A stretch of DNA of 49,900 bases, from NCBI GenBank assembly GCA_020847425.1, contig JADLCC010000231.1:1-49900 (forward strand), read 5' to 3'. This document shows positions 1-49,900 of this stretch, one piece after another; positions within the stretch are counted from its first letter, which is position 1; every line of letters begins with the position of its first letter. The stretch is from Saprospiraceae bacterium (lineage in GTDB: Bacteria; Bacteroidota; Bacteroidia; Chitinophagales; Saprospiraceae). The notes under the pieces are model-generated. The model ran no database searches, had not been told where the DNA came from, and saw nothing but the letters and a program-made list of their open reading frames with translations. Position numbers and translations under genes: made by a program.

Positions 1-94
1 CAGGATTTTGTGCTGTGACAAGGCTGTTTTGAGGAGCAATGCGTGGGTATTGTAACGAAAAACAAACGCAGTTACAGTGCAAAAGGCAAAGTCC

Positions 95-152
95 ATAACT
101 CAAACTAATATCGACTTGGTACTTAGTTACAATCAGTTTGAGTTATTTTTTA
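95..152 (+). terminator. Hairpin plus T-run (candidate intrinsic terminator of a gene upstream of the window)
   Basis: ATAACTCAAACT (95-106) is perfectly complementary to AGTTTGAGTTAT (135-146) and is followed by TTTTTT. Confidence 0.45.
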
Positions 153-175
153 TACAAATACTTGAGTATCAAGCC

Positions 176-203
176 GGATAACTAATAACGGATAACTGAT
201 AAC
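176..203 (+). repeat. Tandem 14-nt direct repeat GGATAACT(A/G)ATAAC x2
   Basis: Positions 176-189 and 190-203 differ at one position. Lies ~35 nt upstream of the hemC -7 box. Confidence 0.7.
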
Positions 204-235
204 TACTTATCAATGGGTAAAAGTACAAAAAGCCC

Positions 236-243
236 TACTTTTG
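236..243 (+). promoter_or_regulatory. Bacteroidota -7 promoter box TACTTTTG (TAnnTTTG)
   Basis: Exact TAnnTTTG match, 4 nt upstream of the hemC ATG. Confidence 0.5.
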
Positions 244-247
244 CAGG

Positions 248-1126
248 ATGCTAAAAATTGGTACACGCGGCAGCAAACTTGCGCTTTGGCAAGCGGATTT
301 TACCCGCTCCGAACTCGCCGGCATCGGGGTGGAAAGCGAACTGGTCATTATCAAAACACAGGGCGACCTCGTGCAACACCTCGGTTTTGACAAACTGGAA
401 GGCAAAGGTTTTTTTACCAAAGAAATCGAAGATGCACTCCTGCGCGGCGATATTGACCTGGCTGTACATTCCATGAAAGACCTGCCGACCAGTCCGCCGG
501 AAGGCCTGGTCATCACGGCTGTGTCATACCGCGACAACCCGGCCGACTGGTTGATCATACGCAAGGAAGCCGTCGATACTACACAGGTGTTCAAAATGAA
601 ACAGGGCGCCGTGGTAGGTACTTCCGCCAACCGCCGCAAAGCGCAACTGATCGACTTCCGCCCGGATGTACAACTGAAAGATATTCGCGGCAATGTGCCG
701 ACACGCCTGGAAAAACTGCGTTCCGGCGATTTCGACGCTATTTTTCTGGCCGCTGCCGGTGTGAGCCGCCTGGGGCTCGATCTTACGGATTTTTTACTGG
801 TCGAACTCAATCCCCGCGAGTTTGTTCCGGCCCCCGCACAAGGGGTACTGGCCTGGCAAACCAACCGCGACGATACGGCTACCCGCCTGATTTTGAGGCG
901 ATTACACCACTCGGAAATATCGGCCTGCACCAATGTTGAAAGAAAAGTATTACAACTGATGAGCGGTGGCTGCCAACTACCGCTGGGTGTCCACTGCGAA
1001 CGCGACGCAGCCGGCAATTACCACGCCTTTGCCGCCTGCGAAGTGGGTGGAACCATGCGGCGCGCCCGGGTTTCTTCGAGCACCAGCGCGGGCGTGGCGG
1101 AGCAATTGATTGAGCTGCTGAAATAA
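248..1126 (+). CDS. hemC: Hydroxymethylbilane synthase (porphobilinogen deaminase)
   Basis: 292-aa ORF with motifs GTRGSKLALWQ, KGFFTKEIEDALL..DLAVHSMKDLP, VGTSANRRKAQL, RGNVPTRLEKL, DAIFLAAAGVSRLGL and the cofactor-Cys region GGCQLPLG, typical of HemC. Confidence 0.95.
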   Translation: MLKIGTRGSKLALWQADFTRSELAGIGVESELVIIKTQGDLVQHLGFDKLEGKGFFTKEIEDALLRGDIDLAVHSMKDLPTSPPEGLVITAVSYRDNPADWLIIRKEAVDTTQVFKMKQGAVVGTSANRRKAQLIDFRPDVQLKDIRGNVPTRLEKLRSGDFDAIFLAAAGVSRLGLDLTDFLLVELNPREFVPAPAQGVLAWQTNRDDTATRLILRRLHHSEISACTNVERKVLQLMSGGCQLPLGVHCERDAAGNYHAFAACEVGGTMRRARVSSSTSAGVAEQLIELLK

Positions 1127-1137
1127 AGGGAACATTG

Positions 1138-2280
1138 CTAATCCACCTGAATCGTCAGATCATTGGTCGATCCCACCCGCACAATCTTGTAGTTTTTGCC
1201 ATAAACAGGCGCATAACCATCATCCCAACTCCAGGCGCCTGAAGTCGCTTGCTCCCAGATAGCGAGCGCATTCGCACTGGTGAGGGCCGGTACCGACAGG
1301 CTTTCGCCCGGTTTCAGGGTATGATAAATACCGGCCAGCAGGAATGTGATGTTGGAGTTGTAGCCCGTTGCAGCATGGCGGATACGCATGCGGTTGGAGG
1401 AATACATCAGGCTGACAAATGACTTGTCGGCCGAAGACAACTGGGTGTTCCAGCCGATCGAATAGCCGTTGGTGGTCAGCGTAGCCGATACGGGATATTC
1501 CATAATCGAACTGGCGTCGAAATTGGTGTATTGCGAGGATTCGGTAGTGTTTTTATTCAGCACCTGCTGGTTCACCTCTTCCTGCGTCCAGTCCTGCTGC
1601 GCGTAATACGCGTACACAGCACTGGTTTTCCAGGGAATGCTGGAGAGTGGTTGCTGGTGTTCGTGCCGCAAGCCCAGCACATGGCCGAATTCGTGCAAGG
1701 CCACGCGGCGAATTTCCGTGTTGGAAGTCTGGTCGGTCAATTGCAGCCCCATGGTTTCGTCGCAGGCGTCGATGCTGCTATTGTCGGTGCCGATATACGA
1801 CCAGTGGCCGTCTTCGCCGAACAAAATCCGCACTTCAGAGGCGCCGGAAGTTACTTTGCTGAAATGCACATTCGCGTAATTTCCCCATTCCTGTGCGCAG
1901 GCAAATACCTTTTGTTGCAAGGTAGTGCTGCCGTTCAAAAACCGCACGCGAATCGTGGCGCCTGGCGTCCAAAACCGCCCTTTTAGGCCCGAAGCGCGCT
2001 CGTCGAGGCCGTGGCCGGTTTCCAAGGGCGCTTTGCTGAGGCAGGTATTGGTTTGAATGTCAGCGATTTCTGCCGGGCTGAAATATTCCAGCAGGCGCAT
2101 GTTTTTTTCCTGCCGGGTGGCGTCCATTTCTGCCAGGTGTGCCGTCAGGGAAGGACAAGCGTCAGCGGCAACTTCCGTTTCCGCACTGTCTTCCGCAAAC
2201 AAGGCTTTATCACAGGCGGAGAACAGCAGCAGGCTGGAGCCGGCTAAAAGGATGAAAGCGGGAAAACGCGGCGTTATCAT
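1138..2280 (-). CDS. Astacin-like metzincin zinc metalloprotease, lipoprotein
   Basis: ORF 1138..2388 trimmed to the ATG at 2280, which gives lipoprotein signal MITPRFPAFILLAGSSLLLFSAC. Zinc motif HEFGHVLGLRHEH (HExxHxxGxxHE) and Met-turn-like SIMEY. Confidence 0.75.
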   Translation of the reverse strand: MITPRFPAFILLAGSSLLLFSACDKALFAEDSAETEVAADACPSLTAHLAEMDATRQEKNMRLLEYFSPAEIADIQTNTCLSKAPLETGHGLDERASGLKGRFWTPGATIRVRFLNGSTTLQQKVFACAQEWGNYANVHFSKVTSGASEVRILFGEDGHWSYIGTDNSSIDACDETMGLQLTDQTSNTEIRRVALHEFGHVLGLRHEHQQPLSSIPWKTSAVYAYYAQQDWTQEEVNQQVLNKNTTESSQYTNFDASSIMEYPVSATLTTNGYSIGWNTQLSSADKSFVSLMYSSNRMRIRHAATGYNSNITFLLAGIYHTLKPGESLSVPALTSANALAIWEQATSGAWSWDDGYAPVYGKNYKIVRVGSTNDLTIQVD

Positions 2281-2472
2281 GATTTTTTTATTAAAAAATG
2301 GCGTAAAAAAAGGACAGGAGCATAACGAAGCCGACTTATTCTTCTCGTGTGAAGATGAACCGTTTTTAGATTTATTTAAGAAATTCAAATAAAAACGAGG
2401 TTACCAGTTTTGCATTTGAGTAATTTAATATAGACATACAAATTTTTGCTTGACAACTTGACAAGTTTACTA

Positions 2473-2480
2473 TATTTTTG
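2473..2480 (+). promoter_or_regulatory. -7 promoter box TATTTTTG
   Basis: Exact TAnnTTTG match, 11 nt upstream of the antitoxin ATG and preceded by TTGACAACTTGACAAG. Confidence 0.45.
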
Positions 2481-2491
2481 CAGAAAAAAAC

Positions 2492-2728
2492 ATGAAGACT
2501 TTCAGCATCGGCGATCTAAAAACTAATTTTTCACAAATTCTGGAGTGGGTACGTGCAGGAGAGGAAGTTGCTATTGCCTTTGGCAAGAAAAAAGAAATTG
2601 TAGCCTATCTGGTACCACGCTCTTCCCGCCCTCAAAAAAAACGACCACTCGGGCTATTGGCTGGAAAAGCAACTGCTGTGTTTCATGATGATTTCAAGAT
2701 GACAGAAGAAGAGTTTATTGGCCTATGA
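2492..2728 (+). CDS. Type II antitoxin (Phd/YefM-like, partner of PIN toxin)
   Basis: 78-aa ORF with N-terminus MKTFSIGDLKTNFSQILEWV, as in Phd/YefM-type antitoxins. Its stop overlaps the downstream PIN gene start by 4 nt (ATGA). Confidence 0.75.
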   Translation: MKTFSIGDLKTNFSQILEWVRAGEEVAIAFGKKKEIVAYLVPRSSRPQKKRPLGLLAGKATAVFHDDFKMTEEEFIGL

Positions 2729-3123
2729 CTTATTTGCTTGATACCCATACCCTTTTGTGGTCAGTCATGGAACCGACCAAATTATCGACCAAAGTCAGTC
2801 AAATTATTGAAGACCCGGAACAGCGTATTATGGTAAGCACGATCAGTTTTTGGGAAATCTCGTTGAAATACGCTTTGGGTAAATTGGAATTAGCACATGT
2901 ACTACCCAGTGACCTTCCTATCATTTGCGAGGAAATGAATATTGAAACATTGCCATTAGATGCTGAGCAATGCGCTACTTATTACCAATTGACAAAAATG
3001 TACCACAAGGATCCGTTTGACAGGATGCTCATTTGGCAAGCCAAAATCTTGGATATCCCGATTTTGAGCAAAGATGAACAAATAAAACTATATGAATCCG
3101 AAGGCATCTCCGTAATCTGGTAA
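2725..3123 (+). CDS. vapC: PIN-domain toxin, VapC family
   Basis: 132 aa. Acidic PIN signature LLDTHTLLW at the N-terminus and DPFDRMLIWQA near the C-terminus. Translationally coupled to the upstream antitoxin. Confidence 0.85.
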   Translation: MTYLLDTHTLLWSVMEPTKLSTKVSQIIEDPEQRIMVSTISFWEISLKYALGKLELAHVLPSDLPIICEEMNIETLPLDAEQCATYYQLTKMYHKDPFDRMLIWQAKILDIPILSKDEQIKLYESEGISVIW

Positions 3124-3152
3124 CGATAGTATTGAGAAACATCTAAAGACCC

Positions 3153-3160
3153 TACCTTTG
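3153..3160 (+). promoter_or_regulatory. -7 promoter box TACCTTTG
   Basis: Exact TAnnTTTG match, 41 nt upstream of the ATG at 3202. Confidence 0.45.
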
Positions 3161-3201
3161 CAAAACAAGCGCAAATCCGCTTGTCCATTCGTGCTCTGAC
3201 C

Positions 3202-4203
3202 ATGAAAGTTGTGATTCCTGTTGCCGGCGCCGGCATGCGCCTTCGCCCACACACCTACACCCAACCCAAGCCCTTGATGCCGGTGGCAGGGAAACCCATT
3301 ATCCGGTTTATCGTCGACAAACTGGTGGAGGTTGGGCTCACCGATTTTGTATTCGTCATCGGATACCTGGGGGAAAAAATCCGCGATTTTATTGAGGCGA
3401 CGTACCCCGACCTGCAAACCGAATTTGTGTACCAGGAAGACCGCGCAGGTTCTGCACATGCCATCATTACGGCCCGGGAAGCCATAGAAGACGAAGACGA
3501 GATCATTATCGCTTTCGGCGACACGATTTTTGATGTGGACCTGCACCAGTTTCTCAACTGCCCGCACTCCTGTCTGGGCGTAAAAAAAGTACTGGACCCG
3601 CGCGAATTCGGGGTAGCCGAACTCGACGCCAACGATATGGTAACCCGCATGGTGGAAAAACCGCGGATTCCCAAGTCCAATATGGCTATCGTTGGCTTGT
3701 ATAAAGTGAAACAGGTGTCGGCGCTGCTGAAATCCATCGATTATCTGATTCAGAACGATATCCGCACGGTGGGCGAATACCAGCTCACCGACGCCTTGCA
3801 GCGACTGATCGAACAAGACATCCCGTTTCAGTCGATCACGGTACAAAACTGGTTCGACTGCGGGCGAAAGGAAGTGCTGCTGGAAACCAATGCCATGCTG
3901 CTGGATCAGCGCGGCTATGCCAGCGATATGTTCAATATCCCGGAGTTTGAAAACGTCATTTTTATCCATCCCGTGGCCATTGGCGCCAATTGCCATATTG
4001 CCAACAGCATCATCGGGCCGCACGTGTCTATCGGCGACAATGCCAATATCCAGCATTCGATCGTCAACGACAGCATCATCGGCAATTTTACCTCGCTAGA
4101 AGAAGTGGTGCTCAAACGCTCGGTAATCGGCAGCGATACCAGCATACGGGGCATTAATATGAGCCTGAATATTGGGGATAATACGGAGATTGATTTTCAT
4201 TGA
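3202..4203 (+). CDS. Sugar-1-phosphate nucleotidylyltransferase with C-terminal left-handed beta-helix
   Basis: Start moved to the ATG at 3202 (MKVVIPVAGAGMRLRP, a GxGxR nucleotide-binding loop). The C-terminal third has hexapeptide-like repeats (IGANCHIANSIIGPHVSIGDNANI...). Confidence 0.8.
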   Translation: MKVVIPVAGAGMRLRPHTYTQPKPLMPVAGKPIIRFIVDKLVEVGLTDFVFVIGYLGEKIRDFIEATYPDLQTEFVYQEDRAGSAHAIITAREAIEDEDEIIIAFGDTIFDVDLHQFLNCPHSCLGVKKVLDPREFGVAELDANDMVTRMVEKPRIPKSNMAIVGLYKVKQVSALLKSIDYLIQNDIRTVGEYQLTDALQRLIEQDIPFQSITVQNWFDCGRKEVLLETNAMLLDQRGYASDMFNIPEFENVIFIHPVAIGANCHIANSIIGPHVSIGDNANIQHSIVNDSIIGNFTSLEEVVLKRSVIGSDTSIRGINMSLNIGDNTEIDFH

Positions 4204-4210
4204 ATATATT

Positions 4211-4310
4211 GTTGAGGGTTGAGGGGTTGAGATTGTTGAGGGTGATAACTCACGGCCTTTAAGTTACAGCCCTCAACAATCTCAACACCTCAACGTCTCA
4301 ACCCTCAACA
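4211..4310. repeat. Word-arm hairpin, family A (GTTGAGG units), copy 1
   Basis: Left arm GTTGAGGGTTGAGGGGTTGAGATTGTTGAGGGTG. Right arm CCCTCAACAATCTCAACACCTCAACGTCTCAACCCTCAAC. Starts 8 nt after the stop at 4203. Confidence 0.85.
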
Positions 4311-4451
4311 ACAAGTTTAATCAGCCTCCTCAAACATAATTTCTCCCCCATATTCTCGTTTCTGGAAAAAATACATTTTACAAACAACCTTTTTGCCCAA
4401 AACTGCGCCTTTGCTGATGGTTTGGCAGTTGTTGTTACCGTCAAAGCAAAT

Positions 4452-4459
4452 TAGTTTTG
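4452..4459 (+). promoter_or_regulatory. -7 promoter box TAGTTTTG
   Basis: Exact TAnnTTTG match, ~118 nt upstream of the TPR lipoprotein ATG. Confidence 0.3.
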
Positions 4460-4576
4460 AATAAACGATCGGTTGGATGGCCTGAAAGCAAAGACCTTCA
4501 AACCATCCAACTTTCAAACCATCAAACCATTATCATTCAGGATTCATCACAACAATCAGGCGAATCAGCGTATAGC

Positions 4577-7429
4577 ATGAAAAATTTTTGGAAAATATCG
4601 GCAGTTTTAAGTGTAGTACTGCTGGCCGGATGTGTTACACAAAAGAAAAAAGGAGCCGAACCGGGCTGGTTCAAAAAAGGTTACCACAACGTCACATCCA
4701 AATACAATTATTGGTTCAATGCCGATGAATTGTTCCGGCTCACCGAGACCAGACTGGCCTCCGAGCACAAGGATAATTACAACCAGATCCTGGAAGTGTA
4801 TCCTTCCGCTGCCACCGACCCGCAATCGGCGCGCGGCGACCTCGACAATGTGATCCTGAAAGCCTCCAAAGGTATTGCCCTGCACCGCGTCAGCGATTTT
4901 GCCGACGACTGTTACACCCTGATCGGACAGTCGCAATTCATGAAACGTGACTTTGAAACCGCAGAAGCGACTTTCAAATACATCAAAGACGAATACGACC
5001 CCAAGAAAAAAAGCAAAAGCAAACTGAAGTCGGCCAAAAAGAAAAAAGACAGCGGGAAAAAGAAAAAACTGACCAAGAAGCAGAAGAAAAAAGCAGCGAA
5101 AAAAAGGAAAAAAGCAGCCGAACAGAAACGAAAAGAAGCGGCGAAAAACAAAAAACTGGGTAAAACCACCACCACTACACCCGTCAAACCCGCCGAAACG
5201 CCCAAACCTGTCGTGGAAGAACTCACGCTGTCGGCCGACAACCCTTACACCAAGGGCCTGGAACGCACTTCCGCCTATCCGCTTGCCATGATCTGGTACG
5301 GCCGCACCCTCACCGAACGAGACAAGTACGACGAGGCAGAATTCCTGTTCCGCAGCCTCTGGGAAGACCGCTTTTTCCCAGTGTCCATGCAAGATGAACT
5401 CTCCACCGCCGAAGCATACCTGTGGATCAAACAAAAACGCTACGACAAAGCCATCGATCCTTTGTCAAAAGCCATCGCAGGTACCCGGAAGAAAAGCACC
5501 CGGGCCCGACTGGCCTATATCCTGGCTCAACTGTACGAGCGCTCCGGACAAAACGACGGCGCCTATGCCGCCCTGGAAACGGTGCTGAACAGCGCACCGA
5601 ATTATGAAATGGAATTTAATGCCCGCCTCCACCAGATCGAGGCCGGATGGGCCAATGGAAAAATCGCCGCCGCCGATGCCAACAAGAGCCTCGAACGTAT
5701 GTTGAAGGATGATAAAAACCTCGACTACCGCGATCAGATCTATTACACCATGGCCAGTATCGCGCTGAAAGACGGGCTGAAAAAAGATGCCATCGCTCTC
5801 CTGCGCAAGTCGCTCGATTTCAACCAGTCCAACACCGTACAACGGGCCGAATCATACCTGAAACTGGCCAACCTGTATTTTGAATCCGAAAACTTCGTGC
5901 AGGCCAAAAACTACTACGACAGTACCCTGACGGTATTGCCGCCGACCGACGAACGGTTCAAAACGGTAACGGACTACGCCACCAACCTCAAAGACATCTC
6001 GCGCCTGATACAAACCATTGCTGCCAATGACAGCATCGTGCGTATCTACCGCATGTCCGACGACGAACGCAAGGAATTCGGGAAAAACCTCAAAAAACAA
6101 CGCCAGGCTGAAGCACTGGCCGCCGCCAACGCGCTCGCCAGTAAAGCCCCGGCCGCCCCGACCACTTCCAAAGCGCCAACGCCGGTTGCCGGCGCCAAAG
6201 CCAGCACCTTCTATTTTTACAACGAATCCTTCCTCAAAAAAGGCCGCAAAGACTTCAGCCGTACCTGGGGCGAACGCAAACTGGAAGACAACTGGAGGAG
6301 AAGTGTCCGACCGGTCACCGGTTTACCCGGCGAAGACGTAGCCGGGATAGACAGCGCCCAAACCAATACCGTGAGCGATGCCGAACTGACGGACATGTTT
6401 AAAAACCTGCCCACCAGTGAAGCGGAACTGGCTGTGTTGCACATCGCTACCTATGAAGCCATGTACCAATTGGGCACTTTGTTCCGCGACCGCCTGCAAA
6501 ACAACCAGCGCAGCACCAGCACACTGGAAGAAATGCAAACCCGATACCCGGAAACCGATCGTTACGAAAAAGAGGCCTGGTACTATTGCTACCTCGGTTT
6601 TTCCGACCTGAAAAATCCCGCCCGCGCCCAGTATTACCTCGACAAACTGGTGGCCAAATACCCCAACAGTTCCTATGCCCGGGCGCTCACCGATCCGAAT
6701 TTCAGGAATTCCACCAAGGAAAAGGAAAACGAACTCAACAAATACTACGAGCAGACGTACAATACTTTCCAGTCGGGCAATTACAAGGATGCCTTTGACC
6801 TGTGTATCGAGGCGCCCAAAAAATATGGCTCACAGAACGTGCTGATGGCCAAATTCGCTTTGCTCAGCGCCCTCTGCGTCGGCAATTTGCAGGGCAACGA
6901 AGCCTACTGCAAAGCGCTCTCGGAAGTGATCGCCCGCTTCCCGGACAGCCCGGAATCGACCCGCGCCAAAGAAATTGCGCGGGTGATCAGTTGCAAAGGA
7001 TTTGAAGTGGCGGAAGCACCCAAAAAGCCGGAAAAAACGCCCATCGACGACTCCTTCACCCGCGAAGACGACAAATTGCACTATTTCCTGGTGGCCATTA
7101 CCGGCGACGTGCGCATCGACGATATCAAGGCGGCGATTTCGGACTACAACCGCGAAAACCACAAACTGGAACAGTTGCGCATCTCCAATATTTTCCTGGG
7201 CACCGACACCAACGAGCCGATCATCGTGATCCGGAAATTCGACAGCAAGGAACAGTCCATGCGCTTTTACACTGAAGTGAGCAAACAGAAAGACTTCCTG
7301 GGGGAAACGGACAAAAAAACGTATAAAAAAGAGTTTTTCGCCATCACACAGGAGAATTACCGCCGGGTGCTGAAAAACAAAACGCTGGAAGGATACCGGC
7401 AGTTTTTTGGGGAGAATTATTTGAAGTAA
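4577..7429 (+). CDS. TPR-repeat outer-membrane lipoprotein, possibly PorW/SprE-like T9SS component
   Basis: Start moved to the ATG at 4577 (MKNFWKISAVLSVVLLAGC lipobox). N-terminal YHNVTSKYNYWFN resembles my recollection of SprE/PorW N-termini. Multiple TPR-like helices and a Lys-rich disordered insert. The specific PorW/SprE assignment is inference. Confidence 0.6.
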   Translation: MKNFWKISAVLSVVLLAGCVTQKKKGAEPGWFKKGYHNVTSKYNYWFNADELFRLTETRLASEHKDNYNQILEVYPSAATDPQSARGDLDNVILKASKGIALHRVSDFADDCYTLIGQSQFMKRDFETAEATFKYIKDEYDPKKKSKSKLKSAKKKKDSGKKKKLTKKQKKKAAKKRKKAAEQKRKEAAKNKKLGKTTTTTPVKPAETPKPVVEELTLSADNPYTKGLERTSAYPLAMIWYGRTLTERDKYDEAEFLFRSLWEDRFFPVSMQDELSTAEAYLWIKQKRYDKAIDPLSKAIAGTRKKSTRARLAYILAQLYERSGQNDGAYAALETVLNSAPNYEMEFNARLHQIEAGWANGKIAAADANKSLERMLKDDKNLDYRDQIYYTMASIALKDGLKKDAIALLRKSLDFNQSNTVQRAESYLKLANLYFESENFVQAKNYYDSTLTVLPPTDERFKTVTDYATNLKDISRLIQTIAANDSIVRIYRMSDDERKEFGKNLKKQRQAEALAAANALASKAPAAPTTSKAPTPVAGAKASTFYFYNESFLKKGRKDFSRTWGERKLEDNWRRSVRPVTGLPGEDVAGIDSAQTNTVSDAELTDMFKNLPTSEAELAVLHIATYEAMYQLGTLFRDRLQNNQRSTSTLEEMQTRYPETDRYEKEAWYYCYLGFSDLKNPARAQYYLDKLVAKYPNSSYARALTDPNFRNSTKEKENELNKYYEQTYNTFQSGNYKDAFDLCIEAPKKYGSQNVLMAKFALLSALCVGNLQGNEAYCKALSEVIARFPDSPESTRAKEIARVISCKGFEVAEAPKKPEKTPIDDSFTREDDKLHYFLVAITGDVRIDDIKAAISDYNRENHKLEQLRISNIFLGTDTNEPIIVIRKFDSKEQSMRFYTEVSKQKDFLGETDKKTYKKEFFAITQENYRRVLKNKTLEGYRQFFGENYLK
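5003..5160 (+). repeat. Polypurine, A-run-rich tract encoding a Lys-rich low-complexity linker
   Basis: Encodes KKKSKSKLKSAKKKKDSGKKKKLTKKQKKKAAKKRKKAAEQKRKEAAKNKK, with several A6-A8 runs. Confidence 0.9.
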
Positions 7430-7450
7430 TACCCGGTCCACCCAGAATAT

Positions 7451-7552
7451 TGGGACACAGATAACACAGATTTGGCTTTGCCAAAACACAGATTTTTACA
7501 GATTTGCCAAAATCCGTTTCATCTGTGTCCCATCTGTGTCATCTGTGTCCCA
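7451..7552. repeat. Word-arm hairpin, family D (CACAGAT units)
   Basis: TGGGACACAGATAACACAGAT...CACAGAT...TACAGAT is opposed by ATCTGTGTCCCATCTGTGTCATCTGTGTCCCA. Confidence 0.8.
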
Positions 7553-7610
7553 TTTTTATTGCGCCACAATCTCTCCCCCGTTTTAACGTTTTTTACCCCA
7601 AAAATCAGTT

Positions 7611-9536
7611 ATGCGTATTTCCCTTCCCATCTTTTTGCTCCTCTTTCTTGCGCACACGGCCGCCTTTTCCCAAAACTACCACACCGTCAATACCACGAGT
7701 GAAAAAGCGCTGGAAGCATTCCGGGAAGGCCAAAAATACATGCAACAGAACGATGCCGCTATTGCCCTCGGGTATTTTGAAAAGGCGCTGAAAACCGATG
7801 CCCTGTTTATAGAAGCCCGGCTGGCCCTGGCGGAAACCTACGAGGAACTGCGCGATTTTTTTAAAGCCGAACGCGCTTACGAGGAAGCCATCGCACTGGA
7901 CAGCACCTTTTCCCCCGCCACATTCTTTTTTTTGGGGCAGGTAGAATGGGAGCTGGATAAATTCGGCGAGTGCGCCGGCCACCTGGACAGCTACCTGAAA
8001 AGCAAACCCGGCAACCCGCGCAACAAAAACAAAGCGGAAAGACTGCTCCTCAATGCGCGTTTTGCCGCCGAAGCCGTCAAAACCCCCGTCCCTTTTCAAT
8101 TGCGCAACACCGGCGCCGGCATCAATACCAAAGCCGACGAGTACTTCCCTTCGCTGACGGTCGACGGAGGTACCCTGATTTTTACCCGCAATGAAGGATA
8201 CGACGAGAACTTTTACAGCAGCACCAGAGCGGACACGATCTGGCAGACCGCACAGCCGCTGGAAGGGGTGAATACGCCCGACAACGAAGGGGCGCAAAGC
8301 ATCAGTTCGGACGGCACCTGGCTGGTTTTTACTGCCTGCAACCGCCGCGACGACGGCTCGCAGGGCAGTTGCGACCTGTACTGGTCGCAACTCAAAAACA
8401 AGATCTGGACCAAACCCGTGCCGTTCAGCGCCGCCATCAATTCTTCCGAATGGGACTCGCAACCGACCATCAGCGCGGACAGCAAAACGATCATGTTCAG
8501 CAGCCGGCGCCCCGGCGGAAAAGGCAAAGAGGATATCTGGGTGACCATGCGGCAAACCGGCGGCAAATGGAGCAAACCACAAAATATGGGCCCGGGCATC
8601 AATACGGGCGGCGTGGAACAAACGCCGTTCCTGCACCCCGATGGGCAAACGCTTTATTTTGCATCGGACAGCCTGCCTGGTATGGGCGGACTGGATTTGT
8701 TCGTCGTACGCCGCACGTCGGACAGTACCTGGGGCGCCCCCCGCAACCTGGGCTACCCTATTAATACCAAAGCCAATGAAGTGGCGCTTACCGTCAGCCT
8801 CGACGGCCGCACTGCCTACTACGCCACCAACCGGCCCGGCGGAAAAGGCGGCCTCGATATTTACAGTTTTGAATTGCCCGATTACGCCCGCCCGCAACCC
8901 GTCACTTACGTCCGCGCGCATGTGCACGACGCGGTTACAACACAGCCATTGGTAGCAAAAATTGAATTTACGGACCTCAGCGCGGGGCGCTCATTCCTCT
9001 CTGCCACAACGAAAGCGGATGGCTCGTTCCTGGTTTGTTTACCCGCCGGCAAGTCCTACGGGTTGAATGTGAACAAGGAAAAATACCTGTTTCACTCGGA
9101 AAATTTCAACCTGACCGGTACGGCCACACTGGAAAAACCTTTTTTACTGGAAATTGATTTACAACCAATTACGCTGGATTCCAACGGCCACGTTGCAGGA
9201 AAACCCATCGTGCTTCGCAATGTGTTTTTTGAAACGGGTTCGGCAGCCCTGCGCCCCGAATCGACCGCCGAACTCGACCGACTGCTCGATCTGCTGGTCA
9301 GCAATGCTTCCCTGCGCATCCAGATCAACGGCCATACCGATAATGTGGGTACCGACGCCTCCAACCTGCAACTTTCCGAAGCGCGGGCCAAAGCCGTGTA
9401 CGACTACCTCTGTACCAAAGGACTTGCCGCCGAGCGCCTGAAATACAAAGGTTACGGGGAAGCGCAGCCACTGGAAAGCAACGAAACTTCGGAAGGACGG
9501 ACGAGTAACCGGCGAACGGAGTTTATTGTGTGGTAA
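7611..9536 (+). CDS. OmpA-family protein with TPR, PD40/TolB-like beta-propeller repeats and C-terminal OmpA domain
   Basis: Signal peptide MRISLPIFLLLFLAHTAAFSQ. Repeated ..DG..L.F.. PD40-like units. C-terminal OmpA signature NVFFETGSAALRPES...INGHTDNVGTDASNLQLSEARAKAVYDYL...NRRTEF. Confidence 0.85.
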   Translation: MRISLPIFLLLFLAHTAAFSQNYHTVNTTSEKALEAFREGQKYMQQNDAAIALGYFEKALKTDALFIEARLALAETYEELRDFFKAERAYEEAIALDSTFSPATFFFLGQVEWELDKFGECAGHLDSYLKSKPGNPRNKNKAERLLLNARFAAEAVKTPVPFQLRNTGAGINTKADEYFPSLTVDGGTLIFTRNEGYDENFYSSTRADTIWQTAQPLEGVNTPDNEGAQSISSDGTWLVFTACNRRDDGSQGSCDLYWSQLKNKIWTKPVPFSAAINSSEWDSQPTISADSKTIMFSSRRPGGKGKEDIWVTMRQTGGKWSKPQNMGPGINTGGVEQTPFLHPDGQTLYFASDSLPGMGGLDLFVVRRTSDSTWGAPRNLGYPINTKANEVALTVSLDGRTAYYATNRPGGKGGLDIYSFELPDYARPQPVTYVRAHVHDAVTTQPLVAKIEFTDLSAGRSFLSATTKADGSFLVCLPAGKSYGLNVNKEKYLFHSENFNLTGTATLEKPFLLEIDLQPITLDSNGHVAGKPIVLRNVFFETGSAALRPESTAELDRLLDLLVSNASLRIQINGHTDNVGTDASNLQLSEARAKAVYDYLCTKGLAAERLKYKGYGEAQPLESNETSEGRTSNRRTEFIVW

Positions 9537-9958
9537 GTGAGCAAAAAGGTAAAGGGCAAGAGGCAAAGAGCAAATTTGGACACTCGATAGGGATTGATGT
9601 GTACAACTGAGCCGTATTGCATGAGATAAAACAAATGCTTGAGTGAGTGCTTATTGACGGGGTGGCTTGAAGCCACCCCGTCAATAGCCCCCCTGGCTTA
9701 CACTGCAACTGAAGCCTAAGGATTTGAATCATGAAAATCCTCTCATCTATATAATCATGGTCAAAAAAAGAGGGGCGAACGTTAATTCCGTTCACCCCTG
9801 CATATATGGACACCCGCGCTTCAATCGGGCGGGCGGAAGGACGGCAGGCCCCTCGAAGGAGGCTGCTACCGTTTTCTTGAAATGCTTGATCCAAAAAGGC
9901 AAAAGCAACCATTATCGAGTGCTCTAATTTGCCCTTTGCCTTTTGTCATTTGCCTTTT
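9537..9958. repeat. Composite ~420-nt element with family H (GGCAAAG-type) terminal inverted arms
   Basis: Left AAAAGGTAAAGGGCAAGAGGCAAAGAGCAAATTTGGACACTCGATA pairs with right TATCGAGTGCTCTAATTTGCCCTTTGCCTTTTGTCATTTGCCTTTT. Internal hairpins are present. Fills the gap between convergent stops 9536 and 9957. Confidence 0.75.
9652..9686. repeat. 35-nt perfect palindrome inside element H
   Basis: TATTGACGGGGTGGCTT G AAGCCACCCCGTCAATA. Confidence 0.7.
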
Positions 9959-12803
9959 ATAGTTTCACCAGTTTCCGCGTCAAACCCGCTCCGTTCTGAT
10001 CCCGCAAAGTTAGGAAATAAACGCCCGGCAACCAATCGCTGTCGCTGATTTCCAGCACCTGCTCTCCGTCGGGAATATTGTCAAACCATTGACTATCAAT
10101 AAGTTTTCCATTAATATCGCTCACATCGAGGCGGATATCGCTGTTTTCCCGCAGGGTAAAATTCATGCGCAAAACATGGTCGGTTGCCGGATTTGGCCAC
10201 ACCATCACATCGCTGAGCAGCCCTGCTACTTCCCGCGTCGGGGTCGTATTCAGACCGTCCGGCAAATCCACATGCTGATCGATGTACAAGCGGTATTCGC
10301 CGCGGCCCAGGGTAAGCGACAAGGAGCCGCTTCCGGGTACGTTGAGCGTATCGCCGGTATAGTATTCAAACCAGGTTCCTGTTCCGTTGCCGGCCGGGAA
10401 CGTGATCGAATTGGTCAAAACACTTGTGCCCACATTGGCCACCACAAATACATCCAGGTCGGAGCCGTTCAGTTTAATCGTACGCAAGGCACCACCGCTG
10501 ATACTTAATTGAAAATCAGTGGTTTCAAATACATCGTGGTTTCTGCGCAGGTTCAACAATGCAGCCACTACATCGTGCAGGCGGCGGCGGTAAGGATCGT
10601 CGAGGTAATCCCAGCGGATGGGTTTAGGGCTTGTGCGGCATGCGTCACCCACACCAACGGTACCGTCTTCACAATAGTTAATCGGAAAATCATAACCCAT
10701 TTCACCGAATTGCCACAACATTTTTGGTCCCGGAACGGTGTACAGCAGGTTGCTCATCAGTTCGATCCGGCGCATCCCGATGGGCAGCGATTTGATGTTG
10801 TAATTGGCTGTTGTGCTGCCGAAGTTTTTACATTCGTAGGCGATCCGTTGCTCGTCGTGGCTTTCCATGTAACCCACCAGGTGCGGAACAGACCAGCCCC
10901 GCTGTACATAGGAAATACCCGCCAGACTGGTTCCGATGCCGCCGGAATAACCGAGCGCCACATCCTTGTAAGCGCCCCACATATTGCCCCAAAGCATCAT
11001 GCCGTATTCCGCCAGTACTTTTTCTTCCGAATTTTCCGCAAAATGTTCCAGAATGACATACGTCTCCGGGTCGATATCCCAGATAAAGTCGGCGTAATTT
11101 TTCCAGATGGCAATGCGGGATGCGTCGTACTGCCCCCAGGCGCCCGTGTTCCCCAAGGTGTTGAGCTGTGTAAAACCTTTGGATAGGTCGAACCGGAAAC
11201 CATCTACACGAAATTCTTCGAGCCAGTATTTTAAACAGTTTTTGGTGTAGGTCTTGGTTGCGAGGCTTTCGTGGTTAAAGTCATTAAATACGTTAAAATC
11301 GTGCTTGGCAACAGGATTCAGCCAGGGATTATTGGCAGCGGGGCGGTTGTTGGCGGCATCCCAATAGAGTTGGGCCAGTGGGCTGGCGCCAGTCGCTTGA
11401 TTGAATACCACATCCAGGATCACGGCAATGCCGCGCTGGTGGCAGGCATCGATCACCATTTTCAGCGCATCGGCCGTACCGTAATATTTATCCAGTGCCT
11501 TGTGGTAGGAAGGCCCGTAGCCCCAGTTGATGTTGCCGTCAAATTCATTCACCGGCATCAGTTCGATGGCTGTGATTCCAAGTTTATCTAAGTAATCGAG
11601 CGTATCGAGCAGGGTTGGGTAGTCATGCCTGGATAAAAAATCGCGCATCAGCAGTTCATACACTACCAGTTCGTTTTTTGCCGGGCGTACGTAGTCGGTG
11701 GCTTGCCAGTCGAATGGTGTCTGGGCTGTTTGCAGCACGGAAACAGCGCCGGTGGTCAGGCCTGAGGGATAAGCCGGCAGATCAGGGTACGTTTCATCCG
11801 GAATAAACCCATCATTTCCGGCATCGAGCACGAGTGTACTCAGCGGGTCGGCTATTTTCAATGCCCCATCTACAAGGTATTGAAAACGAACTAGTTGGCC
11901 GGGAGTGAGCCCCGTCAGTTCGATCCACCAGATTTTTCCATCCACACTGTTGCGCATCTGAAAAGCCGGGTCGGGCAGCCAGTTGCTGAAATCGCCGAGG
12001 GCAAAAATCACTTGTTTCCCCGGCGCGTACAATACAAGCCGCGCGGTGGTGTTGTCCACGTAAGTGATGCCCCATTCGCTCCCGGCAGGCGGGTCCTGCG
12101 CAGGCAGTTCGGCCGGAATCACGTAGTTGAAAACCGCTGTGTCCTGGAATGCGCCCGCAACCGACACAAAACTGATCCGGTGCAAACCTACGCCTGCAGC
12201 CGTCAGTGTTGTTTCCAGCACTTCGCCCTCCACAGTTGTGAGCAGGGTGCCGTTGTCGTACAGCGACAGGGTTCCGCTGAGCGAAGAGGCTGCTCTTACC
12301 GGAATCTGAGCACCCGGATCGACCACCAGCGCCGGCACAGCAGGCTCCAGAAATGCCGTGTGCAACGGAACGTCATCCGCGTACACATCGTAAAAAATAT
12401 CCGCTCCGTCTGCTGCGCGGCCTACAATACTGCCCGACTGGTTGCGGAAAACAAACGCAAGTTTCAGTACGGTTTCACCCGGCTGAATGCCAAAAAAGTC
12501 GTTGATGATAATGGTTTTTTTCCAAACATTGGGGGAAACATTCTGCATGGCGCCTACCGGATCGGCAATGCCCCAGGTCGTTGGCACATGCTGCCAATTG
12601 GATGGAGATGTACTGGCCGAAGTAATGACGCCCATGTGCGCATAAACGGGTGAAACACCGGTCAATGCGCCGTTGCCCTGTGTGGCATCAAAAAAAATAG
12701 TGATTTGCGCGGATTGTGTTGGGAACAAAGGCTGGCAACTGACCTGGGCCACAACAAGGCGCAGACTCAGCAACAAAAGCGGCAAGAGGAGTACTTTTTT
12801 CAT
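9957..12803 (-). CDS. GH13 alpha-amylase-family glycoside hydrolase with T9SS C-terminal sorting domain
   Basis: Start trimmed to 12803 (MKKVLLLPLLLLSLRLVVAQ signal). GH13 regions GFRFDLSKG (II), ILEHFAE (III), YMESHDEQR (IV), DVVFNQ (I). C-terminus WPNPATDHV...YFLTLRD...RKLVKL resembles a Por secretion CTD. Confidence 0.85.
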   Translation of the reverse strand: MKKVLLLPLLLLSLRLVVAQVSCQPLFPTQSAQITIFFDATQGNGALTGVSPVYAHMGVITSASTSPSNWQHVPTTWGIADPVGAMQNVSPNVWKKTIIINDFFGIQPGETVLKLAFVFRNQSGSIVGRAADGADIFYDVYADDVPLHTAFLEPAVPALVVDPGAQIPVRAASSLSGTLSLYDNGTLLTTVEGEVLETTLTAAGVGLHRISFVSVAGAFQDTAVFNYVIPAELPAQDPPAGSEWGITYVDNTTARLVLYAPGKQVIFALGDFSNWLPDPAFQMRNSVDGKIWWIELTGLTPGQLVRFQYLVDGALKIADPLSTLVLDAGNDGFIPDETYPDLPAYPSGLTTGAVSVLQTAQTPFDWQATDYVRPAKNELVVYELLMRDFLSRHDYPTLLDTLDYLDKLGITAIELMPVNEFDGNINWGYGPSYHKALDKYYGTADALKMVIDACHQRGIAVILDVVFNQATGASPLAQLYWDAANNRPAANNPWLNPVAKHDFNVFNDFNHESLATKTYTKNCLKYWLEEFRVDGFRFDLSKGFTQLNTLGNTGAWGQYDASRIAIWKNYADFIWDIDPETYVILEHFAENSEEKVLAEYGMMLWGNMWGAYKDVALGYSGGIGTSLAGISYVQRGWSVPHLVGYMESHDEQRIAYECKNFGSTTANYNIKSLPIGMRRIELMSNLLYTVPGPKMLWQFGEMGYDFPINYCEDGTVGVGDACRTSPKPIRWDYLDDPYRRRLHDVVAALLNLRRNHDVFETTDFQLSISGGALRTIKLNGSDLDVFVVANVGTSVLTNSITFPAGNGTGTWFEYYTGDTLNVPGSGSLSLTLGRGEYRLYIDQHVDLPDGLNTTPTREVAGLLSDVMVWPNPATDHVLRMNFTLRENSDIRLDVSDINGKLIDSQWFDNIPDGEQVLEISDSDWLPGVYFLTLRDQNGAGLTRKLVKL

Positions 12804-12882
12804 ACCGGAACGATCGGATTTGGTGAAATAGAAAATCCTATTCCACCAAATGGCGAAATAGGATAGGGTAAGGTGTGTTTTC

Positions 12883-13944
12883 ATGGCAAAGAAACACATA
12901 ATTTCGCAGATGCAACTCACGTTCCAACCACTTTTACTCGAACTTCGGCACCCTTTCCGGCTGGCTACCGGGATGCGTACCCACACCAACGCCATGCTGA
13001 CGGAGATCAGTCTGGGTGCGTATACCGGTTTTGGAGAAGCCGCAATGCCGCCTTATTACGGTGAAACCCACCAGAGCGCCGCCGTTTTTCTGGGCCTGGC
13101 CGCCACGCGGCTGCAAACGTACCACCAACCGCTTTCCGGGTCGCTTATTACTGCCATTATGCAGGAAATAGACGCTCTGGCGCCCGGCAACCACGCCGCC
13201 AAAGCCTCGGTAGACATTGCGTTACACGACCTTTGGGGGAAAATGGAAAGCAAACCCCTGTGGTCGTTATGGGGTATTTCGCCCGAAAAAATGCCACCGA
13301 CCAGTTTTACGTTGGGCCTGGACAGCCCGGAAATGACGCGCCGAAAACTGGAAGAAGCCGGCGATTTTCAAATTTTAAAAATAAAACTGGGTTCGGATGA
13401 CGACCGCGCCGTCATTCGCACCGTTCGCGAACTGAGCGACAAACCGATTTATGCCGATGCCAACCAGGGCTGGCGCAACCGCGAAGCGGCGCTCGACCTG
13501 GTCTGCTGGCTACAGGAACAACAGGTGCAATTGATCGAACAGCCTTTTCACAAAAACGACCTCGAATCGGCCGCCTGGCTTACGGAACGATCGCCGCTGC
13601 CCATTTTCGCCGATGAAAGTTTTCAGCGCCTCTCGGAACTGGAACGCATCGCAGGTTGTTTCCATGGCGTCAATGTAAAACTGATGAAATGTACGGGCCT
13701 CGCCGAAGCGCGTCGGACCATTGCGGCGGCCGGGGCTAAAGGACTACAGGTGATGATCGGATGTATGACGGAAACCTCCTGCGCCATTGCAGCGGCGGCG
13801 CAAATTGCTCCCTTGTGCGATTTTGCCGACCTCGACGGCTGCTGGCTGATCAGCAATAATCCGTATGAAATGCCGGCGCTCGATCGGGGAATTATTCAAT
13901 TGAACCGGCAACCCGGGCTGGGTTTGCGCGCAAAAACGGCCTGA
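12883..13944 (+). CDS. Dipeptide epimerase (L-Ala-D/L-Glu epimerase type), enolase superfamily
   Basis: Motifs LKIKLG (KxK), ADANQGW, IEQP, ADES, VNVKLMKCTG, MIGCMTE and DLDG are typical of MR/MLE dipeptide epimerases. The start could instead be the in-frame ATG at 12910. Confidence 0.8.
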   Translation: MAKKHIISQMQLTFQPLLLELRHPFRLATGMRTHTNAMLTEISLGAYTGFGEAAMPPYYGETHQSAAVFLGLAATRLQTYHQPLSGSLITAIMQEIDALAPGNHAAKASVDIALHDLWGKMESKPLWSLWGISPEKMPPTSFTLGLDSPEMTRRKLEEAGDFQILKIKLGSDDDRAVIRTVRELSDKPIYADANQGWRNREAALDLVCWLQEQQVQLIEQPFHKNDLESAAWLTERSPLPIFADESFQRLSELERIAGCFHGVNVKLMKCTGLAEARRTIAAAGAKGLQVMIGCMTETSCAIAAAAQIAPLCDFADLDGCWLISNNPYEMPALDRGIIQLNRQPGLGLRAKTA

Positions 13945-14113
13945 CGAGTTGACATTTTTTGGCGTTTTTAAAAAATGTGCATGGTTTTTGACTATCACTT
14001 GTAACAAAAAGAAACCCTTGCGTCATAAACTGTGTTTTCAACCGTTGTACTTACGCAAGCAATGCCTCGACAAACTTTAATATTGATCACTACTCGCCAC
14101 TGGCAACACATAT

Positions 14114-14422
14114 ATGGATAATCAATCGATCCAGTTTATGGTGGATTTCACCATGCCTCAAGACCTTCCGGAAGAGTTTGTAAGCCGGATTCCCCAGCAA
14201 AGAGCCGCTGTCAACCGGTTGTTGAGTGAAGGAAAAATACTCAATTATGCCCTTTCGCTCGAAAACTCGAAGCTGTGGGTTGTTTTTTCCGTGCCCTCTC
14301 AGTCCGAACTCATAGCACTGATCGAGCAAATGCCGCTCACCCGTTTTATGCAGTACGACATCAGCGAACTGACATTTTATAATGCCTCCAACCCTTTTGT
14401 ACAGGCATTTTCGATGAACTGA
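14114..14422 (+). CDS. Small conserved cytoplasmic protein, possibly muconolactone isomerase-like family
   Basis: 102-aa ORF in its own gap. FMVDFTMPQDLPEEF...IPQQRAAVNRLL..GK resembles small Bacteroidota proteins I recall annotated as MIase-like. This is a weak recollection only. Confidence 0.35.
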   Translation: MDNQSIQFMVDFTMPQDLPEEFVSRIPQQRAAVNRLLSEGKILNYALSLENSKLWVVFSVPSQSELIALIEQMPLTRFMQYDISELTFYNASNPFVQAFSMN

Positions 14423-14437
14423 CTTTTTGTCTGCTAC

Positions 14438-15376
14438 CTACAACACCACCCGGAGCGCCTTTTCCAGCAAGGTAAATTCGGCGGGTGTTTCGCCTAAAAA
14501 TTCTCCATCCGCTTCCAGCAAAGTAGGGCTTTTGCCCGTCTGCACGACCTTGATGCTGCGCGCCTGCGCACTGCCTATTTTGGGATGTTGCAACAGCGTT
14601 CCATTGTAAAACCGCGAAGTTTGCAGCAGTACTTCCATTTTTTGTAACCGCCGGGCGTAGGTGAGCGCGAACAAACCGTCGTCGGGAATGGCATGCGGCA
14701 CCAGTTGCATCCCGCCGCCGGAAAAGCGGCACAACCCGATATTAATGGTATAAAAATCATCTTCCACAAGCTGCCCGTCAAAGGTGATTTGTGCGCCGGT
14801 CAGGCGGTATTCCATCAGGTATTGCGCCACCATCAGCAGGTAATGCAAGCGGTTTTGAGCGGGGCGCTCCATCAGTTTTTTGCCGATAAAACCATCATAG
14901 GCCATACCGGCCACATTGACGAAATACCGTTTTTCCGCTTTCCCGTCCCTGAAATAATGAACCAGTCCGGCATCCTGTAAGGTTGTTGTTGGGCTTTTGA
15001 GCCGTTCGAGTCGCTTTGCGGGATCGAAAGATATTTTGTATTGCCTGGCCCAGTCGTTGCCGGTGCCGACCGGAAGCAAGGCATAATACACCTCGGCAGA
15101 AGGGACAAAAGGCTGCCCAAGAATGCCATTGGCAATTTCGTGGTTGGTGCCGTCTCCTCCGATGCCCAGCAGATACCTGCCGCCTTTCAGAATGATATCT
15201 TCTGCCAGTCGCACGGCATGCCCCCTGCGCTCGGTAAAATACACGGAATAGGAAAAACCCATTTCCTGCAACAGTTGTTCGATCCGGGGCCAGCGCCGTC
15301 CGACGCTGCCGCCACCGGCCGCAGGATTGGCAATAATGTGCCAGAAAGGAGTTGGTTCAGTCGTTTGCATGAGCAC
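14438..15376 (-). CDS. Diacylglycerol kinase-family lipid kinase (YegS/BmrU type)
   Basis: Motifs NPAAGGG, GGDGTNHEIANG and LPVGTGNDWAR. Confidence 0.85.
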   Translation of the reverse strand: MLMQTTEPTPFWHIIANPAAGGGSVGRRWPRIEQLLQEMGFSYSVYFTERRGHAVRLAEDIILKGGRYLLGIGGDGTNHEIANGILGQPFVPSAEVYYALLPVGTGNDWARQYKISFDPAKRLERLKSPTTTLQDAGLVHYFRDGKAEKRYFVNVAGMAYDGFIGKKLMERPAQNRLHYLLMVAQYLMEYRLTGAQITFDGQLVEDDFYTINIGLCRFSGGGMQLVPHAIPDDGLFALTYARRLQKMEVLLQTSRFYNGTLLQHPKIGSAQARSIKVVQTGKSPTLLEADGEFLGETPAEFTLLEKALRVVL

Positions 15377-15390
15377 AAATGTAATTGATC

Positions 15391-15473
15391 GTGTTTAGTT
15401 TTTTGTGTTTAGTGTATAGGATAAGGCTGACAGTCAATCCTTTGCGAAATACAAAACACAAAAAACTAAACAC
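15391..15473. repeat. Word-arm hairpin, family G (GTGTTT-type units), copy 1
   Basis: GTGTTTAGTTTTTTGTGTTTAGTGTA is opposed by ACAAAACACAAAAAACTAAACAC. Confidence 0.8.
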
Positions 15474-15513
15474 TCCCATGGAACAGGCTGTTTGAGTTGT
15501 TCCGCTCACAAGT

Positions 15514-15521
15514 TACCTTCG
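15514..15521 (+). promoter_or_regulatory. -7-like box TACCTTCG (one mismatch)
   Basis: Lies 4 nt upstream of the GTG start at 15526. The same octamer occurs at 23923. Confidence 0.3.
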
Positions 15522-15525
15522 CAGC

Positions 15526-15981
15526 GTGTTACTCGAACTCGATCTCCTTTCTTTTCAGTCCCGCCTCCGACTGTCGCAATCAGCCGGTAAACACTTTGTT
15601 TACGATCCCATCCGCAGAAAAGACATTGTGCTCACTCCGGAGGAACTGCTCCGGCAGATGGTCTTGCTGTACCTGCTGGAACATAAAAACTATCCAGCGA
15701 ACCGGATTCGGGTAGAAATTGGTATTGAGTTGAACGGCATGAAAAAGCGCTGCGATATTGTAATTTACGATCCGGAACTGCGCCCCTGGCTGCTGCTGGA
15801 ATGCAAATCGCCTAAAGTATCGCTTAATCAGGCTACTTTTGAACAGGCCGCGCGGTATAACTTACAGTTGCAAGCGCCTTTTTTAGCCATCACCAACGGC
15901 CTCGCTACTTATTGCGCCGGACTGGATTTTGAGGGTCAGAGTTTTCAGTATTTACCGGAATTGCCAGAATACTTAACGTGA
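15526..15981 (+). CDS. HsdR N-terminal-like PD-(D/E)xK domain protein (stand-alone)
   Basis: 151 aa with a GTG start. LTPEELLRQ..LLYLLE.KNYP...I.VE..I.LNG..KRCDIVIYD....PWLLLECK...L matches the type I restriction enzyme HsdR_N small-protein family pattern, including D...ExK. Confidence 0.65.
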   Translation: MLLELDLLSFQSRLRLSQSAGKHFVYDPIRRKDIVLTPEELLRQMVLLYLLEHKNYPANRIRVEIGIELNGMKKRCDIVIYDPELRPWLLLECKSPKVSLNQATFEQAARYNLQLQAPFLAITNGLATYCAGLDFEGQSFQYLPELPEYLT

Positions 15982-16081
15982 GTGGTGAATCGTGAATCGT
16001 GAGTTGCATTGGTGAATAAGAAAAGTTCGTTCATTCCTTTAACGAAATGCCACTCACGATTCACGACTCACGATTCACGAC
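15978..16081. repeat. Word-arm hairpin, family C (CGTGA(A/G)T units), copy 1
   Basis: GTGAGTGGTGAATCGTGAATCGTGAGT is opposed by CACTCACGATTCACGACTCACGATTCACGAC. Spans the whole gap between convergent stops. Confidence 0.85.
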
Positions 16082-16082
16082 A

Positions 16083-17297
16083 TCAGTGTTCCTCCGGCCT
16101 CCCAATAATCCTCCCCTCATTAAAAGTCTTCTGCAACGCTTCCTCTTCCTTGCGCTCCTCTTCTGTGATCAGGGGCATATCCATCCGGGACAAATCCGGT
16201 TGTCCGGCATCTACCCAAGCGGTGTACCAGGCGGAACTGACTGCGTGGATGGCCGCGCGCATCCGGCGTTCGACCATATTGTTGAGGGCGTCAGAATAGG
16301 CGGCGGAAAAATCGCGGCAAGGCGCCAGTACGGCCCTGCCATTGCGCATATCGGGGCACGACTGCCGGTCGGGCGGGAAGGTCATCCGGAGTGCCCGTTC
16401 GATAGTTAACACGCTGTCCACCATGGTGTTACTGGCAAAAACCATATCCCAGAACCAGTCTGTGGGTTTGGCGACGTATTCGGGTTTACCCACGAAGTAG
16501 TCGTAATTTTCGTCTGCAAAAAGTTCGGGAATCCGGCTTTCCCAGAATCCGTGTATGCCATGCTGACCGGTTTTTTGTCCGTTGTAATTGCTGGTGGTGT
16601 GCAGCGGCACATGCGCATCGCCGATGTAATGGCCCATGTCGGAACACAGGCGGAGGATCCGTTTCGAATCGCGGCGGCGAAAGGCTTCCGTCAGGTCGCG
16701 TTGCATACGCTGCAAATTCCAGGGCAAATTGCCGTGTTCCGACATCCGGTCCCGGAAAAATGCCGCCTTGAAATCCGTTGGCAAGTCGTGCCGTGCCAGA
16801 AACGATGCCAGAGAGTCGGTATCGAGCATTTCATCGTCGGCATACAAACGGGGTAAAACCTGGGTATTAAAGTATTTTTTATAATCAGGCAGCAAGGTTT
16901 CTGCAACAGGCATTTGATTGCCAAATAGTTGCACGGAATCACCGGTGTTTTTCACGACCCAAATTTCCGTAAAATACTGCATCGCTTCGAGGCGCTGCCG
17001 GGGCAATTTATCGAAAGGTGGGCCATAATTATCCAGGTCGATGTAATGCCTCGGTGCTTCGTGTTTGGAGGCGTACCGGCGCATATCGGGGTCTACGGCA
17101 TGGTCCGTGATATAGTCGATGTTCGGTTTGAAAAACGCCATCATCTGCGGCGGCAAGGTCAGTACGGCCAGGCGGTTGATACGTTTATGTGCAAAAAAGC
17201 CCCACTCCGGTGTAGCCGGCGCTATGGAGTGAAAGGAACTCAGGCTGAGCAGGAGCCATACGGCAGCAAAAGGAAGAATACGTTGCAAGGCAATCAT
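16083..17297 (-). CDS. Secreted zinc-dependent phospholipase C / S1-P1 nuclease superfamily protein
   Basis: Start trimmed to 17297 (MIALQRILPFAAVWLLLSLSSF signal); the longer ORF reads through a hairpin repeat. Motifs WGFFAHKRIN, HYIDLD, IGDAHVPLHTT and HGFWE suggest His/Asp metal ligands. Confidence 0.55.
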   Translation of the reverse strand: MIALQRILPFAAVWLLLSLSSFHSIAPATPEWGFFAHKRINRLAVLTLPPQMMAFFKPNIDYITDHAVDPDMRRYASKHEAPRHYIDLDNYGPPFDKLPRQRLEAMQYFTEIWVVKNTGDSVQLFGNQMPVAETLLPDYKKYFNTQVLPRLYADDEMLDTDSLASFLARHDLPTDFKAAFFRDRMSEHGNLPWNLQRMQRDLTEAFRRRDSKRILRLCSDMGHYIGDAHVPLHTTSNYNGQKTGQHGIHGFWESRIPELFADENYDYFVGKPEYVAKPTDWFWDMVFASNTMVDSVLTIERALRMTFPPDRQSCPDMRNGRAVLAPCRDFSAAYSDALNNMVERRMRAAIHAVSSAWYTAWVDAGQPDLSRMDMPLITEEERKEEEALQKTFNEGRIIGRPEEH

Positions 17298-17317
17298 TTT
17301 GGAACGAAAGATAAGGG

Positions 17318-17437
17318 ATGGAACACGGACTGGACGGATTGGACACGGATTTTTTCCCATAGTACCCCATCGCAACAACTCTGCTATACGGAGGAAAAGA
17401 AAAAATCCGTGCCCAATCCGTCCAATCCGTGTTCCAT
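17318..17437. repeat. Word-arm hairpin, family E (GGAC(N)GGATT units)
   Basis: ATGGAACACGGACTGGACGGATTGGACACGGATTTTTT is opposed by AAAAAATCCGTGCCCAATCCGTCCAATCCGTGTTCCAT. Confidence 0.85.
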
Positions 17438-17444
17438 TTTTTAA

Positions 17445-18923
17445 TCAACTCCACACCCTCAACTGCCGGATATCACCCCATTTCACCCATTTAAAAAGCA
17501 ACAATCCCGGCAAACAGGCTGCAGCGCACAGTGCCATTTTGACGTACCAGAGGAAAGAAGTTGTTTCGAGAACTATAACATTTACCAAAAGGATAAACAG
17601 CACATAACCAATTACTTGTGCAACAGATTGCAGCCTCGGCCGCCATTTGAACGTGTGCAGGGTAAGCCCGACCATACTTGCAGCGATAAATGCCTGCGTC
17701 GAAACGGCGGCAATGGCGGCTCCAAATGCCTGCCAGCGGGGCATCAGCAGCAGATTCAGCAGCAGATTCAATCCGATGCCTGCGATAAAAAAGCGGTTCA
17801 TTGCCGCCACCTGCCCGTGCGCTGTCAGCAAAGTGCTGAAAATATAGGTGGTGCTGACCGGTACAAAAGCCCAGATCAGTACGCCCAGCGTATCCCAGCG
17901 ATAAGGGGAAGCATGAAACGGCATCATCAGGTGCAGTAAATCTTCCCGGGCAAAACAGATGGCTGCGGCCAAAGCCACACTCCCGGCCCAGATGAGGCGG
18001 AAACTCAGCGATAAAAGTGGTTTCACCAGCTCCACTTTTTTCTGCATGCGGGCAAACATCGGCAGCAACAACGATGCAAACAGATACCCGAGCATGTTGC
18101 AGGCATCGAGCACGCGATAGGCGCCCGCAAATACCTCCGCATGCGCTTTCCCACAAAAACGCTCCAGCAATACGCCATCGAGCCGGGTATAGGCAAACAT
18201 CAGGAAAACGACCAGCGCATACGGCAAACTTCCCCGAAACAGCACGAGCAGCGTGGGGTAACCCGCCCGCCAGTTATTGGCCCAGGTAGGCCGCACCCTG
18301 AACCGCACCTTGCTCCGCAACAGACCATAGGCAATGGCGGCCGTCAGCGCCAGCGGAATCGTCTGCGCCAGTGCAAATGCTTCGATATGCAGGGTTCTGC
18401 CTGCCGGGTGGGTCCACAACAACAAGCCGCAGGTGAACAGCATCAGCAACTTGTCCAGCGACGACAACACACTGTCCATGCGGTAAAAGCCGAGCCCCGA
18501 CAGGTTGGAGCGCAGGAAAAAGATCATCTGTATCAGCACCTGATTGACCAGCAGGATCAGCAACAGCAGTAATGCTCGGCTTTCATACTGCATAGCGGAG
18601 GCCATCGCCAGCGATATGACAACATAAACGACACTGAGTAATATCTTGATGGCCAGCAGGTTGGGAAAATATTTCGGGAGCAGTTGCGGGTGCTGGCTGA
18701 TGTGGCGGTTGTTGAAACTCTGAATCCCGAAATCATTGAGAATCTGAAAAATATAGGTCAGATTCATCAGAGCGAAATACAGGCCGTATTCCGATCCTAT
18801 CCGATTTTGTACCGTCAGGTCGATCCCGAAAATAAAAAAGGGCTTTATCAGCAGGTTGATAAAGAGCAGGAAAAGGATGTTGACGATAAATTCGCGGTTC
18901 ACGGGGCAAAGGTAAGATTGCAA
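17445..18923 (-). CDS. Polysaccharide biosynthesis protein / oligosaccharide flippase (MOP superfamily, Wzx-like)
   Basis: 492 aa, strongly hydrophobic with about 12-14 predicted TM segments. Its size and pattern are typical of MOP flippases. Confidence 0.6.
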   Translation of the reverse strand: MQSYLCPVNREFIVNILFLLFINLLIKPFFIFGIDLTVQNRIGSEYGLYFALMNLTYIFQILNDFGIQSFNNRHISQHPQLLPKYFPNLLAIKILLSVVYVVISLAMASAMQYESRALLLLLILLVNQVLIQMIFFLRSNLSGLGFYRMDSVLSSLDKLLMLFTCGLLLWTHPAGRTLHIEAFALAQTIPLALTAAIAYGLLRSKVRFRVRPTWANNWRAGYPTLLVLFRGSLPYALVVFLMFAYTRLDGVLLERFCGKAHAEVFAGAYRVLDACNMLGYLFASLLLPMFARMQKKVELVKPLLSLSFRLIWAGSVALAAAICFAREDLLHLMMPFHASPYRWDTLGVLIWAFVPVSTTYIFSTLLTAHGQVAAMNRFFIAGIGLNLLLNLLLMPRWQAFGAAIAAVSTQAFIAASMVGLTLHTFKWRPRLQSVAQVIGYVLFILLVNVIVLETTSFLWYVKMALCAAACLPGLLLFKWVKWGDIRQLRVWS

Positions 18924-18938
18924 CGCGGATTTCTTTTA

Positions 18939-19033
18939 CCACAATAGGCACATAGAGCCTCCACATAGATCACACATAAGATGCGTGATGTCTTTTATGT
19001 GATCTATGTGGAGGTTCTATGTGCCTATTGTGG
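18939..19033. repeat. Word-arm hairpin, family F (CACATAG units)
   Basis: CCACAATAGGCACATAGAGCCTCCACATAGATCACACATAAG is opposed by CTTTTATGTGATCTATGTGGAGGTTCTATGTGCCTATTGTGG. Confidence 0.85.
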
Positions 19034-19048
19034 TGAAAACTCCTGCGT

Positions 19049-20671
19049 TTACCGGTAATAAAACACCACCGCAAACGTAATCACCAGCAGCACAACAGCC
19101 ATCACGCGGTAGTTCTGGTACCAGGGAATACCCACCAGCGCGGCAGAATCTTCCTCGTACACACTGTGGTTCCAGGTAAAACCGACGAGTTTTTCAGCAG
19201 GCGGCGCAGCAGTAGCCAGGCTCACCACCGCCTGAATAGTGGCGCAAATGGCAAAAATGATCGGCGCTTTCATCAGAAAGTGTACGCTGTTCCAGGCAGG
19301 AGAAAGCCCTGTCACTTCACTGGCTACCGTGAACAAGGCAATGACCAACCCTGCCATCAACGCTGCAAATGCACCATCGGCATTAGCTCGTTTCCAGAAC
19401 AAACCCACCAGGAATATGGCTACTACCGGCGGACTGATCAATGCCAGAACGCCTTGCATGTAGTTCATCAGCGATTCGAATTTGGCAATTTGCGGCGCCC
19501 AGGCCACCGTTATCACCATAAAACAAACGGTAGCGATCTGGCCTGCCCGAACCAGTCCTTTGGAGTCCATATTCGGGCGGAATTTTTGCACAAAATCCAT
19601 CGTCACCAGCGTACTGGCCGAGTTGAGCGTTGCGCTCACCGCAGAAGCCATGGCCGCCAGGAAACCCGCTACTACGAGTCCTACCAGTCCTGCGGGCAGC
19701 AACTGGAACACCAGGGTCGGGTAAGCGCCGTCCGCAAAGTTTTTGAGTTGACCCGCGTACATTTCCTGCAGGTTGGGGTACAATTTCAGCGCCGCGAGCC
19801 CAGGGAATACCAGCAAAAACAGGATCGGAATTTTGAGCAGGGCAGCAAACAAAGCGCCTTTGCGGGCCTCGTTCGCGTTGCGGGCGCTCAGGGCGCGCTG
19901 CACGATAAACTGGTTGTTGCACCAAAAATAAAAACCCAGCAAGGGCACGCCCAGCAGCAACCCAGGCCAGGGCATGTCCGGGTGATCGATCGGCTGCACC
20001 AGGTGCATAAACGACGGATCTTTGGCATTGGCATAATCCACAATGGCATCGTAGCCCCCTGCTTTGTCATACACGATAAAGCATAAAATCACCGCTGAAA
20101 TCAGCAAAATAATCGTGTTGACCATTTCCGTCCGCATCACGGAAGAGAGACCCCCAAAAATGGTATATCCCGCAGCAAAAATGGCCAATGCGCTGACAAT
20201 CAATAACGTATTCGCTTCAGGATACACCAGTTTGGCAATAACAACCCCGGCAAAAAGGGTGCCCGCCGTATCGATAAAGATATTGCCGACCAGCGTAATA
20301 AAGGAAAAGTAGTAGCGCGAGCGCACGTCATACCTTTTTTCAAAAAATTCGGGCATGGTATACACCTTCGATTTCAGGTAAAACGGTAGAATAAACACGC
20401 AGAAAAAGGTGAGTACAATGGAAGCCATCCACTCATAATTGAAAAATACAATGCCGCCTTTGTATGCGCCTCCGGTAATGGCAATCAGGGAATTGGAGGA
20501 AATATTTGCCGAAAACATGGAAATCCCAATCACATACCAGGGCATATTGCGCCCGGCAAGAAAATACTCTTCCGAACTTCCTGCTTTCCGGTGGTAAAAT
20601 CCATATGCCACAATCGCTGTAATGTAGCCGACGATAATGACCAGATCAATAGTGGTAAATGTAAAATTCAT
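19049..20671 (-). CDS. Sodium:solute symporter family (SSF/SGLT-like) transporter
   Basis: 540 aa and polytopic. N-terminal DLVIIVGYITAIVAYGFYHRK...EEYFLAGRNMPWYVIG is typical of SSF transporters. Confidence 0.85.
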   Translation of the reverse strand: MNFTFTTIDLVIIVGYITAIVAYGFYHRKAGSSEEYFLAGRNMPWYVIGISMFSANISSNSLIAITGGAYKGGIVFFNYEWMASIVLTFFCVFILPFYLKSKVYTMPEFFEKRYDVRSRYYFSFITLVGNIFIDTAGTLFAGVVIAKLVYPEANTLLIVSALAIFAAGYTIFGGLSSVMRTEMVNTIILLISAVILCFIVYDKAGGYDAIVDYANAKDPSFMHLVQPIDHPDMPWPGLLLGVPLLGFYFWCNNQFIVQRALSARNANEARKGALFAALLKIPILFLLVFPGLAALKLYPNLQEMYAGQLKNFADGAYPTLVFQLLPAGLVGLVVAGFLAAMASAVSATLNSASTLVTMDFVQKFRPNMDSKGLVRAGQIATVCFMVITVAWAPQIAKFESLMNYMQGVLALISPPVVAIFLVGLFWKRANADGAFAALMAGLVIALFTVASEVTGLSPAWNSVHFLMKAPIIFAICATIQAVVSLATAAPPAEKLVGFTWNHSVYEEDSAALVGIPWYQNYRVMAVVLLVITFAVVFYYR

Positions 20672-20713
20672 GAACTGAGAATGGGTTTTGAAAATGAGTG
20701 GGTGACAAAATAG

Positions 20714-20807
20714 AATGTTGAGGGGTTGAGGGGTTGAGATTGTTGAGGGTGGTCACTCAAGCCTGGGTTACAACCCTCAACAATCTCAACACTCAACATT
20801 CTCAACC
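20714..20807. repeat. Word-arm hairpin, family A (GTTGAGG units), copy 2
   Basis: GAATGTTGAGGGGTTGAGGGGTTGAGATTGTTGAGGGTGG is opposed by AACCCTCAACAATCTCAACACTCAACATTCTCAACC. The loop is similar to copy 1. Confidence 0.85.
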
Positions 20808-20999
20808 GCTCTACAAAATTTGATTTTGCCGAACATCTACTAAAGGCTGGCAATGTTATGCAAAGATTTTGTAAACTGCTACAAAATACTGAAATTCAAA
20901 ACAATCTCCCACTACTTTCTGCAATGCAACCGTTTGTTCTTTGCTTTTTTTTGCCTGCCTTGTATTCAAACTTTGCCGACCTTTGCCCGTTCATCAGCG

Positions 21000-21884
21000 A
21001 TGCACTATATGCCTTCCCGACAGCCTTCTCCTTTCGATTGGTTTTTAATGTTTTTATTGGCCACCGTTTGGGGGGCTTCCTTCGTGTTCATCAAGCACTC
21101 GGTCCAAATATTCAATCCGGTCCAGATGGCCATGTGGCGCATGGTAATGGCGACGACCCTTTATCTGCCCATTGCTGCGGCATTCTGGTCGAAAATAGAC
21201 TGGAAACGCTGGAAATCGCTTTTGGTCGTGGCTTTTTGTGGTTCCGCCATTCCCAATTTTCTGTTTGCACTGGCGCAGCAGCATGTCAACAGCAGCCTGG
21301 CCGGGGTACTGAATTCGCTCACGCCATTGTTCACCCTGTTGCTCGGTGTGGCCTTTTTTCAAATGGGTTTTACCCGCTACAAAGTGCTGGGTGTCACCCT
21401 CGGGCTTGCCGGGGCATTTATCCTGATCCTTTTTAACAGTAAAAGCGCCGCTTCCGGCAATGCCTTTTTTGCCGGACTTTGCGCGCTGGCGACGGTGTGT
21501 TATGCCATCAATGCCAATGTGGTCAATAAAAACCTGCGCGATATGCACCCTGCCGGTATCGCTTCTGCGGCATTTGTGCTTACCGGACTACTTTTTATCG
21601 TAGGGCTCTGGTTATCAGGCGGTTGGCAGGCCGCACAACAACATGAACAAGGCTGGGAAGGGCTCGGCTATATTTTTTACCTGGCAGCAGTGGGCACCGT
21701 AGGAGGCTCTATTTTATACTTCTGGCTGCTACAGCGCACAACGGCCATTTTTGCCACTTCGGTCACCTACCTTCTGCCCATCGTTGCCATGCTGTTGGGC
21801 GCCCTGGATGGCGAAGCCCTTGGAGCTATTGATATGGCAGGTACGGCGGTTATTTTGACGGGGGTTTATATTGCGCAGAAGTAG
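21000..21884 (+). CDS. EamA/DMT-family transporter
   Basis: Start trimmed to the ATG at 21000. About ten TM helices in two halves, with FLLATVWGASFVFIK as the first EamA-like helix. Confidence 0.8.
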   Translation: MHYMPSRQPSPFDWFLMFLLATVWGASFVFIKHSVQIFNPVQMAMWRMVMATTLYLPIAAAFWSKIDWKRWKSLLVVAFCGSAIPNFLFALAQQHVNSSLAGVLNSLTPLFTLLLGVAFFQMGFTRYKVLGVTLGLAGAFILILFNSKSAASGNAFFAGLCALATVCYAINANVVNKNLRDMHPAGIASAAFVLTGLLFIVGLWLSGGWQAAQQHEQGWEGLGYIFYLAAVGTVGGSILYFWLLQRTTAIFATSVTYLLPIVAMLLGALDGEALGAIDMAGTAVILTGVYIAQK

Positions 21885-21887
21885 TGT

Positions 21888-21994
21888 GTCGTTACGTGAG
21901 TCGTGAGTCGTGAATCGTGAGTGGCGTTAACTCAGACATCTGCTTAAAAGTGAAACACCACTCACGATTCACGACTCACGACTCACGTAACGAC
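21888..21994. repeat. Word-arm hairpin, family C (CGTGA(A/G)T units), copy 2
   Basis: GTCGTTACGTGAGTCGTGAGTCGTGAATCGTGAGTGG (21888-21924) is the exact reverse complement of 21958-21994, giving a 37-bp perfect stem and a 33-nt loop. Confidence 0.9.
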
Positions 21995-21997
21995 CCC

Positions 21998-23830
21998 TCA
22001 AAACAAGCTCACATATCCCAAATGAAATTTCGCCGCCCTGAAGTCCACGGGCTGCCCGTTATCGCGCCGGCCGACTGCCACGCTGATCCCGAAAATACCC
22101 GCCTGCGTTTCAAAATTTATCCCGGCACCTACGCCCAGGGGCCGCAAAAACAAACGCTGCCGGTCCGTCTCGTTTTCCAGGTAACCGTAATCCGTAAAAA
22201 TAGCCAGGTATGAATTCAGGTCGAGCAACAGCCGGATTTCAGCAGTTGCCACAACAAAACGGCTGGCAAACAGGCTTTCTTCGTCGAATCCGCGCTGGAG
22301 TTTGTTGCCACCCAGCCGGTACTGTTCATTGGCGAAAATGGGTTTTTCCGAAAAAACGCCTCCCCCGCGCAGGCCCAGTTTCAGGGTACTCCGGGTAAAA
22401 AAAGGAAGGTACAGTTCCATGCGGGATTCCAGGCGGAACCGCGCGTTTCGCCCGGCTACCGAATCGTACAGGCTGGAATACCTGTAATCCGGGTCTTCCG
22501 GGTCGCGCAATGCCTCGATCTGGCTGTTGCGTTGCACAGTATTAAATCCCGCAACCGCTTTGACTGACACCGACCAGCCGCTGCGCGGGTTGAAGCGGTA
22601 GTCCAGTCGATTGAGCCCTGTTTCCAGTCCGAAACCGTTTTGCCGGAGGTCGAGGTTGGGTGGCAAGGCGCGGGTGCTGCGAATGGCGGCCGTGTCCACT
22701 TTCTGCAGGCTGGAACCTTTGTTTTCCCAAAACATCTTGATAAAATCCCCTCCGGGAAACAAATACTGTACCCCCAGTTCACTTTGTGCATCCACCCAGG
22801 TGCTGTCGCGGCGGAAAATATTCAGTTTGCCTTCGACACCAAATGGTGTGCCCAGCAAATAAGGCACCCCTGCCTGCACGTCGAGCCGCTGGGTTTCGGG
22901 GCGCAGGCGCTCAAATTCCACAGAGAATCGTTCGCCCAGATTCAGCGCATTTTGAAACGCCGCATTCAGGGAACCCGTGACCAGCAGCCTTCCGTCATCG
23001 TTGTTGGGCCGGGGCAGCAGGCCGATGATAAAATCGAAGCGGCTGGCGCGTTTTTTTTGCAGAAACAAATTGATCGTCGCTTCTCCACCGGCAAAAGAGA
23101 CGGACGGATTGCCGGTGCTTTCCAGAAACAACAGGCTGCGCAATTGATCGCGCAGGCGCAACACTTTGGCACGACTGTAAGGTTCACCGGGTTTTATACC
23201 GAGGTAATGGAGCAAAAAAGCGGCGGGTAATTTCACATCGCCGTTGATTTTCAGGGTTTTAACAGCAAAAAAACGGTTGCGTTCGATGCGCAGCAGCGCC
23301 GACACAGCGCCGCTTTCGGCCACTTCAATGCTATCGAGCCACACCTGCGCGAAGGGATAACCGTTGTTTTCGGCCTGTTCCAGCAAGGCGCGTTCCGTGG
23401 CCAGCAGCACATCGTAGCGCAAAGGGCTGTCTGTAAAAAGTTTTTCCCGAAAACCTGCCGCAGCGAGCCAGGCCTGGTTGTCGTCGTCGGCCGGGCGCAG
23501 GCGCACCCAACGCATGGCGGGGCCCAGGTACAATACCGCTGCGGCAACTGAGTCTGTGATCTGCAAACTATCCAGCGACACGGACAGGTAGGTTTCCTGT
23601 CTGAAATGTTGCAGTAAATCGGTGCAGATCACCTGAAAGGACAGCGAATCCCGCGAGCGGAAAACAGCCTTGCCGGCATCCGTCAAATCGGGCTGCAGGC
23701 GGAAATTTTTTATTTTTTCATAAAACACAGCCGATGCCGGCTCCGGAATGTGGAGTTGCAATATGGACTGTGCATGCCCCCCGGCGTTGTGCAGCAGCAA
23801 AAAGATCAAAAAAACAATCGGCTGTTTCAT
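21998..23830 (-). CDS. Omp85/BamA-family outer-membrane protein (surface antigen D15 domain)
   Basis: Signal MKQPIVFLIFLLLHNAGGHAQ, POTRA-like N-terminal half, beta-barrel C-terminal half ending in the aromatic terminal residue ...HLGYVSLF. Confidence 0.7.
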   Translation of the reverse strand: MKQPIVFLIFLLLHNAGGHAQSILQLHIPEPASAVFYEKIKNFRLQPDLTDAGKAVFRSRDSLSFQVICTDLLQHFRQETYLSVSLDSLQITDSVAAAVLYLGPAMRWVRLRPADDDNQAWLAAAGFREKLFTDSPLRYDVLLATERALLEQAENNGYPFAQVWLDSIEVAESGAVSALLRIERNRFFAVKTLKINGDVKLPAAFLLHYLGIKPGEPYSRAKVLRLRDQLRSLLFLESTGNPSVSFAGGEATINLFLQKKRASRFDFIIGLLPRPNNDDGRLLVTGSLNAAFQNALNLGERFSVEFERLRPETQRLDVQAGVPYLLGTPFGVEGKLNIFRRDSTWVDAQSELGVQYLFPGGDFIKMFWENKGSSLQKVDTAAIRSTRALPPNLDLRQNGFGLETGLNRLDYRFNPRSGWSVSVKAVAGFNTVQRNSQIEALRDPEDPDYRYSSLYDSVAGRNARFRLESRMELYLPFFTRSTLKLGLRGGGVFSEKPIFANEQYRLGGNKLQRGFDEESLFASRFVVATAEIRLLLDLNSYLAIFTDYGYLENETDRQRLFLRPLGVGAGINFETQAGIFGISVAVGRRDNGQPVDFRAAKFHLGYVSLF

Positions 23831-23922
23831 GGATATTCACCTGACGCAGGGTTGTTGCTCCGGGTTGTTTGCAAAGGTAGACTATGCGTCCGTGCGCCGA
23901 CAAGGTAAAACGATGTGTATCC

Positions 23923-23930
23923 TTACCTTC
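23923..23930 (+). promoter_or_regulatory. -7-like box TACCTTCG (one mismatch)
   Basis: Lies 5 nt upstream of the ATG at 23936. Confidence 0.3.
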
Positions 23931-23935
23931 GCGCC

Positions 23936-25270
23936 ATGTTCGACGGCATTCGCAGGTTTTATTTCCCTTTTGTGTCCGGCATTGCTGCTGCGGGTACGAT
24001 CTGGCTGGGTTATTTTGCCAGCAGACCCGATTTTGGATCGTTTATTGCCGTTTTCGGCGGCTTCTTTGTTTTTTACCTGTGGGTTGTTTTTGGAAAAAAA
24101 GAAGGCGATGCAATTCCTGCACGCTGGTATGTCTGGCTGGGGATCGGCCTGCGGGCCCTGCTGTTGTTCAGCCTCCCTCATTTTTCCGACGATTTTTACC
24201 GCTTCCTTTGGGATGGCCGGCTGAGTGTGGCAGGTTGGCACCCTTTTTTGCACCCGCCGGACTACTTTATGGAGCAGCAGGTTTTTCCAAAAGGGATTAC
24301 CCCGGAATTGTACGGCCTGCTCAATTCTCCACAATACTACACCGTGTACCCGCCGTTGTGTCAGGCAGTTTTTGCAGCAGCGGCATGGATAGCGCCCGAC
24401 AGTATTGGTGCGGGAGTGCTGGTATTGAAATTGTTTCTGTTGTTGTGCGAAGCGGGTACTTTATGGCTGCTGGCCGGCGCCCGTTTTGCACCCAAATACG
24501 CTGTGGCGGCTTATGCCCTCAACCCGTTGCTTATTCTGGAGATCGTCGGCAACTGTCATTTCGAGGGGGCCATGATTTTTTTCCTGATCGCGGGGCTTGT
24601 AGCACTGCAACGGGAACGTTTAACGCTCGCGGCTGCCTGTTGGGCATTGGCAACGGCTGCGAAAATGTTGCCGCTGTTGTTTTTACCTGTAATCTGGCGC
24701 TGGCTGGGCTGGCGCAAAGGATTGATTTTCAACTTGGTATTCGGTGCGATAAGCCTTGTTTTATTTGCGCCGCTGCTCCCTGTGCTGCCCAATATACTGG
24801 AGAGCCTCGATTTGTATTTCCGGCAATTCCAGTTCAATGCCAGCGTGTATTATCTGCTGCGGGCCCTGGGGTTTTCGCTGCGTGGTTATGATGTAGGCGA
24901 GTTGCTGGGCCCTTGGTTGGGGGTGGCTACTTTTTTGGGCGCATTACTGCTTGCGCTGCTCTGGCCCTCGCGCAAACAACGGGAAACAGCGACCCTGGCC
25001 GGAGCCATGGTGTACACACTCTTGATTTACCTGAGTTTTTCGGCAACGGTTCATCCATGGTATATCACCGTACCGATGGCGATTTCGCTGTTTACCCGCC
25101 GGCATTTTGCTATATTGTGGTCGGGGCTTGCGGCGCTTTCTTACAGCCACTACTACCATGGGGTGTTTCAGGAAAACTATGTGCTTATTGCGCTGGAATA
25201 CAGCGTTTTATGGGGTTTTATTGTCTGGGAAATCGCCTTTCATTCCTTCCCGCTTTCCCCCACAAAATAA
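23936..25270 (+). CDS. Polytopic membrane glycosyltransferase (GT-C fold, DUF2029/GT87-like)
   Basis: The ATG at 23936 is preferred to the GTG at 23915. Many TM helices and a loop motif FSDDFYRFLWDGRL that resembles polyprenol-phosphate-sugar-dependent mannosyltransferases. Confidence 0.5.
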   Translation: MFDGIRRFYFPFVSGIAAAGTIWLGYFASRPDFGSFIAVFGGFFVFYLWVVFGKKEGDAIPARWYVWLGIGLRALLLFSLPHFSDDFYRFLWDGRLSVAGWHPFLHPPDYFMEQQVFPKGITPELYGLLNSPQYYTVYPPLCQAVFAAAAWIAPDSIGAGVLVLKLFLLLCEAGTLWLLAGARFAPKYAVAAYALNPLLILEIVGNCHFEGAMIFFLIAGLVALQRERLTLAAACWALATAAKMLPLLFLPVIWRWLGWRKGLIFNLVFGAISLVLFAPLLPVLPNILESLDLYFRQFQFNASVYYLLRALGFSLRGYDVGELLGPWLGVATFLGALLLALLWPSRKQRETATLAGAMVYTLLIYLSFSATVHPWYITVPMAISLFTRRHFAILWSGLAALSYSHYYHGVFQENYVLIALEYSVLWGFIVWEIAFHSFPLSPTK

Positions 25271-25770
25271 TCCTCCTTGTTTTTAAAAAGGATATTGAAA
25301 GTCGTCATACTGCCGTAACAGCGGGTGATGTACTGCTGTAGGTTTACCTTGTCCTCGTCGTCGAGTTTTTTGGATGCGTTGATCTGCTGCTCGAGTACAC
25401 GCAGCCGGTCGCGCATCATCACGATTTTATGAAAAAAGGCATCGATCGGCACTTCCTTGGGTTGCACGCCATCGGCCTGGAGCACCATTTTGCCGTTTTT
25501 CCAGCGGTCGCCGAGCGGCACCACTTCGAGACTAACGGCTGCCCAGGCGCGCAAAATACGCACCAGCGATTCTTCGGCTTCAGTAAAAGAAACCAGTTCA
25601 TCAGCCGGGATATGTTCCACGATTTGCCAGTTGGAGTAGTCTTTTCCAACCATTTTAATGCCGAATTGGGTGTAACAAACCTCGTAGGCCGCTACGTGCA
25701 GGCGGATGACCACCCCGTCGCCAAAAGCGGGGTGTTTCACCCGTGAACCGATACCAAGTAGTTGTTGCAT
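25240..25770 (-). CDS. Hypothetical protein
   Basis: 176-aa ORF with balanced composition. N-terminal GSRVKHPAFGDGVV resembles small SH3/Tudor-like modules found at helicase C-termini. No function assignable. Confidence 0.5.
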   Translation of the reverse strand: MQQLLGIGSRVKHPAFGDGVVIRLHVAAYEVCYTQFGIKMVGKDYSNWQIVEHIPADELVSFTEAEESLVRILRAWAAVSLEVVPLGDRWKNGKMVLQADGVQPKEVPIDAFFHKIVMMRDRLRVLEQQINASKKLDDEDKVNLQQYITRCYGSMTTFNILFKNKEDYFVGESGKE

Positions 25771-25777
25771 GGTAAGA

Positions 25778-26006
25778 AATTTGTGTTTTGGTGTTTTTGT
25801 GTATTAGTGTTTTAGAGGTCGTTGCTAAATAACTGAGTATATCAGGCCTATGTTTTACAATCTGTTTTGGGGCAATGCACTACCAAAACACAAAAATACT
25901 AAGTAAAAGGGCAAAATTGCAAAGAGCAAATGGCAATGTTAATCAATGAGTTACAGAAGAATTAGTTCAAACTAATTTTGCTTGATTACTTAAAACACTA
26001 AAACAC
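25778..26006. repeat. Composite element with family G arms and an embedded family H fragment
   Basis: TTTGTGTTTTGGTGTTTTTGTGTATTAGTGTTTTAG is opposed by ACCAAAACACAAAAATAC and TAAAACACTAAAACAC. Positions 25906-25938 carry GGGCAAAATTGCAAAGAGCAAATGGCAA, sharing GCAAAGAGCAAAT with 9567-9579. Confidence 0.7.
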
Positions 26007-26960
26007 TTATTGCTTCCGGATCAAACGCATCGTCACCCCGATCATAAACAGCGACAGCAGCGCTGCAAACCACGGCACCTGAATATCCTGTTCGAGATCG
26101 ACGACCGAACTGTTGTCGCCGGCAACATATTGACCTACAATTTGAATGCCGTTATTGAAAAAATGCGCGATCACGGGCACCCAGAAATTGCGTGTTTGCC
26201 AGTACAACCAGCCCAACAAAAAACCCAGCAACAAGCGGGGCAAAAAACCTTCAAACTGGAAATGAAAAAAACTGAAAACCGCCGCAGATACCAGCAGCGC
26301 CGACCATGGGTTGGTGATGCGGCGCATCAGCTGCTGCTGCACAACCCCGCGGAAAACGATCTCTTCACCAATAGCCGGAAGCAGGGCAATGAGCGTCAGA
26401 TTGCCCAAAAACTCGCCGAAATGATCCATTCTGAGCAGGGCTTTGATGGCTTCATTGGCTTGTTGTTCCATTTCATGAAAGGAGTCCGGCAGCGGCAGCA
26501 TCTTGTTGATCTGGAATAAATAAAGCACCAGGGGTACCGAAACCAGCAACAGCAGCATAGCCAGGCCCGCCGTGCGCCAGGAAGGCCATTGCCGGGATTG
26601 CAGGTAGTCGGCCCAGCCAGGTACCGGCCGGGTGATGCCCCGGTAAAACAACCAAACCGTTAGAAAACCTGCAGCGGAGAAGGTAGCGAAATGCCGGAGT
26701 CCGAGCAAAAAACGCATTTTCCAGCGCTCCGGCTCCAGGGCATCGGCAGGCAACATGCCCGACATCAGGCTTTCATCCCAGCCGCCGATTTGCACGATCG
26801 CCTGGCAGACTACAGTGGAGATACCTGCAAAAAATAGGCATCCTGCAAACAGCGCCAGCAGCACAGCGCTTACTTTGGGTGATGCCGGTTTCCAGGAAGC
26901 AGCCAGCTCCGGATTGGAAGTGGTCTGGAACTTATCCGGTCGATTTGGGTTTTCATCCAT
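26007..26960 (-). CDS. CPBP-family intramembrane glutamic endopeptidase (CAAX protease/Abi)
   Basis: Motifs PAIGEEIVFRGVVQ (EExxxR), FSFFHF and IAHFFNN within TM helices. Confidence 0.85.
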   Translation of the reverse strand: MDENPNRPDKFQTTSNPELAASWKPASPKVSAVLLALFAGCLFFAGISTVVCQAIVQIGGWDESLMSGMLPADALEPERWKMRFLLGLRHFATFSAAGFLTVWLFYRGITRPVPGWADYLQSRQWPSWRTAGLAMLLLLVSVPLVLYLFQINKMLPLPDSFHEMEQQANEAIKALLRMDHFGEFLGNLTLIALLPAIGEEIVFRGVVQQQLMRRITNPWSALLVSAAVFSFFHFQFEGFLPRLLLGFLLGWLYWQTRNFWVPVIAHFFNNGIQIVGQYVAGDNSSVVDLEQDIQVPWFAALLSLFMIGVTMRLIRKQ

Positions 26961-26967
26961 GCCGTTC

Positions 26968-26975
26968 TACTTTTG
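26968..26975 (+). promoter_or_regulatory. -7 promoter box TACTTTTG
   Basis: Exact TAnnTTTG match, 17 nt upstream of the pdxJ ATG. Identical octamer to the hemC box. Confidence 0.5.
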
Positions 26976-26992
26976 CGGCAAAGGTAACAAAC

Positions 26993-27712
26993 ATGACCCG
27001 ACTCAGCGTAAATATCAATAAAGTAGCCCTGTTGCGCAATTCCAGGGGTGGCAACCTGCCCGATCTGGTACAGGTAGCCAAAGATTGTGAAGCTTTCGGC
27101 GCCGAAGGCATTACCGTGCACCCCCGCCCCGATCAGCGCCATATCCGCTATGATGACGTGCCTGCACTGCACGCCGTTGTCAGCACCGAATTTAATATAG
27201 AAGGCAATCCTACACGGGATTTCCTAGACCTGGTATTGGCCTGGCCGCCACACCAATGTACGCTGGTGCCCGATTCCCCCGACCAGCTCACCTCGGATGC
27301 CGGCTGGAATACCGTCGGAAATGGCGCCGAACTAAAGGAGGTCTGCGCCGAACTCCACAAAAAGGGAATACGGGTCTCTGTTTTTGTGGACCCCATACCC
27401 AAAATGGTGGAAGGCGCCAAACAGGCCGGCGCCGACCGGATAGAATTGTACACCGGCCCCTTTGCACATGATTTCAAAACAGATCCGGCAGCAGCCGTAC
27501 GCGCCTATACCGAAGCGGCCAGAGTGGCCAATGAAATCGGGATCGGAATCAATGCCGGGCACGACTTGAACCTCGAAAATTTGAAGTTTTTCCAGGACCA
27601 CTGCCCCGGGTTACTGGAGGTGAGTATCGGTCATGCGCTCATCTCGGACGCCCTGTATTACGGGCTTTCCAACACCATTCGGATGTATTTGAGACAAATG
27701 CAGACAAAATAA
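26993..27712 (+). CDS. pdxJ: Pyridoxine 5'-phosphate synthase
   Basis: Start trimmed to the ATG at 26993. LSVNINKVALLRNSRG, GITVHPRPDQRHI, CTLVPD, VSVFVDP, IELYTGPFA, INAGHDLNL and SIGHALISDAL parallel E. coli PdxJ. Confidence 0.92.
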   Translation: MTRLSVNINKVALLRNSRGGNLPDLVQVAKDCEAFGAEGITVHPRPDQRHIRYDDVPALHAVVSTEFNIEGNPTRDFLDLVLAWPPHQCTLVPDSPDQLTSDAGWNTVGNGAELKEVCAELHKKGIRVSVFVDPIPKMVEGAKQAGADRIELYTGPFAHDFKTDPAAAVRAYTEAARVANEIGIGINAGHDLNLENLKFFQDHCPGLLEVSIGHALISDALYYGLSNTIRMYLRQMQTK

Positions 27713-27941
27713 TGTAAAATTTGGTATAATAATTTTAAAGGAAAACATGCAATAACATCTTGTAAATCTGCTGTTTATGCATATTTTCCCGAATTTTACT
27801 CCAGGAGACCCAACGAAAAAAATAAAATGTGGTGTTTTGTATGAAAGAAGGTTTTTACCTTTGGTGTTGCAAAACCCACATCTATATATTTTTCTAATCG
27901 CATACCATACCATATCAAATTTTCGGAAGTCGCAGAATCGT

Positions 27942-27974
27942 CATACCTCTTTCAGGAGAGGTATGGGTTTTTTG
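27942..27974 (+). terminator. Intrinsic terminator-like hairpin
   Basis: CATACCTCT / loop TTCAGG / AGAGGTATG, followed by GGTTTTTTG. Lies 230 nt downstream of the pdxJ stop. Confidence 0.6.
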
Positions 27975-28227
27975 CGGCTTTTTTGTTGCATCTGAGTCTC
28001 CTTTTCTCAGCAACAGTGGAGTGATCTTATTTTAATCGCTCTGTTTCCTACCAACTCAACATTTCTTGAAGTCACTTACGGAAGAACAGTTTCCATTGCT
28101 GGAAAGCTGCACCGTGTGTGGCTATTTTTTTTGCCTGCACGACTGGCCTCCAGCATTGCTTCCCTTATTTCAATCCTTTACTGGTCGAACAAAACTCACA
28201 TTTTCGTTCACTTAAACTATCTAAATT

Positions 28228-31200
28228 ATGAAGCAATTGTTAACAACATTATTGCTGATGCTGGCAGTAGTTGGGACTATGATGGCCCAACGCAAGATTA
28301 CAGGCACAGTAACCGGTGATGATGGAGAAAACCTCATTGGCGCGACCGTAGCGGTCAAAGGTGCAGCGAAAGGCACCCTGACAGACATAAACGGTAAGTA
28401 CAGCCTCGAATTACCAAATGGCGCAACGACTCTGGTGTTTTCTTACACAGGTTACAAAACACAGGAAGCTGCCATCGGTGTTTCCAACGCTGTCGACATC
28501 ACTTTGGAGGCCGGTACCAACCTCAGTGAGGTGGTGATCACCGCTACGGGTCTTACCCGAAACAAAAGTGATGTGGTGTATGCCAATCAAACGGTCAGTT
28601 CGGCCGACCTGAACTCCGTTACCAACAAAAGCGTGTTGAATGCCCTGCAGGGGAAAGTAGCCGGTGTCAAAATCGGTTCCGCTTCCGGTGCAGTAGGCGC
28701 TTCCACCCGTGTGGTACTGCGCGGTGAAACTTCGCTCACACAGGGCAACAATGCTCTGATCGTGGTAGACGGTGTGCCCGTGAACAACTCCACTGCTTCT
28801 GCCGGCGGTGGTTCCGAAACAATCAACGGCAGTACCGGTAAAAATGGCGACCGCGACAACTATGTGGATTTTGGCAACCGAGGCAACGACATCAACCCGG
28901 ACGACATCGAGTCGGTTACCGTACTGAAAGGCCCTGCGGCTACTACTTTGTACGGCTCCCGCGGTGGTTCGGGTGTCATCCTCGTTACCACGAAAAAAGG
29001 TAAAAGAGCGGACAAACCAAGTATTTCCGTTTCTTCTTCCTACAGTGTGGAAGAAGCGTATGTGCTTTTCCAGAACCAGGAAAAATACGGCTCGGGTTAC
29101 GCAACCTGCGGCGGTTGTGGTGGCAGTGTATCTATTTTCATGGGCGAAAACTTTGCATGGGGACCTGAATTCAACGGCGAGTTGATTCCCTGGACATCTG
29201 TGCCTGTCGATGCAAACGGTAATTTGATTCCATTGAGCAACGGTAAAATCGAACAACTGGTGCGTCCTTACAGTGCCGTTAAAAACAATGTTCAAAATTT
29301 CTTTGACATTGGTAATACAGCGCGCAACAGCTTCGCTATTTCCGGCGGAACAGACAAGTACAGCTACTATGTGTCTTACACCAATTTCAACAATGAAGGT
29401 GTCGTACACAACACCAAACTGAACAAACACAACCTGTTGTTGAATGTAGGTTCACAGTTTTCTCCAAAACTGCGTTCCGATTTCTCCATGAGTTATTCCA
29501 AACTCAAACAGCGCGGCGCAACGGAAGGCGGCTACCCATTCGGTTATTCTTCCGGCACACCGGCCCTGGCTTTTGCAACCCAGACGCCATCCAATATCCC
29601 ATTCAATGAACTGCGTGACTACAACAGCCCGTACCACGACTTCAAAGGTTTTTACGGTCAGTATTCGATCAATCCATTCTACATCCTCGACAAACAGGAC
29701 GTAAGCAACACGGTTGACAATGTTGTTTCCAGTGTTTCCTTGTCTTACATGCCGATCAAAGACCTGACGTTTACCGGTAAAGTGAGCACCAACTTCATTA
29801 CGAGCAACGTAACGGAAAAAAATCCGAAGTTCAATTATGAAACGGCGCTTTCCTGGTCCGACGGCGTATTGGTCGATGGCGGCCGGGGCGGTACTACTTT
29901 CAGCCTGGGTTCCTACAAAGAGCAAACCAACCGTATTATCAACCTGATTTACGATGCGTATGGCACATATGCCAAACAGCTGAACGACGATTTCAAACTG
30001 ACCACGACCCTTGGTTTCAACTCTATCGATCAAGCCAACCGCGTTGTAGCAGGTACTTCCGTTGGCGGTCTGGTTATTCCTGAGTTTTATGACCTGACCA
30101 ACTCGACCGAGGCGCCAAGATCGACTGCTTTCTCCGCTCAATACCGGATTTTCGGCGCTTATTCCAACACCTCTGTTGGTTATAAAAACTGGATTTTTGG
30201 TGAGTATTCTGCACGTCAGGACTTTTCTTCTACCCTGCCGAAAGGCAAAAGAGGTTTCTTCTATCAAGGTGGCGGTCTTTCTATCGTACCTACCAATCTG
30301 GAGACTGTTGACCTCGGCGTTGTTAATTTCCTGAAATTCCGCGCGGGCCTCGGTTCTGCCGGTAAAGACGCACCACAATACCGTTTGAATTCGTACTACG
30401 GCCTGAACCCGACCATGCTGGATCTTGGCGATGACTTCCAGATCCGTTTCCCATTCAACGGCGTTCCTGCTGCACGCAAACTGAACCTGATCGGCAACCC
30501 GGATCTGAAACCCGAACTTTCGATTACTTCGGAATTCGGTGTCGACCTCGGATTTTTCAACAGCCGGGTTGAAGTAGAATACACGTATTACAACATTGAT
30601 TCTAAAAACCAGATCGTCGATGCCAACATTCCATGGTCTTCCGGTTATGCTTTTGTGCCTTTGAACATCGGCCGTATGGTCAACAAAGGACACGAACTTG
30701 GACTGCGGTTGCATGTCGTGAAAAGCAAAATGATCGACTGGAAACTGTACGGTACCTGGTCGAAAAACGAGAATGTTGTAAAAGAGATCATCAAGAATGA
30801 TGTTCAAACAGACGAACTGAATATCATTACCAACTTCTTGCACTTTGCCGGCCACGGTTCTTTGAACCTGATTGCTGCGGAAGGTTTGCCTTTCGGTACA
30901 TTCAAAGGCAGTACTTATGTGTATGACGATCAGGGCCGCATCGTAGTAGACGCTGTTGGTAATCCGATACAAAGCCCGACTGCACAATACCTGGGCAGCT
31001 ATCAGCCCGATTTCCTGGCCACTTTGGGTACTGAAATTATGGTTAACAAGCGCCTGTCTATTCGCGCGCTGCTGGATGGCAAAAAAGGTGGCGTATTCTA
31101 TTCCGGTACCAAACTGAGCACGGAAAACAACGGTACAGCTCTTACAACGCTTATCGGCGACCGTCAGAATTTTGTAGTGCCAAACAGCGTACAGGCAGAC

Positions 31201-31533
31201 GGCAACGGCGGCTACACCGTAAATACCACTGAAACAAACTCCTATGCTTATTTCAGAGGCCAACCGGCCGGCTCTTACCTGCTGGATGCTTCCTACCTGA
31301 AATTGCGCGAACTCGCTGTTTCTTATAACATTCCTACCGGCAATATGGGGGCCTTCAAAAGTATCACGGTTGGCGTATTCGCTAAAAACCTGAAATACTG
31401 GGTAGCCAAAGAAAACACATTTGCCGATCCTGAAGTAGGTGGCGTAGGTGCTGCTTCCGATGCCGCTGGTATCGAAACCACCACTACACCAACGGCCAAA
31501 AGTTTCGGCGCAGAGCTGAGACTTAATTTCTAA
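28228..31533 (+). CDS. SusC/RagA-family TonB-dependent outer-membrane transporter (copy 1)
   Basis: Signal peptide, carboxypeptidase-regulatory-like N-domain (ITGTVTGDDGENLIGATVAVKG...), plug motifs LQGKVAGV, IVVDGVP and VLKGPAATTLYGSRGGSGVILVTTKKG, C-terminal ...ELRLNF. Confidence 0.92.
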   Translation: MKQLLTTLLLMLAVVGTMMAQRKITGTVTGDDGENLIGATVAVKGAAKGTLTDINGKYSLELPNGATTLVFSYTGYKTQEAAIGVSNAVDITLEAGTNLSEVVITATGLTRNKSDVVYANQTVSSADLNSVTNKSVLNALQGKVAGVKIGSASGAVGASTRVVLRGETSLTQGNNALIVVDGVPVNNSTASAGGGSETINGSTGKNGDRDNYVDFGNRGNDINPDDIESVTVLKGPAATTLYGSRGGSGVILVTTKKGKRADKPSISVSSSYSVEEAYVLFQNQEKYGSGYATCGGCGGSVSIFMGENFAWGPEFNGELIPWTSVPVDANGNLIPLSNGKIEQLVRPYSAVKNNVQNFFDIGNTARNSFAISGGTDKYSYYVSYTNFNNEGVVHNTKLNKHNLLLNVGSQFSPKLRSDFSMSYSKLKQRGATEGGYPFGYSSGTPALAFATQTPSNIPFNELRDYNSPYHDFKGFYGQYSINPFYILDKQDVSNTVDNVVSSVSLSYMPIKDLTFTGKVSTNFITSNVTEKNPKFNYETALSWSDGVLVDGGRGGTTFSLGSYKEQTNRIINLIYDAYGTYAKQLNDDFKLTTTLGFNSIDQANRVVAGTSVGGLVIPEFYDLTNSTEAPRSTAFSAQYRIFGAYSNTSVGYKNWIFGEYSARQDFSSTLPKGKRGFFYQGGGLSIVPTNLETVDLGVVNFLKFRAGLGSAGKDAPQYRLNSYYGLNPTMLDLGDDFQIRFPFNGVPAARKLNLIGNPDLKPELSITSEFGVDLGFFNSRVEVEYTYYNIDSKNQIVDANIPWSSGYAFVPLNIGRMVNKGHELGLRLHVVKSKMIDWKLYGTWSKNENVVKEIIKNDVQTDELNIITNFLHFAGHGSLNLIAAEGLPFGTFKGSTYVYDDQGRIVVDAVGNPIQSPTAQYLGSYQPDFLATLGTEIMVNKRLSIRALLDGKKGGVFYSGTKLSTENNGTALTTLIGDRQNFVVPNSVQADGNGGYTVNTTETNSYAYFRGQPAGSYLLDASYLKLRELAVSYNIPTGNMGAFKSITVGVFAKNLKYWVAKENTFADPEVGGVGAASDAAGIETTTTPTAKSFGAELRLNF

Positions 31534-31553
31534 TCAAAAAAAAGACAACAGCA

Positions 31554-33023
31554 ATGAATACGTATAAATTCAAATTCATACTTGTGCTGGTTTTGGGCCT
31601 GGTACTTCCCTTTACTTCCTGTAAGGACTACCTGGATGTCAACGTCAACCCTAACCAGTCCGCAACTTCCCGTATCGACCTGCAGCTCACCGGCGCTATC
31701 ATCGGTACATCCATTGGAATCGGACAACGCATTTTTCCGGAACTCGGCGTTTGGTGCCAGTACCAGACAGGTGGCCCGGGTGTTGCTTTGAGCGACTGGG
31801 ATCAGCACAAATTGAGCGCCTCGGAATGTGATGAATTGTTCAGAGAATTGTACAGAAGCAGTTCAAACCTGAATTATATCATCAATAAATCTACTGAGCT
31901 CAATTACATAGCCATCGCAAAAATTCTCCGGGCCAATAATTTCCACATTTGTGCGGATGTATTCGGCGATGTTCCTTACACAGAGGCATTAAGCGGCGAT
32001 ATTGAAGATGGCTCTATACTGCACCCCAGGTTTGAAAGCGCCAAGGATGTCGTATATCCAGCAATCGAAAGTGAACTGCTGGAAGCCATCGACCTGATCT
32101 CCAGGGGTGCTGCGTTTGTTCACCCTGGCGCGGATGACCTGATTTACCATGGCGATATGGAACTCTGGGATAAGTATGCCCACTCTTTGTTGCTGAAAGT
32201 TTACCTGCGCCAGGGCGCAGCCGGGCAGGCAAAATTGGCAGCGCTGTACACCAGTGACGACCAGTTTATCCTTACGAACGATGAAGCCGCAAAGGTTCCT
32301 TTTCCAGGTGGCTCTGCAGGCAGCAACCCTTTCTGGAATACTGCAAAAAGTTCTGCATTGGGCAATTATTATATTGCTACCACTACAATAATGGACCACC
32401 TGAGCGCTACGCAGGATCCACGCCTCGATGCTTTTTTTGACCCGACTCCTGCCGGCGTACATGCCGCATTGCATCCTGGAGATATCCAGAGTCAACCGCT
32501 TACAGCACAGTTTTCCTCACCAGCCGGCGCAAAATCTCCAACAGGAGGACTACTTTTCGCCCCGACTGCTCCGGTATTCTTCATGTCTGCATGGGAAAGC
32601 AATTTGCTGCTGGCAGAAGCCGCTGCAAGGGGGTGGATCACTGCTGATGCCGACGCACTGTATGCCGATGCCGTACATGAAAATTTTGAATACGCCGGAC
32701 TGGATGCAACTGCTGCTGATGATTACCTGGCTGCCGGTGGCGCGATCGACGCAAGCAATAAGATCAAATCTATTGCCATCCAGAAATGGATTTGTATGAA
32801 CGGCACGCAACCTATCGAGTCCTGGATCGAAACCCGAAGATTGGACAGCCCGGCAACGCCGATTTTCGCTTCGCCTGGCGGTTTGTTCAAATCACCAACC
32901 AGCAACGCTTTGGGAGCCGGCATTTACCCAAGCATTTTGCCCTATTCGGAAAATGAACAGAGCCTGAACCAGAATTTCCCGGGGCAGAATGCACTCACGG
33001 ATAAAGTGTTCTGGGACAACTAA
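31554..33023 (+). CDS. SusD/RagB-family nutrient-binding lipoprotein (copy 1)
   Basis: Begins 20 nt after SusC. Lipobox LPFTSCKDYLDVNVNPNQ and C-terminal WIETRR...FPGQN....VFWDN are typical of SusD-like proteins. Confidence 0.88.
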   Translation: MNTYKFKFILVLVLGLVLPFTSCKDYLDVNVNPNQSATSRIDLQLTGAIIGTSIGIGQRIFPELGVWCQYQTGGPGVALSDWDQHKLSASECDELFRELYRSSSNLNYIINKSTELNYIAIAKILRANNFHICADVFGDVPYTEALSGDIEDGSILHPRFESAKDVVYPAIESELLEAIDLISRGAAFVHPGADDLIYHGDMELWDKYAHSLLLKVYLRQGAAGQAKLAALYTSDDQFILTNDEAAKVPFPGGSAGSNPFWNTAKSSALGNYYIATTTIMDHLSATQDPRLDAFFDPTPAGVHAALHPGDIQSQPLTAQFSSPAGAKSPTGGLLFAPTAPVFFMSAWESNLLLAEAAARGWITADADALYADAVHENFEYAGLDATAADDYLAAGGAIDASNKIKSIAIQKWICMNGTQPIESWIETRRLDSPATPIFASPGGLFKSPTSNALGAGIYPSILPYSENEQSLNQNFPGQNALTDKVFWDN

Positions 33024-33044
33024 AAAATTAAGATCGTTCACAAA

Positions 33045-33207
33045 GTTGACGAAGGTTGATGAGGGTTGATGAAGGTTGATGAAGGTTTATAAAGGTTGAT
33101 AATACACATCTCGGAAGAGACAAATCGCTTCATTTTAGAGCGGATGTATGATCAACACTTATCAACTTTTATAAACCCTTATCAACCTTTATCACCCCAT
33201 ATCAACC
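33045..33207. repeat. Word-arm hairpin, family B (10-nt GGTTGATAAG-type units), copy 1
   Basis: Six 10-nt units (GTTGACGAAG GTTGATGAGG GTTGATGAAG GTTGATGAAG GTTTATAAAG GTTGATAAT) are opposed by ATCAACACTT ATCAACTTTT ATAAACCCTT ATCAACCTTT ATCACCCCAT ATCAACC. Confidence 0.85.
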
Positions 33208-33257
33208 TTGCAAGGCAGCCACGTGCTCATGAACATCATTCACAAACTCAATCAATT

Positions 33258-34082
33258 ATGAAAAATAAAATTCTATTGCTTTCTTCACTCTTGGCAGCTT
33301 GTTTTTTACTAATCATGGCCTGTCACAAAATTGAAGACAATGACTCCGTTGTTCGGGCAAGTTCCATCCCATTTATCGCTATCCAAAATGTAAATAGTGC
33401 ATATGTGTATGGGCAAGGACAAACCAGTATTTATTCCGATATCCCCGACGTGCTGGCTATTGCTGTTGACTCTGTTGTAGGTTTTGAAGGCGGTTACGGT
33501 GGCAAAACCGGTTCTGACTCGATCAAAATTTTGAAAAGTGAAATTGTAATCTGGCCAGACACCGTAAGCCTTGGCGGCAAAGCAATAACGGTTGAGAAAT
33601 TTAATAAATCCAATTTCAAAACCTTTGTCACCACCAATATCGTTATCGCAGGCCCTATCGCCAACCCCGGCCCAACGGCTATGGAAGGTGGTTACCTCAG
33701 GGCGGCTACCGGCGTCACCATCCTATTAAAAAAGGTGTTTGACGGCGTTTACGTTATCGATAACGCGGGTGGTGCAAATGTGGCTCCATTTCCTTACCTG
33801 TTGTACAATTACAAAAGTTCCAGCGGTACCGACAGCCTTGCATTCCCCATTCAACCCAATGAATGCGGAGGCGGCCTTCAACTGGTTGGTCCAACTGCTC
33901 CGTTCTCTTTGCGCGCATCGGATTATGCAACACAATACCCACCAATCATTGCATCTATGGCTCCTGTGACGCTGCAATGGCGTGTGTTCACATTCTCTTC
34001 CGCATCTAACGCCGCCGTTCAGCCAGGCAACGGTGGTTTGTGCACCTGGGGCGTAGGCGTCAGGACATTTGTGAAGCAATAA
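33258..34082 (+). CDS. PUL-associated lipoprotein of unknown function (copy 1)
   Basis: Start trimmed to the ATG at 33258 (MKNKILLLSSLLAACFLLIMAC lipobox); the longer ORF reads through hairpin repeat B1. Paralog of 34228..35049. Confidence 0.7.
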   Translation: MKNKILLLSSLLAACFLLIMACHKIEDNDSVVRASSIPFIAIQNVNSAYVYGQGQTSIYSDIPDVLAIAVDSVVGFEGGYGGKTGSDSIKILKSEIVIWPDTVSLGGKAITVEKFNKSNFKTFVTTNIVIAGPIANPGPTAMEGGYLRAATGVTILLKKVFDGVYVIDNAGGANVAPFPYLLYNYKSSSGTDSLAFPIQPNECGGGLQLVGPTAPFSLRASDYATQYPPIIASMAPVTLQWRVFTFSSASNAAVQPGNGGLCTWGVGVRTFVKQ

Positions 34083-34110
34083 CACAAATCATTCTATCTG
34101 TTTTTTTACA

Positions 34111-34151
34111 ACAAGAGTCATCCCGTTTGTTCGGGATGACTCTTGTTTTTT
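34111..34151 (+). terminator. Intrinsic terminator of PUL copy 1
   Basis: Perfect 15-bp stem ACAAGAGTCATCCCG/CGGGATGACTCTTGT, 6-nt loop, then a T6 run. Confidence 0.75.
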
Positions 34152-34161
34152 GGGGAAAGGC

Positions 34162-34197
34162 AAAAAAAAACGCGGGTGCTGTTTGGCAGCACCCGCG
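34162..34197 (-). terminator. Intrinsic terminator of PUL copy 2
   Basis: On the minus strand, stem CGCGGGTGCTG/CAGCACCCGCG is followed by a T9 run (A9 at 34162-34170 on the plus strand). Confidence 0.75.
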
Positions 34198-34227
34198 TCA
34201 TCATTACAGGTAAAAAAATACCCTGAA

Positions 34228-35049
34228 TTATTGTTTTTCAAACGTCCTGACACCTGTACCCCACTGGCATAAGGCAACGCCTGTATGACCGGAACTGGCA
34301 CGGGCAGCTGGGAATTCAAACACCTTCCAGCTCACCGTCAGCGGAGAAGTTGCTGTAATGGCAGGCGGGTGTTGAGCAGAATATTCCGCACTGGTCAGAG
34401 ACAGTGGAGCACCTGGCGCTACCAGTTGCAGACCACCTGCACAAGGATTGGACTGGATCGGGAAAGCAAGGCTGTCGCCGCCCAAAGCGTTCTTGTAATT
34501 GTAAAACAGGTATGGGAAAGGAGCAACAGCTGCACCACCCGGGTTGTCGATGACATAAACACCATCAAATACCTTTTTCAATTCGATCAGCACACCGTTC
34601 GCAGTCCTTTTATAAGTGCCTTCCATAGCCGTTGGGCCGGGGTTGGCAATAGGACCTGCGATAACGATGTTGGAACTGATCGCTACCTTGAAGTTGGCTT
34701 TATTGAACTTCTCGAAAGTAACAGACTTACCGCCGAGCCCAACAGTATCAGGCCAGCCTGTAATGTCACTTTTCAGGATCTGAATGGAGTCGGAGCCGGT
34801 TTTACCACCGTATCCGCCTTCAAAACCAACTAAAGTGTCAACAGCAACAGCAACAACGTTTGGAATGTCGCTATAGATGCTGGTTTGTCCTGCTCCATAT
34901 ACATAAGCATCGTTGATGTTTTGAATAACGATGAATGGAATGGACGTGGTAACTACCGTGGAGTCATTGTCTTCAATTTTGTGACAAGCCGCGATGATAA
35001 AAACGCAGCATGCCAAAAGAGAAGAAAGCAATAGAATTTTATTTTTCAT
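34228..35049 (-). CDS. PUL-associated lipoprotein of unknown function (copy 2)
   Basis: 273 aa with lipobox MKNKILLLSSLLACCVFIIAAC. Collinear with copy 1 through blocks such as GFEGGYGGKTGSDSI, NIVIAGPIANPGPTAMEG and KKVFDGVYVIDN. Confidence 0.7.
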   Translation of the reverse strand: MKNKILLLSSLLACCVFIIAACHKIEDNDSTVVTTSIPFIVIQNINDAYVYGAGQTSIYSDIPNVVAVAVDTLVGFEGGYGGKTGSDSIQILKSDITGWPDTVGLGGKSVTFEKFNKANFKVAISSNIVIAGPIANPGPTAMEGTYKRTANGVLIELKKVFDGVYVIDNPGGAAVAPFPYLFYNYKNALGGDSLAFPIQSNPCAGGLQLVAPGAPLSLTSAEYSAQHPPAITATSPLTVSWKVFEFPAARASSGHTGVALCQWGTGVRTFEKQ

Positions 35050-35169
35050 AATCGAATGAGTTTTTTTAAAGAATGTCCAAGAATGTGTGGCGAACCTTTT
35101 ACAACGTATTGATTTTCAAAAAATTGCACAAGGTGCGCCACACAGGCACTTATGAACGCTCTTGATTTT

Positions 35170-36639
35170 TTAGTTGTCCCAGAACACTTTTGCAGTGAGT
35201 GGGTGCTGGCCAGGGAAACTCTGGTTCAGGCTTTCCTCATTTTCCGGGTATGGCAAAATGCTTGGGAAAACGCCCGTACCTAATGCATTCAGTGTCGGTG
35301 ATTTGAAAATACCGCCGGCTGAAGCAAAAATAGGTGTTGCAGGGCTGTCCAGCCTCCGCGTTTCAATCCAGGATTCAACTGGTTGCAGGTTGTTCATACA
35401 AGTCCACTTCTGCAGCGCAATAGATTTGATTTTATTGCTTGCGTCAATCGCGCCACCGGCAGCCAGGTAATCATCGGCAGCAGTTGCATCCAGTCCGAGG
35501 TATTCAAAACTGGCATGAACACCGGCAGCATAGAGTGCGTCGACGTCAGAAGTGATCCAACCTCTTGCAGCGGCTTCCGCCAGCAGCAAATTGCCTTCCC
35601 ATGCAGAGATAAAGAATACTGGGGCAGTAGGACTGAACATCAGACCGCCACCGGTAACCTTCGCGCCTGCAGGGCGGGAGAAGGTTGCATTGATGGGTGC
35701 ATTCTGGATATCACCAGGATTCAAACCAGCATGTGTGCCGCCAGGAGTCGGGTCAAAATATGCATCAATACGTGGATCCTGTGTTGCGCTCAGATAATCC
35801 AGGAAAGTAGTGGTTGCAACGTAGAAGTTACCCAGTGAGGTACTGTTTGCAGCAGTCCAGGAAGGGTTACTTCCTGTAGCGCCGCCTGGGAATGAAACTT
35901 TTGCCTCATCCGCAGTTTCGATAACAAACTGGTCGTCGCTGCTGTACAGTGCAGCAAGTTTTGCCTGTCCGGCAGCGCCCTGGCGCAGGTACATTTTCAG
36001 CAACAGTGTGTGTGCAAACTTGTCCCACAATACCATATCGCCGTGGTAGATCAGGTCGTCAGCGCCAGGATGAATGAAAGTACCACCCCTGGAGATCAGG
36101 TCGATGGCTTCTTTCAGCTCTTTTTCAAGCGCAGGGTAAACCACATCTTTTGCACTGTCATACTTCGGGTGCACGATTGAACCGTCGGCGATGTCACCTT
36201 TTAATGCTTCTGCGTAAGGAATGTCACCAAAAATATCTGCGCAAACTTGGAAGTTATACGCTTTCATGATTTTAGCGATGGCCACATAGTTGAGCTCCGT
36301 AGACGTTTTAATGATGAAATCCAGGTTGACATTACTTCTGTACAATCTGGTGAACAATTCATTGCCTTCGGAAGAAGCCCATTTGTGCTGATCCGGGTCG
36401 CCCAAAGAAACGCCGGGGCCACCGGTCTGGTACTGGCACAAAATAGACAGCTGTGGATAAATGCGTTGTCCGATACCGATACTTGCTTCCAGTTGTGCAG
36501 AACTGAGCTGCAGGTCGATGCGGGACGTAGTAGACTGGTTGGGGTCAATGTTAACATCCAGGTAATCCTTGCAGGAAGTGAAAGGAAGACCCAAACCCAA
36601 AACCAGCAGTAATATGAATTTGAATTTATGCGTATTCAT
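35170..36639 (-). CDS. SusD/RagB-family nutrient-binding lipoprotein (copy 2)
   Basis: 489 aa, the same length as copy 1 and collinear with it. Lipobox LPFTSCKDYLDVNIDPNQ. Confidence 0.88.
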   Translation of the reverse strand: MNTHKFKFILLLVLGLGLPFTSCKDYLDVNIDPNQSTTSRIDLQLSSAQLEASIGIGQRIYPQLSILCQYQTGGPGVSLGDPDQHKWASSEGNELFTRLYRSNVNLDFIIKTSTELNYVAIAKIMKAYNFQVCADIFGDIPYAEALKGDIADGSIVHPKYDSAKDVVYPALEKELKEAIDLISRGGTFIHPGADDLIYHGDMVLWDKFAHTLLLKMYLRQGAAGQAKLAALYSSDDQFVIETADEAKVSFPGGATGSNPSWTAANSTSLGNFYVATTTFLDYLSATQDPRIDAYFDPTPGGTHAGLNPGDIQNAPINATFSRPAGAKVTGGGLMFSPTAPVFFISAWEGNLLLAEAAARGWITSDVDALYAAGVHASFEYLGLDATAADDYLAAGGAIDASNKIKSIALQKWTCMNNLQPVESWIETRRLDSPATPIFASAGGIFKSPTLNALGTGVFPSILPYPENEESLNQSFPGQHPLTAKVFWDN

Positions 36640-36658
36640 TGCTGTTGTCTTTTTTTGA

Positions 36659-39600
36659 TTAGAAATTAAGTCTCAGCTCTGCGCCGAAACTTTTGGAAGT
36701 TGGGGTAGTCGTAGATTCAATACCCACGGCATCAGATGCACCGCCTACGCCACCTACTTCAGGATCGGCAAATGTGTTTTCTTTTGCTACCCAGTATTTC
36801 AGGTTTTTAGCAAATACACCCACTGTGATGCCTTTGAAAGCACCCATTTTTCCTGTAGGAATGTTGTACGAAACAGCCAGTTCGCGCAATTTCAGGTAAG
36901 AAGCATCCAACAGGTTGATACCTGCAGGAGAACCCCTGTAGAACTGGTAAGCGCTGGTTTCTGTCGTATTTACAGAATAACCGCCGTTGCCGTCTTCCTG
37001 TACGCTGTTTTCTACCACAAATGGTTCGCGGTCATTGACGATGGTTGTAAGAGCGGTACCGTTGAATTCTGTACTCAGTTTGGTACCGGAATAGAACAGT
37101 CCACCTTTTTTACCATCCAGCAGCGCGCGAATAGTCAGGCGCTTGTTTATCGTAAATTCTGTGCCCAAAGTGGCCAGGAAATCAGGCTGATAGCTACCCA
37201 GGTATTCCAGGTTCTCACTTTGTTTCGGGTTACCTACGGCATCCACAATAATACGACCCTGTGGGTCATACTGATAAGTTGTGCCTTTGTAAGTACCGAA
37301 TGGCAAACCTTCTGCTGCAACCAGGTTCAAAGAACCGTGGCCGGAGAAGTGGACCAAACTGCCATAAATAGTCAGCTCGTCGGTTGGAGAATCATTCGCG
37401 ATGATTTCTTTTACGATGTTGTCATTTTTCGACCAGGTACCGTACAGTTTCCAGTCAAACATTTTGGTTCTCACCACATTCAGCCTCAGTCCAAGTTCGT
37501 GTCCTTTGTTGACCATACGGCCGATATTCAAAGGCACAATGGCATAACCGGAAGACCATGGAATATTGACGTCCACGATCTGGTTTTTAGAGTTGATGTT
37601 GTAGTAGGTGTATTCCAGTTCGATACGGCCATCGAAAAATCCGAGGTCGACACCAAATTCAGAAGTAATCGAAAGTTCAGGTTTCAGATCCGGGTTGCCG
37701 ATCAGGTTCAGTTTGCGAGCGCCAGGAACATCGTTGAATGGGAAACGTACCTGGTAGTCATCACCCAGATCCAGGAGGAGCGGGTTCAGGCCGTAGTACG
37801 AATTCAAACGGTATTGTGGTGCGTCTTTACCTGCAGAACCGAGACCAGCGCGGAATTTCAGGAAAGAAAGCGGACCTGCGTCAAATGTCTCCAGGTTGGT
37901 AGGTACGATAGAAAGACCGCCACCCTGGTAGAAGAATCCTCTTTTGCCGGTTGGAAGCGTGGAAGAGTAGTCCTGACGGGCAGAATACTCACCAAAAATC
38001 CAGTTTTTGTAACCCAAAGACGTATTCAGGTAAGTACCGAAAATCCGGTATTGGCCGGATGCGGTTGCCGCGCGTGGGCTTTGTGCAGAGTTGGTCAGGT
38101 CATAAAACTCAGGAATTACCAGACCGCCTACAGTGCTACCTGCAACAGAGCGGTTGGCCTGATCGACAGAGTTGAAGCCAAGCGTAGCAGTCAGTTTCAG
38201 GTTGTCACCCAATGGACGGGAATAGTTGGCGTAAGCATCATACGTCATCAGGATGATGCGGTTGGTGCTTTCCTTGTAGGAACCCAGGCTGAAGGTGTTG
38301 CCACCGCGGCCACCGTCTGCCAATTCGCCATCCGACCAGGTATATGCTGCCAGGTACTCGAATTTCGGGTTTTTCTCTGTTATGTTGCTCGTAATGAAGT
38401 TGGTGCTCACTTTACCTGTAAGAGACAGGTATTGTATTGGAGAGTACGTCAGGGAAACGCTGGAAACAACGTTATCAACCGTGTTGCTCACGTCCTGTTT
38501 GTCGAGGATGTAGTATGGGTTGATCGAATACTGACCGTAAAAACCTTTGAAGTCGTGGTAAGGGCTGTTGTAGTCGCGCAGTTCATTGAACGGGATGTTC
38601 GCAGGTGTTTGCGTTACAAATGCCATAGCAGGTGTACCGGAAGAGTAACCGAATGGGTAGCCGCCTTCCGTTGCGCCGCGCTGTTTGAGTTTGGAATAGC
38701 TCAAGGAGAAATCGGAGCGCAGTTTATCGGAGAATTGTGAACCTACATTCAACAACAGGTTGTGTTTGTTCAGTTTGGTGTTGTGTACAATACCTTCATT
38801 GTTGAAATTGGTATAGGAAACGTAGTAGCTGTACTTGTCTGTTCCGCCGGAGATAGCGAAGCTGTTGCGTGCAGTGTTACCGATGTCAAAGAAGTTTTGA
38901 ACATTGTTTTTCACTGCGCTGTAAGGGCGCACCAGTTGCTCGATTTTACCGTTGCTCAGTGGAATTGGATCGCCATGATCGTCAAAAGGAACACTTGTCC
39001 ATGGAATCATTTGTCCGTCGAATCTGGAACCCCATGCAAAGTTTTCACCCATGAAAATTTTGGTGCTACCGCCGCAACCGCCGCAGCTCGCATAACCTGA
39101 ACCGAATTCTTCCTGGTTCTGGTACAGCACATACGCTTCTTCCACACTGTAAGAAGAAGAAACGGAAATGTTTGCTTTTTCTGCTTTTTTACCCTTTTTG
39201 GTAGTGATCAGGATAACGCCCGAACCACCGCGGGAGCCGTACAAAGTGGTAGCAGCCGGGCCTTTCAATACCGTAACCGACTCTACGTCGTCCGGATTGA
39301 TGTCGTTACCACGGTTACCAAAGTCCACGTAGTTGTCGCGGTCACCGGCTTTACCGGTACCACCACCACCACCTGCGGCAGAGTTGTTAACAGGTACGCC
39401 ATCCACTACGATAAGCGCATTGTTGCCTTGTGTGAGCGAAGTTTCACCACGCAGTACCACACGTGTGGAAGCGCCTACAGCACCGGAAGCGGAACCGATT
39501 TTGACACCGGCCACTTTCCCCTGGAGGGCATTCAATACACTTTTGTTGGTAACTGCATTCAGGTCGGTCGAGTTGACCGTTTGGTTGGCATAGACCACAT

Positions 39601-39943
39601 CACTTTTGTTCCGGGTAAGACCGGTAGCGGTGATGACGACCTCGCCGAGGCTTGTGCCTGCTTCCAGTACGACATCGACCGCATTAGATGTGCCGATTGC
39701 AACCTCCTGTGTTTTGTAGCCAGTGTAGGAAAACACCAGCATGGTAGCGCCGTTCGGCACTTCTACGGAGTACTTGCCATTGATATCCGTACGCGTGCCG
39801 CGAGCGGTACCTTTGACAGAAACGGTAGCTCCAATGAGAACTTCTCCGTCATCGCCGGAGATTACACCCATTATGGTACGCTGGGCCCATGCAGAAGCCA
39901 CCGTAACCACTACCAGAAGTAGGGTTGTGAGTAATTGTTTCAT
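36659..39943 (-). CDS. SusC/RagA-family TonB-dependent outer-membrane transporter (copy 2)
   Basis: 1094 aa, collinear with copy 1, with identical plug motifs and the same C-terminal ...ELRLNF. Confidence 0.92.
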   Translation of the reverse strand: MKQLLTTLLLVVVTVASAWAQRTIMGVISGDDGEVLIGATVSVKGTARGTRTDINGKYSVEVPNGATMLVFSYTGYKTQEVAIGTSNAVDVVLEAGTSLGEVVITATGLTRNKSDVVYANQTVNSTDLNAVTNKSVLNALQGKVAGVKIGSASGAVGASTRVVLRGETSLTQGNNALIVVDGVPVNNSAAGGGGGTGKAGDRDNYVDFGNRGNDINPDDVESVTVLKGPAATTLYGSRGGSGVILITTKKGKKAEKANISVSSSYSVEEAYVLYQNQEEFGSGYASCGGCGGSTKIFMGENFAWGSRFDGQMIPWTSVPFDDHGDPIPLSNGKIEQLVRPYSAVKNNVQNFFDIGNTARNSFAISGGTDKYSYYVSYTNFNNEGIVHNTKLNKHNLLLNVGSQFSDKLRSDFSLSYSKLKQRGATEGGYPFGYSSGTPAMAFVTQTPANIPFNELRDYNSPYHDFKGFYGQYSINPYYILDKQDVSNTVDNVVSSVSLTYSPIQYLSLTGKVSTNFITSNITEKNPKFEYLAAYTWSDGELADGGRGGNTFSLGSYKESTNRIILMTYDAYANYSRPLGDNLKLTATLGFNSVDQANRSVAGSTVGGLVIPEFYDLTNSAQSPRAATASGQYRIFGTYLNTSLGYKNWIFGEYSARQDYSSTLPTGKRGFFYQGGGLSIVPTNLETFDAGPLSFLKFRAGLGSAGKDAPQYRLNSYYGLNPLLLDLGDDYQVRFPFNDVPGARKLNLIGNPDLKPELSITSEFGVDLGFFDGRIELEYTYYNINSKNQIVDVNIPWSSGYAIVPLNIGRMVNKGHELGLRLNVVRTKMFDWKLYGTWSKNDNIVKEIIANDSPTDELTIYGSLVHFSGHGSLNLVAAEGLPFGTYKGTTYQYDPQGRIIVDAVGNPKQSENLEYLGSYQPDFLATLGTEFTINKRLTIRALLDGKKGGLFYSGTKLSTEFNGTALTTIVNDREPFVVENSVQEDGNGGYSVNTTETSAYQFYRGSPAGINLLDASYLKLRELAVSYNIPTGKMGAFKGITVGVFAKNLKYWVAKENTFADPEVGGVGGASDAVGIESTTTPTSKSFGAELRLNF

Positions 39944-40613
39944 AAAAAGAATGAGTTGGTTAAAAAATGATATTAGAACATTGAAAACGGGATTATCAAG
40001 GATTTTTGTCCTTTAAAAAAACTTTTGAAATGCTCAAAAGGAGCGAAAAATAAACGGATTTGAATGTTTTAGTGTAAAAAAATGGAAATATTGGGACGTG
40101 AACCGGCACCTTGGACATATCAAAGGTACAAAACAGTTCAATTCAAAAAATAAAATAAAATTAACACACAGGTAAAGATTTGAGTCATCATGGACAGCCG
40201 GTGCGACAACAAAATATCCGCCCAGCCCAACTATTTGGCAATTAACTTATTCGTTTTCAGTAAGTTAAGCCATGAACTCATTAAAATTGAAAGGCGGCGA
40301 TTCGCATCAATACCATAAAAATGGTAATCGCCTTTCGGAAAACAGTATTGCGCAATCGGCGCTTAGGGTTGCAAATATACTCAACAGCTCCGGAATATAT
40401 CCCCACTATCCCCCAGCAAATTTTCGCAGCGCCCGATTTTGCCTGCAAAACACACCCTTTTTTATGCTTTTTTCCCAAAGATTATGCAGATCACGCCAAT
40501 TTTCCAGACTTTAGCATCTTCAAATTAAAAGCATTGCAAAGAACGCCGCCTGTCCTTGACAAACGCGTCAATTTTGCCGGCTCTTCCACATTGACCATAT
40601 CATCGAACACATT

Positions 40614-40844
40614 ATGGATACCAACGATCGCATCCGAAACACACGCAAATTCCGCAACCCAATGCTCATCCTTGGGATAGCGATGACGGCTTTTTACGTT
40701 GTCCTGGGTTCGTTGCTGATGTTTGTAAAAAGTTTTTTGCCTGAAGTCGGCACCGAATTCCGCAATATTTTTGCGGGCATGCTGATCATCTATGGCATCT
40801 ACCGCGGCTGGCGCGTGTATGCCGATTATTATCAAAACAAGTAA
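40614..40844 (+). CDS. Small two-TM membrane protein
   Basis: 76 aa with two hydrophobic helices (MLILGIAMTAFYVVLGSLLMF, IFAGMLIIYGIY). Ends 12 nt before the next gene. Confidence 0.45.
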   Translation: MDTNDRIRNTRKFRNPMLILGIAMTAFYVVLGSLLMFVKSFLPEVGTEFRNIFAGMLIIYGIYRGWRVYADYYQNK

Positions 40845-40856
40845 ACCAAAAAAATC

Positions 40857-41795
40857 ATGCAACGTTCCGTTTTCTTTTGCACATTGCTGTCCGCCTGCTG
40901 CCTGTTTTCCTGTGGCGAGCAAAAGGATAAAAGTGGCAAAGTTGTCGATACACCGACAACCGGCAGTATCCGTATCATGGTGGATGAAGGGTACAAACCC
41001 ATCATTGAATCCTCCATAGATGTATTCGATTCGATCTATCGGCAGGCGAAAATACAACCCGCCTACATTTCCGAAGGCCAGGCGGTTGATGCTCTTCTCC
41101 GGGATTCTATCCAGGTTATTATTATCACCCGCAAACTCACCGATGACGAACTGAAGTTTTTTACTCAAAGGGGATTTACGCCGCCGATGACACCCATAGC
41201 GCACGATGCGGTGGCTTTCATCCTGAATCCAGCCAATAAGGATACTGTTTTTACTATCGCCCAATTGCATGATATCCTGGCAGGTAAAACAACAAAATGG
41301 TCGCAACTCAACCCGAAATCGGCTTTAGGCGACATGAGCCTGGTGTTCGACAACCCGCTTTCCGGCACCCTCCGGTATGTTAAAGATTCCATACTGACCG
41401 GCGCCCCCCTTTCTCCCAAAGCCTCCGCGCTGCAAACCAATGCGGAGGTCATTGCGTATGTTGCTAAAAACAAAAATGCTATTGGCATCATCGCAGCCAA
41501 CTGGATCTCGGATACGGACGACCGCGGGGTACAGCAATTCAGAAGGGAAATCAGGATTGCCGACATCGCCAAAACCGTCGGAGCGGAAGGCTATGGCCCC
41601 TATCAAGCCTACCTGGCCACCGGCGACTACCCGTACAAACGCACCATGTATATTATCAATGCACAGGCGCGAAAAGGGCTGGGGTTGGGTTTCGCATCCT
41701 TTCTTGCCGGCGACCAGGGGCAAAGAATTGTGCTGAAAGACGGACTTTTGCCGGCACAAGCACCTACAAGGCTCATAAAAGCGAGTCGCGACTAA
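40857..41795 (+). CDS. PstS-like periplasmic-binding-protein-fold lipoprotein
   Basis: Lipobox LLSACCLFSCG. IRIMVDEGYKPII...VIIITRKLT..E..... and SGTLRYVKD resemble the PBP (phosphate-binding-like) domain proteins that pair with TPR proteins in Bacteroidota. Confidence 0.65.
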   Translation: MQRSVFFCTLLSACCLFSCGEQKDKSGKVVDTPTTGSIRIMVDEGYKPIIESSIDVFDSIYRQAKIQPAYISEGQAVDALLRDSIQVIIITRKLTDDELKFFTQRGFTPPMTPIAHDAVAFILNPANKDTVFTIAQLHDILAGKTTKWSQLNPKSALGDMSLVFDNPLSGTLRYVKDSILTGAPLSPKASALQTNAEVIAYVAKNKNAIGIIAANWISDTDDRGVQQFRREIRIADIAKTVGAEGYGPYQAYLATGDYPYKRTMYIINAQARKGLGLGFASFLAGDQGQRIVLKDGLLPAQAPTRLIKASRD

Positions 41796-42021
41796 ATTTT
41801 ATTCACACATTCAACACAAGGTTTGGACCCTGAAAATGAAGCACTTGCAAAGTAAGTGCAATCAAAACCAATTTGCTTATGTTAAACTTGTTTTAAGATT
41901 GCCGTATTTCACCAAACGTTGTGTGGATTTTTTTGAAATAAAGCGTCTGAAAAGTGGAACTTTGCAGCTGCTAGAAAACAAGCGCTAGTGTAGTATTAAA
42001 CTAAAAATCTTTTTCCGAACA

Positions 42022-43737
42022 ATGACAACCCTTCTTAGAAAATTAGCCCTCCCAATCCTTGTAGCATTCGCTCAAATGGCGAACGCCCAAACCCATGCTG
42101 ACGGAATGACGGCCATGCAGTTGGAAGATTGGGATAAAGCAATCAGTATTTATTCGGCACTTGCCAAAGCCAATCCTACAGATCAGGTTGCATTGCTGAC
42201 TTTGGCAAACGCCTATCTCGCCAAAGGCGACAAGGTCGAATCTGAAAAAAGTATTGATGCCGCATTCAACGCCAAGTCTGAAGGCGCCTACGCGCTCGTA
42301 GCCAATGGCCGGAAAGCCCTGCTTCGCAACGACGATACGGAAGCCACCAACCAGTTTAGAAAAGCAGCCAAAACAGCCAAAAAAGATGTGACTGCACTTC
42401 GCATGATTGGCGAATCCTTTTTCTTTTACCTTTCACCCGGCAGTAAAAGACCCAACCTGACGCGCGCTGAAACGGAGCTGAAAGTGGCTCTCGATGTCAG
42501 TGCCAAAGACTTCGCTACCCTGATGTCTTTGGGCTATTGCTACAAAGAAATGCCCAACGGCGGCCTGGCTGCTCAATACTATGAGTACGCTGAAGCACTC
42601 GAGCCTAAAAACCCGCTGGCCAAACTTATGCTCGCCAAAGTGTATAAGGCCGCTAAACTGCCCGAAAAATTCGAGATTAATATCGATAAGGCCATCGCAG
42701 CAAGTCCGACATTCACCCCTGCCCTGCGCGCTAAAGCAGAACACTTCTACTATGGCCGCAAATGGGAAAAAGCAACAGCCGCTTACAAAGATCTGGTCAA
42801 CAATGGCGCCGAGGTGAAAATTGAAGATGAAATGCAACTCGCCAACTGTCTTTATATCACTAAAGACTGTGCAGGATGTAGCGAACTGGTGGAGAAAATC
42901 CTCAAAAAAGACGGCACGAAAAACTACCTCCGCCGCCTGCAGGCTTACTGCGATTATGAGAATGGCCAGTACCAGCGCGGTCTGGATATCCTGAACGACT
43001 ATTTCAAAGTGGTTACGCCGGAGAAAATTCTTCCTTCCGACTACCTCTACATGGGCCGACTGCAACTGAAAAGCAAAGGGGACACCATCGTTGCCATCGG
43101 CAACCTGAAAAAATCCATCGAACTGGATACCAATCATGGAAGCTGGGGCTTGAACAAGGAAATCGCCGAACTCCTGTACGCCCGCAAAGATTACTGCGGC
43201 GCCGTTCAGTCGTATACCTCATACCTGGACTCTCTGCCCAAAAACGACCAGTACTATGTGTCTGACACCTATAAGAAAGGGCTGGCTCAGTTCTACTGCA
43301 AAGACGATACACTGCGCTATCAAAAAGCGGAAGCCATCTTCAAACAAGTGGCCGAACTGGTACCAAAATCGGGCCTCGGCTGGATCTGGGCTGGTAAATC
43401 TGCTGCCAAACAGGACCCCGATGTAGAAGCGCACCCCGAAATGATCGATCAGTTCGGTAAAGCGAAACCCTACTTCGAAACCTATGTCGGCCTCGGCCTC
43501 GACAAGACCAAAAACAAAAAGGACCTGATCGACGCCTACAGTTACCTGGCTTACTACTACTACAACAAAGGCGACGCCGCTAATGTAAAAGCCAACTGCC
43601 TGCCTATTCTCGAACTGGATCCTGAAAATGAAACAGGTAAGGAATTGATGAAAGCTGTTGAAGAAGGCCTTATTGTGCCTGCTACTCCTCCAACACCTGC
43701 GCCGGTGAACGGCGGCGGTGGAAAAGGGAAGAAATAA
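42022..43737 (+). CDS. Secreted TPR-repeat protein
   Basis: Signal MTTLLRKLALPILVAFAQMANAQ, repeated TPR-like A..Y......P motifs, and a Pro/Gly/Lys-rich tail PATPPTPAPVNGGGGKGKK. Confidence 0.7.
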   Translation: MTTLLRKLALPILVAFAQMANAQTHADGMTAMQLEDWDKAISIYSALAKANPTDQVALLTLANAYLAKGDKVESEKSIDAAFNAKSEGAYALVANGRKALLRNDDTEATNQFRKAAKTAKKDVTALRMIGESFFFYLSPGSKRPNLTRAETELKVALDVSAKDFATLMSLGYCYKEMPNGGLAAQYYEYAEALEPKNPLAKLMLAKVYKAAKLPEKFEINIDKAIAASPTFTPALRAKAEHFYYGRKWEKATAAYKDLVNNGAEVKIEDEMQLANCLYITKDCAGCSELVEKILKKDGTKNYLRRLQAYCDYENGQYQRGLDILNDYFKVVTPEKILPSDYLYMGRLQLKSKGDTIVAIGNLKKSIELDTNHGSWGLNKEIAELLYARKDYCGAVQSYTSYLDSLPKNDQYYVSDTYKKGLAQFYCKDDTLRYQKAEAIFKQVAELVPKSGLGWIWAGKSAAKQDPDVEAHPEMIDQFGKAKPYFETYVGLGLDKTKNKKDLIDAYSYLAYYYYNKGDAANVKANCLPILELDPENETGKELMKAVEEGLIVPATPPTPAPVNGGGGKGKK

Positions 43738-43745
43738 ACGTTTGA

Positions 43746-43807
43746 CCGCGTAAACTTGAAGAGGCGCAACGGGAGATATCCTGTTGCGCCTCTTCAAGTT
43801 TACGCGG
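43746..43807. terminator. 25-bp perfect hairpin between convergent genes (possible bidirectional terminator)
   Basis: CCGCGTAAACTTGAAGAGGCGCAAC (43746-43770) is the exact reverse complement of 43783-43807. 12-nt loop and no U-tract. Confidence 0.5.
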
Positions 43808-43808
43808 G

Positions 43809-44942
43809 CTATTTTAAGGCTACGCTTAATGCATCTCGATATGCATCTATCCATTTATGAACTCCTTTCTCCATTCCAAAATGATCTATCACTAATGCAA
43901 ATGCATTAGTCCTAAACTTGTTATAGGATTCAACATCGAGATTGAGTGCCTGGTCAATAGCGCGAGCAAGTATTTCTGGCTGATTTGAACAGTAATAACC
44001 AGATTTATTATCCTCTAGGATTTTCCAAGGCGTACCTGTAGATGCAATAACAGGGGTGCCTTGTGATAACGATTCAGTTACGACATTAGCAAAATTTTCC
44101 GAATGTGAGGGAAGAATAAAAAAATAGGACTCTGCGAACAGTGTAAACTTTTGAGTATCTTGAACATGGCCCACAAATTTCACTTTGGAGCCCAAATGTA
44201 GATCGTCCACCAATCCTTTTATATAGGCCCCATAATCGTTTTGGTGGTCACCAGCGATAACTAATGAGAAATCTGAATTCATGAATTTTTCCGAGAGGCC
44301 AATCGCGATTAATAGGTTCTCAATTCCTTTTATTGGGTGGAATCTACCCAGAAAAAGAAACTGCTTCTTTGGCTCGCACGAGATCCTATCAATACTATCT
44401 ATATAATTAGGAGCCTCAAAAAATCTTGCATTAGGGTTAATATTTTTTTTCACATCCTCTGTTTCTTGCTTCGAAGTAGTATGATAATATGGCTTATCCC
44501 TCACAATGAATCTGACTAGTTTCAGGTAAATATGCTTTTTCAGACTACCATACTTCAATGCTTCTGAAGCAAGTTCGCCCCCCGGATCCCAGAAGATGAC
44601 CTTTCTCATCATTAATGCAATTGCAGCAACAATTAGACTAGGAGGATGAAAAATGGAGTTCAAGTGTACAATATCAGTATTTCGAAGTTGCCACAATGCA
44701 GAAAATGTCATTCTGACAGGCAATTGCATGCTCCTAAATGAATGATAACATACCTGGCCAAATTCATTCTTGATCCAAATATTAGGTATAATATTGCGAT
44801 CAGGGCTGATTTCACTATTTGTAGTTACAACTTTTGTATCCACTCCTTGTCGATGAACAAACTTAACTAACCAGGAGATCGCACTGCTAGGCCCCCCACC
44901 CTGTGAAGGGTAAAATGAACCAATAACATATAAAATTTTCAT
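43809..44942 (-). CDS. Glycosyltransferase family 4 (GT-B fold)
   Basis: N-terminal MKILYVIGSFYPSQGGGPSS and C-terminal ExxxxxxxE region PSHSENFANVVTESLSQGTPVIAS. AT-rich codon usage unlike the neighbouring genes. Confidence 0.85.
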   Translation of the reverse strand: MKILYVIGSFYPSQGGGPSSAISWLVKFVHRQGVDTKVVTTNSEISPDRNIIPNIWIKNEFGQVCYHSFRSMQLPVRMTFSALWQLRNTDIVHLNSIFHPPSLIVAAIALMMRKVIFWDPGGELASEALKYGSLKKHIYLKLVRFIVRDKPYYHTTSKQETEDVKKNINPNARFFEAPNYIDSIDRISCEPKKQFLFLGRFHPIKGIENLLIAIGLSEKFMNSDFSLVIAGDHQNDYGAYIKGLVDDLHLGSKVKFVGHVQDTQKFTLFAESYFFILPSHSENFANVVTESLSQGTPVIASTGTPWKILEDNKSGYYCSNQPEILARAIDQALNLDVESYNKFRTNAFALVIDHFGMEKGVHKWIDAYRDALSVALK

Positions 44943-46060
44943 TAATAAAAATTTGTATGGGTATTTCCGCTAACGCCTAAGAATTCAATTAACTTATTTT
45001 GAGTATTATGAACACAAAAGGGGCATTTTTCAAGTATTATTGAATTAACAACGCGTTCCCTTTGCTCACTTCCCCAAATCTCCTTCAAAGTATTTTCATA
45101 TATATTTCCAATTACCGCATCAGCCTTACCTCTTTTCTGGGTACAGAGATACATATTCCCATCAGCACCAATTATTGTTTTAAACCCCTGCCAATGGCAT
45201 TTAGAATAGTCCCTAGATTGAAAAGCACCTCGATTAAATACATTTTCCATCACATGTACATCAAAGCTATCCCCAGAAAATGTGATGACCTTCTCAATTT
45301 CTTTCAATAACAAACTGTACCAATTATCTGATATACCAATCCCAGCATATGTTTTAAATTGAATATAGTCAGCTCCGGCACTTTTGGCGAGAGAAGCAGC
45401 TAATGATAATTCATGGAAATTTACTTCAGAAATAAAATAGCTAACACCAATTGTCGATTTTCTAGGCTTGGAAGCAACGAGTTTCAAATTTGAAATTACT
45501 CGATTGAAGTCATTACTTTGATGCATGACCTTGTGGGTATCAGCTGTCCCACTATCGATACTGAACCTGACATAGGTTGCATTTTTTTTAATTATTCCTA
45601 CATCGCGGGTTCTCATCAATGCGCCATTTGTAACTAGGCCTACAGAAATACCTAATCCATTAGCATATTCAATAGCATCCACTGTCTTGCTGTGCCCTAA
45701 TGGTTCCCCTCCTCCAATAAATAATATGGATTCAACGCCTAGAGTATGTGCTTCTGAAATCACCTCGAACAGTTTATCCTCTTTCATTCGCTCTTTATGG
45801 CCAGGCTTATGTAGGCTGCTGTATATGCAAAAAGGGCAATCATGATTACAAAAATTTGTTGGGTCGATCTCGATACTTTTTGGAAATGGGTTTTCTCCAT
45901 TGGAGTACCTTGAAAGAAAATCAGGCTGACCAAGCACCCGAAAAGGCTCGAATAAAAATCTACGATTGTGTTTTTTTTCTACCTCGCTATATAAATATGC
46001 AACTCGTTCGGAATCACTCCGAATACCACTGGAGATATCATATATATCTTCATTTATCAT
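44942..46060 (-). CDS. Radical SAM enzyme with Cys-rich C-terminal region
   Basis: CxxxCxxC cluster FCNHDCPFCIY, GGEP motif FIGGGEPL, and extra C-terminal cysteines (CHWQGF...YLCTQ, CPFCVH). Its stop overlaps the GT4 start by 1 nt (TAATG). Confidence 0.85.
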   Translation of the reverse strand: MINEDIYDISSGIRSDSERVAYLYSEVEKKHNRRFLFEPFRVLGQPDFLSRYSNGENPFPKSIEIDPTNFCNHDCPFCIYSSLHKPGHKERMKEDKLFEVISEAHTLGVESILFIGGGEPLGHSKTVDAIEYANGLGISVGLVTNGALMRTRDVGIIKKNATYVRFSIDSGTADTHKVMHQSNDFNRVISNLKLVASKPRKSTIGVSYFISEVNFHELSLAASLAKSAGADYIQFKTYAGIGISDNWYSLLLKEIEKVITFSGDSFDVHVMENVFNRGAFQSRDYSKCHWQGFKTIIGADGNMYLCTQKRGKADAVIGNIYENTLKEIWGSEQRERVVNSIILEKCPFCVHNTQNKLIEFLGVSGNTHTNFY

Positions 46061-46195
46061 AAGTCCATAAGATTTATATTGTCTTTCGAATATATTATAA
46101 CCATTCCCGCTAGCGATTTGAAGCAGGAATGGTCTACTAGTTCTAAATTATCTCAATAACATTGGTCTCGATAAAGTAAGTAAGGTCAGTATAAA

Positions 46196-47575
46196 TCACG
46201 AACCTCCCATCTGCTCAATCCTGTTGCTTGCCCGGCTTTTTTCCGCCTTAAAGCCCATCAGGTGGCTTTCGATACTCGCGTCTATAGTAGACGTAAGCAG
46301 GCTTGGGTCATGTTGCACGATAGCCTGTAACCAGTCGCGCACAAGCCTCCAGTCGCCGCCGCCGTGCATATCGCCTGCTACGGCGCTGTCGTACACCGTG
46401 CTTTTTCCGGTTCGGAAATCCGTCAGGGTGAATTTTTCCATATCTCCCACAATATCGCCCATGCTGCCCATCAGGCGCGTACGGCGGCCTTCGTAGGAGG
46501 TGAATGCCTCCATGGAAAAAGTGGCCGTCACGCCGCCTTCGAACTGTACGGCCATGACGTAATGGTCTTCCTGGTTGTTGTCCATTTTATACACACAGCG
46601 GCCATAGTTGGTCGTGCGCAATTTTTCAAGGATGGCCTCACCCTGTTTTTCCGGTTCTTCCGGCAAATCGAAAACACCCGTGCGCTGCCGGTTCCGGTAA
46701 TAAATTTTCAACGCGGAATACGGGCAGGTACCTTCCACCGAGCAGCCGTCGGTGCAGCGGGCGGTGCTGCCTTCCGGCGCATTTTCGGCCCGGAACCATT
46801 TAAGGCTACCCATCGCTACCACCTGTTTGCAGGGTTTGCCCACGATCCAGCGCAAAATATCGAGGTCGTGGCAACTTTTTGCCAAAAGAATAGGTGTAGT
46901 GGCATTGCGGTCGTGCCAGTTGCCCCGCACATAACTGTGGCTCATGTGCACATGCTCGATCGGTTCGAGGTGTTGTATGCTGATCAGTTCGCCGATCATT
47001 CCGGCCTGAACCACCTCGCGGAGTTTGACGAAATACGGCGCATAGCGCAATACGTGGCAAACGGCTACAATACGCCCGGTTTTTTTGGCCAGTTCCAGTA
47101 TATTCTTGCATTCCTGCTCGCTGGGTGAAATCGGTTTCTCCAGCAAAATATCGTAACCGGCTTTCAGCGCAGCCATACAAGGACCGTAGTGCAGGTTGTC
47201 GGGCGTGGTGATCATTACCGCATCGGCAAATTTGGGGCGCTCAAATACACGTTCCCAGGTATCGAAACGGTTGGCTTCGGGGATGTTGTGTTTTTTGGTG
47301 TAGCGCTCATTGCGGATATCGATGGGTTCGGCCACCCCTACGATATCCATTTCTTCAGGATAACTGAGGGCAAAATTACCGTACACATTGCCCCTGTTGC
47401 CCGCACCCAGCGTAATCACTGAAACCGGGCGAACGGGTTTGACAAAGCCCGGGTATTTATCCAGGGCTGGTATTTTTTCAAAATAGTTTTCGGACTCTTC
47501 GCTAAAGCCGCTCAACACAGCGACTCCGGTAGCGGCTCCAAGGGTTTGTAATAATTTGCGGCGCGTGATAGGCAT
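46196..47575 (-). CDS. Gfo/Idh/MocA-family oxidoreductase with Tat signal
   Basis: Start trimmed to 47575 (MPITRRKLLQTLGAATGVAVLSG twin-arginine signal). Rossmann motif VITLGAGNRGN and EKP motif ILLEKPIS. Confidence 0.85.
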   Translation of the reverse strand: MPITRRKLLQTLGAATGVAVLSGFSEESENYFEKIPALDKYPGFVKPVRPVSVITLGAGNRGNVYGNFALSYPEEMDIVGVAEPIDIRNERYTKKHNIPEANRFDTWERVFERPKFADAVMITTPDNLHYGPCMAALKAGYDILLEKPISPSEQECKNILELAKKTGRIVAVCHVLRYAPYFVKLREVVQAGMIGELISIQHLEPIEHVHMSHSYVRGNWHDRNATTPILLAKSCHDLDILRWIVGKPCKQVVAMGSLKWFRAENAPEGSTARCTDGCSVEGTCPYSALKIYYRNRQRTGVFDLPEEPEKQGEAILEKLRTTNYGRCVYKMDNNQEDHYVMAVQFEGGVTATFSMEAFTSYEGRRTRLMGSMGDIVGDMEKFTLTDFRTGKSTVYDSAVAGDMHGGGDWRLVRDWLQAIVQHDPSLLTSTIDASIESHLMGFKAEKSRASNRIEQMGGS

Positions 47576-47921
47576 AACAGAAGGACAATTGAAGGTGAAC
47601 GTTGGAAGCGTTGCCAAAGGTAAATAATTGAACATGAATTTCCATCTGCATGACAACCGCATATGCCCGGTGCAAGGTTAGTGCACCATAAATGGTTGTA
47701 ATGTTTAACTTTTAAGGCGATTGAACGTGCAACAATTAAACATTTTTGCCAAAAACCGACAGTTAGCGGTCATTTATACCAACCAAATTCAGGACATGCT
47801 GTTTGTGTTGTTGTATTGCGGCGGCCAGGGAAACGGCACACATCCAGTTTATCCGGTTTTTGCCCTTTATGATTTTTTACTCATCTCAGGTTCATATCCA
47901 TTTAAAACAATTTCACAAACC

Positions 47922-49580
47922 ATGCGTAACGCCCTTTCCTTACTCGCTTTTCTGCTCTTCATGGGCAACCTCTTTTCCCAGACAGCCCGTGTACAAATCA
48001 TACACAATGCCCCTACGCCCACGGTGGATATTTATGCGGGCACAGACAAGTTACTCGACAATTTCGCTTTCCGGACCGCCACACCTTTTATCGACGTACC
48101 TGCAGATGTTGTTATCGCTATCGGTGTCGCTCTGGGCAACAGCGCTGCTGCTTCGGAATCCATCGCTACCTTCGACGTTTCCTTTGAATCAGGCAAAACA
48201 TACGTCGTTGTGGCTACCGGTGTTGTCGGCGGCAACCCGGGTTTCACCCTGAAGGTATTTGATATGGGCCTGGAGACAACCACAGATCCCAATAACGTTG
48301 GCATCCTGTTTTTCCACGGCTCTCCCGATGCGCCGACGGTGGATGTGCTGACAGGCGGCGCACCGATCATCAACGACGCTTCCTATGGTGATTTCCAGGG
48401 GTATTTGCAGGTGCCTGCAGCCAGTTATGACCTGAGTGTCACACCCGGAAACGACAACAACACCATTGTGGCTTCCTACCGCGCCGATCTTTCGTTCTGG
48501 AAAGGCCGCACCGCCGTCATCTTTGCCAGCGGATTTCTGGGTAGCGGCAGCCCCAAATTTGAGCCATGGGTGGCCCTGAGCAACGGCGGCACCTTCCCTT
48601 TGCAAACCCTGGCAGCGCCGCCTACCCCGCCGCTTACTACGGCCCGTGTACAGATTATCCACAATGCGCCTACTCCTACCGTGGATGTGTACGCAGGTGA
48701 TGCGCTGCTGCTCGACAATTTTGTTTTCCGCACCGCTACACCTTTTATTGATGTGCCGGCCGGTGTAACCATTCCGATTGGCGTGGCCTTGGGTACAAGT
48801 ACATCGGCAACTGACGCTATCGCTACGTTCCCGGTACAATTCCAGGCAGGCAAACGGTATGTGGTTGTAGCGACAGGGATTGTTGGTGGAACGCCGGGAT
48901 TCACCCTGGCCGTATTCGACATGGGCCTGGAAACCGTAGCCGCCAATAACGTCGGCATTCTGTTCTTCCACGGTTCGCCGGATGCGCCTACCGTCGATGT
49001 ACTGACCGGAGGAGCGCCCATTATCGACAACGCTTCTTATGGCGATTTCCAGGGGTATCTGGAAGTACCCGCAGCGAGCTACGAACTCAGCATAACGCCC
49101 GGTAACGACAACAATACCGTGGTGGCAAAATACCAGGCTGATCTTTCTTTCTGGAAAGGCCGCACCGCCGTCGTTTTTGCCAGCGGCTTCCTGAGCGGCG
49201 CAAATCCCGGCTTCGAGCCCTGGGTTGCCTTGAGCAATGGCGGTACCTTCCCGCTTCAGGCGATCCCTCAGTTGCAAAACCCTTCGGATGATCTGCAACT
49301 GCGCAGCGCAGGTTTTGTAACCCGCCTCAGCGCTTTCCCCAACCCTACAGCCGGCCGTTTTACCATAAACCTGGAACTGGAAGACGCGACCGATATGCAG
49401 GCTATTGTGGCCAATAAACTGGGCCAGGTGGTGCGCGAAAGCAACTTTGGCGCATTGCCCAAAGGATTCAATACCCTGGAATTTGAACTGGGCGATCTGC
49501 CGGCCGATCAGTATTACATTTCATTGCGCAGCAAAACGGGCGTGCAGAGCATCCCGGTGCTGGTAGTGGGAAGGCCGTAG
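47922..49580 (+). CDS. Tandem DUF4397-like domain protein with T9SS C-terminal sorting domain
   Basis: Start trimmed to the ATG at 47922 (MRNALSLLAFLLFMGNLFSQ signal). Two ~219-aa units start with ARVQIIHNAPTPTVD(I/V)YAG. C-terminus FPNPTAGRFTINLEL...YYISLRS resembles a Por CTD. Confidence 0.75.
   Translation: MRNALSLLAFLLFMGNLFSQTARVQIIHNAPTPTVDIYAGTDKLLDNFAFRTATPFIDVPADVVIAIGVALGNSAAASESIATFDVSFESGKTYVVVATGVVGGNPGFTLKVFDMGLETTTDPNNVGILFFHGSPDAPTVDVLTGGAPIINDASYGDFQGYLQVPAASYDLSVTPGNDNNTIVASYRADLSFWKGRTAVIFASGFLGSGSPKFEPWVALSNGGTFPLQTLAAPPTPPLTTARVQIIHNAPTPTVDVYAGDALLLDNFVFRTATPFIDVPAGVTIPIGVALGTSTSATDAIATFPVQFQAGKRYVVVATGIVGGTPGFTLAVFDMGLETVAANNVGILFFHGSPDAPTVDVLTGGAPIIDNASYGDFQGYLEVPAASYELSITPGNDNNTVVAKYQADLSFWKGRTAVVFASGFLSGANPGFEPWVALSNGGTFPLQAIPQLQNPSDDLQLRSAGFVTRLSAFPNPTAGRFTINLELEDATDMQAIVANKLGQVVRESNFGALPKGFNTLEFELGDLPADQYYISLRSKTGVQSIPVLVVGRP
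47982..49265 (+). repeat. Intragenic tandem duplication (2 x ~657 nt) within the DUF4397-like gene
   Basis: Unit 1 starts with ACAGCCCGTGTACAAATCATACACAATGCC at 47982. Unit 2 starts with ACGGCCCGTGTACAGATTATCCACAATGCG at 48639. The encoded units are collinear and highly similar. Confidence 0.85.
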
Positions 49581-49588
49581 GTTTTTGA

Positions 49589-49757
49589 GGTTGATAAGGG
49601 TTGATAAGGGTTGATAAAGGTTGATAAAGGTTGATAAGGGTTTATAAGGGTTGATAATAGCCACTCAAATAGAGGGAAATCACGTCATCGAGTGCCCCTT
49701 ATAAACCCTTATCAACCCTTATCAACCTTTATCAACCTTTATCAACCCTTATCAACC
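49589..49757. repeat. Word-arm hairpin, family B (10-nt GGTTGATAAG units), copy 2
   Basis: Seven 10-nt units are opposed by six CCTTATCAAC-type units, with about two mismatches over ~60 bp. Lies between convergent stops 49580 and 49764. Confidence 0.9.
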
Positions 49758-49763
49758 TACACA

Positions 49764-49900
49764 TTATTGCAGCGCAAACCGCACCGGCAGCGTAAACCGC
49801 ACTTTCACTGCATGGCCGGCGGCTTCACCCGGTGTCCAGCGCGGCATGTTTTTGACCACGCGCAGGGCCTCTTTGCCACATCCGCCGCCGATTTCTTTCA
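49764..49900 (-). CDS. TonB-like protein, C-terminal domain (3' end only; gene continues beyond the window)
   Basis: My minus-strand translation gives KEIGGGCGKEALRVVKNMPRWTPGEAAGHAVKVRFTLPVRFALQ*, matching the TonB C-terminal pattern (GCG.EA.R....P.W.PG...G..V.......P..F). Not in the ORF track because it is truncated. Confidence 0.55.
   Translation of the reverse strand, partial: KEIGGGCGKEALRVVKNMPRWTPGEAAGHAVKVRFTLPVRFALQ

Follow-up and report, generated by a model that had tools for sequence, protein, structure and literature searches.

The intergenic spacers of this window (the whole 49,900-nucleotide stretch of DNA that was analysed), which comes from a Bacteroidota of Lewinellaceae/Saprospiraceae type, carry hairpins whose two arms are tandem arrays of one short word. 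We tentatively propose, with a confidence somewhat short of even, that they are dispersed palindromic 3'-end repeats whose arms have grown by slippage and been kept complementary by template switching, and that together they form a non-coding, lineage-enriched population, REPIN/MITE-like in behaviour and Xanthomonas-array-like in anatomy. Relative to what is known, they are a variant of the published inverted heptamer arrays with REP/REPIN-like behaviour. All twelve elements listed by an earlier sequence-only reading of this DNA exist, within a few nucleotides at most of where it had placed them, and inspection of the twelve bore out its claim of a common architecture built from differing words; its list was incomplete, a word hairpin at about 4414-4541 having been overlooked. 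The thirteen elements, none of which is assigned to a strand, are as follows.

A1, 4209-4311: GTTGAGG(G)-word hairpin, 5-7 nt past the stop of an NTP-transferase gene (3181-4203, + strand).
Extra hairpin, 4414-4541: branched, with words GGTTTGATGG / CCATCAAACC, upstream of a TPR gene.
D, 7446-7557: CACAGAT / ATCTGTG words, 16 nt past the stop at 7429.
H, 9537-9958: GGCAAAG-type arms at 9544-9596 and 9906-9958, in a convergent gap.
G1, 15391-15473: GTGTTT-type hairpin in a divergent gap.
C1, 15977-16081: CGTGA(A/G)T hairpin occupying a whole convergent gap.
E, 17318-17437: ACGGATTGG-word hairpin, 1-7 nt from the stop of gene 17445-18923 (- strand).
F, 18934-19038: 48-bp stem of CACA(A)TAG words with a C/A-rich 5' arm.
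A2, 20714-20807: GTTGAGG(G) hairpin in a divergent gap.
C2, 21888-21994: CGTGAGT hairpin with 41-nt arms, 98% complementary.
G2, 25778-26006: GTGTTTT-type outer arms with 150 nt between them, abutting the stop codon at 26007.
B1, 33045-33209: (G)GTTGATGAAG x5.6 hairpin, 21 nt past the SusD stop at 33023.
B2, 49588-49758: GGTTGATAAG x6.9 hairpin with 63-68-nt arms, 93-97% complementary, 7 nt past the stop at 49580.

A scan for inverted repeats (arm at least 22 nt, complementarity at least 80%, span at most 450 nt) returned 11 clusters in the window against none in each of 40 whole-window dinucleotide shuffles, and per-gap dinucleotide shuffling (40 per gap) likewise gave none. Their intergenic placement was also confirmed, 10 of the 11 clusters being wholly intergenic in a window of which 11.7% is intergenic. 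The hairpin-bearing gaps fold more stably than dinucleotide-shuffled controls, with RNAfold z of about -3 to -16 (A1 -8.9, D -7.2, H -8.1, G1 -6.4, C1 -6.7, E -9.1, F -15.3, A2 -6.4, C2 -14.0, G2 -3.5, B1 -10.0 and B2 -14.6). The words were assessed as the fraction of an arm covered by exactly repeated 6-mers, relative to dinucleotide shuffles of that arm; P was at most 0.05 in 11 of 14 arms. Families B, C and A gave the strongest signal, G1 (0.057) and G2 (0.081) a weak one, and the left arm of H fell short of significance. The control hairpins at 43746-43807 and 35084-35144, both ordinary, contain no repeated 6-mers at all. The former, a plain perfect hairpin, had been absent from the earlier list. 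The window also contains a small direct GATAACT (= TAACTGA) array at 176-206, and several of its ORF starts and one stop codon fall inside hairpins.

The elements sit at gene 3' ends. Stop-proximal feet lie 0-21 nt from a stop codon, 11 of the 13 within 10 nt (F is 10 nt from the stop of an SSF symporter gene, 19049-20671 on the - strand), which upholds the claim that the arms start close to stop codons. The statement that convergent gaps are filled exactly holds for C1, whose first word contains the TGA stop of gene 15526-15981, and for C2, which occupies its whole gap to within 3 nt of either stop codon; two copies, A2 and G1, do lie in divergent promoter gaps as described. Across seven clade loci, strong hairpins were found in 15/21 convergent, 17/43 co-directional and 8/28 divergent gaps (convergent versus divergent, P = 0.004). 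The density of word-arm hairpins per 10 kb is 1.40 here and 0.056 in a comparison set of 1.43 Mb from about 79 other genomes (a ~25-fold difference), the scattered look-alikes in other taxa including Acidobacteriota, Gemmatimonadota and Rhodothermales; those of other phyla lie close to long ORFs, 3-12 nt from their stop codons. The 5' arm is rich in G and poor in C (G>C) in 22 of 24 clade word hairpins and in all eight found elsewhere, and non-word hairpins show no such bias. D and F are the two window elements with a C/A-rich 5' arm, and D is the only one with a sense-direction T5 run. The asymmetry of G-U versus A-C does not follow the transcribed strand, suggesting maintenance at the DNA rather than the RNA level. 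Head-to-head (TTTAGGG)n/(CCCTAAA)n arrays of like geometry were encountered in the metagenome scan (L118, L159).

The description of the families as unrelated in primary sequence is only partly correct. Their words do differ; A1/A2 and B1/B2, however, are dispersed copies that are homologous through their loops while their flanks are non-homologous and their loci unrelated, whereas C1/C2 and G1/G2 have only words in common. The conserved loops measure 30-50 nt and the dispersed copies are ~80-90% identical. Arm-to-arm complementarity exceeds the identity of words within an arm (98% versus 65-68% in C2, 95% versus 39-46% in E, 92% versus 41% in F), indicating that the arms copy each other and are not independent arrays; variant words also stand in mirrored order across both arms of C2 and B2. 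Relative to the orthologous locus L010, words have changed in concert on both arms with the loop kept, from GTTGAGG to GGTTTGA in A2 and from ACTCACG to ACTGACG in C1. Three B copies (one in the sister genome L217, B1 and B2) have in common an inner GTTTATAA variant and the loop, and contain 4, 5.6 and 6.9 words, from which the arrays appear to grow in their outer words. The apical-loop motif of family B (AAATCGCTTCAT in B1) is conserved and oriented, which hints at a sequence-specific function or a recognition site.

Five relatives (locus labels L010, L217, L218, L219, L220 and L221) were compared, and whole hairpins were seen to be gained, lost, nested and exchanged between families at one site, another feature that a description of unrelated families conceals. 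Presence/absence variation in orthologous gaps was found at the E, A2, C1, F and A1 sites, each empty in some relatives. The A1 site holds a B-family element in L217 and is empty in L218; E is missing in L220, where its two co-directional flanking genes are 24 nt apart; F variants occur in L220 and L010 and the site is empty in L219; A2 is missing from L220 and L221; and the C1 site of L219 is an empty 1-nt gap. Elsewhere one hairpin stands in for another: the D site of L217 has a plain 38-bp perfect hairpin, the C2 site of L010 an H-type (AAAGGCAAAAG) hairpin, and the G1 site large CGGATT-word hairpins in L218 and L219, while in L010 the 3' arm of G1 has decayed. Nesting is seen in L010, where an F-type hairpin lies inside the E loop and the interior of G2 has been swapped for another nested hairpin between conserved arms. 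The 4414-4541 hairpin is kept in L217, and its word type is that of the arms of the A2 orthologue in L010. H proved not to be the simple 420-nt hairpin first described: its word arms enclose ~300 nt containing an inner hairpin that is perfect (9650-9687) and an sRNA-like element that is conserved (9770-9879). The arms close round the left part only in L217, and L219 lacks H. Nearly all orthologous gaps compared between the window and GCA_963851935.1 carry some hairpin, even where the sequence is non-homologous. Solitary direct arrays also occur in relatives, and the sister genomes have a family with GTAG inside its inner stem (GAAGTC[CT]GTAG...), its arms conserved and its loops variable, in which the GTAG is paired and not a free tail.

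That the architecture was undescribed, as the sequence-only reading implied, is not borne out. X. campestris and X. citri carry 70-75 convergent inverted (GGGAATC)n pairs per genome, 89-93% of them intergenic, at a mean of 28 nt from the upstream ORF and rarely in divergent gaps, with positions conserved between species, length and sequence variable, and the function left open (Rehm et al. 2015, PLoS One, PMC4692102). In 12 of 12 window elements the same word (units of 7-10 nt) is arrayed on each strand, convergently and close together, and as in Xanthomonas the G-rich strand comes first, the pairs are capable of forming stem-loops, and their placement is intergenic, nearer the 3' end of the upstream ORF and under-represented in divergent gaps. 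However, a Xanthomonas genome has essentially a single word, which was studied as a potential G-quadruplex former, whereas at least eight types of 7-10 nt coexist here with no single dominant G-quadruplex word, several GGG(G) runs occurring in family A only and most words being unable to form a G4; the window stems are longer, belong to the phylum Bacteroidota, and have family-specific conserved loops, nesting and family replacement at a site.

The second likeness is to the REP/BIME/REPIN sequences of Proteobacteria (PMC3116915, PMC3733652), which are extragenic, palindromic, usually inverted doublets giving a long hairpin, located at gene 3' ends and dispersed without target-site duplications, with lineage-specific sequences; the window elements share with them the dispersed extragenic copies and the formation of hairpin doublets where genes end. 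The arms of families A-H are tandem arrays of a non-palindromic word and lack a tag, unlike a REP singlet, an imperfect palindrome of 20-40 nt whose foot bears a conserved GTAG or CGTC tetranucleotide (Bertels & Rainey 2011, PMC3116915; Di Nocera et al. 2013, PMC3733652). No RAYT or transposase gene is present among the called genes in about 190 kb of clade sequence. Tandem 7-nt words in the intergenic DNA of free-living bacteria with large genomes are known from cyanobacterial STRR and from the TAACTGA repeats of Beggiatoaceae, Cyanobacteria and some Bacteroidetes (MacGregor 2015, PMC4679880); those arrays, in contrast, are direct, unpaired and mostly just upstream of start codons.

Several other classes were considered and rejected, and Rfam gave no match at gathering threshold, with nothing beyond sub-threshold resemblances of the long hairpins to miRNA precursors. 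The Correia/NEMIS elements of Neisseria and BOX of Streptococcus pneumoniae are intergenic, hairpin-forming, 100-200 nt long and polymorphic for presence or absence, the former ending in defined terminal inverted repeats of 26 bp and duplicating a TA target, the latter having a tandemly repeated internal module whose unit of ~45 nt is central and not mirrored in both arms. The window elements, in contrast, have units mirrored on both arms and neither target-site duplications nor fixed ends: no duplication flanks the A1/A2 or the B1/B2/L217 copies or separates the filled from the empty E site, and the outer ends differ by whole words. CRISPR arrays consist of 24-48-nt direct repeats with unique spacers of similar size, whereas the units here are 7-10 nt, head to tail, spacerless and in inverted pairs, so that the exclusion of both Correia-type MITEs and CRISPR stands. 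In an intrinsic terminator the GC-rich stem measures about 5-15 bp and a U-tract comes directly after it on the transcribed strand; the stems here are of 25-70 bp and U-tracts are nearly always missing, and they are therefore not canonical Rho-independent terminators. Canonical terminators (GC stem plus T6-T9) occur in the window at 34108-34151, 34162-34202 and 27942-27973 and served as positive controls; the first two had been overlooked by the earlier reading.

In the model that we propose, each element consists of a family-specific core or loop flanked by arms (W)n ... (W')n, in the untranslated spacer right after a stop codon. A 7-10-nt seed of one arm would be duplicated in tandem via replication slippage, and intrastrand template switching would copy the change onto the opposite arm (quasi-palindrome correction), so that the stem would lengthen symmetrically and stay nearly perfect without selection. 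Growth would halt where coding sequence or a promoter would be damaged, and this limit would account for arms that abut stop codons and fill convergent gaps exactly. If transcribed, an element is predicted to form a 25-70-bp stem-loop beginning 0-20 nt past the stop codon, which may block 3' exonucleases and read-through in a REP-like manner and require a ribosome that terminates there to unwind the base of the stem; canonical Rho-independent termination by the word stems is not expected. The copying of one arm of an imperfect repeat onto the other is Ripley's model of quasi-palindrome template-switch mutagenesis, a mutational mechanism rather than an element family, and one without reports of tandem-word arrays or of genome-wide populations of 100-170-nt hairpins. 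In one event, template switching gives rise to a perfect stem or mends an imperfect one; it can also extend stems, and it has been proposed as the cause of a 5'-G/U : 3'-C/A stem asymmetry (Monttinen & Loytynoja 2022, PMC8794818). No slippage or template-switch event was caught directly, the within-species arrays compared (G1 and C1 in nine samples; B1) being stable. Slippage with template switching leaves unexplained the A and B copies at unrelated loci and the differing families at one site; neither a transposase nor a target-site duplication nor a conserved target turned up in the clade loci and element flanks compared. The 5'-arm bias needs an added assumption under this model, possibly that a "master" 5' arm loses cytosines or that selection acts.

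An assembly artefact is excluded for the word hairpins, since independent contigs reproduce them: G1 and C1 are identical across nine independent same-species metagenome contigs, and B1 in another sample has an unchanged word count and one SNP. Some assemblies do contain palindromic artefacts and the source is apparently a metagenome-assembled genome; nevertheless, given elements that lie inside a 49.9-kb contig and recur letter for letter in independent assemblies of other samples, with homologous or analogous elements in several related genomes from different projects and none in shuffled sequence, the probability of fold-back chimeras or chance low-complexity sequence is negligible. It is improbable, in our judgement, that the hairpins are selected terminators or insulators, bidirectional in convergent gaps, with very long stems that dispense with U-tracts and with words as a by-product of lengthening. 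Strong hairpins are indeed commonest where 3' ends meet (15/21 against 8/28 in divergent gaps, P = 0.004), directly past stop codons, with a hairpin of some kind in nearly every gap compared with GCA_963851935.1 and with A/T runs flanking some copies, such as the L217 B element (A4...T6) and D (T5). A T run, however, follows only one of ~14 sense-direction hairpin ends, and canonical terminators coexist in the window; E takes the place of a 24-nt co-directional junction of a close relative, the gaps that hold A2 and G1 are divergent promoter regions, relatives lack an element at several sites, and there is no G-U strand asymmetry indicative of RNA-level selection.

Mobility of the elements would explain other features. 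Non-autonomous MITE/REPIN-type elements could be moved by a RAYT or an IS200/IS605-like Y1 enzyme acting on folded ssDNA, with insertion targeted to hairpins or gene 3' ends and with the words as protein-binding or guide sites, which would suit the dispersed, loop-homologous A and B copies in non-homologous flanks, the sharing of sites by different families and the empty sites in sister genomes, the nesting of elements in the loops of others, the fixed polarity with a G-rich 5' arm, and the lack of target-site duplications that Y1 transposases predict; the GTAG inner-stem family of the sister genomes also recalls GTAG-tagged REPs (PMC3733652). We nevertheless consider it rather unlikely. That no transposase or RAYT gene turned up in ~190 kb of clade sequence counts for little, since a genome would need just one copy, but copies only ~80-90% identical give no hint of recent bursts, families A-H lack GTAG or CGTC tags, typical binding sites on duplex DNA would not fit into a head-to-tail period of 7 nt, and the concerted change of words in situ with the loop kept is unexplained by transposition alone. 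Far less probable is that a reiterative polymerase (telomerase-like, reverse transcriptase or primase-polymerase) extends a double-strand break with the same word at each 3' end, after which joining of the two ends would give (W)n-(W')n with the G/T-rich synthesised strand running centreward. Such a geometry fits the G-rich 5' arm (22/24 and 8/8), the "always convergent" Xanthomonas pairs, the similar head-to-head (TTTAGGG)n/(CCCTAAA)n arrays of L118 and L159 and the solitary direct arrays in relatives, but the mirrored order of variants suggests copying from arm to arm and not independent synthesis; conserved 30-50-nt loops, whole-element homologues at other loci and the reverse polarity of D and F also speak against it, many words per genome would demand many templates, and no candidate enzyme is known.

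If growth by slippage and template switching is correct, the window would show, at unusually high density, the birth and growth of intergenic hairpins, in which ordinary replication errors build, out of a short stem, a 50-70-bp palindrome that stays perfect without selection. This would join three seldom-connected literatures, on long 5-11-nt simple repeats in free-living bacteria, on REP/REPIN palindromes and on template-switch mutagenesis, and would offer a tractable system, with many families per genome, presence/absence polymorphism between close relatives and a fixed polarity that needs explanation. A bolder and quite doubtful extension is that word-array hairpins are an unnamed cross-phylum class of self-extending palindromes, of which the Xanthomonas GGGAATC pairs are a special case, with dedicated making or moving machinery (e.g., a hairpin-specific HUH enzyme or a reiterative polymerase) that fixes the polarity (G/T-rich arm first) and the post-stop position and so adjusts how translation terminates, how mRNA 3' ends decay or how much read-through occurs in hundreds of genes per genome. 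On the practical side, word hairpins will break assemblies and mislead gene callers. REPs often lie no more than 15 nt from a stop codon, and at that distance they can stall ribosomes (Liang et al. 2015, as cited in PMC12306157) and stabilise the upstream mRNA. Stems 0-10 nt past stop codons likely affect translation termination, mRNA stability and read-through at many Saprospiraceae/Lewinellaceae genes.

Word hairpins, inverted repeats whose arms are tandem arrays of a short word of 7-10 nt, are real intergenic elements of this genome that adjoin stop codons and are enriched in its lineage. All twelve elements listed in the sequence-only reading were found in their places; here each is named by a letter for its family. 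A further word hairpin, outside that list, and several other elements of interest occur in the same 49.9 kb.

Elements of the window
4209-4311: word hairpin A1
about 4414-4541: additional word hairpin, in the gap downstream of A1
7446-7557: word hairpin D
9537-9958: element H, with word-type arms 9544-9596 and 9906-9958
9650-9687: perfect hairpin inside H
9770-9879 (+): conserved element of about 110 nt inside H
15391-15473: word hairpin G1
15977-16081: word hairpin C1
17318-17437: word hairpin E
18934-19038: word hairpin F
20714-20807: word hairpin A2
21888-21994: word hairpin C2
25778-26006: word hairpin G2
27942-27973: terminator-like hairpin (GC-rich stem and T6-T9)
33045-33209: word hairpin B1
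34108-34151: terminator-like hairpin of the same type, back to back with the next in a convergent gap
34162-34202: terminator-like hairpin of the same type
43746-43807: plain perfect hairpin, 29-bp stem and 4-nt loop
49588-49758: word hairpin B2

Under a fixed definition of the inverted repeat (ungapped arms of at least 22 nt, at least 80% complementary, span at most 450 nt) the window holds 11 clusters, and no cluster appears in 40 dinucleotide shuffles of the whole sequence or in 40 shuffles of each gap separately; ten of the 11 are wholly intergenic, in a window with 11.7% intergenic DNA. RNAfold energies, set against shuffled controls, place the element-bearing gaps at z = -3.5 (G2) to -15 (F). 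The coverage of arms by repeated 6-mers exceeds that of dinucleotide shuffles of the same arm in 11 of 14 arms (P <= 0.05) and is zero in two ordinary window hairpins taken as controls. B (period 10, 88-92% autocorrelation), C and A show this word structure most strongly and G1 and G2 weakly, and in the left arm of H it is not significant. An assembly artefact is ruled out by G1 and C1, for which nine contigs from other samples have exactly the same sequence, and by B1, which recurs in another sample with an equal number of words and one SNP. In Rfam, a gathering-threshold scan returned no match and E-value scans returned spurious miRNA-precursor matches only.

Two points of the earlier description needed revision. 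The sequences had been taken as unrelated between families of shared architecture; A1/A2 and B1/B2 are homologous in their loops and have unrelated flanks, so that these two families are dispersed homologous copies rather than independent inventions, and C1/C2 and G1/G2 share words only. H is not a simple hairpin, since its arms flank an interior of about 300 nt that contains a perfect hairpin and a conserved sRNA-like element. The latter, of about 110 nt, lies downstream of an OmpA-like gene, comprises three hairpins with a terminal stem and CCGTTTTCTTG, and is kept in all four related genomes independently of the presence of H (L217 12166-12275, L218 about 11935-12044, L219 about 3468-3575, these being loci from relatives). 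Four of its base pairs are preserved through two-sided changes, and Rfam gave no match for it; the element is probably a small RNA that has not been described before and carries its own terminator.

The two arms of a word hairpin agree with each other better than the words within an arm do (98% arm-to-arm complementarity vs 65-68% word identity in C2, 95% vs 39-46% in E, 92% vs 41% in F), and variant words occupy mirrored positions on the two arms, which indicates that the arms were copied from one another rather than formed as independent arrays. The three B copies, of 4, 5.6 and 6.9 words, have their innermost words and loop in common and differ in the outer words, pointing to growth in the outer part; repeated self-insertion at the apex, a 'Russian doll' growth, is rejected on the same grounds. 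As to selection for pairing in the RNA, fold energy and G-U count of both strands, compared with the direction of the upstream gene, favour the transcribed strand in only two of seven co-directional cases, which is no signal. Because G-U and A-C mismatches do not track the transcribed strand, maintenance of pairing at the DNA level is more likely than selection in RNA.

Word hairpins are mirrored arrays of fixed polarity. Within the clade, G exceeds C in the 5' arm of 22 of 24 word hairpins (P = 4e-5, family copies not being independent), and in other taxa in that of all eight (P = 0.008); hairpins without words show no such bias (9:5 and 12:16). The core polarity of integron attC sites is RYYYAAC ... 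GTTRRRY, opposite to that found here, and the genes concerned are ordinary chromosomal ones in both orientations, so that the elements are probably not attC sites. With regard to a 'three-frame stop barrier', stop trinucleotides number 106 in the 5' arms, vs 81 +/- 6 in mononucleotide shuffles, but the excess is bimodal and not universal, E, the CGGATT family of L218 and L094 having none, and it stands as an observation only. The apical loop of B carries the motif AAATC[AG]C[GT]TCAT in three of three copies (window 33122-33133 and 49677-49688; L217 6651-6662), always in the sense of the upstream gene, and 1.4 Mb of control sequence contain it once; a recognition site and an RNA seed are two possible roles.

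With respect to genes, 11 of 13 stop-proximal hairpin feet lie at most 10 nt from the stop codon and all 13 at most 21 nt, and in C1 the TGA stop of the gene forms part of the first word. Over seven pooled clade loci, which are not fully independent since some gaps are orthologous, strong folds (z <= -5) occupy 15 of 21 convergent, 17 of 43 co-directional and 8 of 28 divergent gaps of at least 50 nt (convergent vs divergent, P = 0.004). A T run in the sense direction comes after D alone, so the word hairpins are not canonical intrinsic terminators, and the three terminator-like hairpins of the window show that the organism has ordinary ones too. Long plain hairpins also sit at 3' ends in this genome, as shown by the one at 43746-43807, which has neither words nor a T run and exactly fills a 71-nt convergent gap (z = -14).

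The window shares synteny with GCA_963851935.1 (genes at about 80-85% DNA identity) and with the related loci L218 to L221, and comparison of these sequences shows that close relatives differ through gain and loss, replacement and nesting of elements. E is absent from L220, where 24 nt separate the two genes, A2 is absent from L220 and L221, and empty sites correspond to C1 and F in L219 and to A1 in L218. In L217 the A1 site holds a B-family element (B words and the loop motif AAATCGCTTCAT) and the D site a plain 38-bp hairpin; in L010 the C2 site holds an H-type hairpin, an F-type hairpin is nested in the loop of E, and the F orthologue is enclosed by a larger inverted repeat whose ends are H-type. 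Between the window and L010 the loops of A2 and C1 are kept and the words of both arms have changed together, from GTTGAGG to GGTTTGA and from ACTCACG to ACTGACG, respectively. Genomes also have favourite words: CGGATT-type words dominate in L218 and L219, and a GAAGTGC...GTAG family is common in GCA_963851935.1. This family, with outer words GAAGTGC / GAGTCCT (L217 14984-15112 and 13543-13721; L010 14839-14981; L218 921-1053), has a conserved inner stem, GTC[CT]GTAG[AC]GT[AG][CT][AG]CC. This stem varies from copy to copy by compensating changes, and the loops are unrelated; its GTAG recalls GTAG-tagged REPs.

Word-arm hairpins reach 1.40 per 10 kb in the window vs 0.056 per 10 kb in 1.43 Mb from about 79 other species, mostly distant taxa whose loci were among the listed matches of a GTDB scan with the SSF symporter. 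The density is near that of the window in the closest genomes, L010 and L217 (GCA_963851935.1), and also in L218 and L219. Word hairpins are absent from L011, the locus of a less close relative (symporter at 90% identity), which has direct arrays and hairpins that are long but plain. Genuine look-alikes in other taxa are few, namely in Blastocatellia (CGTGATG words), Gemmatimonadaceae (CACAGAG) and Rhodothermales (GTTCGAC, AGTTCAA), with one each in a MAG labelled Rickettsiales and another Bacteroidota MAG, and they too have the stop codon of a long ORF 3-12 nt away. A metagenome pattern scan for GTTGAG arrays gave 120 matches, of which 14 are in hairpins and the rest are direct arrays or unrelated, including eukaryote-like TTTAGGG; about ten hairpins have GTTGAGA arms, in unassigned organisms, and the scan contained look-alikes but no copy of family A itself. 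Two of the metagenome contigs carry head-to-head plant/algal-type telomere repeats, (TTTAGGG)n ... (CCCTAAA)n (L118 802-1462, L159 775-1235), probably eukaryotic telomere-fusion-like or subtelomeric sequence caught by the scan. The relative's locus L014 has a very long (GGGTTTT)n / (AAAACCC)n inverted pair (9586-9988; 73-nt arms, 250-nt interior). Solitary direct arrays of TTGACYG (about 17 copies), CAACTAAT and ACGAATA (L011 about 9600-9720; L014 11624-11741 and about 18050-18120) show that word arrays exist unpaired in the clade as well.

The window (49.7% G+C) carries ordinary Bacteroidota chromosomal genes, including two SusC/SusD pairs, T9SS sorting-domain proteins, hemC, pdxJ and a sodium:solute symporter; for two of its proteins the best named relatives come from MAGs with the labels Lewinellaceae or Saprospiraceae, and a tRNA/tmRNA search gave no match. 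ORF-based gene calling can be misled by word hairpins: the longest-ORF 5' ends of 16083-17378, 33096-34082 and 4457-7429 run into E, B1 and the gap after A1 in which the 4414-4541 hairpin lies, with likely true starts at 17297, 33258 and 4577, respectively. Amid otherwise housekeeping genes, 2490-3123 resembles a toxin-antitoxin pair of type II: the gene for a PIN-domain toxin (2725-3123) follows a small ORF whose L217 counterpart weakly matches PhdYeFM antitoxins. A short direct array at 176-206, about 42 nt before the start codon of hemC (248), has some 3-4 copies of GATAACT. Read in a different register this heptamer is TAACTGA, and the array thereby matches direct repeats of TAACTGA that have been described in front of start codons in Beggiatoaceae, Cyanobacteria and a few Bacteroidetes (PMC4679880).

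Among described repeats the nearest are the Xanthomonas (GGGAATC)n arrays, which form 70-75 convergent inverted pairs per genome, are 89-93% intergenic at a mean distance of 28 nt to the upstream ORF, seldom occupy divergent gaps, and keep their sites between species with variable lengths, their function being left open (PMC4692102). Anatomy, position and polarity are alike in the two systems, whereas the window combines many word types, most of them unable to form G-quadruplexes, and has families with conserved loops that replace one another. In behaviour the elements also resemble REPs/REPINs, being extragenic hairpin doublets at 3' ends without target duplication, but neither the GTAG or CGTC tag nor the palindromic singlet is present in them (PMC3733652, PMC3116915). 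Ribosome stalling and mRNA cleavage have been reported for REPs at most 15 nt from a stop codon (Liang et al. 2015, as cited in PMC12306157), and the hairpin-stop distances in the window make the same plausible here by analogy.

Imperfect inverted repeats are subject to an established replication error, template switching from arm to arm, which creates, perfects and extends stems and has been proposed as the source of a general 5'-G/U : 3'-C/A stem asymmetry (PMC8794818). We propose that a 7-10-nt seed is duplicated by slippage and that changes would pass to the other arm via template switching, with arm growth limited by coding sequence and promoters. For the G-rich arm coming first, one possibility, which is our own, is that the 5' arm serves as master copy and its loss of cytosine spreads to both arms; this would give C-poor 5' arms on both strands. 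Once transcribed, the stems would behave like REPs at mRNA 3' ends and not as canonical terminators. The original observation is confirmed, and its interpretation stands in part: given the Xanthomonas precedent, the word hairpins are not without parallel and belong to a known, poorly understood kind of repeat, here in a new form.

Follow-up and report, generated by a model that had tools for sequence, protein, structure and literature searches.

A hairpin with tandem-unit arms at a SusD-lipoprotein junction is probably a decayed copy of a palindromic repeat family dispersed in Saprospiraceae

Introduction

Small palindromic repeats (REP/REPIN) are well studied in Proteobacteria, and intercistronic REP copies can change mRNA stability, the malE-malF REP being one example. 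In Pseudomonas and Enterobacteria, REP/REPIN sequences are mobilized by RAYT (Y1 HUH) transposases (PMC3116915, PMC3733652). The pneumococcal BOX element has the modular structure boxA-(boxB)n-boxC (PMC3049150), and the BrickBuilt MITE of P. gingivalis holds a minisatellite, combining a conserved frame and a tandem repeat in a Bacteroidota genome (PMC4596501). We found no description of small palindromic repeats for Saprospiraceae in the literature searched, and none of hairpins with tandem-unit arms in Saprospiraceae, Bacteroidota, or cyanobacteria. The TAACTGA-repeat (PMC4679880) was considered as a match and rejected, as it consists of direct repeats upstream of start codons and has no hairpin arms.

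Here we describe a hairpin, B1, located between a susD-like gene and a lipoprotein gene in a 49,900-nt stretch of Saprospiraceae DNA (the window), together with the set of similar hairpins, family B, to which it was compared. The closest known kind to family B is the REP/REPIN class. Both are short, non-coding, and hairpin-forming, with many intergenic copies and no target-site duplication (PMC3116915, PMC3733652); in both, copies often lie at the 3' ends of genes or within operons, and pairing is maintained by compensatory change. REP/REPIN sequences carry a terminal GTAG or CGTC tag, whereas the alignment of family-B cores and arms shows neither. Unlike REP/REPIN, family B conserves its central core and not its arms, which are of a type built as tandem arrays of 7–11-nt units, variable in copy number and often unequal. 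No RAYT gene was found near the family-B copies examined, and the hosts are Bacteroidota (Saprospiraceae).

MITEs are likewise small, non-autonomous, dispersed, and intergenic, and family B shares with BrickBuilt the joining of a conserved frame with a tandem repeat. MITEs, however, have terminal inverted repeats, target-site duplications, and a recognizable parent IS, whereas family B lacks the duplication, its repeat units themselves build the two sides of a single hairpin, the element being a palindrome throughout, and neither the window nor the loci showed a candidate parent IS. BOX elements resemble family B in being modular, dispersed, and intergenic, with internal tandem units that vary in number and a stem-loop predicted to be stable, but their 45-nt units lie between complementary ends and not within both arms, and they are of unrelated sequence and from another phylum. 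Intrinsic terminators share with B1 a stem-loop shortly downstream of a stop codon; B1 differs in its missing U-tract, its 50–60-bp A/T-rich stem, and its intra-operon position between co-directional cistrons.

Hairpin B1 and its locus

The window contains two convergently oriented copies of a susC-susD-lipoprotein operon. Amino-acid identity between copy 1 and copy 2 is 83% for SusC, 75% for SusD, and 70% for the lipoprotein, which bears out the view of a previous sequence-only reading that the genes flanking the two junctions are clear paralogs. A Pfam scan of lipoprotein 1 gave no match. Its AlphaFold model (pLDDT 77) had 5fq8_G and 5fq3_A as top Foldseek matches (E 4e-5), and in its predicted structure the protein resembles BT2262, an accessory lipoprotein of a SusCD complex.

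The gap between SusD1 and lipoprotein 1 is 234 nt long (33024-33257). That an element at 33045-33207 nearly fills it had been read from the letters alone, and our limits for B1 agree within 2 nt (Table 1). The unit consensus is GTTGATGAAG, with about six 10-nt units in each arm; Tandem Repeats Finder gave a period of 10 and 5.6 copies for the left arm, and the right arm is 86% complementary to the left. Predicted folding energies are −84.2 kcal/mol (z −10.2) for the plus-strand RNA, −79.9 kcal/mol (z −7.2) for the minus-strand RNA, and −42.6 kcal/mol (z −8.2) for single-stranded DNA. Allowing at most one mismatch, the pattern GGTTGATRAR has 34 matches in the window against 11.7 expected (about three-fold), clustered at 33054-33207 and 49589-49757. 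There are zero matches in the copy-2 gap (35050-35169, 120 nt), as had been claimed.

Table 1. Coordinates of features in the window
Feature	Coordinates	Strand	Description
SusD-like gene, copy 1	31554..33023	+	Upstream cistron; Pfam SusD-like_2, E 1e-54; 75% identical to copy 2
Left flank	33030..33045	+	AAGATCGTTCACAAAG; here the left arm of the ancestral (older) intercistronic hairpin begins
B1, whole element	33046..33209	+	164 nt; hairpin with arms of GGTTGATRAG decamers, fills the SusD1-lipoprotein 1 gap
B1 left arm	33046..33100	+	About 5.5 decamers: TTGACGAAGG, TTGATGAGGG, TTGATGAAGG (twice), TTTATAAAGG, TTGAT
B1 core	33101..33150	+	50 nt; inner stem AATACACATCTCGG / AGAGCGGATGTATG, loop AAGAGACAAATCGCTTCATTTTA
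B1 right arm	33151..33209	+	About 6 complementary decamers, ATCAACACTT ... ATATCAACCTT; period 10 and 20 (Tandem Repeats Finder)
Older-hairpin remnant	33210..33237	+	GCAAGGCAG (resumes the interrupted left arm), CCACGTGCTCA, basal-stem partner TGAACATC
Lipoprotein gene, copy 1	33258..34082	+	Downstream cistron; ATG at 33258
Intrinsic terminator, lipoprotein 1	34113..34151	+	GC-rich stem and T run, read from the sequence; operon end
Intrinsic terminator, lipoprotein 2	34160..34199	-	Terminator scan and sequence
Copy-2 intercistronic hairpin	35069..35163	-	Inner stem 35084-35144 (TGTGTGGCG.ACCTT...) and basal stem; no decamer units
B2	49588..49758	+	Better-preserved family-B element; 7+6 units, arms 97% complementary

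Family B

JGI metagenome contigs were scanned for 2.7 units, which returned at least 120 matching stretches. A gapless hairpin finder run on the stretches listed (~1 Mb) identified 229 long hairpins, 71 of them with B-type arms. In both DNA and RNA runs, arm k-mers occur at 5–60 times the depth of the flanks, next to many different flanks. The canonical member is ~120 nt long and consists of about four GGTTGATRAG decamers, a conserved 50-nt core hairpin, and about four complementary decamers, 4+4 being the modal arm layout. Unequal arms are frequent (for example 4/12, 10/28, and 17/7), and this one-sided expansion points to slippage on each arm separately.

Measured between the innermost GTTGAT and ATCAAC, the core spans 56–66 nt, mostly 61–64, in 51 copies among the matches listed; the 49 distinct cores there have a uniform length of 61–64 nt. 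Its consensus is ATTCAKCSRCTCG, a loop of ~23 nt (ADRAAGWRAAAAAT..YYCYTWCC), and then CGAGYSGMTGAAT. GTTGAT/ATCAAC and CTCG/CGAG are invariant in the alignment. The core stem is 89% paired, with seven pairs changed on both sides in a compensatory manner, and its covariation score was reached by none of 500 shuffles.

The traits that define family B were found in B1: GGTTGATRAG arms, G-rich on the 5' side and C-rich on the 3' side, around a 61–64-nt core with CTCG...CGAG. The B1 core scored 23 bits in the forward and 15 in the reverse direction against the family HMM, and the centers of both B1 (AATACACATCTCGG-AAGAGACAAATCGCTTCATTTTA-GAGCGGATGTATG) and B2 score as family members. The cores nearest to B1 among the matches listed are those of L038, L039, L076, and L033, which form a sub-type; the left inner stem of B1 has decayed. 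B2 begins 8 nt past the stop codon of a DUF4397/T9SS gene.

There was no sign of target-site duplication across the family, the longest direct repeat in the flanks averaging 2.79 against 2.80 in shuffled pairings. The palindrome extends at least 8 nt into the flanks in 21% of copies, compared with 3.8% of controls, which indicates that such copies sit inside larger hairpins, as B1 does. A Pfam scan of 26 window proteins (out of ~32 ORFs of at least 100 aa) detected no transposase domain, and when 703 ORFs at loci with elements were clustered, no recurrent small ORF adjoining the elements emerged. Rfam gave no matches at the gathering threshold; at E ≤ 1 only plant and animal miRNA-precursor models appeared, below threshold, as for generic long hairpins. 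We conclude that B1 is probably an old member, by now partly decayed, of a non-autonomous palindromic family dispersed in Saprospiraceae genomes, and that it was probably inserted in an older hairpin.

History of the junction

The copy-2 gap, which had been read as lacking the units, is not an empty site. It holds an older hairpin of its own, 61 nt long (35084-35144; −37.5 kcal/mol, z −5.3, sense strand), whose copy-1 homolog is the hairpin interrupted by B1. The decamers are present in copy 1 only, and the two junctions have their outermost segments in common: AAAAT[T/C]AAGA.CGTTCA after the stop codon and TG[A/G]ACAT...AAACTCA.TC.ATT before the ATG. These segments pair as a basal stem that encloses whichever inner hairpin is there. 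The B1 left flank AAGATCGTTCACAAAG, of which 33032-33040 pairs with 33230-33237 in the fold, is homologous to AAGAGCGTTCA in copy 2, AAGAGCATTCA in L006, and CGTTCATGAAG in L016. When CGTTCACAAAG and GCAAGGCAG, on either side of 33046-33209, are joined, they match the uninterrupted L016 sequence CGTTCATGAAGGCAAGGCAG at 18 of 20 positions, which places B1 within the old left arm, after ...CACAAAG and before GCAAGGCAG. The boundaries of B1, after CACAAAG and before GCAAGG, have at most 1 nt in common; the target-site duplication sought after the sequence-only reading is thus missing at B1, as it is family-wide.

A protein-guided scan with one genome per species identified 17 loci, all in Saprospiraceae, Lewinellaceae, or other Bacteroidota MAGs. 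Distant orthologs (L008-L015, L019) have a junction of 10–56 nt without a hairpin, and L007 has a weak hairpin. Unique, non-repetitive hairpins of 93–130 nt occupy the junctions of L006, of the copy-2-type loci L004a, L005a, and L017, and of the copy-1-type loci L004b, L005b, and L016; GTGTGGC, GGCAAGGC, and the basal stem recur in several of them. Tandem-arm hairpins with B-type units occur in L003, L018, and window copy 1. The comparison shows that a hairpin already stood at the SusD-lipoprotein junction of this clade when the duplication took place. The loop and right arm of that older hairpin have since been mostly lost from copy 1.

In a neighbor-joining tree of SusD, B-type junctions are confined to a copy-1 sub-clade (L003,(L018, window copy 1)), and all copy-2 junctions, in the window and its relatives, have unique hairpins and no B-type units. 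Both paralogs are also present in L004 and L005, arranged convergently as they are in the window, and there the element is absent at both junctions. The element therefore arrived after the duplication and in copy 1 only, so that, of the options raised earlier, a gain in one copy is supported by the tree, the sister junctions, and L004/L005. The survey of orthologs had been proposed as a search for empty sites; L004 and L005 do lack the element at both junctions, yet these hold unique older hairpins.

No two of the three tandem-arm hairpins (window copy 1, L018, L003) agree in their core, and their outer boundaries differ as well, so that a single insertion would need later core replacement or recombination. 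Nucleotide identity between the window and L018 is 73–93% per 300-nt block (mostly 84–93%) in SusC and SusD and falls from ~90% to ~72% right at the junction, a drop which indicates that recombination has happened at the hairpin.

Could B1 have arisen in place? A stem segment of the older hairpin would have been tandemly duplicated by slippage and copied across by intrastrand templated repair, without import. We regard this origin as unlikely, mainly on two grounds. The 50-nt core of B1 is not tandem, and dozens of unlinked loci on other contigs have cores homologous to it, which local slippage cannot produce, and the 18-of-20 split match to the uninterrupted L016 arm is that of an inserted block. 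Some observations do agree with local growth. The flank GTTCACAAAG and the L016 sequence GTTCATGAAGG look like the decamer GTTGATGAAGG, and since GTTCACAAAG keeps the register of the decamers and agrees with them at 7 of 10 positions, some local growth may have taken place. The arms of many copies have expanded on one side, and orthologous gene ends in close relatives carry differing tandem-arm hairpins, as fits rapid local turnover.

G·T oppositions and transcription

Three G·T oppositions were claimed at the same unit position of B1, and they were seen there at 33061/33200, 33071/33190, and 33081/33180. A fourth lies elsewhere (33094/33167), and A·C, A·A, and T·C oppositions occur once each. 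The unit position in question is polymorphic in the family, with GATGAG or GATAAG (both common) opposite CTCATC or CTTATC. Runs of G·T occur in L038, L061, L076, L082, and L086, and runs of A·C in L026, L048, L074, and L108. Co-directional family members have 28 G·U and 36 A·C oppositions on the sense strand (6 versus 10 by hairpin), and the totals for all hairpins are 92 versus 117. Orientation of the core relative to gene direction is 15 versus 11. The hint of selection on the sense RNA is not upheld by these counts, which show no family-wide excess of G·U and a random core orientation. Since both mismatch types are equally represented in the family, the B1 run is best read as a single unit variant (GATGAG versus GATAAG) homogenized within one arm.

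Past the B1 stem the sequence reads CCTTGCAAGGCAGCC (CCTTGCAAGG...), with no T run, and the terminator scan was blank at B1. Lacking a U-tract and lying inside the susC-susD-lipoprotein operon, B1 is therefore no terminator; the canonical terminators of the two lipoprotein genes lie in the 145-nt convergent gap. RNA data came from eight metatranscriptome runs as sparse, low-depth, strand-less Logan contigs, a kind of data unable to quantify attenuation. In these sparse contigs SusD1 is covered in 7/8 runs and lipoprotein 1 in 0/8, and one RNA contig (32945-33088) extends from SusD1 into the B1 left arm. Lipoprotein 2 is covered in three or four of the eight runs, and a single 1333-nt RNA contig (34278-35610) spans SusD2, the copy-2 hairpin, and lipoprotein 2, evidence of read-through. 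SusD1 has ~15 contig pieces, a figure that at equal abundance would predict ~8 for lipoprotein 1 (rough Poisson P ~2e-4), although strain content or assembly thresholds could also account for the absence. The pattern fits a REP-like barrier or processing role stronger than that of the copy-2 hairpin, and by analogy a REP-like effect of B1 on mRNA processing or stability is plausible. As a very stable RNA stem, B1 would most likely behave as REP copies between cistrons do: it would be an RNase target or a barrier to 3' exonucleases and would protect the susCD mRNA while lowering the lipoprotein message relative to copy 2.

Another proposal, that B1 was recruited and maintained as an attenuator or processing signal of the copy-1 operon with its G·U wobbles marking plus-strand selection, could draw on these RNA data, on the excess of G·T over A·C in the sense strand of B1 (four versus one), on the better fold of the plus strand, and on the retention of a hairpin at this junction across the clade, including the basal stem common to the paralogs. 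The family-wide counts and the random orientation given above count against it, as do A·C runs being as common as G·T runs in other copies and a copy frequency in divergent gaps about equal to that elsewhere. Moreover, the three G·T oppositions were probably one event, and the core stem of B1 has decayed. We consider such recruitment quite improbable.

A role at the DNA level, in which phased inverted 10-bp units bind a nucleoid, partition, or recombination protein and hairpin potential is incidental, would suit a period of one helical turn, a unit sequence strongly conserved over many genomes, and a junction that coincides with a recombination breakpoint. It is very hard to reconcile with sister families whose units of 7, 8, 9, or 11 nt differ widely in sequence, with core pairing maintained by compensatory changes, and with an arrangement that is always that of a hairpin (arms reversed in 0/71 family-B hairpins among the matches listed), and we give it little credence.

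Repeat-induced misassembly into a false palindrome has next to no probability: repeat arms do break de Bruijn assemblies, and the copy-2 junction runs into lipoprotein 1 in one Logan contig (L001), but contigs from three independent DNA metagenomes (2015 and 2021) are identical to the window at 33003-33091, 33062-33284, 33003-33147, and 32975-33180, running from SusD1 through arm, loop, and arm to lipoprotein 1, so B1 is real. L001 was also considered as an empty copy-1 site and rejected, as its SusD end and junction are those of copy 2, joined to lipoprotein 1 across 32 nt of identity, which would make L001 a chimera of k=31 assembly or else a genuine recombinant.

Other hairpin families

Long hairpins are common in the window, where ~14 of the 26 intergenic gaps of at least 60 nt hold one; ~10 of them are of the tandem-unit kind, and their arms represent at least five unit families. 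Among the matches listed, the metagenome loci contain 35 further unit families. On both strands, 33 of the 35 have a 5' arm that is rich in G and almost devoid of C, and the same polarity was found in 66/66 family-B copies with a loop of <130 nt, again among the matches listed. The family-B core also occurs with the arms of other unit families, as in L071 with GTTGAGG arms. Taken over all loci, there are dozens of unit families, some with the same core, and hairpins nested inside existing hairpins. A core motif common to all unit families was sought by 6-mer enrichment, which was unconvincing; a CACTC(G/A) signature alone recurs in several of them.

Relatives of the gene preceding B2 carry a different structure downstream in each case: an ATGATGA-unit hairpin at 92% protein identity, a GAGTATTT-unit hairpin at 86%, and a plain terminator at 83%. 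The downstream neighbor differs as well, so that the B2 site offers no clean filled and empty pair.

We also looked for a preference for gene 3' ends. In the window, a long hairpin is present in 2/8 divergent gaps and in 11–12/17 others, but the larger set does not bear this out (0.12 per divergent gap versus 0.15–0.17, p 0.43; gene contexts based on crude ORF calls), and the preference was rejected.

At a given gene end, one hairpin gives way to another within ~10% sequence divergence. Breakpoints of recombination and synteny fall at such hairpins, the SusD-lipoprotein junction being an instance.

Discussion

Under the preferred reading, B1 would have been copied into the older hairpin by a mechanism that leaves no duplication. 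One candidate route is a hairpin-directed transposition of single strands, of the REP/RAYT or IS200/IS605 type; alternatively, another copy could have been the source through template switching or gene conversion. After insertion, each arm would evolve by unit slippage, and the G·T run may have formed as one A-to-G unit variant spread through three neighboring left-arm units.

For the original observation little changes. As a copy of a dispersed repeat, B1 is absent from the sister copy through an ordinary insertion difference, and the hint of RNA selection falls away.

More broadly, we hypothesize that hairpins at gene ends may turn over fast by a hairpin-seeking process. It is possible, though we put this forward tentatively, that Saprospiraceae hold an undescribed superfamily of palindromic mobile elements, each with a conserved core hairpin and expandable arms of 7–11-nt tandem units. 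If so, hairpin-seeking elements would remodel operon junctions and terminators in these bacteria, and the arm polarity would limit the ways in which such elements can form or be tolerated; a C-rich, Rho-loading 5' arm, for instance, would be avoided whichever way transcription runs.

The architecture of a conserved central core with tandem-unit arms is apparently undescribed. Long hairpins after susD genes in these genomes should not be annotated as terminators. With its core, slippage-prone arms, polarity, nesting, and lack of duplication, family B is a tractable system for how such elements get copied, and it can show how operon junctions are reshaped in abundant wastewater bacteria.

Tandem-arm hairpins and their polarity

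Besides B1, the hairpin in the copy-1 SusD-lipoprotein gap, the window holds ten more hairpins with tandem-unit arms, among them B2, its second family-B element (Table). Their arm units include GTTGAGGG and CGTGAGT (twice each), GTGTTTA/GTGTTTTA, GGACACGGATT, CAGATAACA, and AGGCAAAG. Counting intergenic gaps of 60 nt or longer, about 14 of 26 are occupied by a long hairpin. The 420-nt gap between convergent genes at 9537-9956, with a folding energy of -170 kcal/mol, has outer arms of AGGCAAAG-type units and several inner hairpins nested within, and possibly combines more than one nested element. Two long hairpins in the window are without tandem units.

Across the loci surveyed, a polarity rule emerged on both strands: 5' arms are rich in G and almost lack C. 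Among the matches listed, no family-B hairpin with a loop below 130 nt breaks the rule (66/66); it also holds for 43 of 45 tandem-arm hairpins outside family B and for 33 of 35 unit families. The bias is weaker in non-tandem hairpins (64 vs 30).

Turnover of arms, cores, and gene ends

A family-B type core (..GCCACTCG..CGAGTGGC..) was also found between arms built of non-B units (GTTGAGG, GGTTTATA, and GTTTATGG). Arm units and core seem to evolve separately. The structure 3' of the DUF4397/T9SS gene that precedes B2 differs by lineage among the window and three relatives carrying orthologs (L140, L141, and L142), and the next gene downstream differs too.

Ancestry of the SusD-lipoprotein junction and recombination

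The copy-2 junction carries a non-repetitive hairpin, and an RNA contig (34278-35610, n = 1) runs through it. Its basal stem is also kept in copy 1 and in the junction of a relative (L006), so a structured junction is older than the duplication. Nucleotide identity between the window and another relative (L018) is ~90% across SusC and SusD and falls to ~72% directly past the SusD-lipoprotein junction (window 33024-33257, L018 5850-6000). This drop marks the hairpin as a recombination breakpoint; the history of the lipoprotein genes is different from that of SusCD. In a Logan contig (L001 1-2781) and a contig from metagenome run X3, the end of SusD2 and the junction of copy 2 lead into lipoprotein 1. 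The transition runs through a 32-nt stretch that is identical between the paralogs (ATTATGAAAAATAAAATTCTATTGCTTTCTTC); such contigs are either chimeras of the k=31 assembly or stem from a recombinant haplotype that is real.

Table. Coordinates of genes, hairpins, and terminators in the window and compared loci.
Feature	Locus	Coordinates	Details
PIN-domain gene	window	2725-3123	Pfam E 1.5e-12; preceded by 444-nt gap
Tandem-arm hairpin	window	4199-4321	
Tandem-arm hairpin	window	7446-7557	
Tandem-arm hairpin	window	9544-9958	
Tandem-arm hairpin	window	15391-15473	
Tandem-arm hairpin	window	15977-16080	
Tandem-arm hairpin	window	17318-17437	
Tandem-arm hairpin	window	20717-20806	
Tandem-arm hairpin	window	21888-21994	
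Tandem-arm hairpin	window	25780-26007	
Tandem-arm hairpin (B2)	window	49588-49758	
Non-tandem hairpin	window	18934-19038	48-bp stem; -83 kcal/mol; between co-directional genes
Non-tandem hairpin	window	43746-43807	29-bp arms, 97% complementary; 4-nt loop; between convergent genes
Lipoprotein gene, copy 1	window	33258-34082	
Lipoprotein gene, copy 2	window	34228-35049	
Two canonical intrinsic terminators	window	34113-34199	back to back; GC-rich stems, T runs
Copy-2 SusD-lipoprotein hairpin	window	35069-35163	- strand sense
Family-B type core, other arm units	L071	3375-3709	
Family-B type core, other arm units	L051	4658-4801	
Family-B type core, other arm units	L042	500-656	
3' of DUF4397/T9SS gene	window	49581-49765	B2
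3' of DUF4397/T9SS ortholog	L140	1852-1998	ATGATGA-unit hairpin
3' of DUF4397/T9SS ortholog	L141	2357-2475	GAGTATTT-unit hairpin
3' of DUF4397/T9SS ortholog	L142	2501-2621	canonical terminator

Other genes and terminators

The PIN-domain gene may encode the putative toxin of a toxin-antitoxin pair. No Pfam domain was found in either lipoprotein. An AlphaFold model (pLDDT 77) gave a best match to BT2262 (Foldseek E 4e-5, TM ~0.4), the accessory lipoprotein of the Bacteroides thetaiotaomicron BT2261-2264 SusCD complex. No CAZyme gene adjoins the SusCD-lipoprotein locus in the window, and the label "PUL" may therefore be loose. The paired terminators sit between the convergent lipoprotein genes and provide an example of the true terminator form in this organism.
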